DNA of 64,000 bases from an uncultured Planctomycetaceae bacterium (GTDB taxonomy: Bacteria; Planctomycetota; Planctomycetia; Planctomycetales; Planctomycetaceae): NCBI GenBank assembly GCA_963813715.1, contig CAWFAK010000010.1:1-64000 (forward strand), read 5' to 3'. Position 1 is the stretch's first letter; every line of letters starts with the position of its first letter. A program made the translations under genes and the position numbers. This document shows positions 1 to 64,000 of this stretch, piece after piece. The notes under the pieces are model-generated. The model searched no databases. It was not told the DNA's origin and was given only the letters and a program-made list of their open reading frames with translations.

Positions 1-1184
1 GAGGGTGTCCGGGAATTCAGAGGGCATCGGTGAGCCAACGAAGTCGTCCGTTGTTGTTTCCGCAGCGGTGGTTGTAGCGCACAAGCAATTGATACACGAA
101 GATGGCGGCAAGGATTCGAGTTTGGTTGTTGACGAGTCCGCGATGCCACGCACGCGTGTCCAGTTCAAGAGTGACTTCAACCAGCTGTTGAAGGGCTCGA
201 CCGTGCGGCTCGCCGTCGATAGAGGCGTCGCCCGGCGGCGCTCTCGAAGTACTTCTTTCTGGCTCGTCGCAGCTCGCGGCTGTGGGCCCGCGCCGCGTCG
301 GCCCCGCAGCGCTTGGTCTTTTTGCGAGGGTAGCGGGGATTTTCGGGACACAAGAAGCGACGGCCGGTCCGCCGCCCTGCCTGATCAAATTCGATGCGCT
401 CACCGAGGTAACCTGCGTCGTAGGCGCTATCCACTGAGACGCATTTCACTTCACGCGGTAAATGGTCAATTTTTTCCGCGAACGTTCGCACCTCCGCGGC
501 GCTCCCGGTTCCCACCGAAGCCAGCAGCGGAAACACCGTGTTTTTCCGCTTGCAAGAGACCACCACCTCGAAGCTGTAGCCGTAGACCCAGCCGTGATGT
601 TCGGAGTAGCCCCACGCCGCCTCGCGATCCACACCCCGGGGAATCTTCCCCTTTTCCTTTTCGTGCTTGTGCCACGGACGACCTCGGGCGGGAACCAGGC
701 TCTTGTCCACCGCGACCTGGCTGGCGTCGACGATCTGCTCCGCGATCGCTTGCTGCCCTTGCCGCTTGATGGCCTCCGTAAAGAGCCGATGACAGCGTCG
801 ATACCGACTGAAAAACGTGCTTCGCGAGGGAAACTGCTTTTCTCCGGTGAGGTCTCGAATCTGGCGCCGGTTTGCGCTGTCGGTTACGAAACGAAATTGG
901 GCGGACTTGGTCTTCTTTCGTTTCAGCACAGCCACCATAATCAACACTCCAACGAACCAGTCCGGAATGATCGGCTTTGCTCCCGGCCCTGTTCTCGGAC
1001 ATTGCCGCTCGGCTTCCCTCAAAAGCGGCATCGCCAGCTTGACCAACGCTTCCAACGACGTGCCGGCCTTGGCACGAGTTCCCATCCTTGGGCCCTCCCG
1101 CGGCGTTTAGTTTCTTCTTGGCAGAAAAAACATAAACGCCCGGAGGCCCTTGGGTTTAGCTCAATTCAATTCCCGGACACCCTC
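1..1184 (-). mobile_element. Insertion sequence, IS4/IS5-superfamily, 17-bp terminal inverted repeats
   Basis: 1-17 GAGGGTGTCCGGGAATT is the exact reverse complement of 1168-1184 AATTCCCGGACACCCTC; encloses a DDE transposase. Target duplication not visible because the window starts at the TIR. Confidence 0.9.
17..1085 (-). CDS. DDE transposase, two apparent frameshifts near ~210 and ~168
   Basis: VAVDKS and VSVDSAYD motifs in ORF 177-1085. Shifting frame restores YRRRSRTVEPFNSWLK (Y-R-E-K-like) and a C-terminus ending RWLTDAL, with the stop at 17-19 touching the TIR. Confidence 0.85.
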
Positions 1185-1338
1185 AAGCTCCCGCTGGGCC
1201 CGAGGAGAATGCCTGCCCGCCTAACTCATCTGCATCGCCACGATCACAGCGGATACAATAAAGGTGAGAAGTCCGCTTCTCGCACAATCTGAATGTCCGC
1301 ATGACGGAGGCGCTTAACGCGCCACAAGTTTCTTAACG

Positions 1339-1376
1339 AAAGCCGTCGCCTGTCTGGGCGATGGCTTTATTTGTTT
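1339..1376 (+). terminator. Intrinsic terminator-like hairpin upstream of the AAA ATPase gene
   Basis: AAAGCCGTCGCC-tgtctg-GGCGATGGCTTT (one G-U pair) followed by ATTTGTTT. Confidence 0.5.
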
Positions 1377-1427
1377 CGAAGCCTCCCGATGGGCGACGGC
1401 CGTCACCCAACCCAACTGGAGGTTCCC

Positions 1428-3152
1428 ATGGTGAACGGCACGGTCAACGAAAACGGAAACGGAAACGCTCCGGCCCTCGCCCCGGCACGATTCATGGTCG
1501 GCGGGCGGGCGTATGGCACCTACAAGGAGGCGGTCGAGGCGCAGGATCGGCGGTTCGAGGCCTTTCTGCGGTGCGGCGGCGTCGCTCCGGAGGAGGATCT
1601 GGCCCTCCGCGTGGTCCCCGACGACGCCGCGCCGGAGTCGTACAACCCGGAGCCGGCCTGGCCGATCTCGACTGCCGTCGATGAAGTCTTCGCCCAACGG
1701 TTCCCGCTCTTCACCGGCTCGCGCTCAATGCCGTCGCGCATGAGACTCGTTACCTGATCCCCGGCATCCTGGCGGCCGGACAGACGAGTGCGATGCTGGG
1801 GTCGTTCAAGACGCTGAAGACGTCGCTCGCCCTCGACCTGGCGATTGCGCTGGCCAGCGGCACGCCGTTTCTTGGTCGGTTCCCCGTGGCTGAGACCGGG
1901 CGGGTGCTCTTTCTGGCGGGCGACGCGGGACTCCCCGCGCTGCAGGCAAAGGCTCGGCGGATTTGCACGGCTCGCGGCTTGTCGCTGGCGGCGCTCGACA
2001 ATCTGGTGATCTCTCCCCACGTGCCGCGGCTCGACAGTCCGTTCGACATGATGGCGCTGGAAGAACTGCTGCTCGTGCAGAAGCCGCTCTTGCTCGTGAT
2101 CGATCCGGCCGACCTCGCGCTCGGCGGCAAATCTCGCGGCAAAGGCGATCCGGCCGACGTGCGGCAAATGTTGGGCGAGCTGACGCGGTTGGCCGATGCC
2201 GTCGGCTGCACCGTGCTCATCGTGCAGCACTCGAAACCGCCGCGACGGACTGGCGATCCGGCCACACTCGACGAATTGGCCGGCAACGGTCTGGCCGAGT
2301 GCGCCGGGCAGTGGCTGCTGGTCTCGCGGCGTCGGCCGTTCGCCGTCGGCGGCGGGCCGCACGAACTGTGGCTCACCACGGGCAACCGGCTCGGCGACCA
2401 GGGGCTGTGGGAAATCGACGTCGACGAAACGCTCGCGACGGACGAAAAGAGCACAACTGGCGCGAACGCCACGCCGCTGGCAGACGACCGTGCGGGAGGT
2501 CACGTCGTTCGACATGCGGGCCGACGAGCAGTGGGTGGCGGCGAACGCCGATCGGCATCTGCGTCGCCGGGCGCTGACGTTCGAGCGGCAGTGTCAGCGA
2601 ACGCTCGAAATGTTGACGGCGTTCCCCGACGGCTGCACGTGCCGCAACTTGCGGGACACGCTGGGCATGAGCGGCGACCGCATCAACCGCGTGCTCGACG
2701 GCCTGATCGAGCGGGGCGTCGTCGTGAAAACGGTGGACACCATCATCGACCGCCGCCGGCCGAAGATCACCTACAGCCGCGTGCAAGCCTTCGACCTGTC
2801 GGCCGAGGCACTCAAGTCGCGACCGGTGAAGCCCGATCCGAAAGTCTACGACGTGGCGACCGGCCAATTCGTCGAACGCCCGGCCCCGTCGCGTTGCCCG
2901 AACTTCGCGCAAATCCGCCGTGAGCTCGCCGCTCCGCGGCGTGCCCAAGTGTCGAACCGGGTCCGACTAGCGAATCACAGCCGAAGCCCGAGCCGGCGCC
3001 TGAACCGGCAAGCGGGACGGGACAAGCCAGCTGACGACTTTCGCCGGGGACGCGTGTCGGTCACGCGTCCGAGTCGTCGCCATCGAACGGAGCCAGTTGA
3101 GCGGAATCAGTCGAATCGAAAATCTGTTGTTGAAAACGCGCGTCGCTGCTGA
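1428..3152 (+). CDS. RecA/RepA-like AAA ATPase (AAA_25-like) with C-terminal winged HTH; frameshifts ~1720 and ~2445
   Basis: GGAGG RBS before ATG 1428; YLIPGILAAGQ..GSFKTLKTS Walker A; LLVIDP Walker B; VLIVQHSK motif; CRNLRDTLGMSGDRINRVLDGLIERGVV HTH-like segment. The 3' end is uncertain. Confidence 0.75.
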
Positions 3153-3206
3153 TTGCTAGCCGCGGCATCCGGAGACGATGCGCACCGCGAGCGATGCGTA
3201 TCGCGT

Positions 3207-3279
3207 GTGGCACTGGCGGCTCGTCCGCCAGTGGTTTTTTCGCGTCGGAAGACACTGGCGGACAAGCCGCCAGTGCCAC
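3207..3279. repeat. REPIN-like inverted pair (GTGG-type)
   Basis: GTGGCACTGGCGGCTCGTCCGCCAGTG (3207-3233) and its reverse complement with one mismatch (3253-3279); each arm is itself an imperfect hairpin. Confidence 0.75.
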
Positions 3280-3425
3280 CCGAAACCTCCATTTGGGGAT
3301 CTGGACCCAAAGGTCGGGACGGGATTGGTTGGGATGGGACACGTGTGACTAGGAACGGGACGGGATTGGTTTCCTTCGTCCCAGAGCGCTGTTTGGGACC
3401 AAGATCGAAAATCGATGGTGAAGCC

Positions 3426-3521
3426 CGTAGGGCAAGCTGCCAGCTTGCCCGGTGTCAACAGTTTCACAGGGATTGAAAGAGGGGACTGGAATCAGCGAGC
3501 AAGCTGGCAGCTTGCCCTACG
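3426..3521. repeat. REPIN-like inverted pair (GTAG-type)
   Basis: CGTAGGGCAAGCTGCCAGCTTGC (3426-3448) and its perfect reverse complement (3499-3521); GTAG followed by an internal palindrome. Confidence 0.85.
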
Positions 3522-3666
3522 AAACCGGGCGCGGTCGGGGAGCGGGACGGGATCGATTGCTGGCGGCGCACAGGGAAACTTCTGGGAGTCGGCCAGAATC
3601 ACACGCTCACCTACGTGGACGGGACCCTGACGCGAGTCAGCGGTGCCTCAATCCTCACGAGGGGAT

Positions 3667-3960
3667 TCACGTAGCGTGCGTAGTAGATTCCCCCACGCGC
3701 ACCATGCCCGGACCGTTGGCCACGAACCGGCGGATGGCTGACGGCGAATCGGCGCCGCTCATGATGGCGGCATATTCGGGAGGCAGCCGCCAATTGCGTT
3801 GAGTTCGTCGCCGCGGTTCGTGTTCGATCTGCAACTGGGCAAAGGCGTTGAGCGCAGTGTGCCAGCGGCGGCGGGCCCGCAGACGCGAGATCCAAAAAGG
3901 AATGGCTGCCGCGATTGCCGCGACGGCGAGAATTTCAAAGAGGGGAATTATGCGGATCAT
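3667..3960 (-). CDS. Small hypothetical single-TM membrane protein
   Basis: Hydrophobic N-terminal helix followed by basic RLRARRRW; a sigma54-type promoter lies ~60 bp upstream. Confidence 0.5.
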   Translation of the reverse strand: MIRIIPLFEILAVAAIAAAIPFWISRLRARRRWHTALNAFAQLQIEHEPRRRTQRNWRLPPEYAAIMSGADSPSAIRRFVANGPGMVRVGESTTHAT

Positions 3961-4021
3961 GTGTGGCCCGAAAACTGGCTGGTGTTCTCTGGAAGGTATT
4001 CGTCAATCCCTTGCCAATCTT

Positions 4022-4037
4022 GGCAAGAATTGTGCCG
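4022..4037 (-). promoter_or_regulatory. Putative sigma54 -24/-12 promoter
   Basis: Minus strand CGGCACAATTCTTGCC: GG-N10-GC with GGCAC and TTGC. Confidence 0.6.
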
Positions 4038-4132
4038 GGCCCGGACTGCTGGGCGTCAACTGAGGAGACACGGCTCTGCGCAGGAGGTTCGGCGCTCTGA
4101 CACCCGAGTCATCATAGAGCCGGCGGAAAAGT

Positions 4133-4170
4133 CAGGAAGAGAATTAGCCTGCTGGGCCAATTTTTTGCCC
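4133..4170. promoter_or_regulatory. Putative upstream activator sequence (tandem imperfect palindromes)
   Basis: CAGG-N11-CCTG-NN-GGGC-N9-GCC, same architecture as 8943-8980, ~100 bp upstream of the sigma54 element. Confidence 0.55.
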
Positions 4171-4301
4171 GGGTTTGCCTCGCCGGGCTTCAGTGCGAAT
4201 TCAGCGATTCAGTTCACGTTCAGGTAATCGGCTCACGCCCGTCCATTTCGGGAGGACCGCGCGGGAGTCGTGTCGGAAACAAATGGAAATTACTAAGCCG
4301 A

Positions 4302-7100
4302 TCAGGCGGGCGTGCCGACGCTGCCGGAGACCGCGACCGAACTCTGCAGCGCGGCGACCGACAGGCCGTCGACCGATTCGATCAAATCATGCGACAGCAG
4401 GGCGAGTTGCGGCACCAGGGTTCGGCATTCTTGCAAGCGGCTTTGCGCGGCACATTCTTCGAGCTGGGCGGCGAGGTTGCCGGCTTCAACCGAGAACGTG
4501 GCCAGCATCCCGCAGAGCTTATGCGCGGACTCGCGGAGGCGGGTTGCGTCCTGTTGCTCAAGTGCGCGTTCGAGCGTAGCCACGTGATCGGGCAGACGCG
4601 ATTGGAACGAATGACACATCTTCTGCAGCAGCGATTCATCACCACCGCAAGCCGCCAGAATGGTGGTCGCATCGAGGGCCACGGCCGGCGTCTGTTCGTC
4701 CTGCTCGGCAGCGGGCGTCTGCGCGTGTTGCAGACGGTCGATCGCCGCCCACAAATCATCGGCGCGAAACGGCTTGGTCAGGAACTCGTCCATGCCGGCG
4801 GCCAGGCAGCGGTCGCGATCTTCGCTGCGCGAACGCGCAGTGAGCGCGACGATTGGCAGGTGGCCGAGACTCTCGCGCTCGCGGCGGCGGATCTCCTCCG
4901 TCACCTCGAACCCGTCGAGCTCCGGCATGTGGATGTCCAACAGCAGCAGGTCGAAGGCCGAGTCACGGAGCATCGTCAACGCTTCGCGGCCGTTTTGCGC
5001 GAGCGACACATGATGGCCACGCCGCACCAGGAGCTGCTCGATCAGTTGGGCGTTGAAGTCGTTGTCTTCGGCCACCAGGACGCGGAGCGGACGGGCCGGC
5101 GCGGCCTCCAACTCGGACGCGACCGAATCGACATCGGGCAGCACGTGAGCGGGACGGCTCGCCCCCTCGGGCTGAATCTGGAAACGGGCCGTGAACGCGA
5201 AGGTGCTCCCTTTGCCGGGCGCGCTCGTCACCGAGATCGCGCCACCCATCAGCTCGACAAGCCGGGCGGCGATCGTCAAGCCGAGGCCGGTGCCGCCGTA
5301 CTTACGCGTTGTGGAGGTGTCCTCCTGCTCGAACGCCCGGAAGATCTTTTGCTGCTTTTCCGTCGGAATGCCGATACCCGTGTCCGCGACACAGAAGTGC
5401 AACACGGTGTCCCCGCCGGGCTGGGTGTCGGCGACCGCGACGCGGAGGGCAATTTCGCCCGTGTCGGTAAACTTGACGGCGTTACCCACCAGGTTGAGCA
5501 GCACCTGCCGCAGGCGGCCGGCATCGCCCAGAAGAGTGTCGGGGACGGCGGCGTCGACGTCGCAGGCGAATTGCAGTCCCTTCGCCTTGGCCCGCAGCTT
5601 GAGGGCCCGCAGAGTGTCGCACAGGGCGCTCCGTAGCGAGAACTCGGAAATGTCCAGCTCGAGCTTGCCGGCTTCGATCTTCGAGAAGTCAAGCAGGTCG
5701 TTGATCAGACCGAGGAGATTGTCGGCCGCCGACTTCACCGTTTTGAGGATTTGCCGCTGGTCGTTGGTGAGCTGCGTATCGAGGGCCAGGTCCGTCATGC
5801 CGAGGATGGCGTTCATCGGCGTGCGGATCTCGTGGCTCACGTTGGCGAGGAATTCGTCCTTGGCGCGGTTGGCGGCCTCCGCCCCCTCCTTCGCGTGCCG
5901 CAGCTCGTTCTCGATTTGCTTGAGATCGGTGACGTCGACGCGGCTGCCGGTGACGCGGATGGGTTTGCCGCCCTGATCGCGGGTAATGGTGCCGCGGGAC
6001 AGCATCCACCGCTCGGAGCCGTCCAAATGACGTGCGCGGTAGGCAACCTGGTAATCGTTGCCTGGCTCCGAAAGCTGCGCATCGATCTCCGAGAGGACAC
6101 GCGCGCGATCGTCAGGATGCACGGACGACATCCAGGCCGTCGACTCGACCGCGGCAGTCGGTTCCAACGTCGAGTCGGGAGGACGATGGCCCAATTGCTC
6201 CCACACGTTGATGAAGTGACCGCGGCCGCCAACGTACTCGCCGTCCTGCAGGTCCACCTCGAAAATGCCGACGTTCGACCCGCGCACGGCCGTGTTGAGC
6301 AGCGAGTTCGCGACGCGAAGCGCCTGGGCCGCTTTCTTCTTTTCCGAGATATCCTGCACGATCGACATTGTGTAGGCCGGAGCGCCGGACGGATCGCGAA
6401 ACAGCGAGACCGTGACGTTCGCCCAGGCAGTCGTGCCGTCCTTGCGGCGGAAATGTTTTTCGGTGGCGATGCTCGAGCAGTCGCCGCGCATCAGCCGCGA
6501 GTAGTGCTCGCCGTGAGTCGATTGCTCGTCGGGCACGGTGAAGTCGCAAAACGATTTCTCGAGCAGCTCGGGCTGCGTGTAGCCGAGGATGTCGCAGAAC
6601 TTCTGATTGACGCGGAACCAGCGTCCCTGCAGGTCGGCATGAGCGATGCCCACGGCCACGTTATCGAACATGCCGCGAAAGCGCTCTTCGCTGGCGCAGA
6701 GGGCTTCCTCCGCGCGGCGTCGCTCGTCGGCGACGATCCGGCGGCGCATGCGGTGCAACGACTCGCTCAGGCCGCTGATCACCGTTCCCACCAGAATGAA
6801 CAGCCCCAGGGCCACCGCCCCGTGTACGTTGCCCAGCTGGAAGCTAAACCGCGTCTCGCCCAAAAAGTAATGAGCGGCCAGCGCGCTCAGCACCGTCGAC
6901 AGCACACCAGGTCCAAAGCCGCCGTAATAGGCGCTGATCATGACGGCCGGGAAGAACGTCATGTGCGGCGCCTGATTTCCCAGGACCGGCCACAACGGCC
7001 ACCGCACAATGAGCGACAGCACCGTCACGCCCAGCGCAATGCCGTAGCGAAAGAGCGGCGACCGCTCGCGAGGGGAAATTGGAGTTCGAGTCGCCATCAT
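4302..7100 (-). CDS. Hybrid sensor histidine kinase (DUF4118-like TM, 2x PAS, HisKA, HATPase, REC, HPt)
   Basis: FLANVSHEIRTPMNAILG H-box; GGTGLGL; LLLLDIHMPELDG receiver; ESAHKLCG HPt-like. Start placed at MMATRT. Confidence 0.95.
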   Translation of the reverse strand: MMATRTPISPRERSPLFRYGIALGVTVLSLIVRWPLWPVLGNQAPHMTFFPAVMISAYYGGFGPGVLSTVLSALAAHYFLGETRFSFQLGNVHGAVALGLFILVGTVISGLSESLHRMRRRIVADERRRAEEALCASEERFRGMFDNVAVGIAHADLQGRWFRVNQKFCDILGYTQPELLEKSFCDFTVPDEQSTHGEHYSRLMRGDCSSIATEKHFRRKDGTTAWANVTVSLFRDPSGAPAYTMSIVQDISEKKKAAQALRVANSLLNTAVRGSNVGIFEVDLQDGEYVGGRGHFINVWEQLGHRPPDSTLEPTAAVESTAWMSSVHPDDRARVLSEIDAQLSEPGNDYQVAYRARHLDGSERWMLSRGTITRDQGGKPIRVTGSRVDVTDLKQIENELRHAKEGAEAANRAKDEFLANVSHEIRTPMNAILGMTDLALDTQLTNDQRQILKTVKSAADNLLGLINDLLDFSKIEAGKLELDISEFSLRSALCDTLRALKLRAKAKGLQFACDVDAAVPDTLLGDAGRLRQVLLNLVGNAVKFTDTGEIALRVAVADTQPGGDTVLHFCVADTGIGIPTEKQQKIFRAFEQEDTSTTRKYGGTGLGLTIAARLVELMGGAISVTSAPGKGSTFAFTARFQIQPEGASRPAHVLPDVDSVASELEAAPARPLRVLVAEDNDFNAQLIEQLLVRRGHHVSLAQNGREALTMLRDSAFDLLLLDIHMPELDGFEVTEEIRRRERESLGHLPIVALTARSRSEDRDRCLAAGMDEFLTKPFRADDLWAAIDRLQHAQTPAAEQDEQTPAVALDATTILAACGGDESLLQKMCHSFQSRLPDHVATLERALEQQDATRLRESAHKLCGMLATFSVEAGNLAAQLEECAAQSRLQECRTLVPQLALLSHDLIESVDGLSVAALQSSVAVSGSVGTPA

Positions 7101-7451
7101 CTGTACCAAAGGCCGCTTGTCCGCTCGCGGAGGCGATCCGGACCGGGCTGCGCTGGGCGGAGCAGCCATCGCGGGCGGCCGTCGGCCTTCCACCATTATT
7201 GCCAATCTCGGGACTGCCCAGCAGTCGAAAGGCCAGAATCGAGACGCTTCCCGGCACGCCACCCGTCCGGTGGGCGCGAAGGTCCGAGCTCCGGCAATGC
7301 ACGCTGCGTGCCGAACCGAACCCGCTTCGTTGCCAAAGGGTCCAGGCGCACTGGACAGCGTCCAGTTAGGACTCGAAAATTGATTGGTCTTGGGCCGCTA
7401 GTGCGGGCGGCCGGCCGAGTTCCCCCACGCATCTCCCCGGCGCCCGGACCC

Positions 7452-8905
7452 ATGACCCGACTCCTACTCGTCGACGACGATCCGGCCCTCATTCTCGACC
7501 AGATCGAGCATGTTTTCGGTCCCCGCGGCGTTGAGATTTCCGTCGCCGGAACCGGGCAGGAGGGGCTGCGGCAATTCGCACAGTTGCGGCCCGACGTCGT
7601 GCTGCTCGACTTGCGCCTGCCCGATCTCTCCGGGCTCGAGGTGTATCAGCAGATTCACCAGAGCGACGCGCGGACGCCCGTGGTGTTCATCACGGCGACG
7701 ACGACGGCCGAAACGGCCATCGAAGCCGTCAAACAGGGGGCCTTCGATTACCTGTTCAAGCCCGTCGATTTGAAGCAGCTCACGCACGTCGTCGGGCAGG
7801 CAATCGAGCTGGGCCGCTTGATGCGGGTGCCCGCGGTCGTCGCCGAGACGCCGCCGGACGACGTCGAAGGGGACGCGATCATCGGTCGCTGCCCGGCGAT
7901 GCGCGAAGTCTACAAGTCCATCGGCCGCGTCGCCGATCAAAACGTCATCGTGCTGATCGCGGGCGAGAGCGGCACGGGCAAAGAGCTGGTCGCCCGGGCT
8001 ATCTATCAGCACGGCTCGCGGGCGAAAGCCGCCTTCCTGGCGATCAACTGTGCGGCGATCCCGGAAAACCTGCTGGAAAGCGAGCTTTTCGGCCACGAAA
8101 AAGGGGCTTTTACCGGGGCCGACCGCCGGCGGATTGGCAAGTTCGAGCAGTCCAACGGGGGCACGATCTTCCTCGACGAGATCGGCGATATGCCGCTGGC
8201 CACGCAGGGCAAAATACTCCGGCTGTTGCAGAACCAAACGTTCGAGCGCGTCGGCGGGAACGAAACGATCCACACGGACGTCCGCGTGATTGCCGCGACG
8301 AATCGCGACCTCAAGGCAATGGCCGACGAAGGCCACTTTCGGCCCGATCTCTATTACCGGCTCAGCGTGTTTACGATCGCTCTGCCGCCATTGCGCGAGC
8401 GAGGCGAGGACCTGCCGATGCTGGTGCACCACTACGTGAACCGCTGCAACCGCGAGCTGGGTCGCGACATTCGGGAAGTCTCGCCCGAGGCGATGGCGCT
8501 GTTGGCCGCCTATTCGTGGCCGGGCAACGTCCGCGAGTTGCAAAGCGTGCTCAAGCAGTCACTGCTGCAGGCCAGCGGCACCGTGCTGGTTCCTGCGTTT
8601 CTGCCCGAATCGCTCACGCACGCCCAAGCAAACCGCGCCGCGCCAAGCGCGAACTTGATGGGGAAATCGACTTCGACGCCTTCATCCGGCAGCAGCTCGA
8701 GTCGGGGGCCACCGATCTCTACGGCCAGGCGCACGAAAAGCTCGACCGGATTCTGCTCCCCCTCGTGCTGCAGTTCACCGAGGGAAACCAGCACCAGGCC
8801 GCCCGCGTGTTGGGAATCGCCCGCCAGACCCTGCGGCAAAAACTGCGGGATTTAGGCCTCAGCATTTCCCATTCGGTCCAATCAGAAGAAAACGACCACG
8901 ACTGA
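7452..8905 (+). CDS. NtrC-family sigma54-dependent response regulator; frameshift ~8650
   Basis: LLLVDDD receiver; GESGTGKELVA; ESELFGHEKGAFTGA; WPGNVREL; Fis-type HTH GNQHQAARVLGIARQTLRQKL in the second frame. Confidence 0.95.
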
Positions 8906-8942
8906 CCGCGCCAGAATTCCCCGGCCCGAATTCGCTGGGGAA

Positions 8943-8980
8943 CAGGTAGCAATCTTGCCTGTCGGGCAACATTCCTGCCG
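8943..8980. promoter_or_regulatory. Putative upstream activator sequence (tandem imperfect palindromes)
   Basis: CAGGTAGCAATCTTGCCTGTCGGGCAACATTCCTGCCG; 24/38 identical to 4133-4170 without gaps (hand count). Confidence 0.55.
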
Positions 8981-9077
8981 TTTCCGAACCCGTCTCCATC
9001 CGCATTTCCCGCCGAAAACGTGCACGACTCTGCCGCAAAACGGTGTTCCGCCCTCTCCATGTCTCCTGCCGCGGCAT

Positions 9078-9093
9078 TGGCATGAGGGGTGCA
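9078..9093 (+). promoter_or_regulatory. Putative sigma54 -24/-12 promoter
   Basis: TGGCATGAGGGGTGCA (GG-N10-GC), 45 bp before ATG 9139 and downstream of a GAFTGA activator gene. Confidence 0.7.
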
Positions 9094-9138
9094 TTATGCT
9101 GTTGCCGCCCTTACGGAAATTTTGAAAGAGTCTTAGCC

Positions 9139-9387
9139 ATGAACGCCAAACAGCATGAGCCCAATGACGAGCGGACACTGCCGACCAATCCCGAGGCAGC
9201 CCTCGACGCCTTCGCGGCCGAGTTAACGGACGCCGCCTACCCGATCGCGCTCAAATACGGCGTATCCGGCTCGTCGGTCGACCTCGAGCTCGAAATCTGG
9301 AAAAAGTTCACGGAAATGGTCCGCGAGCGAGGCCGCGAGGTCCTGCGCACGCCGACTGCCAGCCGCGTCGGCGGCGCTCCCTGCTAA
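9139..9387 (+). CDS. Small hypothetical protein (82 aa), first gene of the sigma54 operon
   Basis: Helical-looking ORF (FAAELTDAAYPIALKYG..DLELEIW) between the promoter and the RND gene. Confidence 0.7.
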   Translation: MNAKQHEPNDERTLPTNPEAALDAFAAELTDAAYPIALKYGVSGSSVDLELEIWKKFTEMVRERGREVLRTPTASRVGGAPC

Positions 9388-9466
9388 GCCTACCGTGACG
9401 AATTGCCCCGCCCCTCATCAACTTGTGAATCCCCCGGCGCCGGCCTCCGGCCAGAATCGTTGAGCC

Positions 9467-12400
9467 ATGTGGATTGTTCGACTCGCTCTGCGACGCACCT
9501 ACACCTTCGTGGTGGTGGCGTTGCTGATCGCCGTGGTGGGCGGCGTCTCGATCTACCGGATGTCGACCGACATCTTTCCCGAGATCAACATCCCGGTCGT
9601 CAGCGTCGTTTGGCAGTTCACCGGCATGCCGGCCGACGAAATCGAAAAGCGGATCATCCTGCCTAATGAGCGTGTGCTGACGACGGCCGTCAACGACATC
9701 GAACACATCGAAAGTCAGTCGCTGTTCGGCGTCGGCGTGATCCGCATCTATTTCTATCCGGGGGCCCGCATCGAGGCGGCCGTGGCCCAAGTGACGGCCA
9801 CCAGCCAGGCGATCCTGAAGACGATGCCACCCGGCATCAACCCGCCATTCATCGTGCAGTACAGCGCGACCAGCGTGCCCATCGTGCAGATCGCCGTCAG
9901 CAGCGACACGCTGTCCGAGCGGCAAATCTTCGACTACGCGGCGAACTTCATCATCCAACGGCTGGGGACCGTGCAGGGGGCCCGCGTTCCCCAGCCGTGG
10001 GGCGGGAAGTGGCCGCAGGTAATGGTTGATCTCGACCCGAACGAGTTGTATGCCCGGGGACTCTCGCCGGTCGACGTGCAGAGTGCGATCAACAGTCAAA
10101 ACCTGATCATCCCCGCCGGCACGGCCAAAATCGGCGCGACGGAATACTACGTCAAACTCAACAGCAGCCCCGACGCCGCAGCGGCGCTTAATGACTTGCC
10201 GATTAAGACGGTCAACGGCGTGCCCGTTTATGTTCGTGACGTGGCCCACGTGCGGACGGGCTCGATGGTGCAAACGAACGTCGTTCGCCGCGACGGGCGG
10301 CGTGCCGTCTTGATGACGATTCTGAAGGGCGAAGGCGCGTCCACGCTGAGCGTCGTGAATCGGGTCCGGGCCGCGCTGCCGAATATTCAGGCCCAGCTGC
10401 CGCCCGAGCTCAAGCTCGACTTGCTCTTCGACCAGTCGGTCTTCGTGCAGGCGGCCGTCGAGGGAGTGTTAAAGGAAGGGGCGATCGCGGCCGGGCTGAC
10501 GGCCTTGATGATTCTCATTTTCCTCGGGTCGTGGCGGAGCACGGTGATCGTGGCGACGTCCATCCCGTTGTCGATATTGACGTCGGTCATCGTGCTCTGG
10601 GGGTTGGGGCACTCCCTCAACACGATGACGCTGGGAGGCATGGCGCTCGCGGTCGGTATTCTCGTCGACGATGCCACGGTGGAGATTGAAAACGTCCACC
10701 GCAATCTTGGCATGAAGAAACCGCTGCGTCGCGCGATTCTCGACGGGGCATCCCAGATTGCGGTGCCGGCCTTCGTTTCGACGCTGGCGATTTGCATCGT
10801 CTTCGTCCCGGTCGTCTTCCTGACCGGTCCGGCCGCGTCCCTGTTCTTCCCGATGGCGCTCGCCGTCGTGTTCGCGATGATGGCTTCGTACTTCCTCTCG
10901 CGGACGCTCGTCCCGACGATGGTGCTCTACCTGTTGCCGCCCGAAGTGCACGTGTATGCCGAGGGCGAGCACGAAAGTGGACCGCGAGACGGCCACCGCG
11001 CCGGGACCATCCAGGTCGGGCCGATCCAGCGTTTCCACTATGCCTTCAATCGCCAATTCGAGCGATTCCGGGCTTCGTACGTGGGACTGTTGAGCTGGGC
11101 GCTGGCCCACCGCGGGGTCACGGTCGCCGCGCTGCTGGGCTTCGCCCTGTGCTCGCTGGCACTGGCGCCGCGGATTGGCGAAGACTTTTTCCCCACCGTC
11201 GACGCCGGGCAGTTTCGCCTGCACGTGCGGGCCCCGTCCGGAACTCGCATCGAGCAGACTGAACGCCTCTTCGGCCAGGTGGAAGACGTCATTCGGCAGG
11301 TCGTTCCCGCCCAGGAGCGAAACCTGATCCTCGACAACATGGGCATGTCCCCGTCGTTCACAGTCCGCGCTTATATCGACAACGGCACAGTGACCGACGG
11401 CGACGGCGAAATCCTGGTCTCGCTCAATGAGAAGCATCACCCGACGGCCGACTACGTCGCCCGGCTGCGGGAAGAACTGCCGCGTCGGTTCCCGGGTAGC
11501 ACGTTCTTTTTCCAACCGGCCGATATCACCAGCCAGATCCTCGACTTCGGCTTGCCCGCACCGATTAATGTGCAAGTCGTCGGCGTCAACGTGAACGGCA
11601 ACCTGGCCGTCGCACAGAAGCTGCAGACCAAGCTCGGTGCGATTCCCGGCATCGCCGACGTCCACATGCACCAGATCGTCAATCAGCCGACGCTGAAGGT
11701 CGACGTCGATCGCGTGATGGCCTCGGAACTCGGACTGACGCAGCAGAACGTCGCGAACAGCCTGCTCGTCTCGCTCAGCTCGACTACGCAAGTGACGCCC
11801 AATTACTGGGTGAACTGGGTCAACGGCGTGAACTATGTGTTGGCCGTGCAGACGCCGCCCGATCGGATCAGCTCGGTTGATTCGGTGATGAACACGCCGC
11901 TGATCAACGGAATCCCGACCACGCCAACCGCCGCGTCGGGTCGCTCGACCCAGATGGGCTCGGTGGCTCCGCCGCAATTGCTCAGTAACGTCGCCGCAGT
12001 GAGCCGGTCCGAATCGCAGTCGGTGGTGAGCCATTACAACGTTCAGCCGGTCTTTGAAATCAATGCCGACGTGCAAGGGCGCGACCTGGGCGGTGTTTCG
12101 GCTGACGTGAGCCGGGTCGTCGATTCGCTCAAGAACGAGTTGCCCCGCGGCAGCACGTTCGCGATCCGCGGGCAGGTGCAGAGCATGAACAGCTCGTTCG
12201 CCGGGCTGGCGTTCGGGCTGCTGTTTGCCGTGCTGCTCGTCTACTTCCTGATGGTGGTCAATTTTCAATCGTGGCTCGACCCGTTCATCATCTTGACGGC
12301 ACTTCCTGGGGCGCTCGCGGGCATTCTCTGGATGCTGTACCTCACGCGGACGACCGTGAGCGTCCCAGCGCTGATGGGGGCCATCATGTGTATCGGCGTC

Positions 12401-12835
12401 GCCACGTCGAACAGCATTCTGATGGTCACGTTCGCCAACGATCAGCGGCGTGACGGAGCCGACGCCCAGAGCGCCGCACTCGCCGCCGGACGCACGCGCT
12501 TGCGGCCCGTGCTGATGACCGCGCTTGCGATGATGATCGGCATGCTCCCGATGTCACTCGGACTGGGCGAGGGGGGCGAGCAGAACGCTCCGCTGGGCCG
12601 GGCGGTCATCGGCGGCCTGCTGGTGGCGACGGCCTTCACGCTGCTGTTCGTGCCGGTGATGTATAGCCTCCTGCGTCGCAAGGCGCCGAAGCCCGAAATC
12701 GTCGACGACTGGACCGACGAGAGGACCGTCCTGCCCTCCAATGGGCACCGCACCGAGCCCGCAACGGCGGTGGCCTTGGCCACGTCTTACGTCGGCACGG
12801 CAATCGACGAACCCATGCAAGGGCCCGTTCCATGA
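9467..12835 (+). CDS. RND efflux transporter permease (AcrB-like family)
   Basis: 1122 aa; LAVGILVDDATVEIEN; RLRPVLMTALA; APLGRAVIGGL. Confidence 0.95.
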   Translation: MWIVRLALRRTYTFVVVALLIAVVGGVSIYRMSTDIFPEINIPVVSVVWQFTGMPADEIEKRIILPNERVLTTAVNDIEHIESQSLFGVGVIRIYFYPGARIEAAVAQVTATSQAILKTMPPGINPPFIVQYSATSVPIVQIAVSSDTLSERQIFDYAANFIIQRLGTVQGARVPQPWGGKWPQVMVDLDPNELYARGLSPVDVQSAINSQNLIIPAGTAKIGATEYYVKLNSSPDAAAALNDLPIKTVNGVPVYVRDVAHVRTGSMVQTNVVRRDGRRAVLMTILKGEGASTLSVVNRVRAALPNIQAQLPPELKLDLLFDQSVFVQAAVEGVLKEGAIAAGLTALMILIFLGSWRSTVIVATSIPLSILTSVIVLWGLGHSLNTMTLGGMALAVGILVDDATVEIENVHRNLGMKKPLRRAILDGASQIAVPAFVSTLAICIVFVPVVFLTGPAASLFFPMALAVVFAMMASYFLSRTLVPTMVLYLLPPEVHVYAEGEHESGPRDGHRAGTIQVGPIQRFHYAFNRQFERFRASYVGLLSWALAHRGVTVAALLGFALCSLALAPRIGEDFFPTVDAGQFRLHVRAPSGTRIEQTERLFGQVEDVIRQVVPAQERNLILDNMGMSPSFTVRAYIDNGTVTDGDGEILVSLNEKHHPTADYVARLREELPRRFPGSTFFFQPADITSQILDFGLPAPINVQVVGVNVNGNLAVAQKLQTKLGAIPGIADVHMHQIVNQPTLKVDVDRVMASELGLTQQNVANSLLVSLSSTTQVTPNYWVNWVNGVNYVLAVQTPPDRISSVDSVMNTPLINGIPTTPTAASGRSTQMGSVAPPQLLSNVAAVSRSESQSVVSHYNVQPVFEINADVQGRDLGGVSADVSRVVDSLKNELPRGSTFAIRGQVQSMNSSFAGLAFGLLFAVLLVYFLMVVNFQSWLDPFIILTALPGALAGILWMLYLTRTTVSVPALMGAIMCIGVATSNSILMVTFANDQRRDGADAQSAALAAGRTRLRPVLMTALAMMIGMLPMSLGLGEGGEQNAPLGRAVIGGLLVATAFTLLFVPVMYSLLRRKAPKPEIVDDWTDERTVLPSNGHRTEPATAVALATSYVGTAIDEPMQGPVP

Positions 12836-14182
12836 CCACGACTAGCAACAACAATCACAACAACAACCATAACGGCCACGCGACAGGCGCGACCGCCGAA
12901 ATGACGTCCGCCGCCTTCGCTCCACCTCCCAACCGATTGAAACCCGTGCAACACACCGACTCGGAACATGCGGCCGATCTGGCCAACGTCACTCCCTGGA
13001 AAACCAGCCGGGTGGCGGCGGTAGGACTGGTCTTCGTGATTCTGCTGGTGGGAGCCTTCGCACTGGCCAGCGCGCCGCGAAGTCAGCACGAGCACGAGTT
13101 AGTCACTGCGGCGGAGGAACAGGCCAATGCCCCGCCGCATCGCGCCGTCGTGCTGGCCCGTCGCGGCAGCGCCGGCTCCGAACGGGAGCTGCCGGGCAAC
13201 GCCGAGGCGGACCTCACAACCTCGATCTATGGCCGCACGAATGGCTATCTGAAGCGGTGGCTCGTCGACATCGGCGACCACGTGAAAGAGGGGCAGTTGA
13301 TGGGCGAGATCGCCACTCCCGAGGTCGACGCCCAGCTCGAACAAGCCAAGGCCACGCTGCTGCAGTCGAAGGCCAATCTGCTCAAGCTGCAGGCCGACGA
13401 GGTCTACGCTCGGGCCGAAGAGTCCCGTTATCGTCCGCTCTTGCAGCGGGGGGCCGCCACCAAGGAAGCGTACGAACAGAAATTCGCGACAATGGCAGGT
13501 CGACGCCGCCTCCGTCTCGGCGATGGAAGCCACGATCAAAGTCAACGAGGCCGACATCCACCGGCTGACCGCGCTGCAATCGTACGAGCGGCTGACGGCT
13601 CCGTTCGACGGCATCGTGACCGCCCGCAACGTCGACCCGGGCGACTTGATCACGGCGGACAATCCGACCACGGAAAAGCAGCTGTTCCACGTCGCCAAGA
13701 TCGATCCGCTCCGCGTGTTTGTCGATGTGCCGCAGGTCTTTTCGACCGACATCAAGGCGGGACAGAAGGCCATCCTGTATCGCCGCGAGGATCCGGGCAA
13801 ACAGTATGCGGGCGTGGTCGAGCGGACGGCCAACGCCCTCGATCCGAACACGCGGACCCTGCGGACTCAGGTCGACGTCCCCAATCCGACCGGCGCGCTC
13901 TTGCCTGGAATGTATCTGCAGGTCAAATTCTCATTTGATCGGGAGGTGGTGCCCGTGATCGTGCCGACCGCCGCGATCATCGTGCGAACCAAGGGGCCGC
14001 GGATCGCCGTCGTGGACGAGCACGACCAGATCCACTATCGCGATGTGAAGCTGGGGAGCGACTTCGGCGAAGAGGTGGAAGTGCTGAGCGGCCTCAAGGC
14101 GGGAGAACGCCTGGTTGTCTATCCGGGTGACGACTTGCCGGAAGGAGCGAAGATCGAGCCCGACATGGCCGCCAACAAGTAA
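12832..14182 (+). CDS. RND periplasmic adaptor (MFP); frameshift ~13495
   Basis: TM anchor; GYLKRWLVDIGDHVKEGQ; LTAPFDGIVTARNVDPG; LDPNTRTL; ATGA overlap with the permease. Confidence 0.9.
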
Positions 14183-14214
14183 GCTTTCGCATGGCACCCG
14201 GAAGAGGAGACACG

Positions 14215-15108
14215 ATGACGACCGGATCCGACAGTAACGCGGCCAAAGTCGAGCTGGCCCATCAGGCGGGCCAGTTCAAGCTCGGGAACGATCTGACCGT
14301 CACTCGATTGGGCTTCGGTGCCATGCGGATCACCGGCAACGACGTTTGGGGCGAACCCGTCGATCGGCCGGCATGCCTCAAGGTCCTGCAGCGGGCCGTC
14401 GAGCTGGGAATCAACTTCATCGACACGGCCGACTCGTACGGCCCCGAAGTGAGCGAGCAACTGATCGCCGAGGCACTGTCTCCGTACCCAAGCGATTTGG
14501 TGATCGCCACGAAAGGCGGCTTCGAGCGACCCGGCCCGGGGCGGTGGGTCGAAAACGGGCTGCCGGGGCATCTGCGGGCGGCCTGCGAAGGGAGCCTCCG
14601 CCGCTTGGGGGTCGAGCGGATCGACCTTTACCAATTGCATCGCATCGATCCCAAAGTCGCCGCCGAGGATCAGCTCGGCACGCTGAAAGATTTGGTGGCC
14701 GAAGGCAAGATCAAGCACGTCGGCCTGTCGGAAGTGAGCGTGCGGCAGATTGAATTCGCGCGCTCGATTCTGCCCATTGTCAGCGTGCAGAACCGCTATA
14801 GCGTGTCCGACACAAAATCGGACGACGTGTTGACCTACTGCGAACAGCACCAGATCGGCTTCATCCCCTGGTTCCCGCTGGCCGCCGGCCAACTGTCTCG
14901 CTCAGACAGCCCGGTCGGCAAGCTGGCGACGCAGTGGAAAGCCACGCCGTCGCAAGTTGCCCTCGCGTGGCTGCTCTGGCGCTCGCCCGTAATGCTGCCG
15001 ATCCCTGGCACATCCAAGGTCGACCATCTCGAAGAAAACGTTGCCGCAGCAGCCATCCTGTCGGATGAGCAAAAGACACAAGCCTTCAGCCAGCTCGCGA
15101 CTCACTGA
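14215..15108 (+). CDS. Aldo/keto reductase
   Basis: LGFGAMRI; FIDTADSYG; IDLYQLHR; PIPGTSKVDHLEEN; GAGGAG RBS. Confidence 0.95.
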   Translation: MTTGSDSNAAKVELAHQAGQFKLGNDLTVTRLGFGAMRITGNDVWGEPVDRPACLKVLQRAVELGINFIDTADSYGPEVSEQLIAEALSPYPSDLVIATKGGFERPGPGRWVENGLPGHLRAACEGSLRRLGVERIDLYQLHRIDPKVAAEDQLGTLKDLVAEGKIKHVGLSEVSVRQIEFARSILPIVSVQNRYSVSDTKSDDVLTYCEQHQIGFIPWFPLAAGQLSRSDSPVGKLATQWKATPSQVALAWLLWRSPVMLPIPGTSKVDHLEENVAAAAILSDEQKTQAFSQLATH

Positions 15109-15128
15109 TCATCGGATTGTGTCGCCGA

Positions 15129-16133
15129 TCAACCTCCCGCTGCCAGCGGCTTTTTGCGGGCGATCGTGACCAGCACGAACAGGTCGTTTTCCAACTTCAT
15201 GTCGACCGGGGGCTTGTCCCAGCCGAGGGCCGCTCCGAGCGCGCGGGCGGCCTTGATCATCCACGCTGTCGCGAACCAGTATCTCGAAGCCGGCGGCGGC
15301 CAGGTCATCGGCCAAGAACGGGCAGCGGCCATCCGCCCACGGAATGTAGGGCTTGCCCGCGGCGTTCGGGGCGGGGCAAAGGTTGTAGATCACAAACCAC
15401 CCGCCCGGCTTCAGCGTCGCCGCCACCGCCTTGAGAAAGGCAGGGTCATCCACCCCCACGTTCACCAGCATCCGCGGGTCCACTTTCTCTGCCGGATGGA
15501 TGTAGCCCCGCTTGAGCGTGTTCTTCGAGAGGAACAGGTCGTAGCCGACGCCGACTGCTGCCACAACCTTGGGGTCGGCCGGAAACCGTCCATGAATGAG
15601 CTTCACCGAACCGCCCGCCGTGGCGAGCGGCCCCTGGTCACCCGGCGCGGCGTAGAGGACAGGCTGCAGAGGATCGACGTCGATGCCGACGGCCTGAGCT
15701 CCGAGTTCGGCGAACAACCGCAACTGCCCGATGCCGCCGTGGCCGAAGTCGATCACGCGTTTGTTCCGCAACATGCCGAAGCCGGCCCTGCCGAGCCGCT
15801 CCAGGGGGAGCAGATAGGCCAACGGCGAACCGTAGAAGAGGCCCTGGTACGTGTCCTCATCAATGGTCACCGGCGTCCAGGCGGCGCGGTCGGCCGCCGT
15901 CAGCTTCCCGAAAGCAGCGGCCCCGAGCCATTCGCGGGCTTTGCCGCGGCGGTAGACCGTTCGTGGTGCATACGGCGGCGTGCTCTCCGCGGCTTTGAGA
16001 AAGGACCGGCCCACTTCGCTTGCGCCAGTGGCCGGAGCTTGCGGGCCTCAGCGGGCAGTTCCGACGGTTGCGAAGCGGCGGCGGGGTCGGACGCGGCGAC
16101 GGCCGCGAGCAACAGGACAATGGTCGGCGTCAT
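15129..16133 (-). CDS. Putative exported class I SAM-methyltransferase-like protein; two frameshifts
   Basis: Signal-like MTPTIVLLLAAVAAS; VIDFGHGGIG motif I; AVGIDVD; LKPGGWFVI; pieced from ORFs 15900-16133, 15109-16014 and 15129-15332. Confidence 0.6.
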
Positions 16134-16315
16134 CCAAGCACCTCTGACGGCTTCGTGGAAAAGCGACGGAAGTTCTAGCCCAACGGCAGGCGCACGTCCA
16201 CAGCCCTCGTTATTCGAGATTGAGTCCAGGGCATCACCGTCTCGCCCGTGTGATGTTATCTTGTGGACTTGCTCCGCAATGATGCCGGAAAAGTGATGCC
16301 GGAAGAGAGAACAAC

Positions 16316-17341
16316 ATGGAAACGCTCGCGACCGAGTACACGGTTCGTCGCTTACGGGCTGAGGACGCGGAGGGCGTCGTCGATTGCGTGCGCCGCGTCT
16401 ACGGTGACAGCTACATCATTCACACCGAGCTCTACCATCCGGAGGAGATCGTTGCCCTCAATGAGGCCGGCCGGTTGGTCTCAGTGGTCGCGCTCGACGA
16501 CGGCGGCGAGATTGTCGGACATTATGCGTTGGAACGCCCCGACCCAAGTTTTCGCATCGCGGAATCGGGAGAGGCCATGGTGCTGCCCCAGCATCAGCAT
16601 CATCACCTGTTGGAAAAAATGCGTCTCCTGCTGGAAGAGGAGGCCGGCCGGCTGGGCTTGACCGGCATCTTCGGCCGCACGGTGACCAACCACCTCTTCA
16701 GCCAAAAGATGGTCGAGCGGTTCGGCGAACGACCGTGCGGCGTGAGCCTCGGTCGAACGCCACGCACGTTCCGGAACATGCGCAAAGCGCTCTCGCAACG
16801 AATGAGCGTCGTCTTCTATTTTAAATACCTCGGCACGGTCGACGCCGTCCGCATTCATGTCCCGTCGCGTCACCACGAGATGTGCCGGCAAATCTACGAG
16901 CAGTTCCAAGTCCAGCTTGATCTCGCGACGTCGCAATCCGTTCCCGAGTCCGGCGATTTCGTCGTCGACCATCACGCGGAGCTCAAGCGGGCGAACATCC
17001 TGGTTCGCCGGGTCGGCAAAGATACGGTTCACCAAGTCCGCACCGTTCACCGCGAACTGTGCCGCGGCCAACAAGTCGAGGTCGTTTATCTCGAGTTGCC
17101 GCTAACCGAACCCGGAACGCCGGAAGCGTGCCAGGCCCTCGAGTCCGAGGGATTCTTTTTCAGCGGAGTGGCTCCGCTTTACTTCCCCGAGGGCGACGTG
17201 CTACGGCTTCAATTTCTCAATGTCGACTTAGACACCAGCGTGCTGCAAATCGAAAGCCCCTTCGCGCGGTCTCTGCTGGCGTACGTCGACCAAGAGCGGC
17301 AGCGCAGCCAGGGGCAAATGACGGCCGGTTCCTCGAGATGA
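16316..17341 (+). CDS. GNAT-family N-acetyltransferase-like protein
   Basis: VRRLRAEDAEGV; GEIVGHYAL; ESGEAMVLPQHQHHHL (variant motif A). Confidence 0.7.
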   Translation: METLATEYTVRRLRAEDAEGVVDCVRRVYGDSYIIHTELYHPEEIVALNEAGRLVSVVALDDGGEIVGHYALERPDPSFRIAESGEAMVLPQHQHHHLLEKMRLLLEEEAGRLGLTGIFGRTVTNHLFSQKMVERFGERPCGVSLGRTPRTFRNMRKALSQRMSVVFYFKYLGTVDAVRIHVPSRHHEMCRQIYEQFQVQLDLATSQSVPESGDFVVDHHAELKRANILVRRVGKDTVHQVRTVHRELCRGQQVEVVYLELPLTEPGTPEACQALESEGFFFSGVAPLYFPEGDVLRLQFLNVDLDTSVLQIESPFARSLLAYVDQERQRSQGQMTAGSSR

Positions 17342-17463
17342 ATTCGCCTGCGAAAGCCGATTTCTGTGATCCTTTTCGTCAGTTGCACGTTGATCGTCGT
17401 GCCGCAAGGAAACTCGCCGTAATGGGCGGTTTTGGATGCCGGCTCCGTTGAATTGGTCAAGTC

Positions 17464-18246
17464 ATGGCGATCATTGTCCGCTGCGGTGAATGTGGCTCAC
17501 GGCTCAAGTTCCGGGATGACGCGCTCGGAAAGCGGGCGAAGTGCGCGAAGTGCCGAAGGATCGTCGAGATTCGCCCAGACAGTGACGTGCGACAGGCCGT
17601 GGCCCCAGCCGCAGCGGACTTTCCCGACGAGTTTGCTGAGGTTGCGACAGTGGCAACCTCAAAGAACAGTCAGCGCACCTTCAGACCGAACCCTCAACCG
17701 AAGTCCCCTGACCCCGTCGAGGCGAGGGAGCCGAGAACGGTCGAGGAACCCACCGACCAGCGGGTTGTGCTCGGCGTGAGGATGCGGGTGCGCCTCATCG
17801 TCCTGATCCTGCTGCTGGTGCCGATCGTCGTGGCTTCACATCGCAGCCTGGGCGAACGCCTCTTGGCCTGTGTCGTCCCGCTGACAGTGACGGGAATGTT
17901 TCGTACCTCAAAGATTCGAGGAGACCGCTTCACGACGAGTTTTCATGTGGCCTTTCTTCCGGTGAAGACGCAGCGATGTCACCTGCGCGGCGTGACCTAC
18001 ATCAACACGAAATACGGGCACGAGGGATCCGGGTGGGGCACGATCATCCTCTTCGGACCTCTGCAGGCATTGTTCGGCCGACTCTTCGACTTTTTGATGC
18101 CGTCAATCGGAGGCCCTTATCAAATTCACCTCGTCACAGCGAAGGGACGCGAACTCACTGCCTGGCAGGGCTCGAAGCAACCTGAGTTCCGCCGCGTTCT
18201 CGATCTGCTTCTCGGCCTGACTCATGCCGAATTGCGATCAGTCTGA
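17464..18246 (+). CDS. Zinc-ribbon membrane protein
   Basis: N-terminal CGECG..CAKC ribbon, Pro/Glu linker, two hydrophobic helices. Confidence 0.75.
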   Translation: MAIIVRCGECGSRLKFRDDALGKRAKCAKCRRIVEIRPDSDVRQAVAPAAADFPDEFAEVATVATSKNSQRTFRPNPQPKSPDPVEAREPRTVEEPTDQRVVLGVRMRVRLIVLILLLVPIVVASHRSLGERLLACVVPLTVTGMFRTSKIRGDRFTTSFHVAFLPVKTQRCHLRGVTYINTKYGHEGSGWGTIILFGPLQALFGRLFDFLMPSIGGPYQIHLVTAKGRELTAWQGSKQPEFRRVLDLLLGLTHAELRSV

Positions 18247-18755
18247 TGGGGTGGTTCTGAGCTGGATCGAAAGAGAATCTCTAAACGCCGCTATCGGCCC
18301 TCGTCCCTGGTCATCCCAAGTCTCTCACGGGTGGCAGGGTTGCGACGGCCAAGAACAAATCTTCAACTTCCTAGAGTGCGGCCGCGAGCTTGGGGCTGGT
18401 GTCCGGGTGTTTCCTATGAAGTGCTGATCGGTGGATTTCCCGCCGGCCCAAATTCGAAGGCAGATTTTCGCACTCCGAAATTGGCCCAACGGCCATGGGC
18501 CGATCACGGTGCGCCCGCGGCTCCCGACGCGATTCGCACGCGTGTCGGATGGCAATTCGAAATCCCCCCTTGGGCGGAAAGCGACCAGACATCGGAGGTC
18601 TGCTCGGCCTATAATGGCTAGCCTGCAGGAACGAGAAAGGACGCTGGATTGCGTCTGACACGGACGGCCGCCGTCGGGACTCATCGTCGCGCTCGGGATC
18701 TGGGGGAGAGCGGACGAAAGCGTTGGACGCAGGATCACTCCTCGTGAGGTCCGTT

Positions 18756-19043
18756 ATGCACTGTCAACACCTGCAGGGGCTTGTTCCGACTCCCGCCCGG
18801 ACAGAGGGGTGTGAAGAGTGCCTGAAAGTCGGTGCGCCCTGGGTTCATCTTCGGCTTTGTCTCACTTGCGGTCACGTCGGCTGCTGTGACAGCTCGCCCG
18901 GCCGTCACGCGACAAAGCACTTCCACCAATCGCACCATCCCGTGATGGCTTCGTTCGAGCCGGGCGAAGAATGGGCCTGGTGCTTTGTCGATGAGATGGA
19001 GCTGCCCGTGCCGCAGCAATTTGTGCCCTATTTGCGATCGTAA
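18756..19043 (+). CDS. UBP-type zinc finger protein
   Basis: CEECLK..WVHLRLCLTCGHVGCCDSSPGRHATKH..WAWCFVD. Confidence 0.9.
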   Translation: MHCQHLQGLVPTPARTEGCEECLKVGAPWVHLRLCLTCGHVGCCDSSPGRHATKHFHQSHHPVMASFEPGEEWAWCFVDEMELPVPQQFVPYLRS

Positions 19044-19170
19044 AGAGTCCCCTTCGTTCACGATTGTTTAAAGGAAATTTGAAGCGGCGAATTTCATGCT
19101 GGCGACGGATTGCTGCAAAGTTCTTCTCGACTTAACCACCTTGATGGACGGCCTAGAGAGATCAGCAATT

Positions 19171-20149
19171 ATGAACCCTTCCGTCACCATGCAGCAGGGC
19201 TTCTCGAGAGCCCGGCGCGTGTTTTTTCGCGACGTGATTGCCGGACTGCGCTCGACGCCCAAGCAGTTGCCCTGCAAGTATTTCTACGATCGCCGCGGCT
19301 CTGAGCTCTTCGATCAGATCTGCCAACTTGACGAGTACTATCTGAACGCGCGCGGAATTGGCCCTCATGGATCAGTTCGCGCCCGAGATGGGGGCGCAGA
19401 TCGGCGCCGGCGCGATGCTGGTCGAGTATGGGAGCGGCAGCAGCGTCAAAACGCGGTACCTGTTGGACGGCCTGCCCAATCCGGTTGCGTACGTTCCCGT
19501 GGATATTTCAGGCGACCACTTGCAGCAGACCGCGCGGGAACTGGCCCGCGATTATCCGCGAATCGAGATCCTGCCGGTGTGCGCCGATTTTACGAAAGAC
19601 TTCGCATTGCCGCGCTCGCAGCGGACGGCGTCGCATGCCGCGGTCTACTTTCCCGGGTCGACGATCGGCAATTTCTTGCCAGGCGAAGCGGTCGCGTTGC
19701 TCCGTCGCATCACGCGGATGTGCGGCAATGGGGGCGGCTTGCTGATCGGCATCGACCTGAAAAAGAGCATTCCGACGATCGAAGCTGCCTACAACGATCG
19801 GCTCGGCGTGACGGCCGAATTCAATCTCAATCTCCTGCGCCACATCAATCGCGAGCTGGGCGCGGACTTTGATCTGGACAGGTTTTTCCATCAGGCCCGC
19901 TACAACGCGGAGCTGGGTCGAGTGGAAATGCACCTGATCAGCCGCCAGGCGCAGACGGTCACGTTGGGCGGCGAAACCGTCGAGTTTGAGCCGGGCGAAA
20001 CGATCTGCACGGAGCACTCGCACAAATACACGGTCGACGAGTTCGCAGCTGTGGCCTCCGCCGCCGGACTCACGCTTCGCCGAGAATGGACCACTGAAAA
20101 GAGGGAGTTCGCAGTCTTGCACTTTGCCGTGCTGCAACGCGCGGGCTGA
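19171..20149 (+). CDS. egtD: L-histidine N-alpha-methyltransferase; frameshift ~19345
   Basis: [61 protein letters not shown]. Confidence 0.92.
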
Positions 20150-20232
20150 CTTGACCGGGCGGCTCAGCGCTCTCGTAACCGCCAATCCCTTCACTTTGAG
20201 GCATGGGAACACCTTCTCAGAGGAGTGCTGTG

Positions 20233-21605
20233 ATGGTGGCTTACGATGCCATCGTGATCGGCTCGGGGCAGGCCGGGAATCCGTTGTCGCAAAAGCTGGC
20301 CGACCGCGGCTGGTCGGTGGCCCTGATCGAACAGGACCACTTAGGTGGGACATGCATCAACACGGGGTGCACGCCGACCAAGACGATGGTCGCCTCGGCC
20401 CAGATCGCGCACTACGCGCGGAACGCAAGCCGATGGGGAGTGAAAGTCGGAGAGGTCAGCGTCGATCTGTCTGGCATCGTGGCCCGGAAGGACCGGACCG
20501 TGAGCCAATGGCGCTCGGGAATCGAGCGAAAGATCGGGGAACGCAAGACGCTGCGACTCGTCCACGGGCATGCCCGCTTCGTCGGCCCGCATGAGATCCG
20601 CGTCGGCGACGAGACTTTGAGCAGCGAACGCATCTTCATCGATACCGGCGCAAGGCCGGACGTCCCGACCGTGGACGGGCTCGAGCAAGTCGAGTTTCTC
20701 AACAACGCCAGCATCATGCAGTTGCAGCATTTGCCTGAGCACTTGCTCGTGCTGGGTGGCGGATACATCGGACTTGAATTCGGCCAGATGTTCCGGCGGT
20801 TCGGCAGCCGCGTGACGATCGTCCACCGCGACGAGCAGCTCCTGCCGCGCGAGGACGCCGACGTCGCGGAAGCTTTACAGGCGGCCCTGGAGGCCGAAGG
20901 GGTCCGCTTCATCCTCGGCGCCACGACGAAGCGGGTGGAGAAGCGAGACTCTGGAGTTGCGCTTCAAGTGGAGTCACGAGGCTCAGCGGAAACGTTGAAC
21001 GGGTCGCACCTGTTGGTCGCGACGGGGCGCAGGCCCAATACGGAAGATTTGGGACTGCCGGCGGCAGGCGTGGAGACGGACGAACGGGGATTCGTCCGCG
21101 TGAACAATCGGCTGGAGACCAGTGTGCCGGGCGTGTGGGCGCTCGGGGATGTTAAAGGCGGGCCTGCGTTCACACACATCTCCTTCAACGACTACCAGAT
21201 CGTTTACGCCAATCTCATAGAGGGTGGGGCCCTCACGACGGATCACCGTCCGGTGCCTTACGCCGTCTTCACCGACCCTCAGTTGGGTCGCGTGGGTTTG
21301 ACCGAGAAAGAGGCACGGGCAACGGGCAAGCGACTTAAGATCGGGACAATCCCGATGTCATGGGTCGCCCGCGCCATCGAGCGCGACGAAACGGCCGGGC
21401 TGATGAAACTGGTGGTCGACGCAGGCACCGATCAGATCCTGGGCGCGGCAATCCTGGCGCGGAGGGAGGAGAGCTGGTGCAGATCCTTCACGCCACGATG
21501 CTGGCCGGCGCGCCCTACACAATGCTCAAGGGGGCCGTGTACATCCATCCGACGCTTGCCGAAGGATTTTGGACGTTGATGGAAGAGGTAAAACCGGTTG
21601 AGTGA
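20233..21605 (+). CDS. Class I pyridine nucleotide-disulfide oxidoreductase (MerA/RclA-like, no C-terminal Cys pair); frameshift ~21460
   Basis: IVIGSGQAG; GGTCINTGCTPTK; LGGGYIGLE; IHPTLAE. Confidence 0.9.
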
Positions 21606-21624
21606 TCGGCGGATCGCCTGCGGC

Positions 21625-21909
21625 TCAGCCGATGACCTGCACGCCCTTCCAAAACGCGATGCGTCCGGCAATCTGTTTGGCGGCCTCCTTCGGAGTCGGG
21701 TAGTACCAGGCCGCGCCCGGATTGGTCTGTCCGTCGACGACCAGGTCGTAGTACTGGGCAGTCCCCTTCCATCCGCACACCGTCGTGTGGCTGCTCGCTT
21801 TCAGGTACTCCGACTTCACGCTCTCGGGTGGAAAGTAGTGATTGCCTTCGACGACGACAGTGTTGTCACTTTCAGCAATGACGTGCTCGTTCCACATCGC
21901 TTTCGCCAT
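21625..21909 (-). CDS. DUF427 domain protein
   Basis: VEGNHYFP; TVCGWKGTAQYY; AAWYYPTPK. Confidence 0.9.
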   Translation of the reverse strand: MAKAMWNEHVIAESDNTVVVEGNHYFPPESVKSEYLKASSHTTVCGWKGTAQYYDLVVDGQTNPGAAWYYPTPKEAAKQIAGRIAFWKGVQVIG

Positions 21910-21951
21910 CTGCTCACCTGTCCTTCCGCGACATTTCATTCATGGTCATAG

Positions 21952-23496
21952 TTATTCATGGGGATCGGCCTGGCGCTTCAAACCGCGCGGCACCACGGTC
22001 CATTCGAGCACGTCGATCGATCCTTGCAAAAGCAGGGCCAACAAGGCAGCGGGGATCGCGCCAGCCAGAATCAGCGACAGGTCATTGACGCGAATTCCAC
22101 GGAGAATCGGCTGGCCCAATCCGCCGGCGCCGATGATGGCGCCCAGCGTCGCGAAGCCGACGTTTTGCACGGCCGAAGTGCGAATGCCGGCCAAAAGCGT
22201 CGGCAAGGCGATGGGCAGTTCGATCTCGACGAGCCGTGACGTCGGGCCAAGCCCCAACACCGTGGCCGATTCGATCGTTCCGCGTGGGATCCCGTCCAGT
22301 CCCGTGTAAGTGTTCCTCACGATGGGCAACAGGCAATAACAGAACAGGGCCGTCACGGCCGTCACCGAACCTTCGCCAATGCTGCGATAGCCGAGTGCCG
22401 CCACCAGCGGTAAGAGCAGCACGAGCAGAGCGAGCGAAGGAATTGTTTGCAGCAAGCCGACGGCGGCCAACACTACCCGGCCGGTGCGGGGATTCCGTTG
22501 GGACAGAATGCCCAGCGCAATGCCGACGACGATTGCTGGCAAGAGCGATCGTCGCACCAGGTCGAGGTGCTCCAGAATGTGCCTCGTGATCATTTGAGTG
22601 CGCGACGTCGTTTGCACATCGACGTGCAGCCCGATTTGCTGCGTGAGAAAATCGGCGGCCGCCTGCGTTTCCGTTTTGCGACCCGCTTCGACCTCGTCGT
22701 TGAGCGCCTGCATCGTGGCTTCGGAGATCGTGCCGTCCAGTCGATGCATCGCGGCGGGTAATTCCGGGTACCGCGACTCCGCATTGAGTCGGTAAAGCCA
22801 GACGGCGTCATAGCGGGGAAAGAAGGCCGCGTCATCCTTGAGCAACACGAGATCGCTGCGGCGGATCATCGCGTCGGTCGAGTAAACGTCGATGATGTCG
22901 ACGTCGCCGGCCAAAAGCTCGCGATAAGCGACATCATGATCGACGCCGACGACGTTGTGCTGTTGAAGATCGTAGCGGCGCTTGAGCGCGGTCCAGCCGT
23001 CGCCGCGGTCAAGAAACTCGTGAGTGAGCGCGAGTTGAAGCTCGGGCAGCCGTTTGAGATCCGAAATTTTCGAGAGCCCAAGCTGCGCGGCGCGGCGGCG
23101 CGTCATGGCGAGCGCGTAGGTGTCGCTAAATCCCAGCGACTTGGACATGCCGATGCCCTTCTGACGCAGCAAGTCGCGCATCGCGTTCTCGTCGCTCGCG
23201 TTCTGGCCGGCGAAAATCTCCGCGGTAATCGTGCCGGTGTATTCGGGATAGATGTCGATTTCACCGGCTGCCAGTGCATCGAACACGATTCGCGTACCGC
23301 CGAACTCGCGATAATGCGCCACCTTGAGCCCGGCCTCTTCCGTCAACAGACGCATCATTTCGCCCAGAATGACCGACTCGGTGAACTTCTTCGATCCCAC
23401 GCGCAGCTGGACGGAACGCTGGGGAAGCGGGGCCAGCCCCGCAATCAAGAGCACCAGAGCCACGGCGATCAGCTTGACGAGGGACCGGTTTTTCAT
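21952..23496 (-). CDS. Glycine-betaine/OsmF-type ABC transporter, substrate-binding domain fused to permease
   Basis: VGSKKFTESVILGE; IYPEYTGT; FFPRY; LQTIPSLALL; GAGGLGQPI. Confidence 0.92.
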   Translation of the reverse strand: MKNRSLVKLIAVALVLLIAGLAPLPQRSVQLRVGSKKFTESVILGEMMRLLTEEAGLKVAHYREFGGTRIVFDALAAGEIDIYPEYTGTITAEIFAGQNASDENAMRDLLRQKGIGMSKSLGFSDTYALAMTRRRAAQLGLSKISDLKRLPELQLALTHEFLDRGDGWTALKRRYDLQQHNVVGVDHDVAYRELLAGDVDIIDVYSTDAMIRRSDLVLLKDDAAFFPRYDAVWLYRLNAESRYPELPAAMHRLDGTISEATMQALNDEVEAGRKTETQAAADFLTQQIGLHVDVQTTSRTQMITRHILEHLDLVRRSLLPAIVVGIALGILSQRNPRTGRVVLAAVGLLQTIPSLALLVLLLPLVAALGYRSIGEGSVTAVTALFCYCLLPIVRNTYTGLDGIPRGTIESATVLGLGPTSRLVEIELPIALPTLLAGIRTSAVQNVGFATLGAIIGAGGLGQPILRGIRVNDLSLILAGAIPAALLALLLQGSIDVLEWTVVPRGLKRQADPHE

Positions 23497-24221
23497 GCCG
23501 TGACGACCTGAGAACTGACGAATTCGCGGACGAAGTCGTCGCTCGGCCTTTCCAGGATTTCGGCAAACGGCCCCTGTTGCACGATGCGTCCTGCGTGCAT
23601 GACGCAGACACGATCGGCGAACCGGCCCGCTTCCACCAGGTCGTGCGTGACCAGCACCACGGTCGCTCCGGTTCGCTCAAAGACGTCATTGAGGTCGCGC
23701 TGCAAGCCCGCACGAATCAGCGGATCCAGAGCGCCCAAAGGTTCGTCCAACAAGAGAATCTGCGGTTTCAAGAAGAGGGCCCGCATCAGGCTCAGCCGTT
23801 GGCGCTGCCCGCCCGACAGCTCGTTCGGATAGCGGGCGAATCCGCTTTCGGGAAACTGGGTCATCTCTACCAACTCGGCCAGCCGTTCGCCGATCTTTTT
23901 CCGGGACCAGCCCTCGTGTCGCGGCATCAGCGTGACGTTTTCGACGGCGGTCAAGTGGGGAAACAAACCGCCTTCCTGGACCACATATCCCAGCTTGCGC
24001 CTGACGGAACGCATGGTTTGGTCGGAAAGCGGAATCGAGTCGACAACGATCCGTCCGCTTGTCGGAGAAATCAGCCCGGCCACGATTCGCAAAATTGTCG
24101 TCTTGCCGCAGCCACTGGGGCCTAGCAGCACGACCACCTCGCCCCGTTCGATGACAAGATCGAGCGGCTGAACGACGGTCGTTCCGCCGAACGATTTCGA
24201 GACTCCACGAAACTCGAGCAT
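23493..24221 (-). CDS. ABC transporter ATP-binding subunit (OpuBA-like)
   Basis: GPSGCGKTT; LSGGQRQR; LLDEPLGALD. Confidence 0.93.
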   Translation of the reverse strand: MLEFRGVSKSFGGTTVVQPLDLVIERGEVVVLLGPSGCGKTTILRIVAGLISPTSGRIVVDSIPLSDQTMRSVRRKLGYVVQEGGLFPHLTAVENVTLMPRHEGWSRKKIGERLAELVEMTQFPESGFARYPNELSGGQRQRLSLMRALFLKPQILLLDEPLGALDPLIRAGLQRDLNDVFERTGATVVLVTHDLVEAGRFADRVCVMHAGRIVQQGPFAEILERPSDDFVREFVSSQVVTA

Positions 24222-24275
24222 GTGAGTCTCAGGAACGGGTGAGGCGGGGCGATTCCGTGACGGAAACGTCGCTGG

Positions 24276-25640
24276 CTATTTTTTTAAGTCGCGAGCCAAA
24301 CGGAAACCGGTGAACTGCCACCGCGCGTCCGGCGGAAAGAAATTGCGGTAGGTCGCTCGTAAGTGGCTGGCGGGGGAAGCGCACGATCCGCCGCGCAAAA
24401 CGTACTGATTGCACATGAACTTGCCGTTGTACTCGCCTAGCGTGCCTGGGAGCGGCGCATAACCGGGATAGGCGGCGTAGGGGCTGGCCGTCCATTGCCA
24501 AACCTCGCCGTACATTTGAGCAAGTCCGGGATCGCCGTCGACCGGTGCCGGGTGGTAATGCTCGCTTTCCACGAAGCTGCCATCCACAAAGCTGCCACTG
24601 AGGTCGAGCGGCGAAGCGGCGTGCTCCCATTCGGCTTCCGTTGGCAGCCGAGCGCCCGACCAGCGCGCGAAGGCATCCGCCTCAAAGTAGCTGACGTGGC
24701 ACGCCGGCTCGTCCAGGTTCAACGGGCGCAGCCCGCCGAGTGAAAACTCATGCCAACTGCCGTCCCGCTCGATCCAATACAACGGGGCCGCCCATTGTTG
24801 CTCTCGCAGAGTTGACCAGCCGAGCGACAGCCACAACTCGGGGCGACGGTAGCCGCCATCGTTCATGAACTCGAGAAATTCACGATTCGTCGCGAGACGA
24901 TTTCGAATTTGAAATGGCTGCACAAACGTTTTGTGGCGCGGTCGCTCGTTGTCGAAGGCAAACATGCGACCCGCGTACCCGATCTCCACGACACCCCCGT
25001 CAAAGGAAGACCACCCGCCCGGCTCGGGCTTACTCGGCGAAGTGCCGGCCGGCGACTGCCGGTAGGCGGGGAACAGTGGATTGCACGAGAAAGCGTGTTT
25101 GATGTCTGTGAGCATCAACTCTTGATGTTGTTGTTCGTGGTTGATTCCCAATTCGATGACGCTTGCCATTTCCTGCGAGCCGTCTCGGGACCCGTCGTCA
25201 CCGAGGCTCTGCAGCAGTCGCGCCATGCGCTCATCGACGGCGTGTCGATACTCGAAGACTTCGGCCACCGTCGGTCGCGTCAACAGTCCGCGCCGAACGC
25301 GGGGAAACGCTTCACCGACACCGTTGTAGTAGGAATTGAAGAGAACCTGGAAGGCGGCGTTGGCCGGCCGATAGTTCGCCTCCCAACGGGCCAGCACAAA
25401 CGTCTCAAAAAACCAGGCCGTGTGCGCCAAGTGCCACCGCGTCGGGCTGGCGTCGGGCATGGATTGCACGACGAAATCCTCGACTGCCAGGGGCTCGCAC
25501 AGGTGTTCCGTAAACCGGCGAGTTTGCGAGTAATGTTCGGCGAGATTTGCCAATAGTCGCGCCTCTCGGCAGAGACAACCCGCGATTGGATTGACAACGC
25601 GGGACTCAGGACGTAGGTCGTTCTGAATTGTAGCAGACAT
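24276..25640 (-). CDS. egtB: Ergothioneine sulfoxide synthase
   Basis: QSMPDASPTRWHLAH; FNSYY; HEQQHQEL; RLPTEAEWE; EYNGKFM; RNFFPP..RWQFTGFRLA. Confidence 0.92.
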   Translation of the reverse strand: MSATIQNDLRPESRVVNPIAGCLCREARLLANLAEHYSQTRRFTEHLCEPLAVEDFVVQSMPDASPTRWHLAHTAWFFETFVLARWEANYRPANAAFQVLFNSYYNGVGEAFPRVRRGLLTRPTVAEVFEYRHAVDERMARLLQSLGDDGSRDGSQEMASVIELGINHEQQHQELMLTDIKHAFSCNPLFPAYRQSPAGTSPSKPEPGGWSSFDGGVVEIGYAGRMFAFDNERPRHKTFVQPFQIRNRLATNREFLEFMNDGGYRRPELWLSLGWSTLREQQWAAPLYWIERDGSWHEFSLGGLRPLNLDEPACHVSYFEADAFARWSGARLPTEAEWEHAASPLDLSGSFVDGSFVESEHYHPAPVDGDPGLAQMYGEVWQWTASPYAAYPGYAPLPGTLGEYNGKFMCNQYVLRGGSCASPASHLRATYRNFFPPDARWQFTGFRLARDLKK

Positions 25641-25783
25641 CACGTGGACCCGGCCGCGGCCAAGCTGATCCAAGTGTCCCGCCGCCGGTGGCCCTCAGGC
25701 GTCGCTCAGCGACGGAGAACCCGAACAGTGGGATTGGGGGTCCATAACGAAGAGGCTGGACACGCCAGGCTCACTCGCGGGCC

Positions 25784-26167
25784 TCAGCGCATCACCTCTA
25801 CCCACTGGGCCCGCCAAGCCGGCGGCTCGAACGGGTCTGCGAAGTACTGGGTCTCGCGGGCGACTTTATCGCCGCGGAACTCCATGATGCTGACCGTCAG
25901 GACCGGCCGCCCGTCGTATTTAATCACGTACTCTGTGACCCAGAAGTCCCCTTCCCCGACCATCCGCCGGACCACGAAACCCGACGGCCTGGCCGGATGG
26001 TGGCTGCGGAGCGCTTGCACGTTGTGTCGTCCGCTCACGCGCTCCCCCGACTGGGGATACTCAACGATTACGTCGTCGAGGTAGATCTCGTGTTCCCCGT
26101 CCTGATCTCCCGCGGCCGCAGCGGTCCAGTGCCGCTCCAGGGCCGCGCGAGTTTCCCGGTTCCCCAT
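25784..26167 (-). CDS. SnoaL-like/NTF2-family protein
   Basis: EHEIYLDDVIVEYPQSGERVSG; ETQYFADPFEPPAWR. Confidence 0.85.
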   Translation of the reverse strand: MGNRETRAALERHWTAAAAGDQDGEHEIYLDDVIVEYPQSGERVSGRHNVQALRSHHPARPSGFVVRRMVGEGDFWVTEYVIKYDGRPVLTVSIMEFRGDKVARETQYFADPFEPPAWRAQWVEVMR

Positions 26168-26390
26168 GACACGCACCTCTCCTGAGTCGCAAAGCGGAGC
26201 GCTACCAGTGCCCCGTTTCGCCAGACTGACGTTCGTCCTACCGCTGTCTACCCTCGTGATGCCGTTTGCCGGCAGGACGCACGTCGGGCCGTAAAGAATC
26301 CTGCTCGGGTCGATGAATCCATCGCGCCTTCTACTCTGTCGCCGAGCAACGAAATGCACCTGGTGAGCCGCCGCTGCGTTGAAAGGCGAG

Positions 26391-26477
26391 CGGAGAGGGG
26401 GGGATTCGAACCCCCGGTCGGGTTGCCCCGACTCCGGTTTTCAAGACCGGTGCAATCGACCGCTCTGCCACCTCTCC
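26391..26477 (-). tRNA. tRNA-Ser(TGA), 87 nt, CCA not encoded
   Basis: GGAGAGG acceptor stem, anticodon loop CTTGAAA, long variable arm, GGTTCGAATCC T-arm, G discriminator. Confidence 0.97.
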
Positions 26478-26597
26478 GGGTTCCGCGGCGCGTGAATCCT
26501 AACTGTGGATCTGCCGATTTTCCAGCGGCGCTCCGTGCGGCCGAGGACGACGTCCGGCGTCCGAGCGACCACGTCGGTTTTCAGCGCAGGGGCTGCG

Positions 26598-27329
26598 CTA
26601 GTGTTTCGCCAAGAGCGGCGATCGCTCGGCGATATTACGCGCCTTGTAGTAGGCCCGACGCCACAGCGGCATCATCTTGCACAGCGTTTGGATCCACTCG
26701 ATCTTTCCGCTCAGCAAGGCCGGATGGACGACGGGGACGGGGCCGCGATTGCCGGGCGCGCACTTCGCGCAGGCCGCCTCGTCCCGAGAAAAGACCATCA
26801 AGTTTTGCCGATACCACCAGTTGATCTCGTTGTCGTCCCAGAATTCCCAGCGAAGCGAATCGGACCCGACGTAGCCTTGCGCAGCGAACTTGTCCCACCA
26901 ATAGGCGGGCCATTGTTCGTTCACGTGCCCGTCCCCGCCTTGGCCAGGGATTGCGGCCGAAAAGACGACGGTCGGGGCCAGTCGGCACAACGAGTTCACA
27001 AGAGTGTCCGCCGCCTCGGCCGGCAGATGCTCGGCCACCTCCACCGAGATGGCCAGGTCGAACGTCGACTCGCAGCGCAGGTCCCGTGTGAGGTCGGCTG
27101 CTTGAAAATTCTGCGGTTCGAGCAGAAAGTCGCTCGGCAACGATTGATCAATGCCCAGCACTCGTTCGACGCCGCGGTCCTGGAAGGTGGCGAGCCACGT
27201 CCCCAGTCCGCAGCCGACGTCGACCACGCTCCGCGGCGCGAACAATTCGATTAATCGGGGCACAACGCGATCGGCCGCCCGGCGGTTATAGACGTCGGGC
27301 GGATAGGCAAAGGCAGCGGCGCGCGGCAC
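26598..27329 (-). CDS. Class I SAM-dependent methyltransferase
   Basis: VVDVGCGLG; FDLAISVEVAEHL; PGQGGDGHVNEQ. Confidence 0.9.
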   Translation of the reverse strand: MPRAAAFAYPPDVYNRRAADRVVPRLIELFAPRSVVDVGCGLGTWLATFQDRGVERVLGIDQSLPSDFLLEPQNFQAADLTRDLRCESTFDLAISVEVAEHLPAEAADTLVNSLCRLAPTVVFSAAIPGQGGDGHVNEQWPAYWWDKFAAQGYVGSDSLRWEFWDDNEINWWYRQNLMVFSRDEAACAKCAPGNRGPVPVVHPALLSGKIEWIQTLCKMMPLWRRAYYKARNIAERSPLLAKH

Positions 27330-27536
27330 GAGGCGCCTCCGTTTCTCTCAAAAGTCAGGCCGGCTCGTAGTGGACTAGTTTCGGACCGTGGACGGCTTCG
27401 GACCGGCGATGGTCACCGACAGGTTCAGGCCCATGCTCCGTCGGCAAATGCCCTGCCGATGCTAACGGTCCGCGCGGCACCGTCAAACGTCGGGGCGACG
27501 CCGTGTGGCCAAATGAGCCGCCGCGGCGGGCACGGC

Positions 27537-28040
27537 TCACGAGGATCGCTGATCGCCGTCGTGTGGTCGCCAAAGTTTGATCAGTTCCGCCTGCTGGCCG
27601 TTCGTCAGGTCGGACCAGTGTTTGATCGACAGCTGGAGTTGGGCCAGCTCGCTCGTCGCCAATTCGGTCGAGATGTGAGCCAGCTCGTTGAGGAATTGGG
27701 ACATCCCCGGATTGTGGCCCACGAGCATCACGCAGTCTTCCGCGTCGGGCAGGGCGCGGACAACCTCCCGGTGGTCCTGCGGCGTCGCCAAGTAAAGGCG
27801 GTCCGTGAGCTCGATGGCGCGCGAATACTCCAGCTCTTTGGCCACCTTCGAGGCCGTCTTGCGGGCCCGCCGCGCGGAGGAGCTCACGATCAGCGTGGGG
27901 ACCATCTCGGCCTCGCGCAATCGTTGTCCCATGAGCTTGGCGTCTTCTTTTCCGCGCGATTTAAGCGGACGGTCATGGTCGGGCAGCTGCGAATCGTCGC
28001 GACTCGCCTTGGCGTGGCGGAGCAGAAGGAGTGTTTTCAT
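27537..28040 (-). CDS. sixA: SixA-type phosphohistidine phosphatase
   Basis: LLRHAKA; DHDRPL; LVGHNPG. Confidence 0.88.
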   Translation of the reverse strand: MKTLLLLRHAKASRDDSQLPDHDRPLKSRGKEDAKLMGQRLREAEMVPTLIVSSSARRARKTASKVAKELEYSRAIELTDRLYLATPQDHREVVRALPDAEDCVMLVGHNPGMSQFLNELAHISTELATSELAQLQLSIKHWSDLTNGQQAELIKLWRPHDGDQRSS

Positions 28041-28042
28041 CG

Positions 28043-30157
28043 TTAAGGCGTGTTGTCGGGCGCCTGGTGCGGTTCAAAGACGGTTCGCTGGGATTGTTCG
28101 GCCATCAGGGCGGCATCGCAGACGCGGCGATAGAGAACTTCCTGAACGCGCAGAGGCGGCCGCTTGGCGCTGGCGGTGAGCCGCTTGTAGCGACCGTCGG
28201 GCAATAGACGACGGCTTTTCATGTCGTCCTTGAAGTAGGTTTTGAGCGTTAGCAGCAGCCGCTCCTTGAGCGTATGGTCCTCCACCGGAATCAAAAGTTC
28301 GACACGCCGATCCAGGTTGCGGGGCATCCAATCGGCACTCGAGATGAAGACGCGGCGATCGCCGCCGTGATGGAAATAGAGGATCCGCGAGTGCTCCAGA
28401 AACCGGTCGATGATACTGACGACCGAGATGTGCTCGCTCAACTTGGGAACGCCCGGCCGCAGGCAACACACGCCGCGAATGTTGAGCCTGATCTCCACGC
28501 CCGCGTTCGACGCCCGGTACAAAGCCTCGATGATCTCCGGATCGACGAGCGAATTGAGCTTGGCAATGATCCGCGCCTTCTGGCCGTGGTTTTTCCGGTC
28601 GGTCTCCGCATCGATCATCTCGATGATCCGTTCGCGGAGGCCCAAGGGAGCGGCGTCGATCTTGCGGAACCGTTGCGGCTGCGAAAAGCCCGTGATGGCA
28701 TTGAAGAAAGAAATCGCGTCGGCGCCCACTTCCTCGTTCGCCGTCATCAGGCTGACGTCGCTGTAAAGGCGGGCTGTGATCTCGTTGTAATTGCCAGTGC
28801 CGAAGTGGACATAGCGGACGATGCCGTGCGGCTCGCGGCGGACGATGATGCAGATCTTGGCGTGCGTTTTGAGCCCTTTGACTCCGTAAACGACCTGCAC
28901 CCCGGCCCGCTCCAGGTTACGCGCCCATTCGATGTTACGGGCCTCGTCGAAGCGGGCCCGCAGTTCGATCACGGCCGTCACGTATTTGCCGCGCTCCGCC
29001 GCGCGCTCGAGCGCCGCGACGATCGGGCTGTTACGGCTGGTGCGATACAGGGTCTGCTTGATCGCCAAAACGTCAGGATCCTCGGCCGCTTCCTCCAAAA
29101 GTCGTACGACGGGCTCGAAGCTGTCGTACGGGTGCAGGAGCAGGACGTCACGCCGGGCGAGCACGTTGAACATTCCGGCGGCGAGATCAACGTCGGGCGA
29201 AATACGGGGCGGCCAGGGCTCGTATTTGAGACTCTCGAAGCCCTGTAAATCGGAAAGCCGCATGAAGCCGGCCAGGTCGAGCGGTCCGGGAAGCGAGTAG
29301 ATCTCGGCTTCGTCCACGCCGAGCGCTTGGCGGAGAAAGGCGACCGTCTCTGCGTCGGCCCCGGCGGCAACTTCCAGCCGCACGCAGTTGCCGAGCTTGC
29401 GATCGTCCAGGACCTCCTCAATTTCCTGGAGCAGGTTGTGGACGAGGTCGTCGCGGACCGCGATGTCGGCATTGCGTGTGATGCGGAAGGGCGCGCTGTG
29501 CACGACCCCTTCGCCGGGGAAGAATTGCTCCGCCTCGGCCGCGACGATATCTTCGAGCAGGATATAGCAATAACCGCGATCGGAGGGGAGCGTCACAAAG
29601 CGACTGAGTGAGCGGCCGATGGGAATGATCGCAAACCGCGATTGCGTCTCGCCGTCGCGCGGCGCGAGCCTGACCGCCACATGCAGCATCTGGTGCGGCA
29701 AGAGCGGGAAGTCGAGCGAGTCGTCGATCGCCATCGGCGTGAGGACCGAGGCCACTTCGTCGCCGAAGAACTGGTCGACAACCTGCTTCTGGCGATCGTT
29801 GAGGTCGGACGTCGTCAAGCGTCGCATGCCGGCCTGGGCGAGCTGCGGCTCGAGCTCTTCGAGGAAGCAGCGGTACTGATCGCCCGTCATGCGATGAACG
29901 CGGGCGGCAATTGCATCGAGCTGCTCGCGGACCGACATGCCGGCCGGGTCGGCGGGCGGATTCTCCTGGTGCTCGACCAGCTTCAGCCCGCCGACGCGGA
30001 CCATGAAGAACTCGTCGAGATTGCTCGCGCTGATCGCCAGGAACTTCAATCGTTCGAGCACGGGAACGTTCGCGTCGTGCGCTTCGTCCAGTACGCCCTG
30101 ATTGAACTCCAGCCAGCTGAGTTCACGGTTAAGATAACGAGACGGTGTATCGGCCAT
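28043..30157 (-). CDS. ppk1: Polyphosphate kinase 1
   Basis: NRELSWLEFN; NLDEFFMVRV; KTHAK; GTGNYN; SADWMPRNLDRRVE. Confidence 0.98.
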   Translation of the reverse strand: MADTPSRYLNRELSWLEFNQGVLDEAHDANVPVLERLKFLAISASNLDEFFMVRVGGLKLVEHQENPPADPAGMSVREQLDAIAARVHRMTGDQYRCFLEELEPQLAQAGMRRLTTSDLNDRQKQVVDQFFGDEVASVLTPMAIDDSLDFPLLPHQMLHVAVRLAPRDGETQSRFAIIPIGRSLSRFVTLPSDRGYCYILLEDIVAAEAEQFFPGEGVVHSAPFRITRNADIAVRDDLVHNLLQEIEEVLDDRKLGNCVRLEVAAGADAETVAFLRQALGVDEAEIYSLPGPLDLAGFMRLSDLQGFESLKYEPWPPRISPDVDLAAGMFNVLARRDVLLLHPYDSFEPVVRLLEEAAEDPDVLAIKQTLYRTSRNSPIVAALERAAERGKYVTAVIELRARFDEARNIEWARNLERAGVQVVYGVKGLKTHAKICIIVRREPHGIVRYVHFGTGNYNEITARLYSDVSLMTANEEVGADAISFFNAITGFSQPQRFRKIDAAPLGLRERIIEMIDAETDRKNHGQKARIIAKLNSLVDPEIIEALYRASNAGVEIRLNIRGVCCLRPGVPKLSEHISVVSIIDRFLEHSRILYFHHGGDRRVFISSADWMPRNLDRRVELLIPVEDHTLKERLLLTLKTYFKDDMKSRRLLPDGRYKRLTASAKRPPLRVQEVLYRRVCDAALMAEQSQRTVFEPHQAPDNTP

Positions 30158-30207
30158 GATGCGAAGTCAAAGTGGTTTTGCCGAACGGCGTGCGATCGGT
30201 GGCGAGT

Positions 30208-31794
30208 TCAGGCGCGGCCTTTGCGCAGCAGCACCTTCATGCCAAATGTTTCCTCGAACAGCGAACCCTTTTGCATGAGGGCTAGCTGCTCCAGCGACAG
30301 GTCGTCGACTTTGGGAACGGTGATCACCAGGCGCCCGGCTTCGCGCTTGCAGCGAATTTCACTGATCCGTTGACTGTGCGACCGCTCGAGCGCGTCGGCC
30401 ACCCGGAGGATCGCCGCCAGCTTCGAGACGATGACGCGACTTTCGCGATCCAGCAGCGCGTAGCCGGGATGCGTCGGCTTGGGCGACGCCCGGCGGTGAT
30501 AGCGGGCCACGAGTCCCACGAGCCGCACGTCCTTCCGGCTCAGCCCGAAAATCTCGCTGTTGTTGATGATGTAGAGAGAATGCTTGTGATGGCTGGCGCT
30601 GGCGATGAACAGCCCAATCTCGTGCAAGATCGCGGCAATATACAAGATGACCCCAAATTTCGGATCGAGATGGTGATCGTCCTGCAAGGCCCGAAAAAGC
30701 TGCCGGCAGAGATTTGCCACCTGCATCGAGTGAGGCTCGTCGAAATCGAAGCGACGCCCCAGCTCGACAGCCGAGCGGGTGATTTGGTTGACGAACGCCT
30801 CGTTCCACTGGCCGCGGTGGGCCATTTCCTGCAGCAAGCCATCGCGCAGATTCACGTTGCTGATGTAAACATGATCCAGACGGGCCGAGCGCGCCAACAT
30901 GAGGTACGCCAGGAGCGCCGGGCCGAGTGTTTCCGCCTCGGGGTAGGGCAGGTGGTGCGTCTTTACTAGCTTGTCGACCGACAAGCTCAGGATCTTGTCG
31001 GTGAAGCCTTCCAACAACGAGAGCCGCAGTTTGCCCAGCCGATCGGCGTTCCATTTCGAGAGCAGTTGCGAGGCGGCATAGCGCATGTCGCCGCCCAAGG
31101 CGATCAGGGCACGCGGCATTTCATCGGGAAGCTGGGCGACCACTTCGTCGACTGTTCGCTGGATCTGGTTCTGCATGATCGATCGCAGCTTGCCGGCCGG
31201 AGCACCGAACGATTCAAGTGTCTGCCGCAAACGGAGCGAACCCAGGCGATAGGTGTGCGAGAAGATGACATCGCCGTTGCGGACGACGAGCACTTCGGTG
31301 CTGCCGCCCCCAACCTCGACCACGACCGTGTGTGCCTCAGCCAACGACCGCTCGGCATCGAGAAATGGAGCCACACCCAAGTACGTGATCCGGTTGACCT
31401 CGGCCTCGTCGATCGGCTCGACCTGAATACCGGTGGCGATATAAACGCGGTCGATGAAGGCGAGCCGATTGAGTGCCTCGCGCACGGCGCTCGTCGCGAC
31501 GACCCGGATCTGGTCCTCGCGCGAGATCTGATACTCCCGCAGCCGTTGGCGGTAGCTCTTAAGAATCTCGACGCACTTCTCAATCGTCGCCTTTTCGATC
31601 GAACCCTTCGTGAACGTGTCTTTGCCGAGATCGACGGCCTGCGACAGCGTTTCCAGCGTGCGGACGCCGCCGGCCGAGTCGATTTCGGCGATCGCCATGC
31701 GGATCGAGCTCGTGCCGATGTCGATTACCGCGGCCGGTCGCACGACGCGGATCGGTTCGGTCAGGCTCGTATTTTCGCGAGGCAGCGTACTCAT
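30208..31794 (-). CDS. ppx: Ppx/GppA exopolyphosphatase with HD-like C-terminal domain
   Basis: AVIDIGTSSIR; VATSAVREA; EVGGGSTE; AAILHEIG; adjacent to ppk1. Confidence 0.92.
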   Translation of the reverse strand: MSTLPRENTSLTEPIRVVRPAAVIDIGTSSIRMAIAEIDSAGGVRTLETLSQAVDLGKDTFTKGSIEKATIEKCVEILKSYRQRLREYQISREDQIRVVATSAVREALNRLAFIDRVYIATGIQVEPIDEAEVNRITYLGVAPFLDAERSLAEAHTVVVEVGGGSTEVLVVRNGDVIFSHTYRLGSLRLRQTLESFGAPAGKLRSIMQNQIQRTVDEVVAQLPDEMPRALIALGGDMRYAASQLLSKWNADRLGKLRLSLLEGFTDKILSLSVDKLVKTHHLPYPEAETLGPALLAYLMLARSARLDHVYISNVNLRDGLLQEMAHRGQWNEAFVNQITRSAVELGRRFDFDEPHSMQVANLCRQLFRALQDDHHLDPKFGVILYIAAILHEIGLFIASASHHKHSLYIINNSEIFGLSRKDVRLVGLVARYHRRASPKPTHPGYALLDRESRVIVSKLAAILRVADALERSHSQRISEIRCKREAGRLVITVPKVDDLSLEQLALMQKGSLFEETFGMKVLLRKGRA

Positions 31795-31912
31795 AACCTA
31801 AGCGGCAGACTCTCGGTTGATCGACGACTTAGTGATTCGATGCGGTGCTTCGGTTCAACGATTCAATTCTAGTTCACGGGGGCCGGACTTCAGATTTCGC
31901 AACAAGTCACTC

Positions 31913-32935
31913 CTAGGCCTTGGCCAGTTCCGGCTCGGCCCCGACTTCGCGGACCCAAGCGGCGGCCCCCATCGCGGTCGAGTTGTCGCCCAGCTCGGCG
32001 GGGACGACGACTAACGAATCGGCAAACGCCGGCAACAGCTTCTTGCGGGCCGCAGCGGTGATTTCGTTGACGATCAGGCGGGGCATCGCTTCGACCAGCC
32101 CGCCCCCCAGCACCACGCAATCCGGGGCGAGCAAGTGGACGACCGAGGCGACGGCCGTGCCAATGTGCCCGGCCGCCGTGCGGACGATGGTTTCGATGAC
32201 CGTATCGCCGGCGGCAATCGCGTCGGCGAGCGCGCCACTCCGGATATTGTCGAGGTCGGTTCCGGCGATCTCCAGCAGGTGTGGCGCCTGCCCGCGATAG
32301 GCGGCTTGGGCGGCAGCGCTGGCAATCGCCAGGCGGCTCGCGACCGATTCCAGGCAACCGTGCAACCCGCAGCCGCACAACGGACCGTCAGGCATCACCT
32401 GGATGTGGCCGATCTCCATGCACGAGTTGGTCCGGCCGCGGAGGATCTTGCCGTCGTAGACGCAGCCACCGCCAATCCCCGTGCCCGGAAAGACGCCGAC
32501 CAAGCAGCGCGACGACTTGCCGGCGCCGAAGCGATATTCGCCGTACACGCCGGCGTCTACATCGTTGAGAATCACGGCCGGGCAAGAAAACTCTTTTTCG
32601 AGCGCCGCCTTGATCTTGACGTCTTTCCAGCCGAGGTTGGGAGCGTCGAGAATCACGCCTTCGTCGAGATCGAGCGGGCCCGCGCTCCCCAGGCCGATGC
32701 CGCGAACGGCCGAGCGATCGAGATTGGCTTCGGCCAGCGCGTCGTCAATCGTTTGCATGATGCGAGCCAGGCCGGCCTCGGCCCCTTCGTGCCCCTTCGT
32801 CTTCCGCCGCTTGCGGACGATGGAGCGGAACGAGGCGTCGTAGACCAGGGCCATCATCTTCGTGCCGCCCAGGTCGAAGCCGATCCAGCATTCGTTTTTT
32901 TGCGGTGCGTTCATGCTACCGTTTTTGCCTGCCAT
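31913..32935 (-). CDS. ROK-family sugar kinase
   Basis: GFDLGGTK; NDVDAG..GE; GTGIGGG; EIGH..CGCGLHGCLE. Confidence 0.92.
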   Translation of the reverse strand: MAGKNGSMNAPQKNECWIGFDLGGTKMMALVYDASFRSIVRKRRKTKGHEGAEAGLARIMQTIDDALAEANLDRSAVRGIGLGSAGPLDLDEGVILDAPNLGWKDVKIKAALEKEFSCPAVILNDVDAGVYGEYRFGAGKSSRCLVGVFPGTGIGGGCVYDGKILRGRTNSCMEIGHIQVMPDGPLCGCGLHGCLESVASRLAIASAAAQAAYRGQAPHLLEIAGTDLDNIRSGALADAIAAGDTVIETIVRTAAGHIGTAVASVVHLLAPDCVVLGGGLVEAMPRLIVNEITAAARKKLLPAFADSLVVVPAELGDNSTAMGAAAWVREVGAEPELAKA

Positions 32936-33138
32936 CCCTGCTCCCTCCCTGGGATTGGATTCTGCGCCGCCACTCCGTCGACGGACCGCACGGGCCTGTG
33001 CGGGCTTACCGTCGCCTTGAGGTTCCAACTGCCTCGAGATACGACCGAAGCTTTCACGAGATCATACCGGGGGCGCGGCCCAGACGACAGCAGCGGGGGG
33101 CCTCCGAGCAGGGGTCGGCGGCTGGTAGCGATGGTCCG

Positions 33139-33651
33139 TCACAATTGAGGGGCGGGGGCCATCTCGGGCAGCGAAATGATGCGGGCCCCGAGCGGACTTG
33201 TTTCCAGAAGGGCAATCGTGGGCTTGCGATAGGTCCAGCCGCTGGTTTCCCCCGGATTCACATAGAGGACCCCGCCGGCGTCGGTCCGTACTGCCGGCTT
33301 GTGCGTGTGGGCCGAGACAACCACCTGGGCATCGCCCAGCACTCCACGGAGCTGGTCCGGGGTATGGGCGACCAGAATCCGCACGTGGTCGGCCGTCGTG
33401 AAGCCGAACGGCGGATAGGCAACCGGGCCGACGATCCGCATCCCTCCCTGCAGTCCGATCTGGTTGCCGTCATTATCGCCGAAGCAGGCCAGCACCGGGC
33501 ACTTCAGTTTTCGCAGCGGCGGCACCACGATCGGCGAAACGAAATCGCCGGCAAAAATCACGAGTTCGCACTCGAGCCGATTGAACTCCGCCACGGCGCG
33601 GCACACATTGTCGACGTGGTCGTGAGCATCGGCAAACAGCCCGATCCGCAT
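33139..33651 (-). CDS. YfcE/MJ0936-family metallophosphoesterase
   Basis: DAHDH; AGD; GDND; HTH; NPGE. Confidence 0.88.
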   Translation of the reverse strand: MRIGLFADAHDHVDNVCRAVAEFNRLECELVIFAGDFVSPIVVPPLRKLKCPVLACFGDNDGNQIGLQGGMRIVGPVAYPPFGFTTADHVRILVAHTPDQLRGVLGDAQVVVSAHTHKPAVRTDAGGVLYVNPGETSGWTYRKPTIALLETSPLGARIISLPEMAPAPQL

Positions 33652-33968
33652 AACTGACTCTTCCGCCTCTGCTGTCAAAAGGATCGCGCTGGTCGTGGAA
33701 CTTTTAACGCGCGAAGTAAGTCGAATATATGCCACGGATTATATCGCCTCTGGCCGCCGGCTTCGTTGGAGCCGATAATTGCAACTGTCGACTGGCAGAT
33801 GGGACACGACAAGTCGGAGGCGGAAAACTGAACGCCACGCGGCCGGCCCTCTCGACAAACAGGACCTCATATTGACAGCCGCTCCAATCTGCCAGTAGAA
33901 GCCGGGAGCGGGGGTCGTAAATCCCTTGCAGTGACTGGTCCTTCAGCCATCTGACCTGGCCTGAACGG

Positions 33969-35588
33969 ATGACCGAACACAACGCCACGCAGCCGACCGA
34001 TCCGGTGCCGCCCGCCCCGAGTAACTCCGCGGCAGTTGCACTCGGAATTCACGGTCGATTCGGCACGTTCGCCCGTCGCGGCTTGAATGCATTGGTCTTC
34101 GCGGTGTTGGCGCTCCTTTTTGTCGGCGGCCATCACGTCGGCTGGAAGCTGCCCAAGGCATCCGGCCTGTTTCATCCCGAGGCTGCCGCAACGGACGACT
34201 GGTGCTCCGAGCATTTTGTCCCCGAGTCGCAGTGCGTCGAGTGCAACGAAGATCTCTGTCCGCGGCAAAAGGATTTCGGCTACTGCGATAAGCACGGCGT
34301 CGAACAGTGCGTTATCGATCACCCAGAGCTGGCACAGCTCAGCGGAGCGTTGCGGCTGCCGCAGTACGACACCGTGCAAGCCCTCGGCTTGCTCGCGCGT
34401 CCGGAAAATCAGCGCGACGATGGTCCACACGCCCGCCGCGTGCAGGTGGCGTCGCTCGATGCGGCCACCAAGGCGGGAATCGCCGTGGCCACCGTCGGGG
34501 AACGCCGGATGAGTGATATTGTCTCGGCCAACGGCGAAGTCGTTTTCGATCCGACGCGGGTCGCACACTTGTCGCCGCGCGTCCCGGGCATGGTCTCGGC
34601 CGTCTTCAAGGCAACCAACGACACCGTCGAGCCGGGCGAAATACTGGCGCTGGTCGATGCGGCCCAAGTTGGACAACTCAAGGCCCAGCTACTCAACTCG
34701 CTCGTGAAATTGCAGCTGCGGCGAACGACCTACGCACGGTTCAAGGATCACGCAGGTGCCCTGCCCGCGATGACCCTCACCGAGGCCGAATCCGCCTTGC
34801 AAGAGGCCGAAGTGGCCTTCGTGTCGTCCCGGCAGGCGCTCGTAAACTTAGGCTTTGAGCTGCCGGAAAAAATCGAATCGCGGCGGGCGGCCGAGCTGGC
34901 GGAACAAATTCGCTTTCTGGGAATTCCCGCTTCCTACGTCGCACGGCTGCCCGCCGGCACGAAGACGGCCAATCTCATTCCGCTACGTACGCCTTACGCG
35001 GGAGTGATCGTCTCTTCCGACGTGGTGGCAGGCGAAGTCGTCGATTCGACCAAGCTCCTCTTCACGGTGGCCGACCCGCGGGCGATGTGGCTGCAGTTGA
35101 GCGTCCGCGAGGAGGACGCCCACGCCGTCGCACCGGGACTGCCGGTCGAATTTCGCACTGACGACGGCACGCAACTCGTGCGGGGCATCGTCAGCCGCAT
35201 GAGCCCCGGCATCGACGAGCGGACCCGGGCCCTCAAAGTCTTCGCGTCGCTTTCCGACTCCGAGACGAATCTACGGGATAAAACGTTCGGCACGGCCCGC
35301 ATTATTCTGCGAGTCGAGCCGCACGCGATTGTCGTCCCGCAGGAAGCCGTGCAGTCGGGCCCGGGCGGACACTTTGTTTTCGTCCGCGACAAAAATTTCC
35401 TCGCGGACGGGACGCCGAAGATCTTCTACGCCCGGCAAGTGCGAACAGGAGCCCGCGACGACAAGTTCGTCGAGCTGTTGGCGGGAGCCCTGCCGGGCGA
35501 AGTGGTCGCCACTCAGGGGAGCCCGGTGCTCCTGGCCCAACTGCTGCGCAGCAATCTGGGCGAAGGCTGCGGCTGCCACAAGCACTAA
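33969..35588 (+). CDS. CzcB-like RND periplasmic adaptor with Cys/His-rich segments
   Basis: WCSEHFVPESQCVEC; YCDKHGVEQC; MFP core; C-terminal GCGCHKH. Confidence 0.85.
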   Translation: MTEHNATQPTDPVPPAPSNSAAVALGIHGRFGTFARRGLNALVFAVLALLFVGGHHVGWKLPKASGLFHPEAAATDDWCSEHFVPESQCVECNEDLCPRQKDFGYCDKHGVEQCVIDHPELAQLSGALRLPQYDTVQALGLLARPENQRDDGPHARRVQVASLDAATKAGIAVATVGERRMSDIVSANGEVVFDPTRVAHLSPRVPGMVSAVFKATNDTVEPGEILALVDAAQVGQLKAQLLNSLVKLQLRRTTYARFKDHAGALPAMTLTEAESALQEAEVAFVSSRQALVNLGFELPEKIESRRAAELAEQIRFLGIPASYVARLPAGTKTANLIPLRTPYAGVIVSSDVVAGEVVDSTKLLFTVADPRAMWLQLSVREEDAHAVAPGLPVEFRTDDGTQLVRGIVSRMSPGIDERTRALKVFASLSDSETNLRDKTFGTARIILRVEPHAIVVPQEAVQSGPGGHFVFVRDKNFLADGTPKIFYARQVRTGARDDKFVELLAGALPGEVVATQGSPVLLAQLLRSNLGEGCGCHKH

Positions 35589-35660
35589 GCGAGCCGCCGT
35601 TTCTCCAGCAAGTCGCGCGCAGCCCGCGGTCATCCTCTGCCCCAGGACAGCCTGTGCCCA

Positions 35661-36383
35661 TCAGCCGCGGTCCGGCCCGTCGAGCGACGCTCCCTGCAAC
35701 GGCCGCGCGTACGGCGGGTGCCCGTATTGGGCTCGCGCCGGCGCTTCGAGAATGTTGGCCTGCACCAGGGACACGTAAGTGAGCACCATCAATAGCGAAT
35801 AGGTAATGAGATTGGGGATCGCGCTCTTGCCGACAAACTTCACCGCGCTCCCGGCAAATTTGTTTAATCGCACGTGCACTCCGCTCCATTCGACCGAATA
35901 GATTTCGTCCAGCACCAGATGCGAGAGAAAACCGAGGCAAACTCCGCCGGACATCAACAGCCGGGTGCCGAGCATGCTTGACGTGAAGGCGAGAAAGGCG
36001 ATTTCGCCCGCGATGATCATGGCGGGAATGCTGTGGAACATTCCCCGATGAACCGAAACTCGGTTTAGCAAGCCAGCCCCGCCATAGCGAATCACGACAT
36101 AGACGATGACCGACAGCAGCGTGGCCGTTTCGTGGTTGCCGTGGCTCCATTCGAGCAGATGGGGCATCATCGCAAACGGCGCGAACGCGGCGAGCAGACT
36201 GAACACTTCACGGACCGGGCGGCCGCTGTCGGAGTCGAGGTCCGGCAGCATTCCCGAAAACCAAGTCAGCGTGCCGGCAAGCGCCGCCTGCACGGGACTG
36301 AAACCGCCCAGAACATATCCCGCCGCGCCATATCCGAAACCCAGCGCACCGCTGACGGTGATGTGTGTCTTGTACCCGGCCAT
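35661..36383 (-). CDS. Membrane metal-dependent hydrolase (YdjM/DUF2227-like)
   Basis: KTH; LPDLDS; HRGMFHS; SHLVLD. Confidence 0.85.
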   Translation of the reverse strand: MAGYKTHITVSGALGFGYGAAGYVLGGFSPVQAALAGTLTWFSGMLPDLDSDSGRPVREVFSLLAAFAPFAMMPHLLEWSHGNHETATLLSVIVYVVIRYGGAGLLNRVSVHRGMFHSIPAMIIAGEIAFLAFTSSMLGTRLLMSGGVCLGFLSHLVLDEIYSVEWSGVHVRLNKFAGSAVKFVGKSAIPNLITYSLLMVLTYVSLVQANILEAPARAQYGHPPYARPLQGASLDGPDRG

Positions 36384-36532
36384 GGATTCTTCCTTGAATC
36401 GGTGACCATTCCGCGCTCGACACGGTGAACGTGCCGGCGGGAAAGCCGGGAATTACTAGCATATTCTCCGGAATCTGGACATTCCGGCTTCTCGTGTCAC
36501 AGGCCGCCCGGCAGCAAGTTTTCCGGCCCCGC

Positions 36533-37729
36533 CTAGGACCTGCCAAATAGATCCAGCGGCGGAAATCGCCCGCTGAGCGCCGGCGCTGCCGGGAGCCGTA
36601 ACCAGCTTTCCAGCACGGCCTGATAGACCTGCCGAAAATCGAGCGTGGCCACCAGGTCGACGCCTTTCAACTTCGACAGGCTGGGAGCCGTTCCATGCAG
36701 CCCCGCCTTGACCTTCGGACCGGCCAGCAGGACAGGAGCGGCCGTGCCGTGATCGGTCCCCTCCGAGGCGTTTTCGTCAGCCCGTCGGCCGAATTCGCTG
36801 AACGTCATCACCACCACGCGATCGTCCAGCTTCGCCTGCTTCAGTTCGTTCAGGAAGAAGCGGAGCCCGTCCGACAGTTCGCGCAAGAGTCGCTCGTGCG
36901 TCTCCCGCTGATAGACGTGCGTGTCGTAACCCGTCTGCACGGCGTAGTAGACCCTCGCTCCGAAATCGCTCTGGATCAAGCGCGAGATCGAGCGCCAAAC
37001 GCTTGGGCAGTTCGCCGTAAGGCAAAGTGGCGGAGTCGGGCCGCGGCTTGGCGGCCTGTTGCAGCCGGTCGGCCGTGGCGACGGCGTCGACCTCGCTTCG
37101 CCGCACGAAAGCCAGGAGCGATTCCTCCGCTGCGCCGGAGACTGCCGGTTTCGATTTGTCGGCGAGCACCATGTCATCGAGATTCGACAGGGTGGCTGCG
37201 ATGGATTTGCGTCCGCGAAGCGTGACGGGGAGCGCTTCCGGCCCAACGAGCACCGAAGAGGGGCCCGCCGGCCTTGGGTGCGCGGCCTTCGTCGAGGGCC
37301 CTACCGATCCAACCGATACCGTTATGCTCGGTCGGGTCGAAGCGGGCCGTCTCCCAGATCGAACGGCTCACGTCGTGCGACTTGTTCGGATTCGGGTAGC
37401 CAACACCCTGCACGATCGCCAGCCGCCCCTCGTGAAACAGGTCTTGGGCGTCACGCATCACGGGATTGAGTCCCACCGCGTCGTTCAGCCGACGGACGCG
37501 ACTCTTCTCGACCGCCAGCTTGGGACGCAGCCGCTTGTAATTGTCGTCGGCGTAGGGGACGACGGTGTTCAGACCGTCGTTGCCGCCGTCGAGTTGGATC
37601 ACCACGAGGATCCGATCGTCGAGTGACGGTGCCCGCCGCGCGGGCCGTCTGCGCCAGGAAGGCAGGCACCGTCGGAGCCAACGAGATCAACGTGGCCTCT
37701 TTGACAAAATCGCGCCGAGTGAGCCGCAT
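36533..37729 (-). CDS. DUF1501 protein with Tat signal; about three frameshifts
   Basis: MRLTRRDFVK; VIQLDGGNDGLNTVVP; GYDTH; FSEFGRR..GTDHG. Confidence 0.9.
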
Positions 37730-37739
37730 AACGCTCTCC

Positions 37740-39144
37740 TTATCCAATTTGGGCTTCGGGGGAGGACAGCAAAATGGCGGCCGCTTGCCGCGCGCTCTCG
37801 GCCGTGAGCACCGAGCCGGTGCCGACCGACTGCCTGTAGCGATTTCTGCACGGCCGCGGGGGGTTCAATTCCGAGGAGCGAGATGCGACAGGAACCGGAT
37901 CCCCGGCCCCGCCTCACGTCCGCCTACCGTTCGTTCGACCAACTCGAGCACGCGGGCCGTCGCGGCGGGATAGCGGACCGCGCCATTCAGCAAGCGCCGC
38001 GGCGAAGTTGATCCTCGCGACGAGAGCCCGCGAGTTGAGCCAGCTCCGCCCGCCCGGCCAGCCGAACACGTTCGGCGGATAGAATAGGTCCTGTCCCATC
38101 CGCGCGATCCACTCGGCCAGAAAGCAGCGTGCTGGGGGGCGGCTCGAATTGTTCGAGCGCCCGCACTGCGCCGATCGTGAACTCGGGCGGAGTGACGATC
38201 CGCGAGCGAAGATTTGCCGCGGAGAAAAATACCTGCGACCGCAGAATCCGCTCAACGCCCCAGCCAATGTCGAGTTGATGCTCGCGCAGGCCTTTTGCCA
38301 GATCCTGCACGAGCTCCGTCGTGAGCAGTCCCTCACCCAAAAATGTTTCGCAGAGCCGTTTCGCCAGCCGCACCGAAGTCGTCGGCTGCTCCAGCAGGAG
38401 CGCGACGAACTGGTCGCCGTTAAAGCGGGCTTTGCGGCCCAGGATCGTCTTTTCGCCATCGTCGTGGTGCTGCGAAAAGTCGTGAAACCCGTCCGGCTTG
38501 TACGACCAGCCGGTAAGCGCGCGAGCGGCGTCCTTGACGTCGGCCTCGGAGAAATTGCCGACGCCCATCGTGAAGAGCTCCATTGCTTCGCGGGCCAGGT
38601 TTTCGTTCGGATGCTCCTTGCGATTGGCCGGCGCGTCGAGCCAGTCGAGCGTCGCCGGCTCTTTGATCACGTGACGGAGCAGGTCGCCGAAGGGCGCGCG
38701 GGCAAACTGTCGCAAGACTTCGTTCTGCCGCCGCATGGCCGCCAGGTCGTTGACCTTGAGGTTGCTGGTGGCGAAGTGGTTGTGCCACAAGAGCGTGAGC
38801 CGCTCGCCCAAAGCGTCGGGCGAGAAGAGCATGCGAAATACCCACCAGGCCTTGAGCCGATCTGCCGACGCCGTCGACGCGGCCGCGTCGGCCAGCGCCG
38901 CGGAAACCGCCTCGAAGTCTTTCACGATGCCGTCGATCCGCGACTTGCCCTGCAGGACACGGGTGACGCTGGCCTCCGGCCCGTCGCGCAAGTCGCGCTC
39001 GATCTCGGCCCACGTTGCGGCAAACCCCGCGCGGCGATGCAGGTGCACGACGCGGGCGAGATCCCAGGGCACCCCAGTATCGGAAGCGTACGCGACCCAG
39101 GGATCCGGAACGTGATTCGGCTTTATCGCTGGTGCAGAGAACAT
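37740..39144 (-). CDS. DUF1800 protein; frameshifts in the 3' third
   Basis: HLHRRAGF; LWHNHFATS; PNENLAREAMELFTMG; PPNVFGWPGG; ends LSSPEAQIG. Confidence 0.9.
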
Positions 39145-39322
39145 ATTCGTCCGGGCGATTGCTCACGCCGTTCAAAAATTGACTTCGACCCAATATGAAC
39201 CGTGTGTCCAGGCTCGACTTCCGATCAATCGATCGCCTTTCGGTGCGGCTCTGCTACTCGATCGACCCCGCTTCAGTTTGAAGTCCCCCACGTCGATCTC
39301 GAACGGGCTGTTCGTTCGCAAC

Positions 39323-42300
39323 TTACCGTGACGGTTTGACGCGTAAGACCCCCAGTTGTTTGACCTCGCCCGGCCCGGCAGTGACGTCCGTAAAGATCTG
39401 TCCGAAGATTGACCTGCTCATCTTTCCGAACCCTTCCTGAGGAATTCGCACATCGGCGGAGTACTTCAACCCGGGAATGATGCCGGGAAGCTCGAAGCGG
39501 CCATCCTGGTCGGTCAGGACGTGCCGTCCGTTGAACTCCGTCAGGATCACACCCTGCTCTCGATCATGCGCAGCTTCGCCAGCGGGCGGAGGGTACCGCC
39601 TCCCGCGGCGACTGATGACGGCATTTTTGAGAGGCTGCCCGTCGTCGTCGATGAGCTGCCCGACAATTCTCGCCCCCGGATGAAGGGTGATTTCCAGTTT
39701 TTCCGGAGGTTCGCCGGACAGCCGATAAACGCCCACGAGGTTCCTCGCCGGATGATAAAACATCAGCGTGCGAGTTTCCGTGGGGAAGTAACCCGCGAGC
39801 GTGAAGGTTTCCGCCTCGTGAAACCTCCAGGCGCCATTGGACCGTGAGGCCCCCACTGGTCCGCTCACCGTAGAAAAGAAGTAATAGCCGCTGAGCGGTT
39901 GACTCTCCGGAGTCAAGACGCGGCCGCTCACGCTGACTCCGGACCGCAGGGTCAGCTTGACGGACAGCACGTCGGGCTGCGGCTCGAGATCGATGGGCAC
40001 GGTGAGGTGCGCGTTTGATGTGAAAGTCAAATACGGAGACTGGCGGAACTCATCCGCGGGTGCCGCTCGCAAACCGTCGACATGGTCGGAAAACACGCCG
40101 CAGGGGGTAGTCATCAAAAGGGCCGCCCGTCACCTGGAAAAGCAGCACTCCCTTGCCGGGCAGCACGGGGATCTCGAACCCGCCTTCGTGGTCCGTTCTG
40201 TAGCGACCCCGACTGTACCAATTGATCTGGAGGTGATCCGGGTTCGTCCACGATGCCAGATACTCCAAGTTGCCCATGACCGGCTTGCCTGTCCGCGAGT
40301 CGGTGACCTGGCCACGGACAAGAATTCCCGCCGTGAGCTGCACGTTGGACGTGAGCGGCTGGGAGCCCGCGGTCGTCGTCACATCAAAATCTCGCTGCAG
40401 ATGTCGCGTCCCAAGCGGCGGAACGGCGATGAGCTTGCTTTTGCCCAGCGGCAGGCCCTCGAGACGGTAGCGCCCCTCAGAGTCAGTCAGCGTTTGCAGG
40501 TAGTCGGAGGCCAGACTGGAGGAAGGCCGCAGACCCGCATGCGGGTCCGTCGCAGTGTAACCGGTCTTCACGACGCAATCGGCGAGCGGCCGCCCCGTTT
40601 TGCGGTCGGTGATGCGACCTTCGACTGGAATCGAGGGCCCCAGCAGGCCCGTGAACTCGTTCGGATAGAAAGACTCGGATTGAAGACTGGCGGCAGACGG
40701 CCGGTCGAACGCCAGCTTGATCGGCTCCCCTCGGCGAGACAGGACGTGCAGCAGCCGCATTTCCACGTTCGGTGCGCTCACGAGAATGTCGGCGATTCGC
40801 TCGCGGCCAATCCCCCTGAGCGTGAACCGGCCGTCCGCGCCGGTCCGGACCACGGGCACAATGGCAGAGTTTGCGGTGTCTATTCGGCGTAGGCTCCGGC
40901 CAGCCGTATTCTGGTCGGCGCCGCGCTGCTTCGTGGCTGCGACCCAGGCATCCAGAGTGCCGTCCGTTCCGCTGTGAACGGAGAGCGTCCGCACGATTGC
41001 GTCGGCAATCGGTTGACCTTCGATGTTCACCAGGCGACCACGAACCGGCACATCATCGGGGACCAGTTTGAGGACCGCCGGTTTAGCGGCAGTCTGCGTC
41101 TTGAGCCGACGCCGCTGCTCCTCGGTCAATTCAGCCATCAGTCGGCCGCTCGTCTCGAATTGGCCCGAGGAGTCGAATGCGAAGCCAAGGCCGTCCTTCG
41201 TGGCGACGATCGTCGCATAGCGCCAGGCCGGAATCCCGCTCGGAACGGCGTCGGCGAACTCGCTTTTGCGGCGCGTGAACTGGAACTGTCCGTGTGCGTC
41301 CGTTACGGCCAACGTCGCCGCTTGACGCTCCGGAGGACCCTCTCGCCAGTATTGCAACATCAGCTGCGCACCGGCGACCGGCAGTCCGACGTCATCGAGG
41401 ACTTTTCCCTCATAGGAAAACGCGACATCAGCCACGACCGGCGTCTTAGGCGCGGAGGTCGGGGCTTGCGCGTCGGAAGAACTGACAGCGTCGCTTCCGT
41501 CCCGCTTGATCTTGATCTCGCCCAGATCGATCGTCTTTCCCGGTGCGAAAGAGACTTTCTCGGCGACGGTCACGAAGTCGAGTTTGGGATCCAAGGCGCG
41601 AATCTTGTAGCTGTCGCAGCCCGCCGCCAGGTTTTCAATCGCGAAGTGTCCGTCGGCATCGGTCATGGGACCGGAGGTATACAGACTGAACCATGCGTGG
41701 CCGTACCGCATAGCCTCGGCGAACACCTGCACGTTCTTGAGAGGGCTTCCTTCCTCGTCCAGGAGACGACCGCGCACGGTCGCGCAGGGCTCGAGTTTGA
41801 CTGTCAATGTCTGCGAGGCTTTCTCGTCGTACTCGAAGGTGAAGACCTTGGCGATTTTTCGTTGCCATTGGGTGATCTGGTAGGTCCGTGATTCCTTCGG
41901 AGCCAGGCCCGCGAGCTCAAAGGTGGCATCGCGTCGCCCCCAGGTCACGGCAAGCGCGAGTTCCAACTGGAGAAGGTAGCCATCCTCCACCGGCTTGCCT
42001 GCACCATCGACAAACGCGATCCGTAACTTTCCGCCTGGATCGAGCGCCAGGTCGCACGCCGCCGACTCGGTCCCCGGCGTCGGATTGATCTCCTTGAGCG
42101 CGTTCTCGAAGGATCCGAAGGCAGGTCCCAGCGTTTTTGGGAAACGGCCATTTTTCTCCATCCCGGGAATCTCCGAGGCTCCCACGCCCGTGAGATACAG
42201 CCCGCCCGCTGCTCTCACGCCCACGATGGCGCGCCAGGGCAATCCCACGATGCGATAGGTTCCGTCCGGCGACGTGACCCGATGGGACGCGTCCTTGACG

Positions 42301-43800
42301 CGCTCGATGGTCCGCCACTCTTCCACATTCACGAACGGATTCGACCCATACGGGAAATAATGGACGACCGCACTAACGGGTTTGCCGGTCACCTTGTCGG
42401 TCACGCGGCCGGTGATCCACAGCCCGCGCCTGAGTTTGATGTCTAGCGTGATCGGATCAAGCCCCGCAGTCTGCGGGATATCGACTTCTTTTCCAAAATA
42501 CGGCTGGTCGAGGTTTGGCGCCACCACGAGCCGGTCGTGTTTCCAATCCTGATCGACGGGCGAGGTTTCTTTGGGCATGCCGATCAGTCGGAACTTCCCT
42601 TCCGCGTCAGTCTGGCGCAGATGAATTTATGCTGGCTCAATTCGACACGGACCCCTGGGAGCGGCTTCCCGCTGGCCGCATCGCGGACGGTGCCGATAAT
42701 CGGCTTGGTGAGAGCAGCCTGATATGTAAAGTCTCCGCCAAAAATCGGCGTCGGCCGGTTATCACCGTCGATCGCACGGTCCGCTGCACTGGGTGTGATC
42801 TGTCGAGTCACCACTTCGATTCTCGCCGTGGCAATCGTCTCTCCGCTGATTTGCAGGTCCACCACTCGTTCGGGCCCGACTCCCCGTACGACAAAGCGGC
42901 CATCCCGGTCGCTCACAATGTCTATGGACGTAGCTTCCTCGTAACCCGGGAGTTGTGATCCGAGACGGGCGTTACTGTCCCCTTTCTTCATCGCGTCCAC
43001 CCAGGCGCAACATCCTGACCTTCTCGCGGCACGCCTTGCGCCACCACGCGCACATGAACTCGGCTCAATGGCCTCCCTTCCAGGTCGACCACGCGGCCGT
43101 GAATGAGCGATTCGGGGATGAGCCGCAGCACAACCGGCGAATTCGTTTCCTTCCCGGGAACAAAGGCGGGTGCGCGCGCCCACTCGACGCCAAAGCCGTC
43201 CGTCCGCGCAGCGAGCCCAAACAATCCCGTGCCGATCTCGTCGTACCAATAGGGAGGAATCCAAATCTCGAATTCGCCGTTTGCCGCGGCCTTTGTGGTC
43301 GCCAGCGGCTTCCAACTCACCCGATTGGACCAATACCGTCGCAGCGCGAGGATCTCGGCCCCCGCAGCCGGCCGCCCATCGGGCAGCAACACAGTGCCGA
43401 GAATCTGCTGCGGTCCGTTTTCATTTTTCGCGGCGTTTGGCGGGGTCCTGTCCGATGCGGCTGAAACTTGCTTCGGCGCCGAAGCGCGCTCAGGCGCGCT
43501 CTCCGCCCGCGTGAGTTGTGTTGATGCGGGACGGCCGGCCTGGGTGTCGGCTGCGACCGGCAACGCTACAGCCGGTGAGATCTCGCCGCCGTCAGTTTTG
43601 GAAACGGGCGCGGGAGGAGTCGCCCCTTGCTGCGCGAAGCCGATGCCCGCGACGGCCGCAAGCGTGACGACGCACGCCCCGAGGATCCAGCGTCTGCCCA
43701 CCCTGGGCGCGATGCGGGCTCCCGCCAGCACGTGCTGCAGCCGACGTTTGAGCGAGTCGCCGCGATCACCGACGATCGGGAATAGTCCGGGCGTGTTCAT
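39323..43800 (-). CDS. Membrane-anchored protein (~1490 aa) with two carboxypeptidase-regulatory-like repeat modules; frameshifted
   Basis: ORFs 42988-43800, 42584-43333, 40050-42578 and 39323-40117 join collinearly; modules begin ~43405 and ~41415. Confidence 0.75.
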
Positions 43801-43801
43801 C

Positions 43802-46800
43802 TCACTTGGCGTCCTTCGCGGTGCCCGCGGCCAGTTCCTTGGTTCGTTTTTCCGTACCGCGGCGGTCGGACTTCCCAGCGTCGCCCGTTGCCCGATTGGG
43901 GCCCGACGGCGTTTCGACGGACGCCGTTGTCGCTTTGGCTGCGGCGGGCGGCTTCGTGCGTTTCACCGCCCCGCGATGGACTTTGGGAAACCCGCGATCC
44001 ATTCGCCCGCGTTCGATCGTGATGGTGCCCAGATCGATCTGATCTCCCGGAGCGACTGTCAATTTGTCGGCGACTTGAGCGAGAGACGATAGATGTGCGT
44101 CCAGAATGAATGGCCCTCCCGCTGGAAGCTCAAGTCGCAAGTGTCCGTCTGCGTCGGTGATCGCAGTCGGATTCCGGACGAACGAAAAACATTCGATCTT
44201 GACGTTCGACAGGGGGGCTCCGTCTTCGGACAGAAGCCGGCCCGTCACAACGGCCGGCGGTTCCAGCACGATCGTTCGTTGGGCTTCACCGGGTTGCGGC
44301 GTGAAGTCGAGCAGTTTCGTGAGCCCGCTGGCGCGATGTCGCAGCAGGACCGTCCTTTTGTCGCCCGGATAGGTTCCGTAAAGCGTTGCAGAATCGCTCT
44401 CGGTAAACGAGCGCGGCGGTAACATCCGCGGATCGAGGACCAGCCCGACGGCTTCGACCCCCGAAAGCGGCTTGCCGGACGCGTCCGTGAACTTCAGCAC
44501 GACGTTCTGCCCCGGCTCAACCGGCAAGTCGACGTTCACCTCGGCGCAAGCGGGGCAACGTCGATCTCGCGCAGGGAGTGGAACATGCCAGGCTCGATCG
44601 GCGACAAGGTCGGCGAATTGATTCTCTTTCTTTTTGCGTCGACTAGTTCTTTGATCTCAGCCCATCCCAGGTTGAAGCGGTAAGTCCCTTGCGTGCATTG
44701 CAGGCCGACCACGCCGCGACCCGGGATGACGGGGACCCGAAAGCGGCCGTCCGGGCCGAAAACGCCGGCGCTGGAATTCCTCGAGAAGTCGGGTTGACCG
44801 GCGAAATACTTCGCGGCGAACTCGTTCGATCGGAACGGCGTGTAAAGAACCGAGCCGGAGACCGGTTTGCCGGTTGACCGATCGTAGGCGCGGCCCACGG
44901 CCCAGATCGCGCGCTTCAGCTTGATGTCGAGCCGAATCGGCTCCAGCGAGACGGAGGCGGGAATCGTCGCCTCGTTAGCAGACAGGTAGGGCAAATCTGG
45001 AATCAGGATCCGACACAGGTTGATTCGCCCAGTGTCGAGCCCTTCGAGGCGAAAGTGCCCCTTGGGGTCGGAGGTCGCCGACACGAACATGTTGCCCCCC
45101 ACCAGGGTCGAGTCACCCCGCTTCACGCCATAGGGACGGATCCCGACGCCCGGAATGGGCTGGCCCGTCTCTTCATCCGTGACGAAGCCTTCGACGAGGA
45201 CGCTCGGCGACGCGACGTGCTCGAATTGAGAGCCAAGAGTCTCGTGAAATCTAAATGGGATCGGCTTGATCGGCCTCGTCACCACGCTGGCGACGAATGT
45301 GGCCATTCGTGGACCCGAGATTTTCAGATAGACGTGTCGATCGCGTCCGATTCCCTGGATCTCGAATCGCCCGTCGGCATTTGTTTTCTGCGCCGGAATC
45401 AGCGCCTCCGAGACCGATGCAACCGCCTTGACACGGAAGACAGCCTCTTCGCGGCCCCCTCTGTTTTCATCGAGCGAACGATTGGGCAAGAACCAATGGA
45501 TATACACGGGCTTGTCCTTCGCGGAGGCGATAAACTGATCGACCCAGGCCGCGGTCGAGTCGTAGACGATGACGACCTCGACACGGACATCGCGCAACGG
45601 TCGCCCTTCTAAATCGATGATGTGGCCGCGAATCGGCTCGTCATCGACCAGGTTCATGACAATCGCGTCGGTCTTTTCCGCCGGAAGGACTGGATGCAAC
45701 GCGAGGCCATAGCCGGCCAGCGTGGCCCACAGATTGACGCTGTCCCGGCGATCCGTCATCGGACCAACATCGACGCTGCCCCGAAATTCACCCTTCGCAT
45801 CCGCGGACAGCGTCGTCAGCACTGTGAACTTTTCTGTAGCCGCCGGGTACGGCTGACCGACGGCCTTAATCACTCGCACGGTCGCGCCGACCGCCGGCTG
45901 ACCGTTGGGCAACAGCACGCGGCCGCGGAGTTCACGCGTCGTCATCGCGGAAGGCGCGGGTTTCTTTTCGGTTGCCGCTGATGCCAGATGCACTTCCGGG
46001 CGAGGCGCCTGCACGGTTGACGCGTTTGCGACGCCGGGAGATTTGCTGCGTTTCAGCGATCCCCTCGTGATCCTTCTGATTCGTTGCTGCCGGGCGTCGA
46101 GTTCGATCGTGACGTCGCCGAAATCGATTTGCTCTCCCGCGGCAACCGTCAGGTTTTTCTCAAGTTGTTTGAGGGCGCCCGTGACGACAGACACGTAACG
46201 CCCGGCGGGGATCTCGCTGCGGAGACGTCCTTGGGCGTCGGAGGACGCCGCCCGCAAGCCTTCCGGCAGGTTGTAGGCGGGCGTGCAGGTGAGGCTCCAA
46301 TTCGCGAGCGGCGTTCCCTCCGGAGTGAGGAAGTGCGCGGTGATCACGGCCGGAGCCTCGAGAACGATCGTCCGCTCGGTCTCCCCCTCCTTTGGCGTAA
46401 AGCGGAACAGCTTTGTGAGACCGCTGGCCCGGTGCTTGAGCCAGACCGTTCGCGTCTCGCCGGGGAACGTGGCATAGAGCGTCGCCGAGTCACTCTCAAC
46501 AAAGGACCACCATGGCCGAGCCGAGTAACCCTTGCCTGACTGATAACGCACATACCGCAACCCGTACGCTTCCACGCCGGCCAGCGGTTTGCCGGCCGGA
46601 TCGGCGAACTTGAGAACGACGTTCTGCCCCGGGTCGGCGGCCAGATCGGCATGAGCCTCTTCGGCATCCGGCGGGACGTTGATTTCCCGCACCACCTGAT
46701 AAGGCCCATACGGCGCGGACGTTAATCTCTCGAAGTCGGCGATCGCCTCCCGGCCAAGCTGGAGCCGGTAGTCCCCCTCGTCGCAGTAGAGAGTCAGCAC

Positions 46801-49800
46801 GCCACGTCCCGGGACGACGAGGAGCCGGAAACGTCCGTCCGCTTCGACATTTCCGCCCGTGCCTTGAATCACGTGATACTTTCGCGCGACTTCATTGGAG
46901 CGAAACGGTGTGTACTGCACCCAACCGGAGACAGGCTTGCCCGTCACCCGATCGGACGCGCGGCCGACGGCCCAAATGCCGCGCTTGAGCTTGACGTCGC
47001 ACCGAATCGGCCGAAGCGCCACGGCCGCGGGAACCTCAAAGCCGGCCCCGGTTTCCATTGGCTTGACGTACCAGGGGTGCAGATAAGGCAAATCGTGCGG
47101 TTCGACGCCGCAGACGTTGGGCTGCTGGGTGTTGAGTCCCTCGAGCAGGTAGTGGCCGCGAGCATCGGTTGTCGCGGAGGCTGACAGGCCGAGCTCGACC
47201 CTCCACCTGCCCCTGTCGGACCTGATATAGGGAAAGACGGTGGCGCCGGCGATCGGCTTGCCGCTCTCTTCGTCGGTGATGAATCCTTCGACGGGCACGC
47301 TCGGCGAAACGACGCGAGTAAACTCGGAACCGTCAACTTCCCACTGGGGCAGGGGAATCGACTTGATCGGCCGCGTCAGAACGCTGGCGAAAATCGTGGC
47401 CGTTCGCGAGGCGGAAATTCTGAGGGCGATAAGCCGATCGCGCCCCAGGCCCCGCATCTCGAACCGCCCGTCGGAATCCGTTTTGACCGTCGGAACGAGC
47501 GTTTCGGAAACGCGTTGAGGCGAGTCGACGTGCAAATACGGTCCGCCCGGTGCGGACCGTCCTGCCGAATCGCCTTCGTCGTCGAGGAATGCGTTGATGG
47601 GCCGCGGCAGCTTGGAAATCGCGGCCAGCCATTGGTCGATCGAGTCGGTCGTCGTGTCGAAATAGCGAATGATTTCGACGCGGGCCTCGCGAACGGGCCG
47701 CCCCTCGAGGTCGACAATCCGCCCTCGGATCGGCTCCTCTTGGGCCAGCTTCAACACGATCGGCTGCGCGTCGGAGATCGACGGGAGCGGCCGCACCACG
47801 AGGCCATAGCCTGGCAACGCGGCCCAGACGCTAAGTGGACGACGATCCTTGAAGCCGGCGGCATCGATGTGGCCCTCGAAATCTCCGTTCGAATTCGCAG
47901 TGCGTTTCGCCAGCACTCGGAGTTCAACTTGCCCCGCGAGCACGTCGGCTCGAATCACGCGGACGGTCGCCCCGACGGCCGGCTGACCATTGGGCAACAA
48001 CACGCGGCCGCGCAGTTGCGCGTCGGTGACGTGTCAGTCCGAAGTGATTCTGTCTTCGCGATTTGCCCGGAGCGCGGAAGCGGGTGCCGACGCGATCGGC
48101 GGCTTCACTGCCGTCGCCTTTGTGCGTTTCGGTGGGCCGAACGTGGCTTTGACATCACGCGGACGCTTGCCGGTGCTTTCGAGCGTGATATCGCCGAGTT
48201 CGATTTGCTCTCCCGCCGCGACGGTCAGTTTGGGTAGTCGACAACGACCGGCAAAGAGGCCAATCGAGCCGCCTGCCGGCAGGTCGCGACGAAATCGTCC
48301 CTGGGCGTCGCTCATGACGGGGGGAAAGGCTTCCTCGAAACCCTCGCCGAAATCGCATCGAATTTCGATTCCGGAAAGAGGTTTCCCTTCGGCGCTGACC
48401 AGGCGGCCGGTAACGATGGCCGGCGGCTCCAGGACGAGCGGGCGCGGGCCTCCCCGGCCTGCGGAGAGAATTGCATCAGTTTTGTCAAACCCGTCGCGCG
48501 ATGGCGGAGCCAGATGACGCGGTTTTCGCCCGGATAACCTGCATAGAGAGTCGTCGAATCGCCTTCGACAAACGACTGGCCGCGCTTCCGGCGCCGAACG
48601 GGGCCCGGCAAACCTCAGTCCGTTTGTCTCGACCCCGGCCAGCGGCTTGCCGGCGGCATCAGTGAACTTGAGGACGACATTCTCCCCCGGATCGACTGGC
48701 AGATCGATGCTGGCTTCGCGCGCCCGGCGCGAGATCGATCTCGCGCAACGAGTGGTACATTTCTCCAAAGATGAATCGGTAGAGAGGGGAAGCCAGAGCC
48801 GCGTTCCGATCGGTCAACGACTTGATTTGCGCCGGCCGAAGTCCAGGCGGTAGTCGTCCGAGTCGCAGCGCATGTAGATGATGCCGTGTCCGGGATAGAC
48901 CAGGGCGCGAATATGCCCCTCGGGGTCGGCTTCTCCGCATTCGAGCAGTTCGTCCCAGAACCTGGGGATGTTTCGCAGCCACCTCACGGGCGGGTTTGCT
49001 CGTTTGAAACGGCGTGTAAAAGATCTTGCCCGAGACCGGCTTGCCGGTTGTCCGATCGTAGGCTCGACCAGTAGCCCAGATCCCGCGTGTGAGCTTCAGG
49101 TCCTTGCGGATCGGATCGAGCGACTTGACGGGACCAACCCGCAGCCCCTGCATCAGGGAGAAGTAAGGCTGGCCGGGCACACGAACATTGCAGTTCAGCC
49201 CATAGGCCGGATCGATCCCCTCGAAGCGATAGTGTCCGCGGGCATCGGTCGTTCTCATCCCGTATAGAGCTAGGATTGATCGCAGGCGCACACCCGGAAT
49301 CGGTTTGCCGGTCTCCTCGTCCGTGATATCTCCCTCGATTGTCACGCCCGGCGATAGGGCACGTTCGAATTGCGAGCCGGAGATCTCCATGGATTGCTTA
49401 CGGATGGGCTGGATGGGCCGCGTCAGCAGGAACGCGAACGTCGTTGCCACGCGCGGACCGGAGATTCTGAGAGCGATAAAGTGATCGCGCCCGATACCTT
49501 GTATCTCGAAGCGGCCGTCGGCGTTGGATTTCGCCTTCGCCAGCAACGACGCGGGTAACCACGCTTTCGACGTGGAAGGGATCAAGGACTTATTTTGGAA
49601 TTCCGCATCCTTGCTTTGAATCGACGCGATCCACGGGTCGATTGCGTCCGCCTTCGTGTCGAAGTATCGACGACTTCGATGTCGACGTCCCGAGCGGGTC
49701 GCCCCTCCAGGTCCATCAAGCGACCCCGGATCGGCTCCTCGGCGACAAGATGCAGCACAATTGGCGTCTCTTTGTCGGGCAAATACGCAGCATGGGCCAG

Positions 49801-52800
49801 TCCATAGTTTGGCAGCGTGGCCCACAAGTCGACCGCGCATTCTTGCTCCGTGAGCAAGCCGACGTCAACCTTGCCCCCGAATTCACCCCTCACGTCGGTC
49901 GAGAACGTCGTCAAGAACGTGATCGTGTCGGGCGGCAGGACTGAGTACTCGAGGCCGACGCTCTTGCACACTCGCACGCTCGCACCGATCGCGGGTAGCC
50001 CGTTTGGCAACAGCACGCGGCCACGGATTTCGCGGATCGTTGCGGGCTTCTGCGAGTTTTCCTTTGGTCGCTGGGACGTTGCGGAAGCAGGCCGGATGTT
50101 GACGCTTGAATTGCGGCGGGCGGCTTTGTGCGTTTCTCCGGACCGCGATGGATCTTGGGTCGCAAAAGTCCTTTTTGGTCTCGATCGATCGCGATATCCC
50201 CCAGTTCGACGCGTTCACTCGCGACAACCGACAGCTTTTCGGCAAAGAATGCATAGGGGAATGGATTCGCATAGAGTTCAAACGGTCCCCCGGCTGGCAG
50301 CTCGCCGCGAAAACGCCCCTCGGCATCGGTGCTCACAAACGGGAGCCGGTCGGCCGAGTTGGATTCGAACACGCACTCGATCCGCAGGTCCGACAGCGGG
50401 GTCCCCTCGGGGGTGACCAGCCGTCCAGTCACAACGGCCGGCGGTTCAAGGACGACTGTTCTCTCCGTTTCGCCCACTTTGGGCGTGAAATGAAGCAGCT
50501 TCGTGAGGCCGCTCGATCGATGCTTGATCCAGATTGTCCGCGTTTCGTCCGGCGAAGAGGCATACAAGGTTGCCGAGTTACCTTCGATGGACGATCGACT
50601 TCGATTCATGCGGCTGTGCGGATCGAGTCGCAGCCCATACGTCTCCAAACCGGCGAGCGGGCTGCCGCCTGCATCGGTGAACTTGAGGACGACGTTCTGG
50701 CCCGGATCGACCGGCAGATCGACGTGAATTTCATGCGTGTCCGGAGTGACATTGACTTGCGCACCGCATGGAATGGTTCCGACAAGAGACGTTCGTATGT
50801 CGGCCCGCGCATCGATTGCGCCATTTCGGAGCCCGCCAGCTCCTTAATCTCACTCCGACCGAGGTTGGGCCGATAATTGCCCTCCGAGCACTTCAAGCAG
50901 ACGACTCCCCGGCCGGGTATGACCGGAATCTTGAACCGTCCCTGGTCGTCGACGAACCCAAACGGGTAATTCGCCAAGAAGTCCGTGGGTGCGTTTCGAT
51001 ACCGCTCGTAATTTCGCGCGGCTGGATTCGATCGGAACGGCGTGTAATAGACCGATCCAGGGACGGGCTTTCCATTCGTCCGGTCGAAAGCCCGACCAAT
51101 GGCCCATACGCCGCGTCTCAGCTTGATATCGTGTCGGATCGGTTTAAGAGACTCGGAAACGGGGATCGATCCATTTTCGACGGGAGGGTAGGGCAAATCG
51201 GGGACGACGATCTTGTAATAGTTGGTGGTGCCCGTTTCGAGCCCTTGCAGGCGATAGTTTCCTTGAGCGTCGCTCGTTCGCGACAACAGGGCTGCGATGT
51301 GTGGATCGTTCAACAGGACGCCATTTTCGCGCTCGACGGCGGTGGGAATGATGCGAGCGCCGGGAACGGGCTTGCCGGTCTCTTCGTCGGCGACAACCCC
51401 TTCAACCGCAACACTCGGCGGCGCCACGCGATCGAATTGCGAGCCGAAAATCTCGTGATATTTGAAAGGAATCGGCCGGAGGGGCCGCGTCAAAATGCCC
51501 GCTTCGATCGTCGTGACTCGCGGCCCGCTGATTGCCAAATCGACGAGTCGATCCCGTCCAACCCCCTTGATCTCGAAGCGCCCTTCGGCATTTGTCTTCA
51601 CCGCGGGCATCAGGACATCGGAGACGTTTTCAGCTGACTTGATGCGTAAAATCGGTTCACGTCGATCAGGCTTCGGCTCCTCGCGAGTGAAGTTGAAAAA
51701 TGTCTGGCCGGGCGTGACTCGACGCGCTGAAGCGAGCCATTGTTCGACCCAGGGAGTGGTCGTGTCGAAGTACCGCACGATTTCGACGCGAGCATCGCGA
51801 ACGGGCTGCCCTTGCAAATCGAGGATGCGTCCGCGAATCGGCTCTTCATCGACGAGGCTGATCTCGATCGGGCCACTCTTTTCCGCCGGGGCAAGGTGAT
51901 ACGGCGTCAGACCATAACCGGGAAGCGTGGCCCACAGGTTGACCTGGACTCCGGGTTCCTTCATCGAACCGATGTTGACGCTTCCCCGAAACTCTCCCTG
52001 TGAATCCGTGGAGAGCGCAGCGAGCACTCCGAACTCCTCAGCTCCGCCTTCGTAACGGGGATACTCAAATTTGATCGCGCGCACGGTCGCCCCGACGGCT
52101 GGCTGGCCATTCGGCAACAGAACCCGGCCACGCACGGCGACGACGCCGGGGGGAAGCGCGGCGCAGGATTCTGCGCGGGAGTCGGTTGTGGCGACGGGAT
52201 TGCTGGTGGTGAAGCCGTTGGCGTCGCTGCGGGCGCGGGGGAAATCGGGGGTTTCGTTTCTTGAGCTGTTTCGAGTTGAGGCGCGGGTTCCGGAGACGGA
52301 GCCGCGGCGCGTTTGCCTTGCTGGGCGAAACCGACGCCGGCAATGGCGGCTAGCGCGAGCAGCGTGGAGGCGAGCAACCAGTGGCGGCCGACTTTGGGGG
52401 TGATCCGCACGCCAGAAAGGACGTGTTCCAGCCGCCGCTTGAGCGACTCGCGGCTGCTGACGGCGGCCAAGGCGTGGGCCGGCGCGCCTTGTGGGACGAG
52501 TTGTAGCAACGAGTCGGCGTAGTCGGTCGCCTCGCCTCCGGTCGACAGCACCCAATCGTCGCAGGCTTGCTCGCGGAGGTAGGCGAGCCGGCGACGGCTG
52601 AGCCAGGTCAGCGGTTGCCAGGGCAGGGCGATGACCACGATTTCAGCCCACAAGGCGGTCCAGTGATCCCGGCGGATCGCGTGCGCCAGCTCGTGACAAA
52701 AGACGCTCCGCCAGAGGATCGGCCCCGCATCGGTCGCTGAAGTCGGCAGCAACACGACGGGCCGTGCGCTCCAGCACCAGATCATCGGGCAGCGAATGTG

Positions 52801-53508
52801 CGGCGTGGGCGCAGGGACGGTGCGCCTCGCAAGCCCAGGCGCTCGCGTCGCCTCGCCAAGAGCGGCGACCAATTGCGGATCGGTCTCCTCGCGGGCAGTC
52901 CGCACAATTCGCGTCCCTGCCAGGAGAGAAATCGCCAGCCGGACCAACAACAGCAACGACGCGATCGACCACGCAGCGGCGAGCGCGGCGGTCACGCGCG
53001 AGGTCCAAGTGAACGGCGCGGGCGGCGGTTCGAGGGCAGTCTCGGTCGTCTCCGCGTCTTGCGGTTGCTCGCGTGCCGTAGGGTCGCTCGTGGCAACTTC
53101 CGGTTCGATCGAGCTGGTCGAGCGGCCCGGCATCGAGTCGAGTTCTGATTGTGCAAACTCATCCGGGGAATCGGCCCGCTCTCGAGGGAGCTGATCGTCC
53201 GGATGGTGGACCTCGGCCGCGGGTGCCGGTAGCTCGGTGCCAGTCACGACAACAGGCGGCGGTTCGGGAGGCGCAGGCAAGAATCCCCATTGCATGCGAT
53301 GGACGATGACCGTGAGCAAAGGCGAGACGAAGGCCGCGCCCATCGCGAGCACGAGCAGCAGATGAGCCCGCCCCGCGCGGCGTCGCCACACGCGGGCCGC
53401 GAGCAGCCCCACAGCCAGCCACAGCGTCGATTGCCAAACCAACAGCCACGCGAAGTCGCTGGTCCCGCCGGACGTCGACGGGAGCGCACCCATCAGTCGG
53501 TCAATCAT
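43802..53508 (-). CDS. Giant BlaR1/MecR1-type M56 metallopeptidase (~3200 aa) with four ~690-aa repeat modules; multiple frameshifts
   Basis: TM helices; CHELAHAIRRD (HEXXH); REQACDD; LKRRLEHVL. Modules start with RGRVLLPNG(Q/L)PA at ~52135, ~50025, ~48012 and ~45927. Confidence 0.8.
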
Positions 53509-55120
53509 CGTTCAACTCCGCTCTTAGTCTTCGAGTGCACGGCGATATTCTGCGTGAGTTGTGTCGCCGTTTCTGGCACGTTCAATAGGGCAATCCCCTG
53601 GAACTGGGATTGCGGCATCGCGCTCGACCCGCCAATACCGGCAGCAATGACGAGGCTATCCTTGATTGGCCCCTTCATGTCGGCGCGGCCGTATCGGACG
53701 CCTTCGTGTTTAAAAAAGGCATCGGCGTCGACGCGTGCCGGCTCGAAGTCGTCACGCGCCGACATGCGAACAACGACGGCTCCCGGACCAGGCAAAATGC
53801 CTAAAGAGAACGTTCCGTCAGTGTTGGTGGGCGCCTGGCTAAATGGACCAATGCCAAACGCTGTGCTGGACATTCCCTTTTCGATGTGAGTACTAGGATA
53901 GAGCGGCCAATACATGACCTCGGCGGACACTGGTTTGCTGTTCGACCGGTCGATCACGCGGCCAGAGAGCGGAATCGCCCGATAGACGTGCAGTTGCACT
54001 TCAAGAGGCCCCAACCCCGGCGTATCGAGGGCCGTCAGCGATCCGTCGATGTAGGACGATTGATTGGGTAAGCTCGCGCCGAGCTGGTACTTGTCTTCTT
54101 TGGCGCAGCCCCGCAATTCGAAGCGGCCCGACACGTCGGTGGTTGTCTCCGAGAATCCGTCGAAATGGTTGACACGCACTCCCTCAATCGGCCGCCCGGT
54201 CTTGGCATCGGTCACGGTGCCGACAACGGGACGCGACGGACGCACATAGTGCGTAAACCGTGCGCCGTAGGTGGCCTTCGTGAAGCGGGGCGGCGTGCCG
54301 TTAAGCATCCCATCGAATGGATCAGTCAATACGTGGATCGTGGTGTCCGCGATCGCGTCGCCGGAAATCACAAGTACGGCGCGGCGGTGCCGCCCGATGC
54401 CGCTGAACCGGAAGCCTCCCCGCTCGTTGGTCAATGCAGCCGGCGCTTCGCGGCGTAGGGTGACCCTGCTCCCGAACATGAGCCATGAGGTGAATCGGTA
54501 GTTCGAGGCGCGCATGTCGTTTGTTTTCAGCACCCTGAGATACGGTTGCGGATCGTCGTTGGCAAACGTCTCAATGGCGACGATCCGGACGGCGGCCCCC
54601 ACAACCGGGCGTCCTTCCAAGTTCACAATGCGGCCTTCGATGGGCAGATCATCGGTGGCAAGCGTTAGTCTGAGTTCCGTGGACAGCTTCAACGTCTCCG
54701 GGTCGATCCAGGCCGGACCGAATCCCGACTTTACGGCTTTGATCCGCAGCGAAGCTGCACCAAATCGGGCGTCAGAGCCGGGACCGAAAAATCAAAGTCG
54801 CCATCGCTGACGGTTGTTGCCTTCAAATCGATGAGATAGCCGGGACCCGATCGTATGAAAAACACTTGTGCGCCCGGGGCCGGCTTGCCATCAGGCTGCA
54901 CAACTCGACCAGAAAACCGGCGGGTTTCGTCAGCTTCTCCGGAACGATCCTGTTTGCGTTGAGCAGATTTGTCCGCCGCAGAGCGTGCCGCGGATTGGTC
55001 TCTGGCTGGTCGCTGTTGAGCCGCGGCAGTATCCCCAAAACTCACCGCCAGCCAGACCGTCAATCGCGAGACAATTGCCCAGGCGAACCAAGCCGGCAGA
55101 GCTGACCGAGCTCTATTCAT
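53505..55120 (-). CDS. Exported protein with one shorter carboxypeptidase-regulatory-like module; frameshifted ~54780
   Basis: Signal-like N-terminus; FSGRVVQPDGKPAPGAQV; PIEGRIVNLEGRPV; overlaps blaI by 8 nt and the M56 gene by 4 nt. Confidence 0.75.
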
Positions 55121-55505
55121 GGGAAAGTTCCTTCCGCCGCTTGTCGATCATCTTCCGCAGCTCGGCCAGGTCGGCGGCACTCAGCTCCTGGTCATCGAGC
55201 AGGTGCTGAAACATGGCAATCGGGTCGCCGCCGCAAACGCGGTCGATGAATTGCCGCAGCGAGCTGCGTCCGGCTTCGGCGCGGGTGACCACCGGGCGGT
55301 AGACGTAGGCGCGGCCCTCTTCTCGATGCGTGAGCCAGCCTGCCTTGTCGAGCTTTTGCATGACGGAGAGCACCGTCGTGTAGGCGAGCTTGCGACGGGC
55401 GAGCTTCGTTTTCACCTGGTTGACGCTCGCCTCGCCGAGCGTCCAGACGATCTCCATCACGGTTTTCTGCAAGTCGCCCAAATCGTCGAGCGAACGACGG
55501 GACAT
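55113..55505 (-). CDS. blaI: BlaI/MecI/CopY-family transcriptional repressor
   Basis: LGDLQKTVMEIVW; LAYTTVLSVMQKLDKAGWL; EGRAYVY; DLAELRKMI. Confidence 0.93.
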   Translation of the reverse strand: MSRRSLDDLGDLQKTVMEIVWTLGEASVNQVKTKLARRKLAYTTVLSVMQKLDKAGWLTHREEGRAYVYRPVVTRAEAGRSSLRQFIDRVCGGDPIAMFQHLLDDQELSAADLAELRKMIDKRRKELSHE

Positions 55506-55557
55506 CCGGTTCCTTTCGGGTGAAACTTCGCGGGAGGCTGTGAAACTATCGCCACGA

Positions 55558-55601
55558 GTACTACGACAGATAGTAGTACCGCCGGGCCACCACACCGTCA
55601 A
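55558..55601 (-). promoter_or_regulatory. sigma70-like promoter with overlapping BlaI-type operator
   Basis: Minus strand TTGACG(55601-55596)-N17-TACTAC(55578-55573); inverted repeat GTACTAC-N8-GTAGTAC at 55558-55579. Confidence 0.75.
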
Positions 55602-55814
55602 CAAAAAAGTGGCCGAAATGTGACGCCGTAGGGAAACGGGCGATCACTGCTTTAGCCGGCCTTAAGCGACGCGCTGCCCGCGCCAACACAGCGTGTCGGC
55701 CAAGCTGGGAAAGGCGTTCCGTCCGAATTCCCGAGCTCCGTGATGCAAGCGGCGCCGGCGATGATTAACCGCAGCAGGATCGCCGGCAGACGCACGAGTG
55801 CGCCGCGCGCGAAG

Positions 55815-56267
55815 TCAGCTCGCCTTCGGCGCCTGGCCGATGTCGATGGCGACTTCTTGCGTGCCCGTTTCGACTGATTGACGCAAGGGCGTTTTGTCGG
55901 GTCGGGCGTATTTGAGGGGCAGTCGGCTGTTAGGGACGTCCTTGCCCTCGGGCAGATCGTCGTCGTCTTTGCCTTTCCCCGAGGGGGCCTGTGCGGCATC
56001 GATCACGATCACGCGGTGTTGGCCGACGGCCGCCCCCACCGAGCCATTGGTGCAGCGGAGCTGAAAATGTCCTTCCGCGTCGGTCAGGCCCGTCGATTGC
56101 GGCAGTTTGCGATCCTCGGGAATGAAGGTGACCATTGCATCGGCGAGGGGTGCCCCGTCGACTCGCACGGTCCCCTCGACCTGCCCCATTGGGACTTTGC
56201 GCGCGCAACCACAGAGCGCGAAGAGGCTCAGGCCGAGGACAATACGGATCGACAACGAACGCGGCAT
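55815..56267 (-). CDS. Lipoprotein with carboxypeptidase-regulatory-like domain (DUF1559 partner)
   Basis: Lipobox-like LCGC; VEGTVRVDGAPL; TDAEGHFQL; LPLKYA. Confidence 0.85.
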   Translation of the reverse strand: MPRSLSIRIVLGLSLFALCGCARKVPMGQVEGTVRVDGAPLADAMVTFIPEDRKLPQSTGLTDAEGHFQLRCTNGSVGAAVGQHRVIVIDAAQAPSGKGKDDDDLPEGKDVPNSRLPLKYARPDKTPLRQSVETGTQEVAIDIGQAPKAS

Positions 56268-56301
56268 GGCGCGAAGGACTCTTCCTGGGGAACCGGGCCG
56301 C

Positions 56302-57303
56302 TCAGAACGAGGTGTCCGTGACAATTTCGTTGCCCGCGCGCGTGCTCAGCGCGACGAGCACCGTCTGGCTGATGTACTGGTTCACGGTTCGCGCCGAGCC
56401 ATCCACCATCGCGAACTGGGCGGCGCCCGGATGCTGGCTGCCGAACGAGCACACCCGCAACGAGTCGTATGTGTTCGTGAAGGTGGCGTTGGTCATGCCT
56501 TGGGCGATCGCTTCCTGATAGGTGATGGGACACACGTAATTGATCGGAGAGAAGGAGCTTTCCGTGACGTCGCTGACGCCGTACTGGCCGCCAGTGGAGG
56601 CCCACCAGCCCCAGGCGCCCATCGGATCGATGCTCCAGCCTGGGGCGAAGAACGTATCGTAGTTGGCATCTGTGTGGTTGCGCTCGCCGAAAAAGAGCGT
56701 CGTCGAGGTGCCGTCGAGGACGTCGGCAAAGCCAATTTGCGGATTCTGCGGCGTCGCCGGTCCGGTCTGGAAGAAGATGCCGTCGGCCGTGGTCAGGGTC
56801 GGCGGGTACGAACGCGTGCCGCAGTTTCCGCCGTAGCTCGTAATGGCGTACCAGGTCGTGGTGTTCGACTGGTAGGGATTCTGAGGAATCTTGTCGGAGG
56901 GACAAACGTAAGTCGGAATGACCTTGGCGCTGTTGGAATCCGACGCGTCCGTCGCGGTGCCAATCGTGTTGTTGTCCGGATCGCCGATGAAGTCCCACTG
57001 CTGGTAGAGGGAGCCGGCTTCGATATAGGGGAGCAAATAGACGAACATCGTGTAGCCGCGGAACTTGGGCTTCACCGCGAAATTAAGCCGCATCTGCCCC
57101 GGGGGAAAGACCTGGTAAATGTCGCAATAGTTGTGCGCGGCGATGGCGAGCTGGTGGAGATTGTTGCGGCATTGCGTGCGGCGGGCCGCTTCCCGCGCTT
57201 CTTGCACGGCGGGAACCAGGAGGGCGATCAAGACGGCGATGATGGCGATCACCACGAGCAATTCAATCAGCGTGAAGCCGCGACGAACTCGATCCTGATT
57301 CAT
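56302..57303 (-). CDS. DUF1559 prepilin-type protein
   Basis: RRGFTLIELLVVIAIIAVLIALLVPAVQEAREAARR; DGTSTT; SQHPGAAQFAMVDGS (H-X9-DG). Confidence 0.95.
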   Translation of the reverse strand: MNQDRVRRGFTLIELLVVIAIIAVLIALLVPAVQEAREAARRTQCRNNLHQLAIAAHNYCDIYQVFPPGQMRLNFAVKPKFRGYTMFVYLLPYIEAGSLYQQWDFIGDPDNNTIGTATDASDSNSAKVIPTYVCPSDKIPQNPYQSNTTTWYAITSYGGNCGTRSYPPTLTTADGIFFQTGPATPQNPQIGFADVLDGTSTTLFFGERNHTDANYDTFFAPGWSIDPMGAWGWWASTGGQYGVSDVTESSFSPINYVCPITYQEAIAQGMTNATFTNTYDSLRVCSFGSQHPGAAQFAMVDGSARTVNQYISQTVLVALSTRAGNEIVTDTSF

Positions 57304-57619
57304 GAAGGCCCTCTCACCGGTGCATTGATTCGCATCTTGAAGTCGCGCACGATACGAACGTGCCATCTTAGTGACAGGATGATAGCAAATCCAGGAATGG
57401 ACGCGATGTGAGGTAGAGCACAAACTGCTGAAGTTTTGCCAGTCCGACGAGCCGCCGGTTCAAGGGCCTGTCGAGCCTGTTCGGCGAACTTCAGAAAGTC
57501 CGCTTGCAACTGCGCTCCCCTTGTCAAAATCATCGGCTTTCAGTCAAAGTCATCGCACGCGCATTCTTGATCGGTAGTCATCAATCAGAGCTCGCCAACC
57601 CCGAGAATTGGAACATCCA

Positions 57620-58171
57620 ATGCCACTGATCCGCCCGTCTCGCTCGCAGCGTCAAATGGCCGCGTTCCTTGTCCTGCTCGCCGCGGTGGGCGCGAGCATT
57701 CACTCGAGCTCCGCCCGCGCCGCGGACCAGCCGCCCGAGGCCGTGTTGCTGCTGCAAGGGATGACGGGTGACCCAATTCGGATCACGGAGTCGGAGTTCA
57801 AGAAACTGCCGCACGTCGAGGTGGAGGCCGTCGATCATGGCGGGCACAAGGGACGCTACTCGGGCGTGCCGCTGCGAGCGCTCCTTGACAAGTTAGACGT
57901 GCCGCGGGGAGAAAAACTGCGTGGGCACTGGCTCGGCGCGTACGTCGCGGTCGACGCGCTCGACGACTACCGCGCGGTCTTCGCCCTGGCCGAGCTCGAT
58001 CCGGGTCTCAGCGATCGCACGATCATTCTGGCTGACACGCGCGACGGCAAACCGCTCGACAAACGGCATGCACCGTTCCAGGTGATCGCCCCCGGCGAGA
58101 AACGGCCGGCGCGATGGGTGTATCAAGTCCACGAAATCCGGGTGATCGACAGCCGGGCCAAAGAGAAGTAA
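57620..58171 (+). CDS. Exported protein with oxidoreductase molybdopterin-binding-like domain
   Basis: Signal peptide; YSGVPLRALL; DDYRAVFALAELDP; PGEKRPARWV. Confidence 0.75.
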   Translation: MPLIRPSRSQRQMAAFLVLLAAVGASIHSSSARAADQPPEAVLLLQGMTGDPIRITESEFKKLPHVEVEAVDHGGHKGRYSGVPLRALLDKLDVPRGEKLRGHWLGAYVAVDALDDYRAVFALAELDPGLSDRTIILADTRDGKPLDKRHAPFQVIAPGEKRPARWVYQVHEIRVIDSRAKEK

Positions 58172-58226
58172 TCGTGACGGCCTACGCGAGAACCGCTTAC
58201 GGCGACTTCGACCTGAGACAGTCTGC

Positions 58227-59648
58227 TTACGGCGATTTCGCGCCGAAGCAGTAAACCGTCCCATCCGGACCGTCGGTGCCGATCACCAAGCATTTCTCGC
58301 CGACTGCTGGCGATGCGGTGATCGAGCGGCCGGCCCGGAATTGCCACACTTTCTTCCCGTCCTTGAGCGAGAGGGCGTAGACGTTACCGTCGCCCGAGCC
58401 AAAGAAGACCCGTTCGCCCACGACCACCGGCGAACTTTCGACGTGGCCGCGCGTCGCAAAATTCCAGACTTCCGTCCCCTTGGCCTTGTCGATGCAGTGG
58501 ACCTTCTTGTCGTATCCGCCCAGGATCACGAACTTGTCGGTGACCGCGGCGGACGAGCGATATTCGAGCGGGTGGGCCTCGTCGATGAAGGTCCAGACCA
58601 CGCGCTGGGCTTTCCAGTCGACGCCCACCACCCGGCTGTCGTGAGTGCCGACGTAGAGCATGTTCCCTTCGACGGCCGGCGAGGCAATCAGGTACGCCCC
58701 CTCCCCCAATGGCACCTCGTGCACCTGTCTACCTTCGCGGATGTCGATCACGCGAATCTTGGTGTCGCAGCCGGCAATGAACGTATAGTTCCCTTCGATG
58801 GCCGTCGAGCAGTTGACGAAATTCTCCGTCTGAAACTTCCAGACGACCGAGTGGTCGGCAGCCTTGAGACAGTACAAGAAGCTGTCGTGCGAGCCGAAGA
58901 TGATGTTCTCGCCGACGAGCGCAACCGAGCCGGCAATCTCATTCCCCGTGACGAATTTCCATTTGACCTTGCCGTTCCGGCGATCGACGGCGTGGAGCGT
59001 CCCTTCTTCGTCGCCCACATAAACCGTGTCGAGGCTAACGGTCGGGGCCGCTTTGAAACCCGGCGCGAAGTCGTTGGGGTTCGTGCTCTCGATGGAGCGG
59101 TACGACCACTGCTGTTTGCCCGTCACGCGATCGACGCTCAGGAGCTGGCCGTTGAGGCACGGCAAATAGACCTGGCCGCCCACGACAGCCCCGCAGCCCA
59201 CCATTCCTTCGGACGTCTTCAAATGCCAGATGGGCTGAGGGTCATCGGGCAGGGTGGTCGCCGCGATGCCGAGCTGCCCGTAGCCGTTGCGGAACGTCGC
59301 CCAGCTTTCGGGTCCCGGAGGCGACGGGACCACGGTCACGCTGGGAGCCGGAGCGGCCGCGACCGCTTTTGGCGCGTCGGCGGCAGGTGCAGCGGCGGGC
59401 GTCTGACCGGCGCTGGCGAGGTCGGCCGCCTGCTTTCGTTCGAGCACAGATCGGCCGCCCAGCGCGTCGCTGGGGCGGGCGCCGGGCAGCGGCGAACCGG
59501 GCGCCAGTTTCCAATCGGTCCCCTCGGGAGACCCGTTGACCGCTTTGGCCAGCGGGGCGGACCGAGGAATAAAACTCTGGGCCGCGACCAGGACGCCGCA
59601 AAGAACGACGACGATCGCACAGACCCAAACGTAGCGGGGGATTTTCAT
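58227..59648 (-). CDS. PQQ-binding-like beta-propeller protein (BamB-like)
   Basis: Repeated S-P-x-V..G..W blades; WATFRNG; Pro/Ala linker after the signal anchor. Confidence 0.9.
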   Translation of the reverse strand: MKIPRYVWVCAIVVVLCGVLVAAQSFIPRSAPLAKAVNGSPEGTDWKLAPGSPLPGARPSDALGGRSVLERKQAADLASAGQTPAAAPAADAPKAVAAAPAPSVTVVPSPPGPESWATFRNGYGQLGIAATTLPDDPQPIWHLKTSEGMVGCGAVVGGQVYLPCLNGQLLSVDRVTGKQQWSYRSIESTNPNDFAPGFKAAPTVSLDTVYVGDEEGTLHAVDRRNGKVKWKFVTGNEIAGSVALVGENIIFGSHDSFLYCLKAADHSVVWKFQTENFVNCSTAIEGNYTFIAGCDTKIRVIDIREGRQVHEVPLGEGAYLIASPAVEGNMLYVGTHDSRVVGVDWKAQRVVWTFIDEAHPLEYRSSAAVTDKFVILGGYDKKVHCIDKAKGTEVWNFATRGHVESSPVVVGERVFFGSGDGNVYALSLKDGKKVWQFRAGRSITASPAVGEKCLVIGTDGPDGTVYCFGAKSP

Positions 59649-59669
59649 CGCGCTGATCCCTCCACCATT

Positions 59670-60896
59670 CTAGGCTTCAAAATCGTCGAACGCACGGCGA
59701 TAAAGCTCCGCGAACTGCGGCCGGTCGACGGGGCGCGGATTGAAGTTGGCCGTCCATTGCGTCGCCGCTTCCTCGGCCAACACCTCCACGAGCGACGGAT
59801 CGGCCCCCGCCGCGGTGAGATTGGTCGGGCAGTCCGCCTCGGCAACCAGCGATGCCACGAATCGCGCGAGCAAGTCCACGCTCGCGGCGTCTCCTGTCGC
59901 GCAAAGGCCGGCGTCCACGGCAAACTCGCTGTAGAGCGGACCGACCACTTCCGAATTATAGTGGATCACGTGCGGCAGCATCACGCCGATGGCGATGCCG
60001 TGCGTGATGTTGAAATGAGCCGAGAGGGGATTCGCCAGCGCATGCGTCGCGCCGAGCATGCTATTCTCGATGGCGCCGCCGGCCAGATGTGCTCCCAAGA
60101 GCATGGCCGCGCGCGCGTTGAGATCGTTCGGCTTCCGCAGGACGTTGCGAAATCCCTGCGCGAGAAGTCGCCAGGCGTTGCGACTGAAGAGGTTCGAGAT
60201 GGCGTTGCGCGGCTTGGACACGAACGTTTCGAGCGCATGGCTAAGGGCGTCGATCCCCGTGGCGGCCGTCACCGACGGCGGCATGCTGATCGTGAGGTCG
60301 GGATCAAGCAGGGCGATGCGGCAGGCGGCCTTCTTGTCGCCGCAGGCCATCTTCATGTGCGTCTTCGCGTCGGCAATCAGAGCGAACGATTGGGCCTCGC
60401 TGCCGGTGCCGGCCGTCGTCGGCACGGCGATCATCGGCAAAAACGGAAGTTTGGCTCGTCCGACTCCTTTATAGTCCTCCATTCGGCCGCCGTTGGTGAA
60501 CAGAAAGTTCACCCCTTTGGCGCAATCGAGGCTGCTCCCGCCGCCCAATCCGACCAATAGATCGACCTTTTCGCGACGGGCAACCTCCAACGCGCGGTCG
60601 ACGTCGTCGGTGGTGGGGTTCGGCGTGACGTCGTCGAAGACGGCAACGGCAAGGTCCGCCGCGAGCAACGAATCGATCGCGGGCTTTGCATGACCGGCCC
60701 GCGTGAGGCCTTTATCGGTGACCAACAGGGCCCGCCGGCCGCCGACTTCCCACGCCAATTCGCCCAAGCGGCCAACCGTGCCTTGGCCAAAGATCACGCG
60801 GGTGCGGCTGTCATAGTCGAAGGGCTGCAGCAGGTCGAACCGCGGACCGGAGGTCGACTCGAGAGTCCGCAAGCTCGGCGGGGGATGTTCAGCCAT
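59670..60896 (-). CDS. Iron-containing alcohol dehydrogenase
   Basis: [19 protein letters not shown]; metal ligands in [12 protein letters not shown] and THG. Confidence 0.95.
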
Positions 60897-61046
60897 GCGT
60901 GGTGCGTCGTCAGCGGCCCGGCCAGCGCGCGACCGAATCAGCCGAAATACCGGGTAAGCCGAAATGTTGAAGTGCAGACGCCTAACAGCCGCTCGATGGA
61001 AGAGTTGCCGGTCAGGGGCAACTCCGGTTTGCGAGCGGCCGAACCG

Positions 61047-62870
61047 CTACTTGCCTCCGTCGCTGATGGCGAACAGCGTCGAGCGATTGGCGATGTAGAG
61101 CACGTCGTTGGCGACGACGAGCGACGTCAACACCGCGTTGCCGACGTTCACTTCCGACAGCACCTTCTTGGTCTTGCCGGTCTGAAACACGGTAATGTCC
61201 CCATCGGCGTCGCCGATGTACACCTTGTTCTCGACGATCACCGGCGAGCCCCACGATTCACTGAACTGGTCGTGAACCCAGTAACGCTCGCCCGTTTTGG
61301 CGTCGAGACAGTGGAAGAGTCCGCTGAAGTCGGAGATGTAGACCAGCCCGTCCTTCACCGCCGCCGTGCCGATCGTGCGGTGCATCTCCTCTTCAAATTG
61401 GATTTCCTTGTCGCCGTTGAAATCCTTCTTGGCGAAGTGCCAAACCGCGGCAGAGTTAGGATTGGGGATCGCCTTCTCGCCGGCCGTTGGATTGACGGCC
61501 TGGATTCGCCGCTCGGGCAGCGGCTTGCCGTCGTGGTCGACCGCCAGGTCGGGGCTCACGTCGCCGCGCTTGGTCGGATCGATGCACCAGAGATGCCCGT
61601 TACCCGGCCCATGCTCGGGGTCTTCGCCGACGGCACAGTAGATCAGCCCATCATAGATCACCGGCGTAGCGATGATGTGATTGCGCGTCGAACGGCCGTC
61701 GATTGAGTACTTCGCGTCCTTGGGGTTGCAGTCGAACTTCCACAGCACTTTGCCGTGCCCCTGGCCGTCGCCGGCCGGATCGAAGCTATAGAGCCAGCCG
61801 TCGCCGCCGCCGAAGATCACCTGTGCCTGACCGCCGAACACGCCGTATGTCGGCGACGACCACTGGCCGTGCAGGATGTTGAGTCCGGGGGATTTGTCGG
61901 TCCACAACACCTTGGCGGTGTTGCGGTCCATTGCGAAGAAGCTCGGCGCGTTCGGAGCCGGAATGTTCAAGTGATCGAAATCGACGCCGTTGGAGGTGCA
62001 GACGAACAGCGTGTCGCCGACGCAGCAAATCGAGCAGCTGCACATGTTGTGTTGGGCCACCCCCATCTGAGCCATCATGTCATAGCGCCAGATGACGTCC
62101 GCTTCGTCCTTGTTCTCGTTCGGCTCGGCCGTGTAGGGGCCGTCGTTCTTGCCGTCGTAAAAACCGTTGGCGTCCAGGCAGACGACTTCGCCCCGATTCG
62201 TGACGTACCACAGGCGATCGCCGTCGCAGTAGGGCGTGCTGCAGACGCCTTGCTGCGGCCAGTCGTTCACGCGGCCCTGGGGCAGCTTGGGATTGGAGTG
62301 CTGCCAGAGGAACTTGCCCGTCTTCTCGTCGAAGCACAACAGGCAGCCGAGATCGACCGACGGCGGATACCGCTTGATGTAACCGTTGCCATTATTCGTG
62401 CCGACGTAGACCTTGCCGTTCGCGACGACGGGATTGCCGTATGTCTGCGAACCGAGCTTGGCGGTCCACTTGATATTGGTTTTCTTCTCAGCGTCCCACT
62501 TGATGGGGATGTTTTTGCCTTCCGGCGTGTTGTTGCGGGCGGTCCAACCACCCCACATCGGCCAGTCGTGAGGCTTGACCTTGTGACTGGCGATCTCGGC
62601 GAGGGCCAGCGCTGTCGGGTTGTAGTGTGGATCGCCGGCGGGGGCCGACGAGGCGGTCGCCGTAGCGGTTGCCGCCAGCGACTTGACGGTCTCGGGCACC
62701 GCGGCGGCATCCGATTTGGCACAGCCTGAGGCCAGCGAACAACAAAGCAAAGCCGCGCCGACGACGGCCGTCGCCGCCACGTCGGTCGCTCGCAAGCGGT
62801 TCGTCAAATTCGCAGCACCGGACCACAGCAGCCGCGGCCAGCGACCTTCGGCAGGACGTAAAGCTCTCAT
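61047..62870 (-). CDS. PQQ-binding-like beta-propeller protein, probable lipoprotein
   Basis: LASGC; DWPMWGG; LGSQTYGNPVV; HGQWSSP. Start uncertain. Confidence 0.88.
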   Translation of the reverse strand: MRALRPAEGRWPRLLWSGAANLTNRLRATDVAATAVVGAALLCCSLASGCAKSDAAAVPETVKSLAATATATASSAPAGDPHYNPTALALAEIASHKVKPHDWPMWGGWTARNNTPEGKNIPIKWDAEKKTNIKWTAKLGSQTYGNPVVANGKVYVGTNNGNGYIKRYPPSVDLGCLLCFDEKTGKFLWQHSNPKLPQGRVNDWPQQGVCSTPYCDGDRLWYVTNRGEVVCLDANGFYDGKNDGPYTAEPNENKDEADVIWRYDMMAQMGVAQHNMCSCSICCVGDTLFVCTSNGVDFDHLNIPAPNAPSFFAMDRNTAKVLWTDKSPGLNILHGQWSSPTYGVFGGQAQVIFGGGDGWLYSFDPAGDGQGHGKVLWKFDCNPKDAKYSIDGRSTRNHIIATPVIYDGLIYCAVGEDPEHGPGNGHLWCIDPTKRGDVSPDLAVDHDGKPLPERRIQAVNPTAGEKAIPNPNSAAVWHFAKKDFNGDKEIQFEEEMHRTIGTAAVKDGLVYISDFSGLFHCLDAKTGERYWVHDQFSESWGSPVIVENKVYIGDADGDITVFQTGKTKKVLSEVNVGNAVLTSLVVANDVLYIANRSTLFAISDGGK

Positions 62871-62876
62871 CGCGCG

Positions 62877-64000
62877 TTACCTCGCGTTCTTCGTCACCAG
62901 GATATTGTCGTAGAAGATTTCTGTAATTTGCGCGTCGCCGAATATGCCGGGGCTACCGGTCTCGTTCGGATGCGGACTGGGATCAGTGACTTCCACGGTC
63001 CACGCCGCAGGTTCTTTTTCGCCGCGCGGCCAGACCTTGCCGCGGAGAGTGACCTTGCTGTCCTTGTTGGAGGCCTCGAACTTCATCGTGTACCAGGTCT
63101 CGGGCTTCCAGGTGAAGGGAATACTCTTTCGCATGCGGTAATCGTGAGCGGGCCAGGTGCGGATTTCGACTTTCTGCGAATCTCCCATCAGCACCATCGA
63201 ATAGCGCTGGCCGATCACGCCCACGTCGGGCAGACGACCGTTTCGAGTAGCACCGCAAACGTCGGACTGAATCGTGTAATCGTGCAGGTCGGTCTGCCCG
63301 AACCACGATTGGCTGCGGGCTCCGCGTGGGATGGTCGAGACCTTGAGCAGCACGCCATTGCCCGTAATCTTTCGCGGCCCCCGCTCGACCGTCAACTCGA
63401 TTCCTTTCTTATTCGGCCAGCCAAACTTGCTGATGACCTTTTCGTCGACCAGGATTTTCAGAGCCGGATCGAGCTCGGCTTTGGCCTTTTCGGGCGAGGT
63501 GGCCTTTTCGATCAGGTCGAGATACCGCAGGAGTTCGGTCCACGTTTGCTGCGGCGTATTGTTGTCGTATTTGAGCGACGGCCGTCCCGCGGCGAACCCG
63601 GCCGACACGTAGATGTAAAGTTGCCGGGCGAGGTGGCTCTTCGCTTCGATCTTCTTGAGCAGGTCATAGTCGATGGGGATGTGCCGGGCGCGGACTCCGA
63701 CCCAGGTCGCGGGGATCTGCCCGTCGTTGAAGTCGAACTTCCAATCAAGGTCCGGAATGACGCGGACTCGGGACGTCCCCTTCAGGCTGCCCACCTCGGC
63801 TTTGATCGTCACGGCAACCGGTTTTGTGCCGGACGGAGTGGTGTAGTCGCCTTTAGCGTCAATCGAGCCGCTGCCGGTCACGGAGAATTTCACCTCTTCA
63901 GGCTTTGCGTCGCGCAGATACTGACCGCGTGCGTTGTAAAGTCGCACGCCGAATTCCTGCTGATCACCGGGCCGCAGCAACGCCTCCGCCGGCACGATCT
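62877..64000 (-). CDS. Partial CDS (5' end outside window): Ig-like segment plus DUF1080-like C-terminal domain
   Basis: Open frame to the window edge; DYTIQSDV; WKPETWYTMKF; GKVWPRGEKEP; IFYDNI. Co-oriented with the PQQ-like genes. Confidence 0.7.
   Translation of the reverse strand, partial: IVPAEALLRPGDQQEFGVRLYNARGQYLRDAKPEEVKFSVTGSGSIDAKGDYTTPSGTKPVAVTIKAEVGSLKGTSRVRVIPDLDWKFDFNDGQIPATWVGVRARHIPIDYDLLKKIEAKSHLARQLYIYVSAGFAAGRPSLKYDNNTPQQTWTELLRYLDLIEKATSPEKAKAELDPALKILVDEKVISKFGWPNKKGIELTVERGPRKITGNGVLLKVSTIPRGARSQSWFGQTDLHDYTIQSDVCGATRNGRLPDVGVIGQRYSMVLMGDSQKVEIRTWPAHDYRMRKSIPFTWKPETWYTMKFEASNKDSKVTLRGKVWPRGEKEPAAWTVEVTDPSPHPNETGSPGIFGDAQITEIFYDNILVTKNAR

What the first reader, a model, noticed from the sequence alone, without database searches (positions are those of the whole stretch)
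36533..55601. BlaI-controlled ~19-kb block: giant modular M56 signal transducer, module-only paralogues and DUF1800/DUF1501
Seen: blaI, a one-module exported protein, an M56 peptidase with intact HELAH fused to four ~2.0-2.1-kb modules, a two-module anchored protein, then DUF1800 and Tat-signal DUF1501. All are on the minus strand, with overlapping or 1-nt junctions among the first four genes. Established: BlaR1/MecR1 sense through a penicillin-binding domain and derepress BlaI. Here that domain is replaced by an array of carboxypeptidase-regulatory-like folds and no beta-lactamase is in the window. Inference: an envelope-sensing proteolytic switch with a variable multi-module receptor, with DUF1800/DUF1501 as possible effectors.
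Basis: partly seen in the sequence, partly recalled or inferred. Interest (0 to 1): 0.78.

Follow-up and report, generated by a model that had tools for sequence, protein, structure and literature searches.

The report
BlaI-M56 switch with modular periplasmic array
A soil planctomycete carries a repressor-plus-membrane-protease gene switch of the penicillin-sensing type whose antibiotic sensor is replaced by four copies of a large beta-sandwich module and which travels with an exported enzyme pair of unknown function; it is a real, widespread but unstudied signalling cassette, and its broken reading frames are sequencing errors.

Summary
The block is real and laid out as described: blaI, a one-module exported protein, an M56 protease (HELAH, EQACD, four membrane helices) with four ~2-kb modules, a membrane-anchored two-module protein, then DUF1800 and Tat-signal DUF1501, all on the minus strand. 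The deposited sequence breaks these genes at 15 or more places. These are assembly indels. rpoB and rpoC are broken at the same rate, and independent soil contigs carry 1-nt indels at the break sites.

Each module is six transthyretin-like sandwiches. The same module is fused to M56 proteases or to membrane-tethered ECF sigma factors in thousands of planctomycete proteins.

A perfect 7-N8-7 palindrome, unique in the genome, overlaps the blaI promoter. None precedes DUF1800.

The link to DUF1800/DUF1501 goes beyond this genus. In 13 of 16 loci from other genera with a closely related DUF1800, an M56-module gene lies directly upstream. All 19 linked DUF1800s in the tree form one 100/100-supported clade. 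DUF1501 models as an alkaline-phosphatase-superfamily enzyme and is predicted to bind the signal-less DUF1800.

Verdict: a new variant of the BlaI/BlaR1 switch. Its signal and output chemistry are unknown. This scan noted the same four-gene cassette before in two other planctomycete genomes.

The parts
55596..55601 (-). Candidate -35 hexamer TTGACG of the blaI promoter
   Evidence: Read from the sequence. A TTGAC motif stands at the same place before blaI in the five genus relatives printed, and before blaI in most of the 11 loci of other genera printed. The simple promoter scan did not list it.
55558..55579 (.). Candidate BlaI operator: perfect inverted repeat GTACTAC-N8-GTAGTAC, 16 nt after the -35 hexamer and 52 nt before the blaI ATG
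   Evidence: It is the only site in the 7.49-Mb genome with 0 or 1 mismatch. Sites with up to 3 mismatches number 116, against about 160 expected. The half-sites are conserved upstream of blaI in G009, G003, G005, G004 and G008. Binding was not tested.
55113..55505 (-). blaI: BlaI/MecI/CopY-family winged-helix repressor, 130 aa, intact
   Evidence: PF03965 at 1.9e-31. It is 90% identical to the G009 orthologue. It aligns over its full length to MecI 1SD6 (1.7e-7) and to Mtb 2G9W (6.3e-10).
53505..55120 (-). Gene 2: exported one-module protein with an N-terminal hydrophobic leader; one frame break in 54731-54791
   Evidence: ORFs; CarboxypepD_reg 1.4e-16. The 83%-identical orthologue in G002 (L035 7058-8623) is one frame. 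A contig of run X1 joins 53511 to 55126, so this gene is missing in that strain.
52320..53508 (-). M56 protease domain of the giant gene. Membrane helices at residues 19-37, 51-69, 175-193 and 377-395; HELAH at 272; EQACD at 313-317
   Evidence: PF05569 at 6.5e-19. Hydropathy and motifs. The G009 orthologue aligns to S. aureus BlaR1 8EXS with the HEXXH and E-x3-D columns matched (E 0.004). Four of four soil runs show a compensating indel pair at 52808/52838.
43802..52319 (-). Four tandem ~660-aa modules fused to M56: about 50112-52141, 48109-50034, 45943-48033 and 43940-45936, joined by K/P/A/T-rich linkers. Frame switches near 52198-52294, 50759-50843, 50094-50214, 49666, 48659-48813 and 44536-44656. 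In-frame TGA at 48034-48036
   Evidence: Module matches. Modules are 64.6-75.8% identical at DNA level and the block is single-copy. Relative P0121 has no stop where the window has the TGA and keeps one frame across the 44.55-kb break. An RNA-library contig carries +T at 44543. The module model has pLDDT 86.8 and pTM 0.83.
39323..43800 (-). Gene 4: anchored two-module protein. Its N-terminus is a copy of the segment around the last M56 membrane helix. Three frame switches (42988-43042, 42584-42626, 40050-40129)
   Evidence: The M56 C-terminal segment matches 43612-43758 at 67%. One membrane helix lies at residues 38-56. G009 C168 has the same gene type intact (1438 aa, L015 5608-9924). The last module is 82% identical to the last module of the G009 2559-aa M56 protein. 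Three soil runs lack one base at 40102.
39145..39322 (-). 178-nt gap between gene 4 and DUF1800
   Evidence: The gap has the same length in G009. It holds no operator copy, no terminator-like site and no Rfam match. Its fold has a z-score of -0.07. All four runs carry +C at 39265.
37740..39144 (-). DUF1800, without signal peptide; a frame break at about 38125 and further breaks towards the 3' end (coordinates of the 3' end approximate)
   Evidence: PF08811 at 4.9e-78. 84% identical to G009 over residues 1-341. Stops inside the match. Three soil runs lack one base at 38125.
36533..37747 (-). DUF1501 with a twin-arginine leader (RRDF); three frame switches (about 37630, 37261-37331, 36989)
   Evidence: PF07394 at 6.2e-21. 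Four tblastn pieces in three frames, the three clean ones 83-86% identical to G009. The model of the G009 orthologue matches sulfatases, PbgA/YejM and LtaS.

Best explanation
This is a working, self-repressed BlaI/M56 signalling operon of a cassette family conserved in this planctomycete family. Its apparent decay is an artefact of an indel-rich assembly.

What the sequence and comparisons show:
- A TTGACG -35 hexamer is followed by a genome-unique perfect palindrome that overlaps the core promoter of blaI.
- The M56 protein has the BlaR1 layout: three membrane helices, then a zinc-protease domain with HELAH and EQACD, then a fourth helix.
- Behind the fourth helix, four compact modules of six transthyretin-like sandwiches each replace the penicillin-binding domain.
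- DUF1800/DUF1501 are co-inherited with the switch.

What is inferred from BlaR1/BlaI, MecR1/MecI and the sensor-less BlaIR-like pairs:
- A BlaI dimer sits on the palindrome.
- An event in the periplasm that acts on the module array activates the cytoplasmic protease.
- BlaI is cut in its dimerisation helix and the operon is derepressed.

The output would be more switch, the two module-only paralogues (co-receptors or decoys) and, by read-through of a 178-nt gap, DUF1800 plus DUF1501. These two are predicted to form a heterodimer. DUF1501 models as an alkaline-phosphatase-superfamily enzyme and carries the only export (Tat) signal. The pair probably leaves the cytoplasm together and acts on a phospho- or sulfo-ester substrate in the envelope. 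The signal and the substrate are unknown.
For: Frames:
- rpoB is in 4 pieces and rpoC in at least 4 in G000, and both are whole in G009.
- Orthologues on other contigs are split too.
- Genome completeness is 82.6% with 18 contigs.
- Soil contigs show 1-nt indels at 38125, 40102, 44543 and 52808/52838.
- P0121 and the G002 orthologue are continuous across breaks.
- G009 has the intact genes: 130, 2559, 466 and 404 aa.

Switch: Pfam; motifs and helices; BlaR1 and MecI alignments.

Operator:
- It is unique in the genome and conserved in the genus.
- 8 palindromes picked from the 11 blaI upstream regions of other genera printed were scanned along their loci.
- Seven recur only at blaI. The shortest (L044) also has 2-3-mismatch matches elsewhere in its locus. 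None stands before DUF1800.

Module as an input domain:
- Of the 120 listed relatives of similar length, 68 carry ECF sigma domains, 18 carry M56 and 34 carry neither. This is my count of the precomputed Pfam column.
- P0041 reads sigma, then hydrophobic stretches, then the module.
- 3529 representative clusters match at E<=1e-3.

Link to the DUF pair:
- The DUF pair is adjacent to the module genes in all 7 other genus genomes that have a DUF1800 match.
- Outside the genus, 13 of 16 loci whose DUF1800 is at least 48% identical have an M56-module gene directly upstream.
- The same holds for 0 of 5 loci at 41-45% identity and 0 of 11 more distant loci.
- The careful tree places 19 of 19 linked plus 2 unlinked DUF1800s in one clade with 100/100 support. 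It needs 2 label changes against 12.9 for shuffled labels.

DUF pair:
- DUF1501 model pLDDT 80.7. Foldseek probability 1.00 to choline sulfatase, PbgA/YejM and LtaS.
- Invariant D50, S116-H117, D267-T268-H269 and D324-H325.
- Complex score 0.84 against a best control of 0.00. That mark was reached by 116 of 157 solved complexes and 2 of 215 mismatched pairs. The runs share at least 84% of contacts and the partner pLDDT is at least 82.
- No solved relative was found by sequence.
Against: - No experiment bears on any step.
- The gap before DUF1800 is 178 nt here and about 30-380 nt in other cassettes. It lacks an operator, so independent transcription is possible.
- G002 has no DUF1800 match and only a 5'-truncated DUF1501 behind its M56 gene.
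- Two DUF1800s inside the linked clade (G273, G199) have neither M56 nor DUF1501 nearby.
- A second BlaI-M56-module pair in G084 is followed by HlyD and FtsX genes instead.
- The TGA at 48034-48036 was not covered by the soil contigs (bins 47992-49923 are nearly empty). It could be a true stop in this strain.
- The residues at the position that aligns with the MecI cleavage site differ. The site itself is recalled, not from a call.
- The alignment to BlaR1 is weak (E 0.004).
- The module has no recognisable ligand site. Whole-module fold matches are at domain level only (TM at most 0.15).
- Related genomes are not independent samples.
Confidence: 0.6

Rival explanations
1. The BlaI/M56 switch regulates only itself and the module proteins. 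DUF1800/DUF1501 are an independent two-gene unit that happens to have stayed next door since one ancestral insertion.
For: - No operator lies in the 178-nt gap or before DUF1800 in the other cassettes scanned.
- DUF1800-DUF1501 pairs stand alone in 16 other loci examined. A paper describes them as a mobile operon of their own (PMC5122149, passages read).
- G002 lost DUF1800.
- Another BlaI-M56-module pair has different downstream genes.
- Few label changes on a tree of relatives can reflect shared descent alone.
Against: - Adjacency has survived while DUF1800 diverged to about 50% identity over at least 11 other genera.
- It has also survived while the module array changed from about 1 to 5 modules and the operator sequence changed completely.
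- The genes lie on the same strand in all 13 linked loci outside the genus, with no intervening gene.
- A block duplication within G009 kept the pair.
Confidence: 0.2
2. The module arrays are structural or adhesive envelope proteins, such as spacers or binders of a cell-wall or surface layer. M56 then serves mainly as a membrane anchor, and BlaI merely sets the expression level. No external signal is sensed through the modules.
For: - Fold matches are to pilins, adhesin stalks, S-layer and macroglobulin-type sandwich arrays.
- Module-only exported and anchored paralogues exist in the operon.
- Copy number varies between strains, as in surface proteins.
Against: - The module is found mostly fused to two different proteolysis-gated signal transducers. 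86 of the 120 listed relatives carry M56 or ECF sigma domains.
- The M56 catalytic motifs are kept.
- The module model is compact (pTM 0.83), not a beads-on-a-string stalk.
Confidence: 0.12
3. The locus is a decaying pseudogene block in this strain.
For: There are 15 or more frame switches and an in-frame TGA in 19 kb. The TGA could not be checked against reads.
Against: - The essential genes rpoB and rpoC are broken at the same density.
- The broken pieces remain 82-86% identical to the intact G009 orthologues where the frame is clean.
- Independent contigs carry 1-nt indels at the break sites.
- Relatives have these genes in one frame.
Confidence: 0.03

Closest known systems
BlaR1-BlaI and MecR1-MecI of Staphylococcus aureus and Bacillus licheniformis (BlaR1 structures 8EXP-8EXT; PMC9834060, abstract seen in a search listing)
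   Same: Both have an M56 zinc protease with HEXXH and E-x3-D between the third and fourth membrane helix. Both have an adjacent winged-helix repressor of family PF03965 and a palindromic operator at the repressor's own promoter.
   Different: There is no penicillin-binding sensor; four six-sandwich modules (about 2800 aa) stand in its place. No beta-lactamase or PBP2a target is present. The operator half-site is GTACTAC rather than the TACA/TGTA box (the latter recalled). The downstream genes are DUF1800/DUF1501.
Sensor-less BlaIR-like pairs: PvmSR of Pseudomonas aeruginosa, BlaIR of Mycobacterium tuberculosis and M. abscessus (preprint 10.64898/2026.08.03.742534, passages read); PetR/PetP of Synechocystis (preprint 10.1101/2020.07.31.226407, search listing only)
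   Same: They are BlaI-family repressors with M56-type proteases that control something other than beta-lactam resistance.
   Different: Those proteases have no extracytoplasmic domain at all. Here the outer part is most of the protein, is modular and varies between strains.
Database-annotated giant 'M56 family metallopeptidase' or 'Regulatory protein BlaR1' proteins of Paludisphaera soli (2318 aa), Aquisphaera giovannonii (1617 aa), A. insulae (1614 aa), Botrimarina mediterranea (3224 aa) and many MAGs
   Same: They have the same architecture: M56 plus one to several copies of the same module at 26-49% identity.
   Different: Those entries are names only; my searches found no study of them. 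Whether they carry the DUF pair was not examined here.
Membrane-tethered ECF sigma factors of about 950 aa in Isosphaeraceae (Singulisphaera, Tundrisphaera), annotated 'sigma-70 family RNA polymerase sigma factor'
   Same: They carry the same 660-aa six-sandwich module as the outer part of a single-pass signalling protein.
   Different: The cytoplasmic part is a sigma factor, not a protease with a separate repressor.
Canonical DUF1800 (PF08811) - DUF1501 (PF07394) operon (PMC5122149, passages read)
   Same: It has the same two families in the same order, overlapping genes and a Tat leader on DUF1501.
   Different: Here they form a distinct clade that is tied to BlaI-M56-module genes.

Membership tests
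BlaR1/MecR1 beta-lactam sensor-transducers | M56 gluzincin domain with HEXXH and a downstream Glu ligand (E-x3-D) | tested here: met
   PF05569 at 6.5e-19. HELAH at 272 and EQACD at 313. Both motif columns align to BlaR1 8EXS.
BlaR1/MecR1 beta-lactam sensor-transducers | Four membrane helices with the protease domain between helix 3 and helix 4 | tested here: met
   The hydropathy scan gives helices at 19-37, 51-69, 175-193 and 377-395. Which side each part faces is inferred, not tested.
BlaR1/MecR1 beta-lactam sensor-transducers | C-terminal extracytoplasmic penicillin-binding (class D beta-lactamase-like) sensor domain | tested here: not met
   Pfam reports no transpeptidase or beta-lactamase family in any piece of the window genes or in the intact G009 protein. 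The whole extension is covered by the modules.
BlaR1/MecR1 beta-lactam sensor-transducers | A regulated beta-lactamase or low-affinity PBP gene in the locus | tested here: not met
   There is no PF13354 match in the genome. None of the 8 PF00144 matches lies on contig C10.
BlaI/MecI/CopY repressors | Penicillinase_R winged-helix domain plus a C-terminal dimerisation helix region | tested here: met
   PF03965 covers residues 14-126. The protein aligns over its full length to MecI 1SD6.
BlaI/MecI/CopY repressors | Binding to a palindromic operator that overlaps its own promoter | not testable with these tools
   A unique perfect palindrome lies at the expected place. Palindromes follow TTGAC before blaI in other genera. 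Binding itself needs a bench test.
BlaI/MecI/CopY repressors | Inactivation by site-specific cleavage by the paired M56 protease | not testable with these tools
   The region homologous to the MecI cleavage helix is present, but the residues at the aligned position differ. The MecI site is recalled, not from a call.
CarboxypepD_reg / transthyretin-like sandwich domains | Seven-stranded transthyretin-like beta-sandwich | tested here: met
   PF13620 is found in every module. The module model has pLDDT 86.8. VIA-align gives Z 11.5 (rmsd 1.6, 82 aligned) to carboxypeptidase D domain II 1QMU, Z 11.2 to 5AQ0 and Z 10.5 to the SusC NTE 9HFJ.
DUF1800/DUF1501 pair | PF08811 followed by PF07394 with a twin-arginine leader | tested here: met
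   The RR leader is present in all 29 DUF1501 proteins printed. The DUF1800 N-termini listed show no hydrophobic leader.
Alkaline-phosphatase superfamily (sulfatase / LtaS / PbgA type), for DUF1501 | The superfamily alpha/beta core fold with conserved metal-binding Asp/His residues | tested here: inconclusive
   Foldseek probability is 1.00 with E about 1e-5, but TM is only 0.35-0.48 to 6FNY, 6VAT and 4UOO. Invariant D50, S116/H117, D267/H269 and D324/H325 fit a metal site. They were not superposed on a known active site.

The most novel reading that the evidence does not exclude
The 660-aa six-sandwich module is a general periplasmic input domain of Planctomycetota, shared by two kinds of proteolysis-gated transmembrane signalling: M56-BlaI pairs and membrane-tethered ECF sigma factors. 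In this cassette its cognate output is the DUF1800-DUF1501 heterodimer. The array would bind the polymeric phospho- or sulfo-ester substrate (or product) of that Tat-exported enzyme. The number and identity of modules, which differ even between strains in the same soils, would set what is sensed. This would give the orphan DUF1800/DUF1501 pair its first regulatory and functional context.
Probability: 0.2. Interest if true: 0.8.

Novelty: new variant of a known kind. Interest (0 to 1): 0.55.

Why it matters
BlaI/BlaR1 is the textbook case of signalling by receptor-activated proteolysis, and it is known almost only as an antibiotic sensor. Here the same switch is wired to a different, very large, modular and strain-variable outer domain.

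- That domain is also used by ECF sigma factors. This points to a common, undescribed input domain in a phylum whose signalling is barely studied.
- The conserved coupling to DUF1800/DUF1501 gives a testable handle on that pair. It is widespread in bacteria and its function is unknown.
- Near-identical DNA lies in soil and rhizosphere runs of 19 studies.
- Practically, the case shows that the broken frames in this assembly are indel errors and should not be read as gene decay.

Tried and rejected
1. Local pseudogenisation, or poor polishing of a repeated block. The block is single-copy and its modules are only 64.6-75.8% identical at DNA level. Frame breaks occur genome-wide.

2. A second BlaI operator in front of DUF1800. 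None was found at up to 1 mismatch anywhere in the genome. Sites with up to 3 mismatches are at chance level. None stands before DUF1800 in the 8 other cassettes scanned. My first scan used the wrong spacer and was redone.

3. Promoter and terminator scan of 36000-55990. There were 2 promoter-like and 18 terminator-like sites, both at shuffle level, and none lay in the 178-nt gap.

4. Rfam at E<=0.1 over 35500-56500 gave 0 matches. The fold of the gap has z = -0.07.

5. A whole-module fold match. Foldseek gave only domain-level hits (TM at most 0.15). VIA-align gave single-domain matches.

6. The search for related loci with the 50-row alignment failed because no stretch was conserved enough. 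With 11 close rows it returned only 5 loci, all from this genus.

7. Phylum-wide module search at E<=1e-20. Only 2 of 151 genomes matched (G000 and G084). At most 8 candidates per genome were scored, so this is insensitive and says little about absence.

8. G026. Its BlaI-M56 pair lies 13 kb from a DUF pair, with other genes between, some on the other strand. I did not count it as a cassette.

9. Expression. RNA-library contigs (X3) cover 27 of 30 bins of the block and position 39265 in the gap. Contigs from an RNA library cannot show transcription or a single transcript.

10. Bins 47992-49923 had almost no cover in the four runs. The TGA at 48034 and the breaks in module 2 therefore stay unchecked by reads.

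11. Sequence searches of DUF1501 and DUF1800 against solved structures gave nothing usable.

12. Paper searches found no description of planctomycete BlaI/M56 systems. The terms were: Planctomycetes/BlaR1/M56; carboxypeptidase regulatory-like/Planctomycetes/sigma factor/BlaR1 (0 papers); Planctomycet/BlaI/MecR1/penicillinase repressor. Subscription journals are outside that library, and no supplementary files were opened.

Full report
WHAT IS THERE

The window is the first 64 kb of contig C10 of a 7.49-Mb, 18-contig genome. On the minus strand between 55601 and 36533, Pfam finds the following in order:
- a Penicillinase_R repressor (55113-55505, 1.9e-31);
- pieces with CarboxypepD_reg domains (53505-55147);
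- a Peptidase_M56 domain with HELAH (in 51961-53511, 6.5e-19);
- about 13 kb in which every open piece carries CarboxypepD_reg;
- DUF1800 (4.9e-78);
- DUF1501 (6.2e-21), with an RRDF twin-arginine leader in the piece 37451-37864.

blaI and gene 2 overlap by 8 nt. Gene 2 and M56 overlap by 4 nt. One nt separates the M56 stop from the ATG of the anchored protein. A 178-nt gap precedes DUF1800.

No penicillin-binding or beta-lactamase family was reported in the extension. The genome has no PF13354 match, and none of its 8 PF00144 matches lies on this contig.

THE BROKEN FRAMES ARE ASSEMBLY ERRORS

As deposited, only blaI is one open frame. From the ORF tables and the tblastn pieces I count:
- 1 frame switch in gene 2;
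- 6 switches plus an in-frame TGA (48034-48036) in the M56 gene;
- 3 switches in the anchored gene;
- at least 2 breaks in DUF1800;
- 3 switches in DUF1501.

This comes to about 0.8-0.9 per kb.

The block is single-copy and its modules are only 64.6-75.8% identical at DNA level, so a polishing failure in repeats is not the cause.

The same defect is genome-wide:
- Orthologues of G009 genes are split on contigs C4, C7, C15 and C17.
- rpoB is in 4 pieces and rpoC in at least 4, while both are whole in G009.
- One of the uvrA-like genes is split as well.
- Completeness is only 82.6% for a very contiguous assembly.

Contigs of four independent soil or rhizosphere runs gave direct evidence when laid on the block:
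- one base is left out at 38125 and at 40102 (three runs each);
- a T is put in at 44543 (one run);
- a compensating pair lies at 52808/52838 (four of four runs).

The first three coincide with break intervals that I had derived from the ORFs. Thirty further indel rows were not shown.

A 2094-aa protein of a close relative (P0121) has no stop where the window has the TGA and stays in one frame across the 44.55-kb break. The G002 orthologue of gene 2 is one frame. G009 has intact genes of 130, 2559, 466 and 404 aa.

The soil contigs barely cover 47992-49923, so the TGA itself remains unchecked by reads.

ANATOMY

The M56 part has hydrophobic helices at residues 19-37, 51-69, 175-193 and 377-395. 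HELAH at 272 and EQACD at 313 lie between the third and fourth helix. The G009 orthologue aligns to S. aureus BlaR1 (8EXS, E 0.004) with both motifs in register. BlaI aligns over its full length to MecI (1.7e-7) and best to the M. tuberculosis protein 2G9W (6.3e-10).

Four modules follow the fourth helix, each beginning with an R-G-R-V-L-L-P-type strand and ending in a K/P/A/T-rich linker.

One module (664 aa, window 46030-48021) was modelled with a 50-row alignment. It gave mean pLDDT 86.8 and pTM 0.83, with about six beta-sandwiches and one helical insert.

Single domains match the transthyretin-like domain of carboxypeptidase D (Z 11.5, rmsd 1.6, 82 residues), CnaB domains and the N-terminal extension of SusC transporters. 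No solved structure matches the whole module (TM at most 0.15).

Gene 4 starts with a copy of the segment around the last M56 helix, 67% identical over 43612-43758. G009 contig C168 has the same gene type intact: 1438 aa, overlapping the stop of a 1730-aa M56 protein. This is therefore a real kind of gene, not a by-product of the errors.

The last module of gene 4 is 82% identical to the last module of the 2559-aa G009 M56 protein. Modules thus move between M56-fused and anchor-only contexts.

THE FAMILY

The module has 219 relatives of similar length at E<=1e-5 in the word-indexed search. It matches 3529 representative clusters at E<=1e-3, 1979 at 1e-10 and 506 at 1e-30 in the exhaustive search, in proteins of up to 4828 aa.

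Among the 120 listed relatives of similar length, by my count of the precomputed Pfam column:
- 68 carry ECF sigma domains (PF04542, PF08281 or PF04545);
- 18 carry M56;
- 34 carry neither.

One sigma-fused example (P0041, Tundrisphaera) reads sigma factor, then hydrophobic stretches, then the module. Among longer proteins the M56 fusion dominates. These are annotated 'M56 family metallopeptidase' or 'Regulatory protein BlaR1' in Paludisphaera, Aquisphaera, Botrimarina and many MAGs.

The module is thus the outer part of two different membrane-spanning, proteolysis-gated regulators. That is my main reason to read it as an input domain.

REGULATION

Upstream of blaI lies TTGACG, then 16 nt, then the perfect inverted repeat GTACTAC-N8-GTAGTAC (55558-55579). 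Its half-sites are conserved before blaI in five genus relatives.

It is the only site in the genome with 0 or 1 mismatch. Sites with up to 3 mismatches number 116, against about 160 expected.

In other genera blaI is likewise preceded by a TTGAC and a palindrome, but of a different sequence. Two of them are of the TTACA...TGTAA type. I scanned 8 such palindromes along their loci. Seven recur only at blaI. The shortest (L044) also has 2-3-mismatch matches elsewhere in its locus. None stands before DUF1800.

The 178-nt gap has no terminator-like site, no Rfam match and no unusual fold. If BlaI controls DUF1800/DUF1501, it does so by read-through.

THE LINK TO DUF1800/DUF1501

At first the link looked like genus-level synteny:
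- In all 7 other genus genomes with a DUF1800 match, one copy abuts the module genes.
- 11 DUF1800-DUF1501 loci elsewhere had no M56 next to them. One of these, G026, has a pair 13 kb away behind other genes.

Two earlier notes of this scan on other planctomycetes called this a widespread four-gene cassette, so I tested the claim.

I searched 121 genomes of the family with the G009 DUF1800. Sixteen loci outside the genus had at least 48% identity. Of these, 13 have an M56-module gene directly upstream on the same strand. BlaI was seen in 10 of the 13. In the other three it lies beyond a contig end or beyond the stretch fetched. The three loci without a cassette are the ones at 48-49% identity. 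Five loci at 41-45% identity had none; one of those has too little flank to tell.

A careful maximum-likelihood tree of 38 DUF1800 proteins places all 19 linked copies plus 2 unlinked ones (G273 and G199, a long-branched nested pair) in one clade with 100/100 support. It needs 2 label changes against 12.9 for shuffled labels, and 0 of 500 shuffles were as low.

Rows left out of the tree were duplicates of loci (L009, L011, L033, L034) and frame-broken copies without a single ORF, including the window's own and G004's.

The module span in the linked M56 genes runs from about 2 kb to 10.7 kb.

Evidence against the link:
- G002 has no DUF1800 match and a 5'-truncated DUF1501.
- A second BlaI-M56-module pair in G084 is followed by HlyD and FtsX genes.
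- Relatives share ancestry, so these loci are not independent events.

THE DUF PAIR

DUF1501 of G009 modelled at pLDDT 80.7 and pTM 0.83. It matches choline sulfatase, PbgA/YejM, LtaS and alkaline phosphatase (Foldseek probability 1.00, E about 1e-5, TM 0.35-0.48).

Residues D50, S116-H117, D267-T268-H269 and D324-H325 are invariant in 28 sequences. All 29 DUF1501 proteins printed begin with a twin-arginine leader. The DUF1800 N-termini printed show none.

The complex test supports binding of DUF1800 to mature DUF1501:
- The score is 0.84 and the best of 3 controls is 0.00.
- That mark was reached by 116 of 157 solved complexes and by 2 of 215 mismatched pairs.
- The runs share at least 84% of contacts, and the partner pLDDT is at least 82.
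- The counts hold only roughly because my own alignments were used.

No solved relative was found by sequence, so a pass from memory is unlikely. Joint Tat export of the pair is my inference.

VARIATION IN NATURE

Twenty runs from 19 studies of soil and rhizosphere hold part of the M56 gene; the best holds 0.43 of the sampled words.

The laid contigs show joints that remove or duplicate module-sized stretches:
- 53511 to 55126 removes exactly gene 2 (run X1, 71 letters on the shorter side);
- 48309 to 51762;
- 51847 back to 50271;
- 41576 to 45361;
- 43553 to 47235.

The last two rest on short sides of 21-24 letters. I laid at 92% likeness, so some joints may come from relatives or repeats.

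COMPARISON AND VERDICT

The system works like BlaR1-BlaI, but it fails two defining features of that family: the penicillin-binding sensor and the resistance gene.

It is nearer to the sensor-less BlaIR-like pairs described for P. aeruginosa (PvmSR) and mycobacteria (preprint 10.64898/2026.08.03.742534, passages read), and to PetR/PetP (search listing only). It differs from them by its huge modular outer part.

PMC5122149 (passages read) describes DUF1800/DUF1501 as a co-transferred operon of unknown function with a Tat leader.

Three paper searches found no description of planctomycete BlaI/M56 systems or of this cassette. The library lacks most subscription journals, and I opened no supplements.

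I rate it a new variant of a known kind. It is real, widespread and unstudied, and this scan saw it before on other DNA. Interest 0.55.

Noticed in passing
window 53505-55120 (joint 53511 to 55126 in run X1): Gene 2, the one-module exported protein, is exactly absent in a contig of one soil metagenome, which joins blaI directly to the M56 gene. It is a presence/absence polymorphism. G003 and G009 also lack it, and G002 has it.
   Followed up: partly
window 41576-51847: Several contig joints skip or repeat module-sized stretches. Module 2 (about 47992-49923) is almost uncovered in four runs that hold the rest. The array seems to differ between near-identical strains.
   Followed up: partly
whole genome G000 (e.g. 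C9:452772-460787): rpoB and rpoC are each split into four or more frames. The assembly carries roughly one indel per kb, so any 'pseudogene' call in this genome needs a check.
   Followed up: yes
L039 (G084:C1:1566000-1581999) 3508-10864: A second BlaI-M56-one-module pair in another genus is followed by HlyD-type and FtsX-type genes instead of DUF1800/DUF1501. Different cassettes of this kind may drive different outputs.
   Followed up: partly
proteins P0019-P0119 (e.g. P0041): The same 660-aa module forms the outer part of about 950-aa membrane-tethered ECF sigma factors in Isosphaeraceae. 68 of the 120 listed relatives are of this kind.
   Followed up: partly
L016 1019-3626 (G009) and window 36533-39144: DUF1800 has no export signal while DUF1501 has a Tat leader. 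The two are predicted to bind (score 0.84, best control 0.00), which suggests joint Tat export.
   Followed up: yes
window 55815-57423, minus strand: Directly upstream of the block lie a DUF1559 protein with an N-terminal methylation motif (PF07596, PF07963) and a small protein with one weak CarboxypepD_reg match.
   Followed up: no
window 28043-31794, minus strand: Polyphosphate kinase (704 aa) and a Ppx/GppA phosphatase with an HD domain (528 aa) lie side by side, both intact.
   Followed up: no
window 58227-62870, minus strand: Two PQQ/BamB-like beta-propeller proteins flank an iron-containing alcohol dehydrogenase.
   Followed up: no
L051 (G273) and L052 (G199): Two DUF1800 genes nested inside the cassette clade stand alone on a long branch, with no DUF1501 and no M56 detected nearby.
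   Followed up: no
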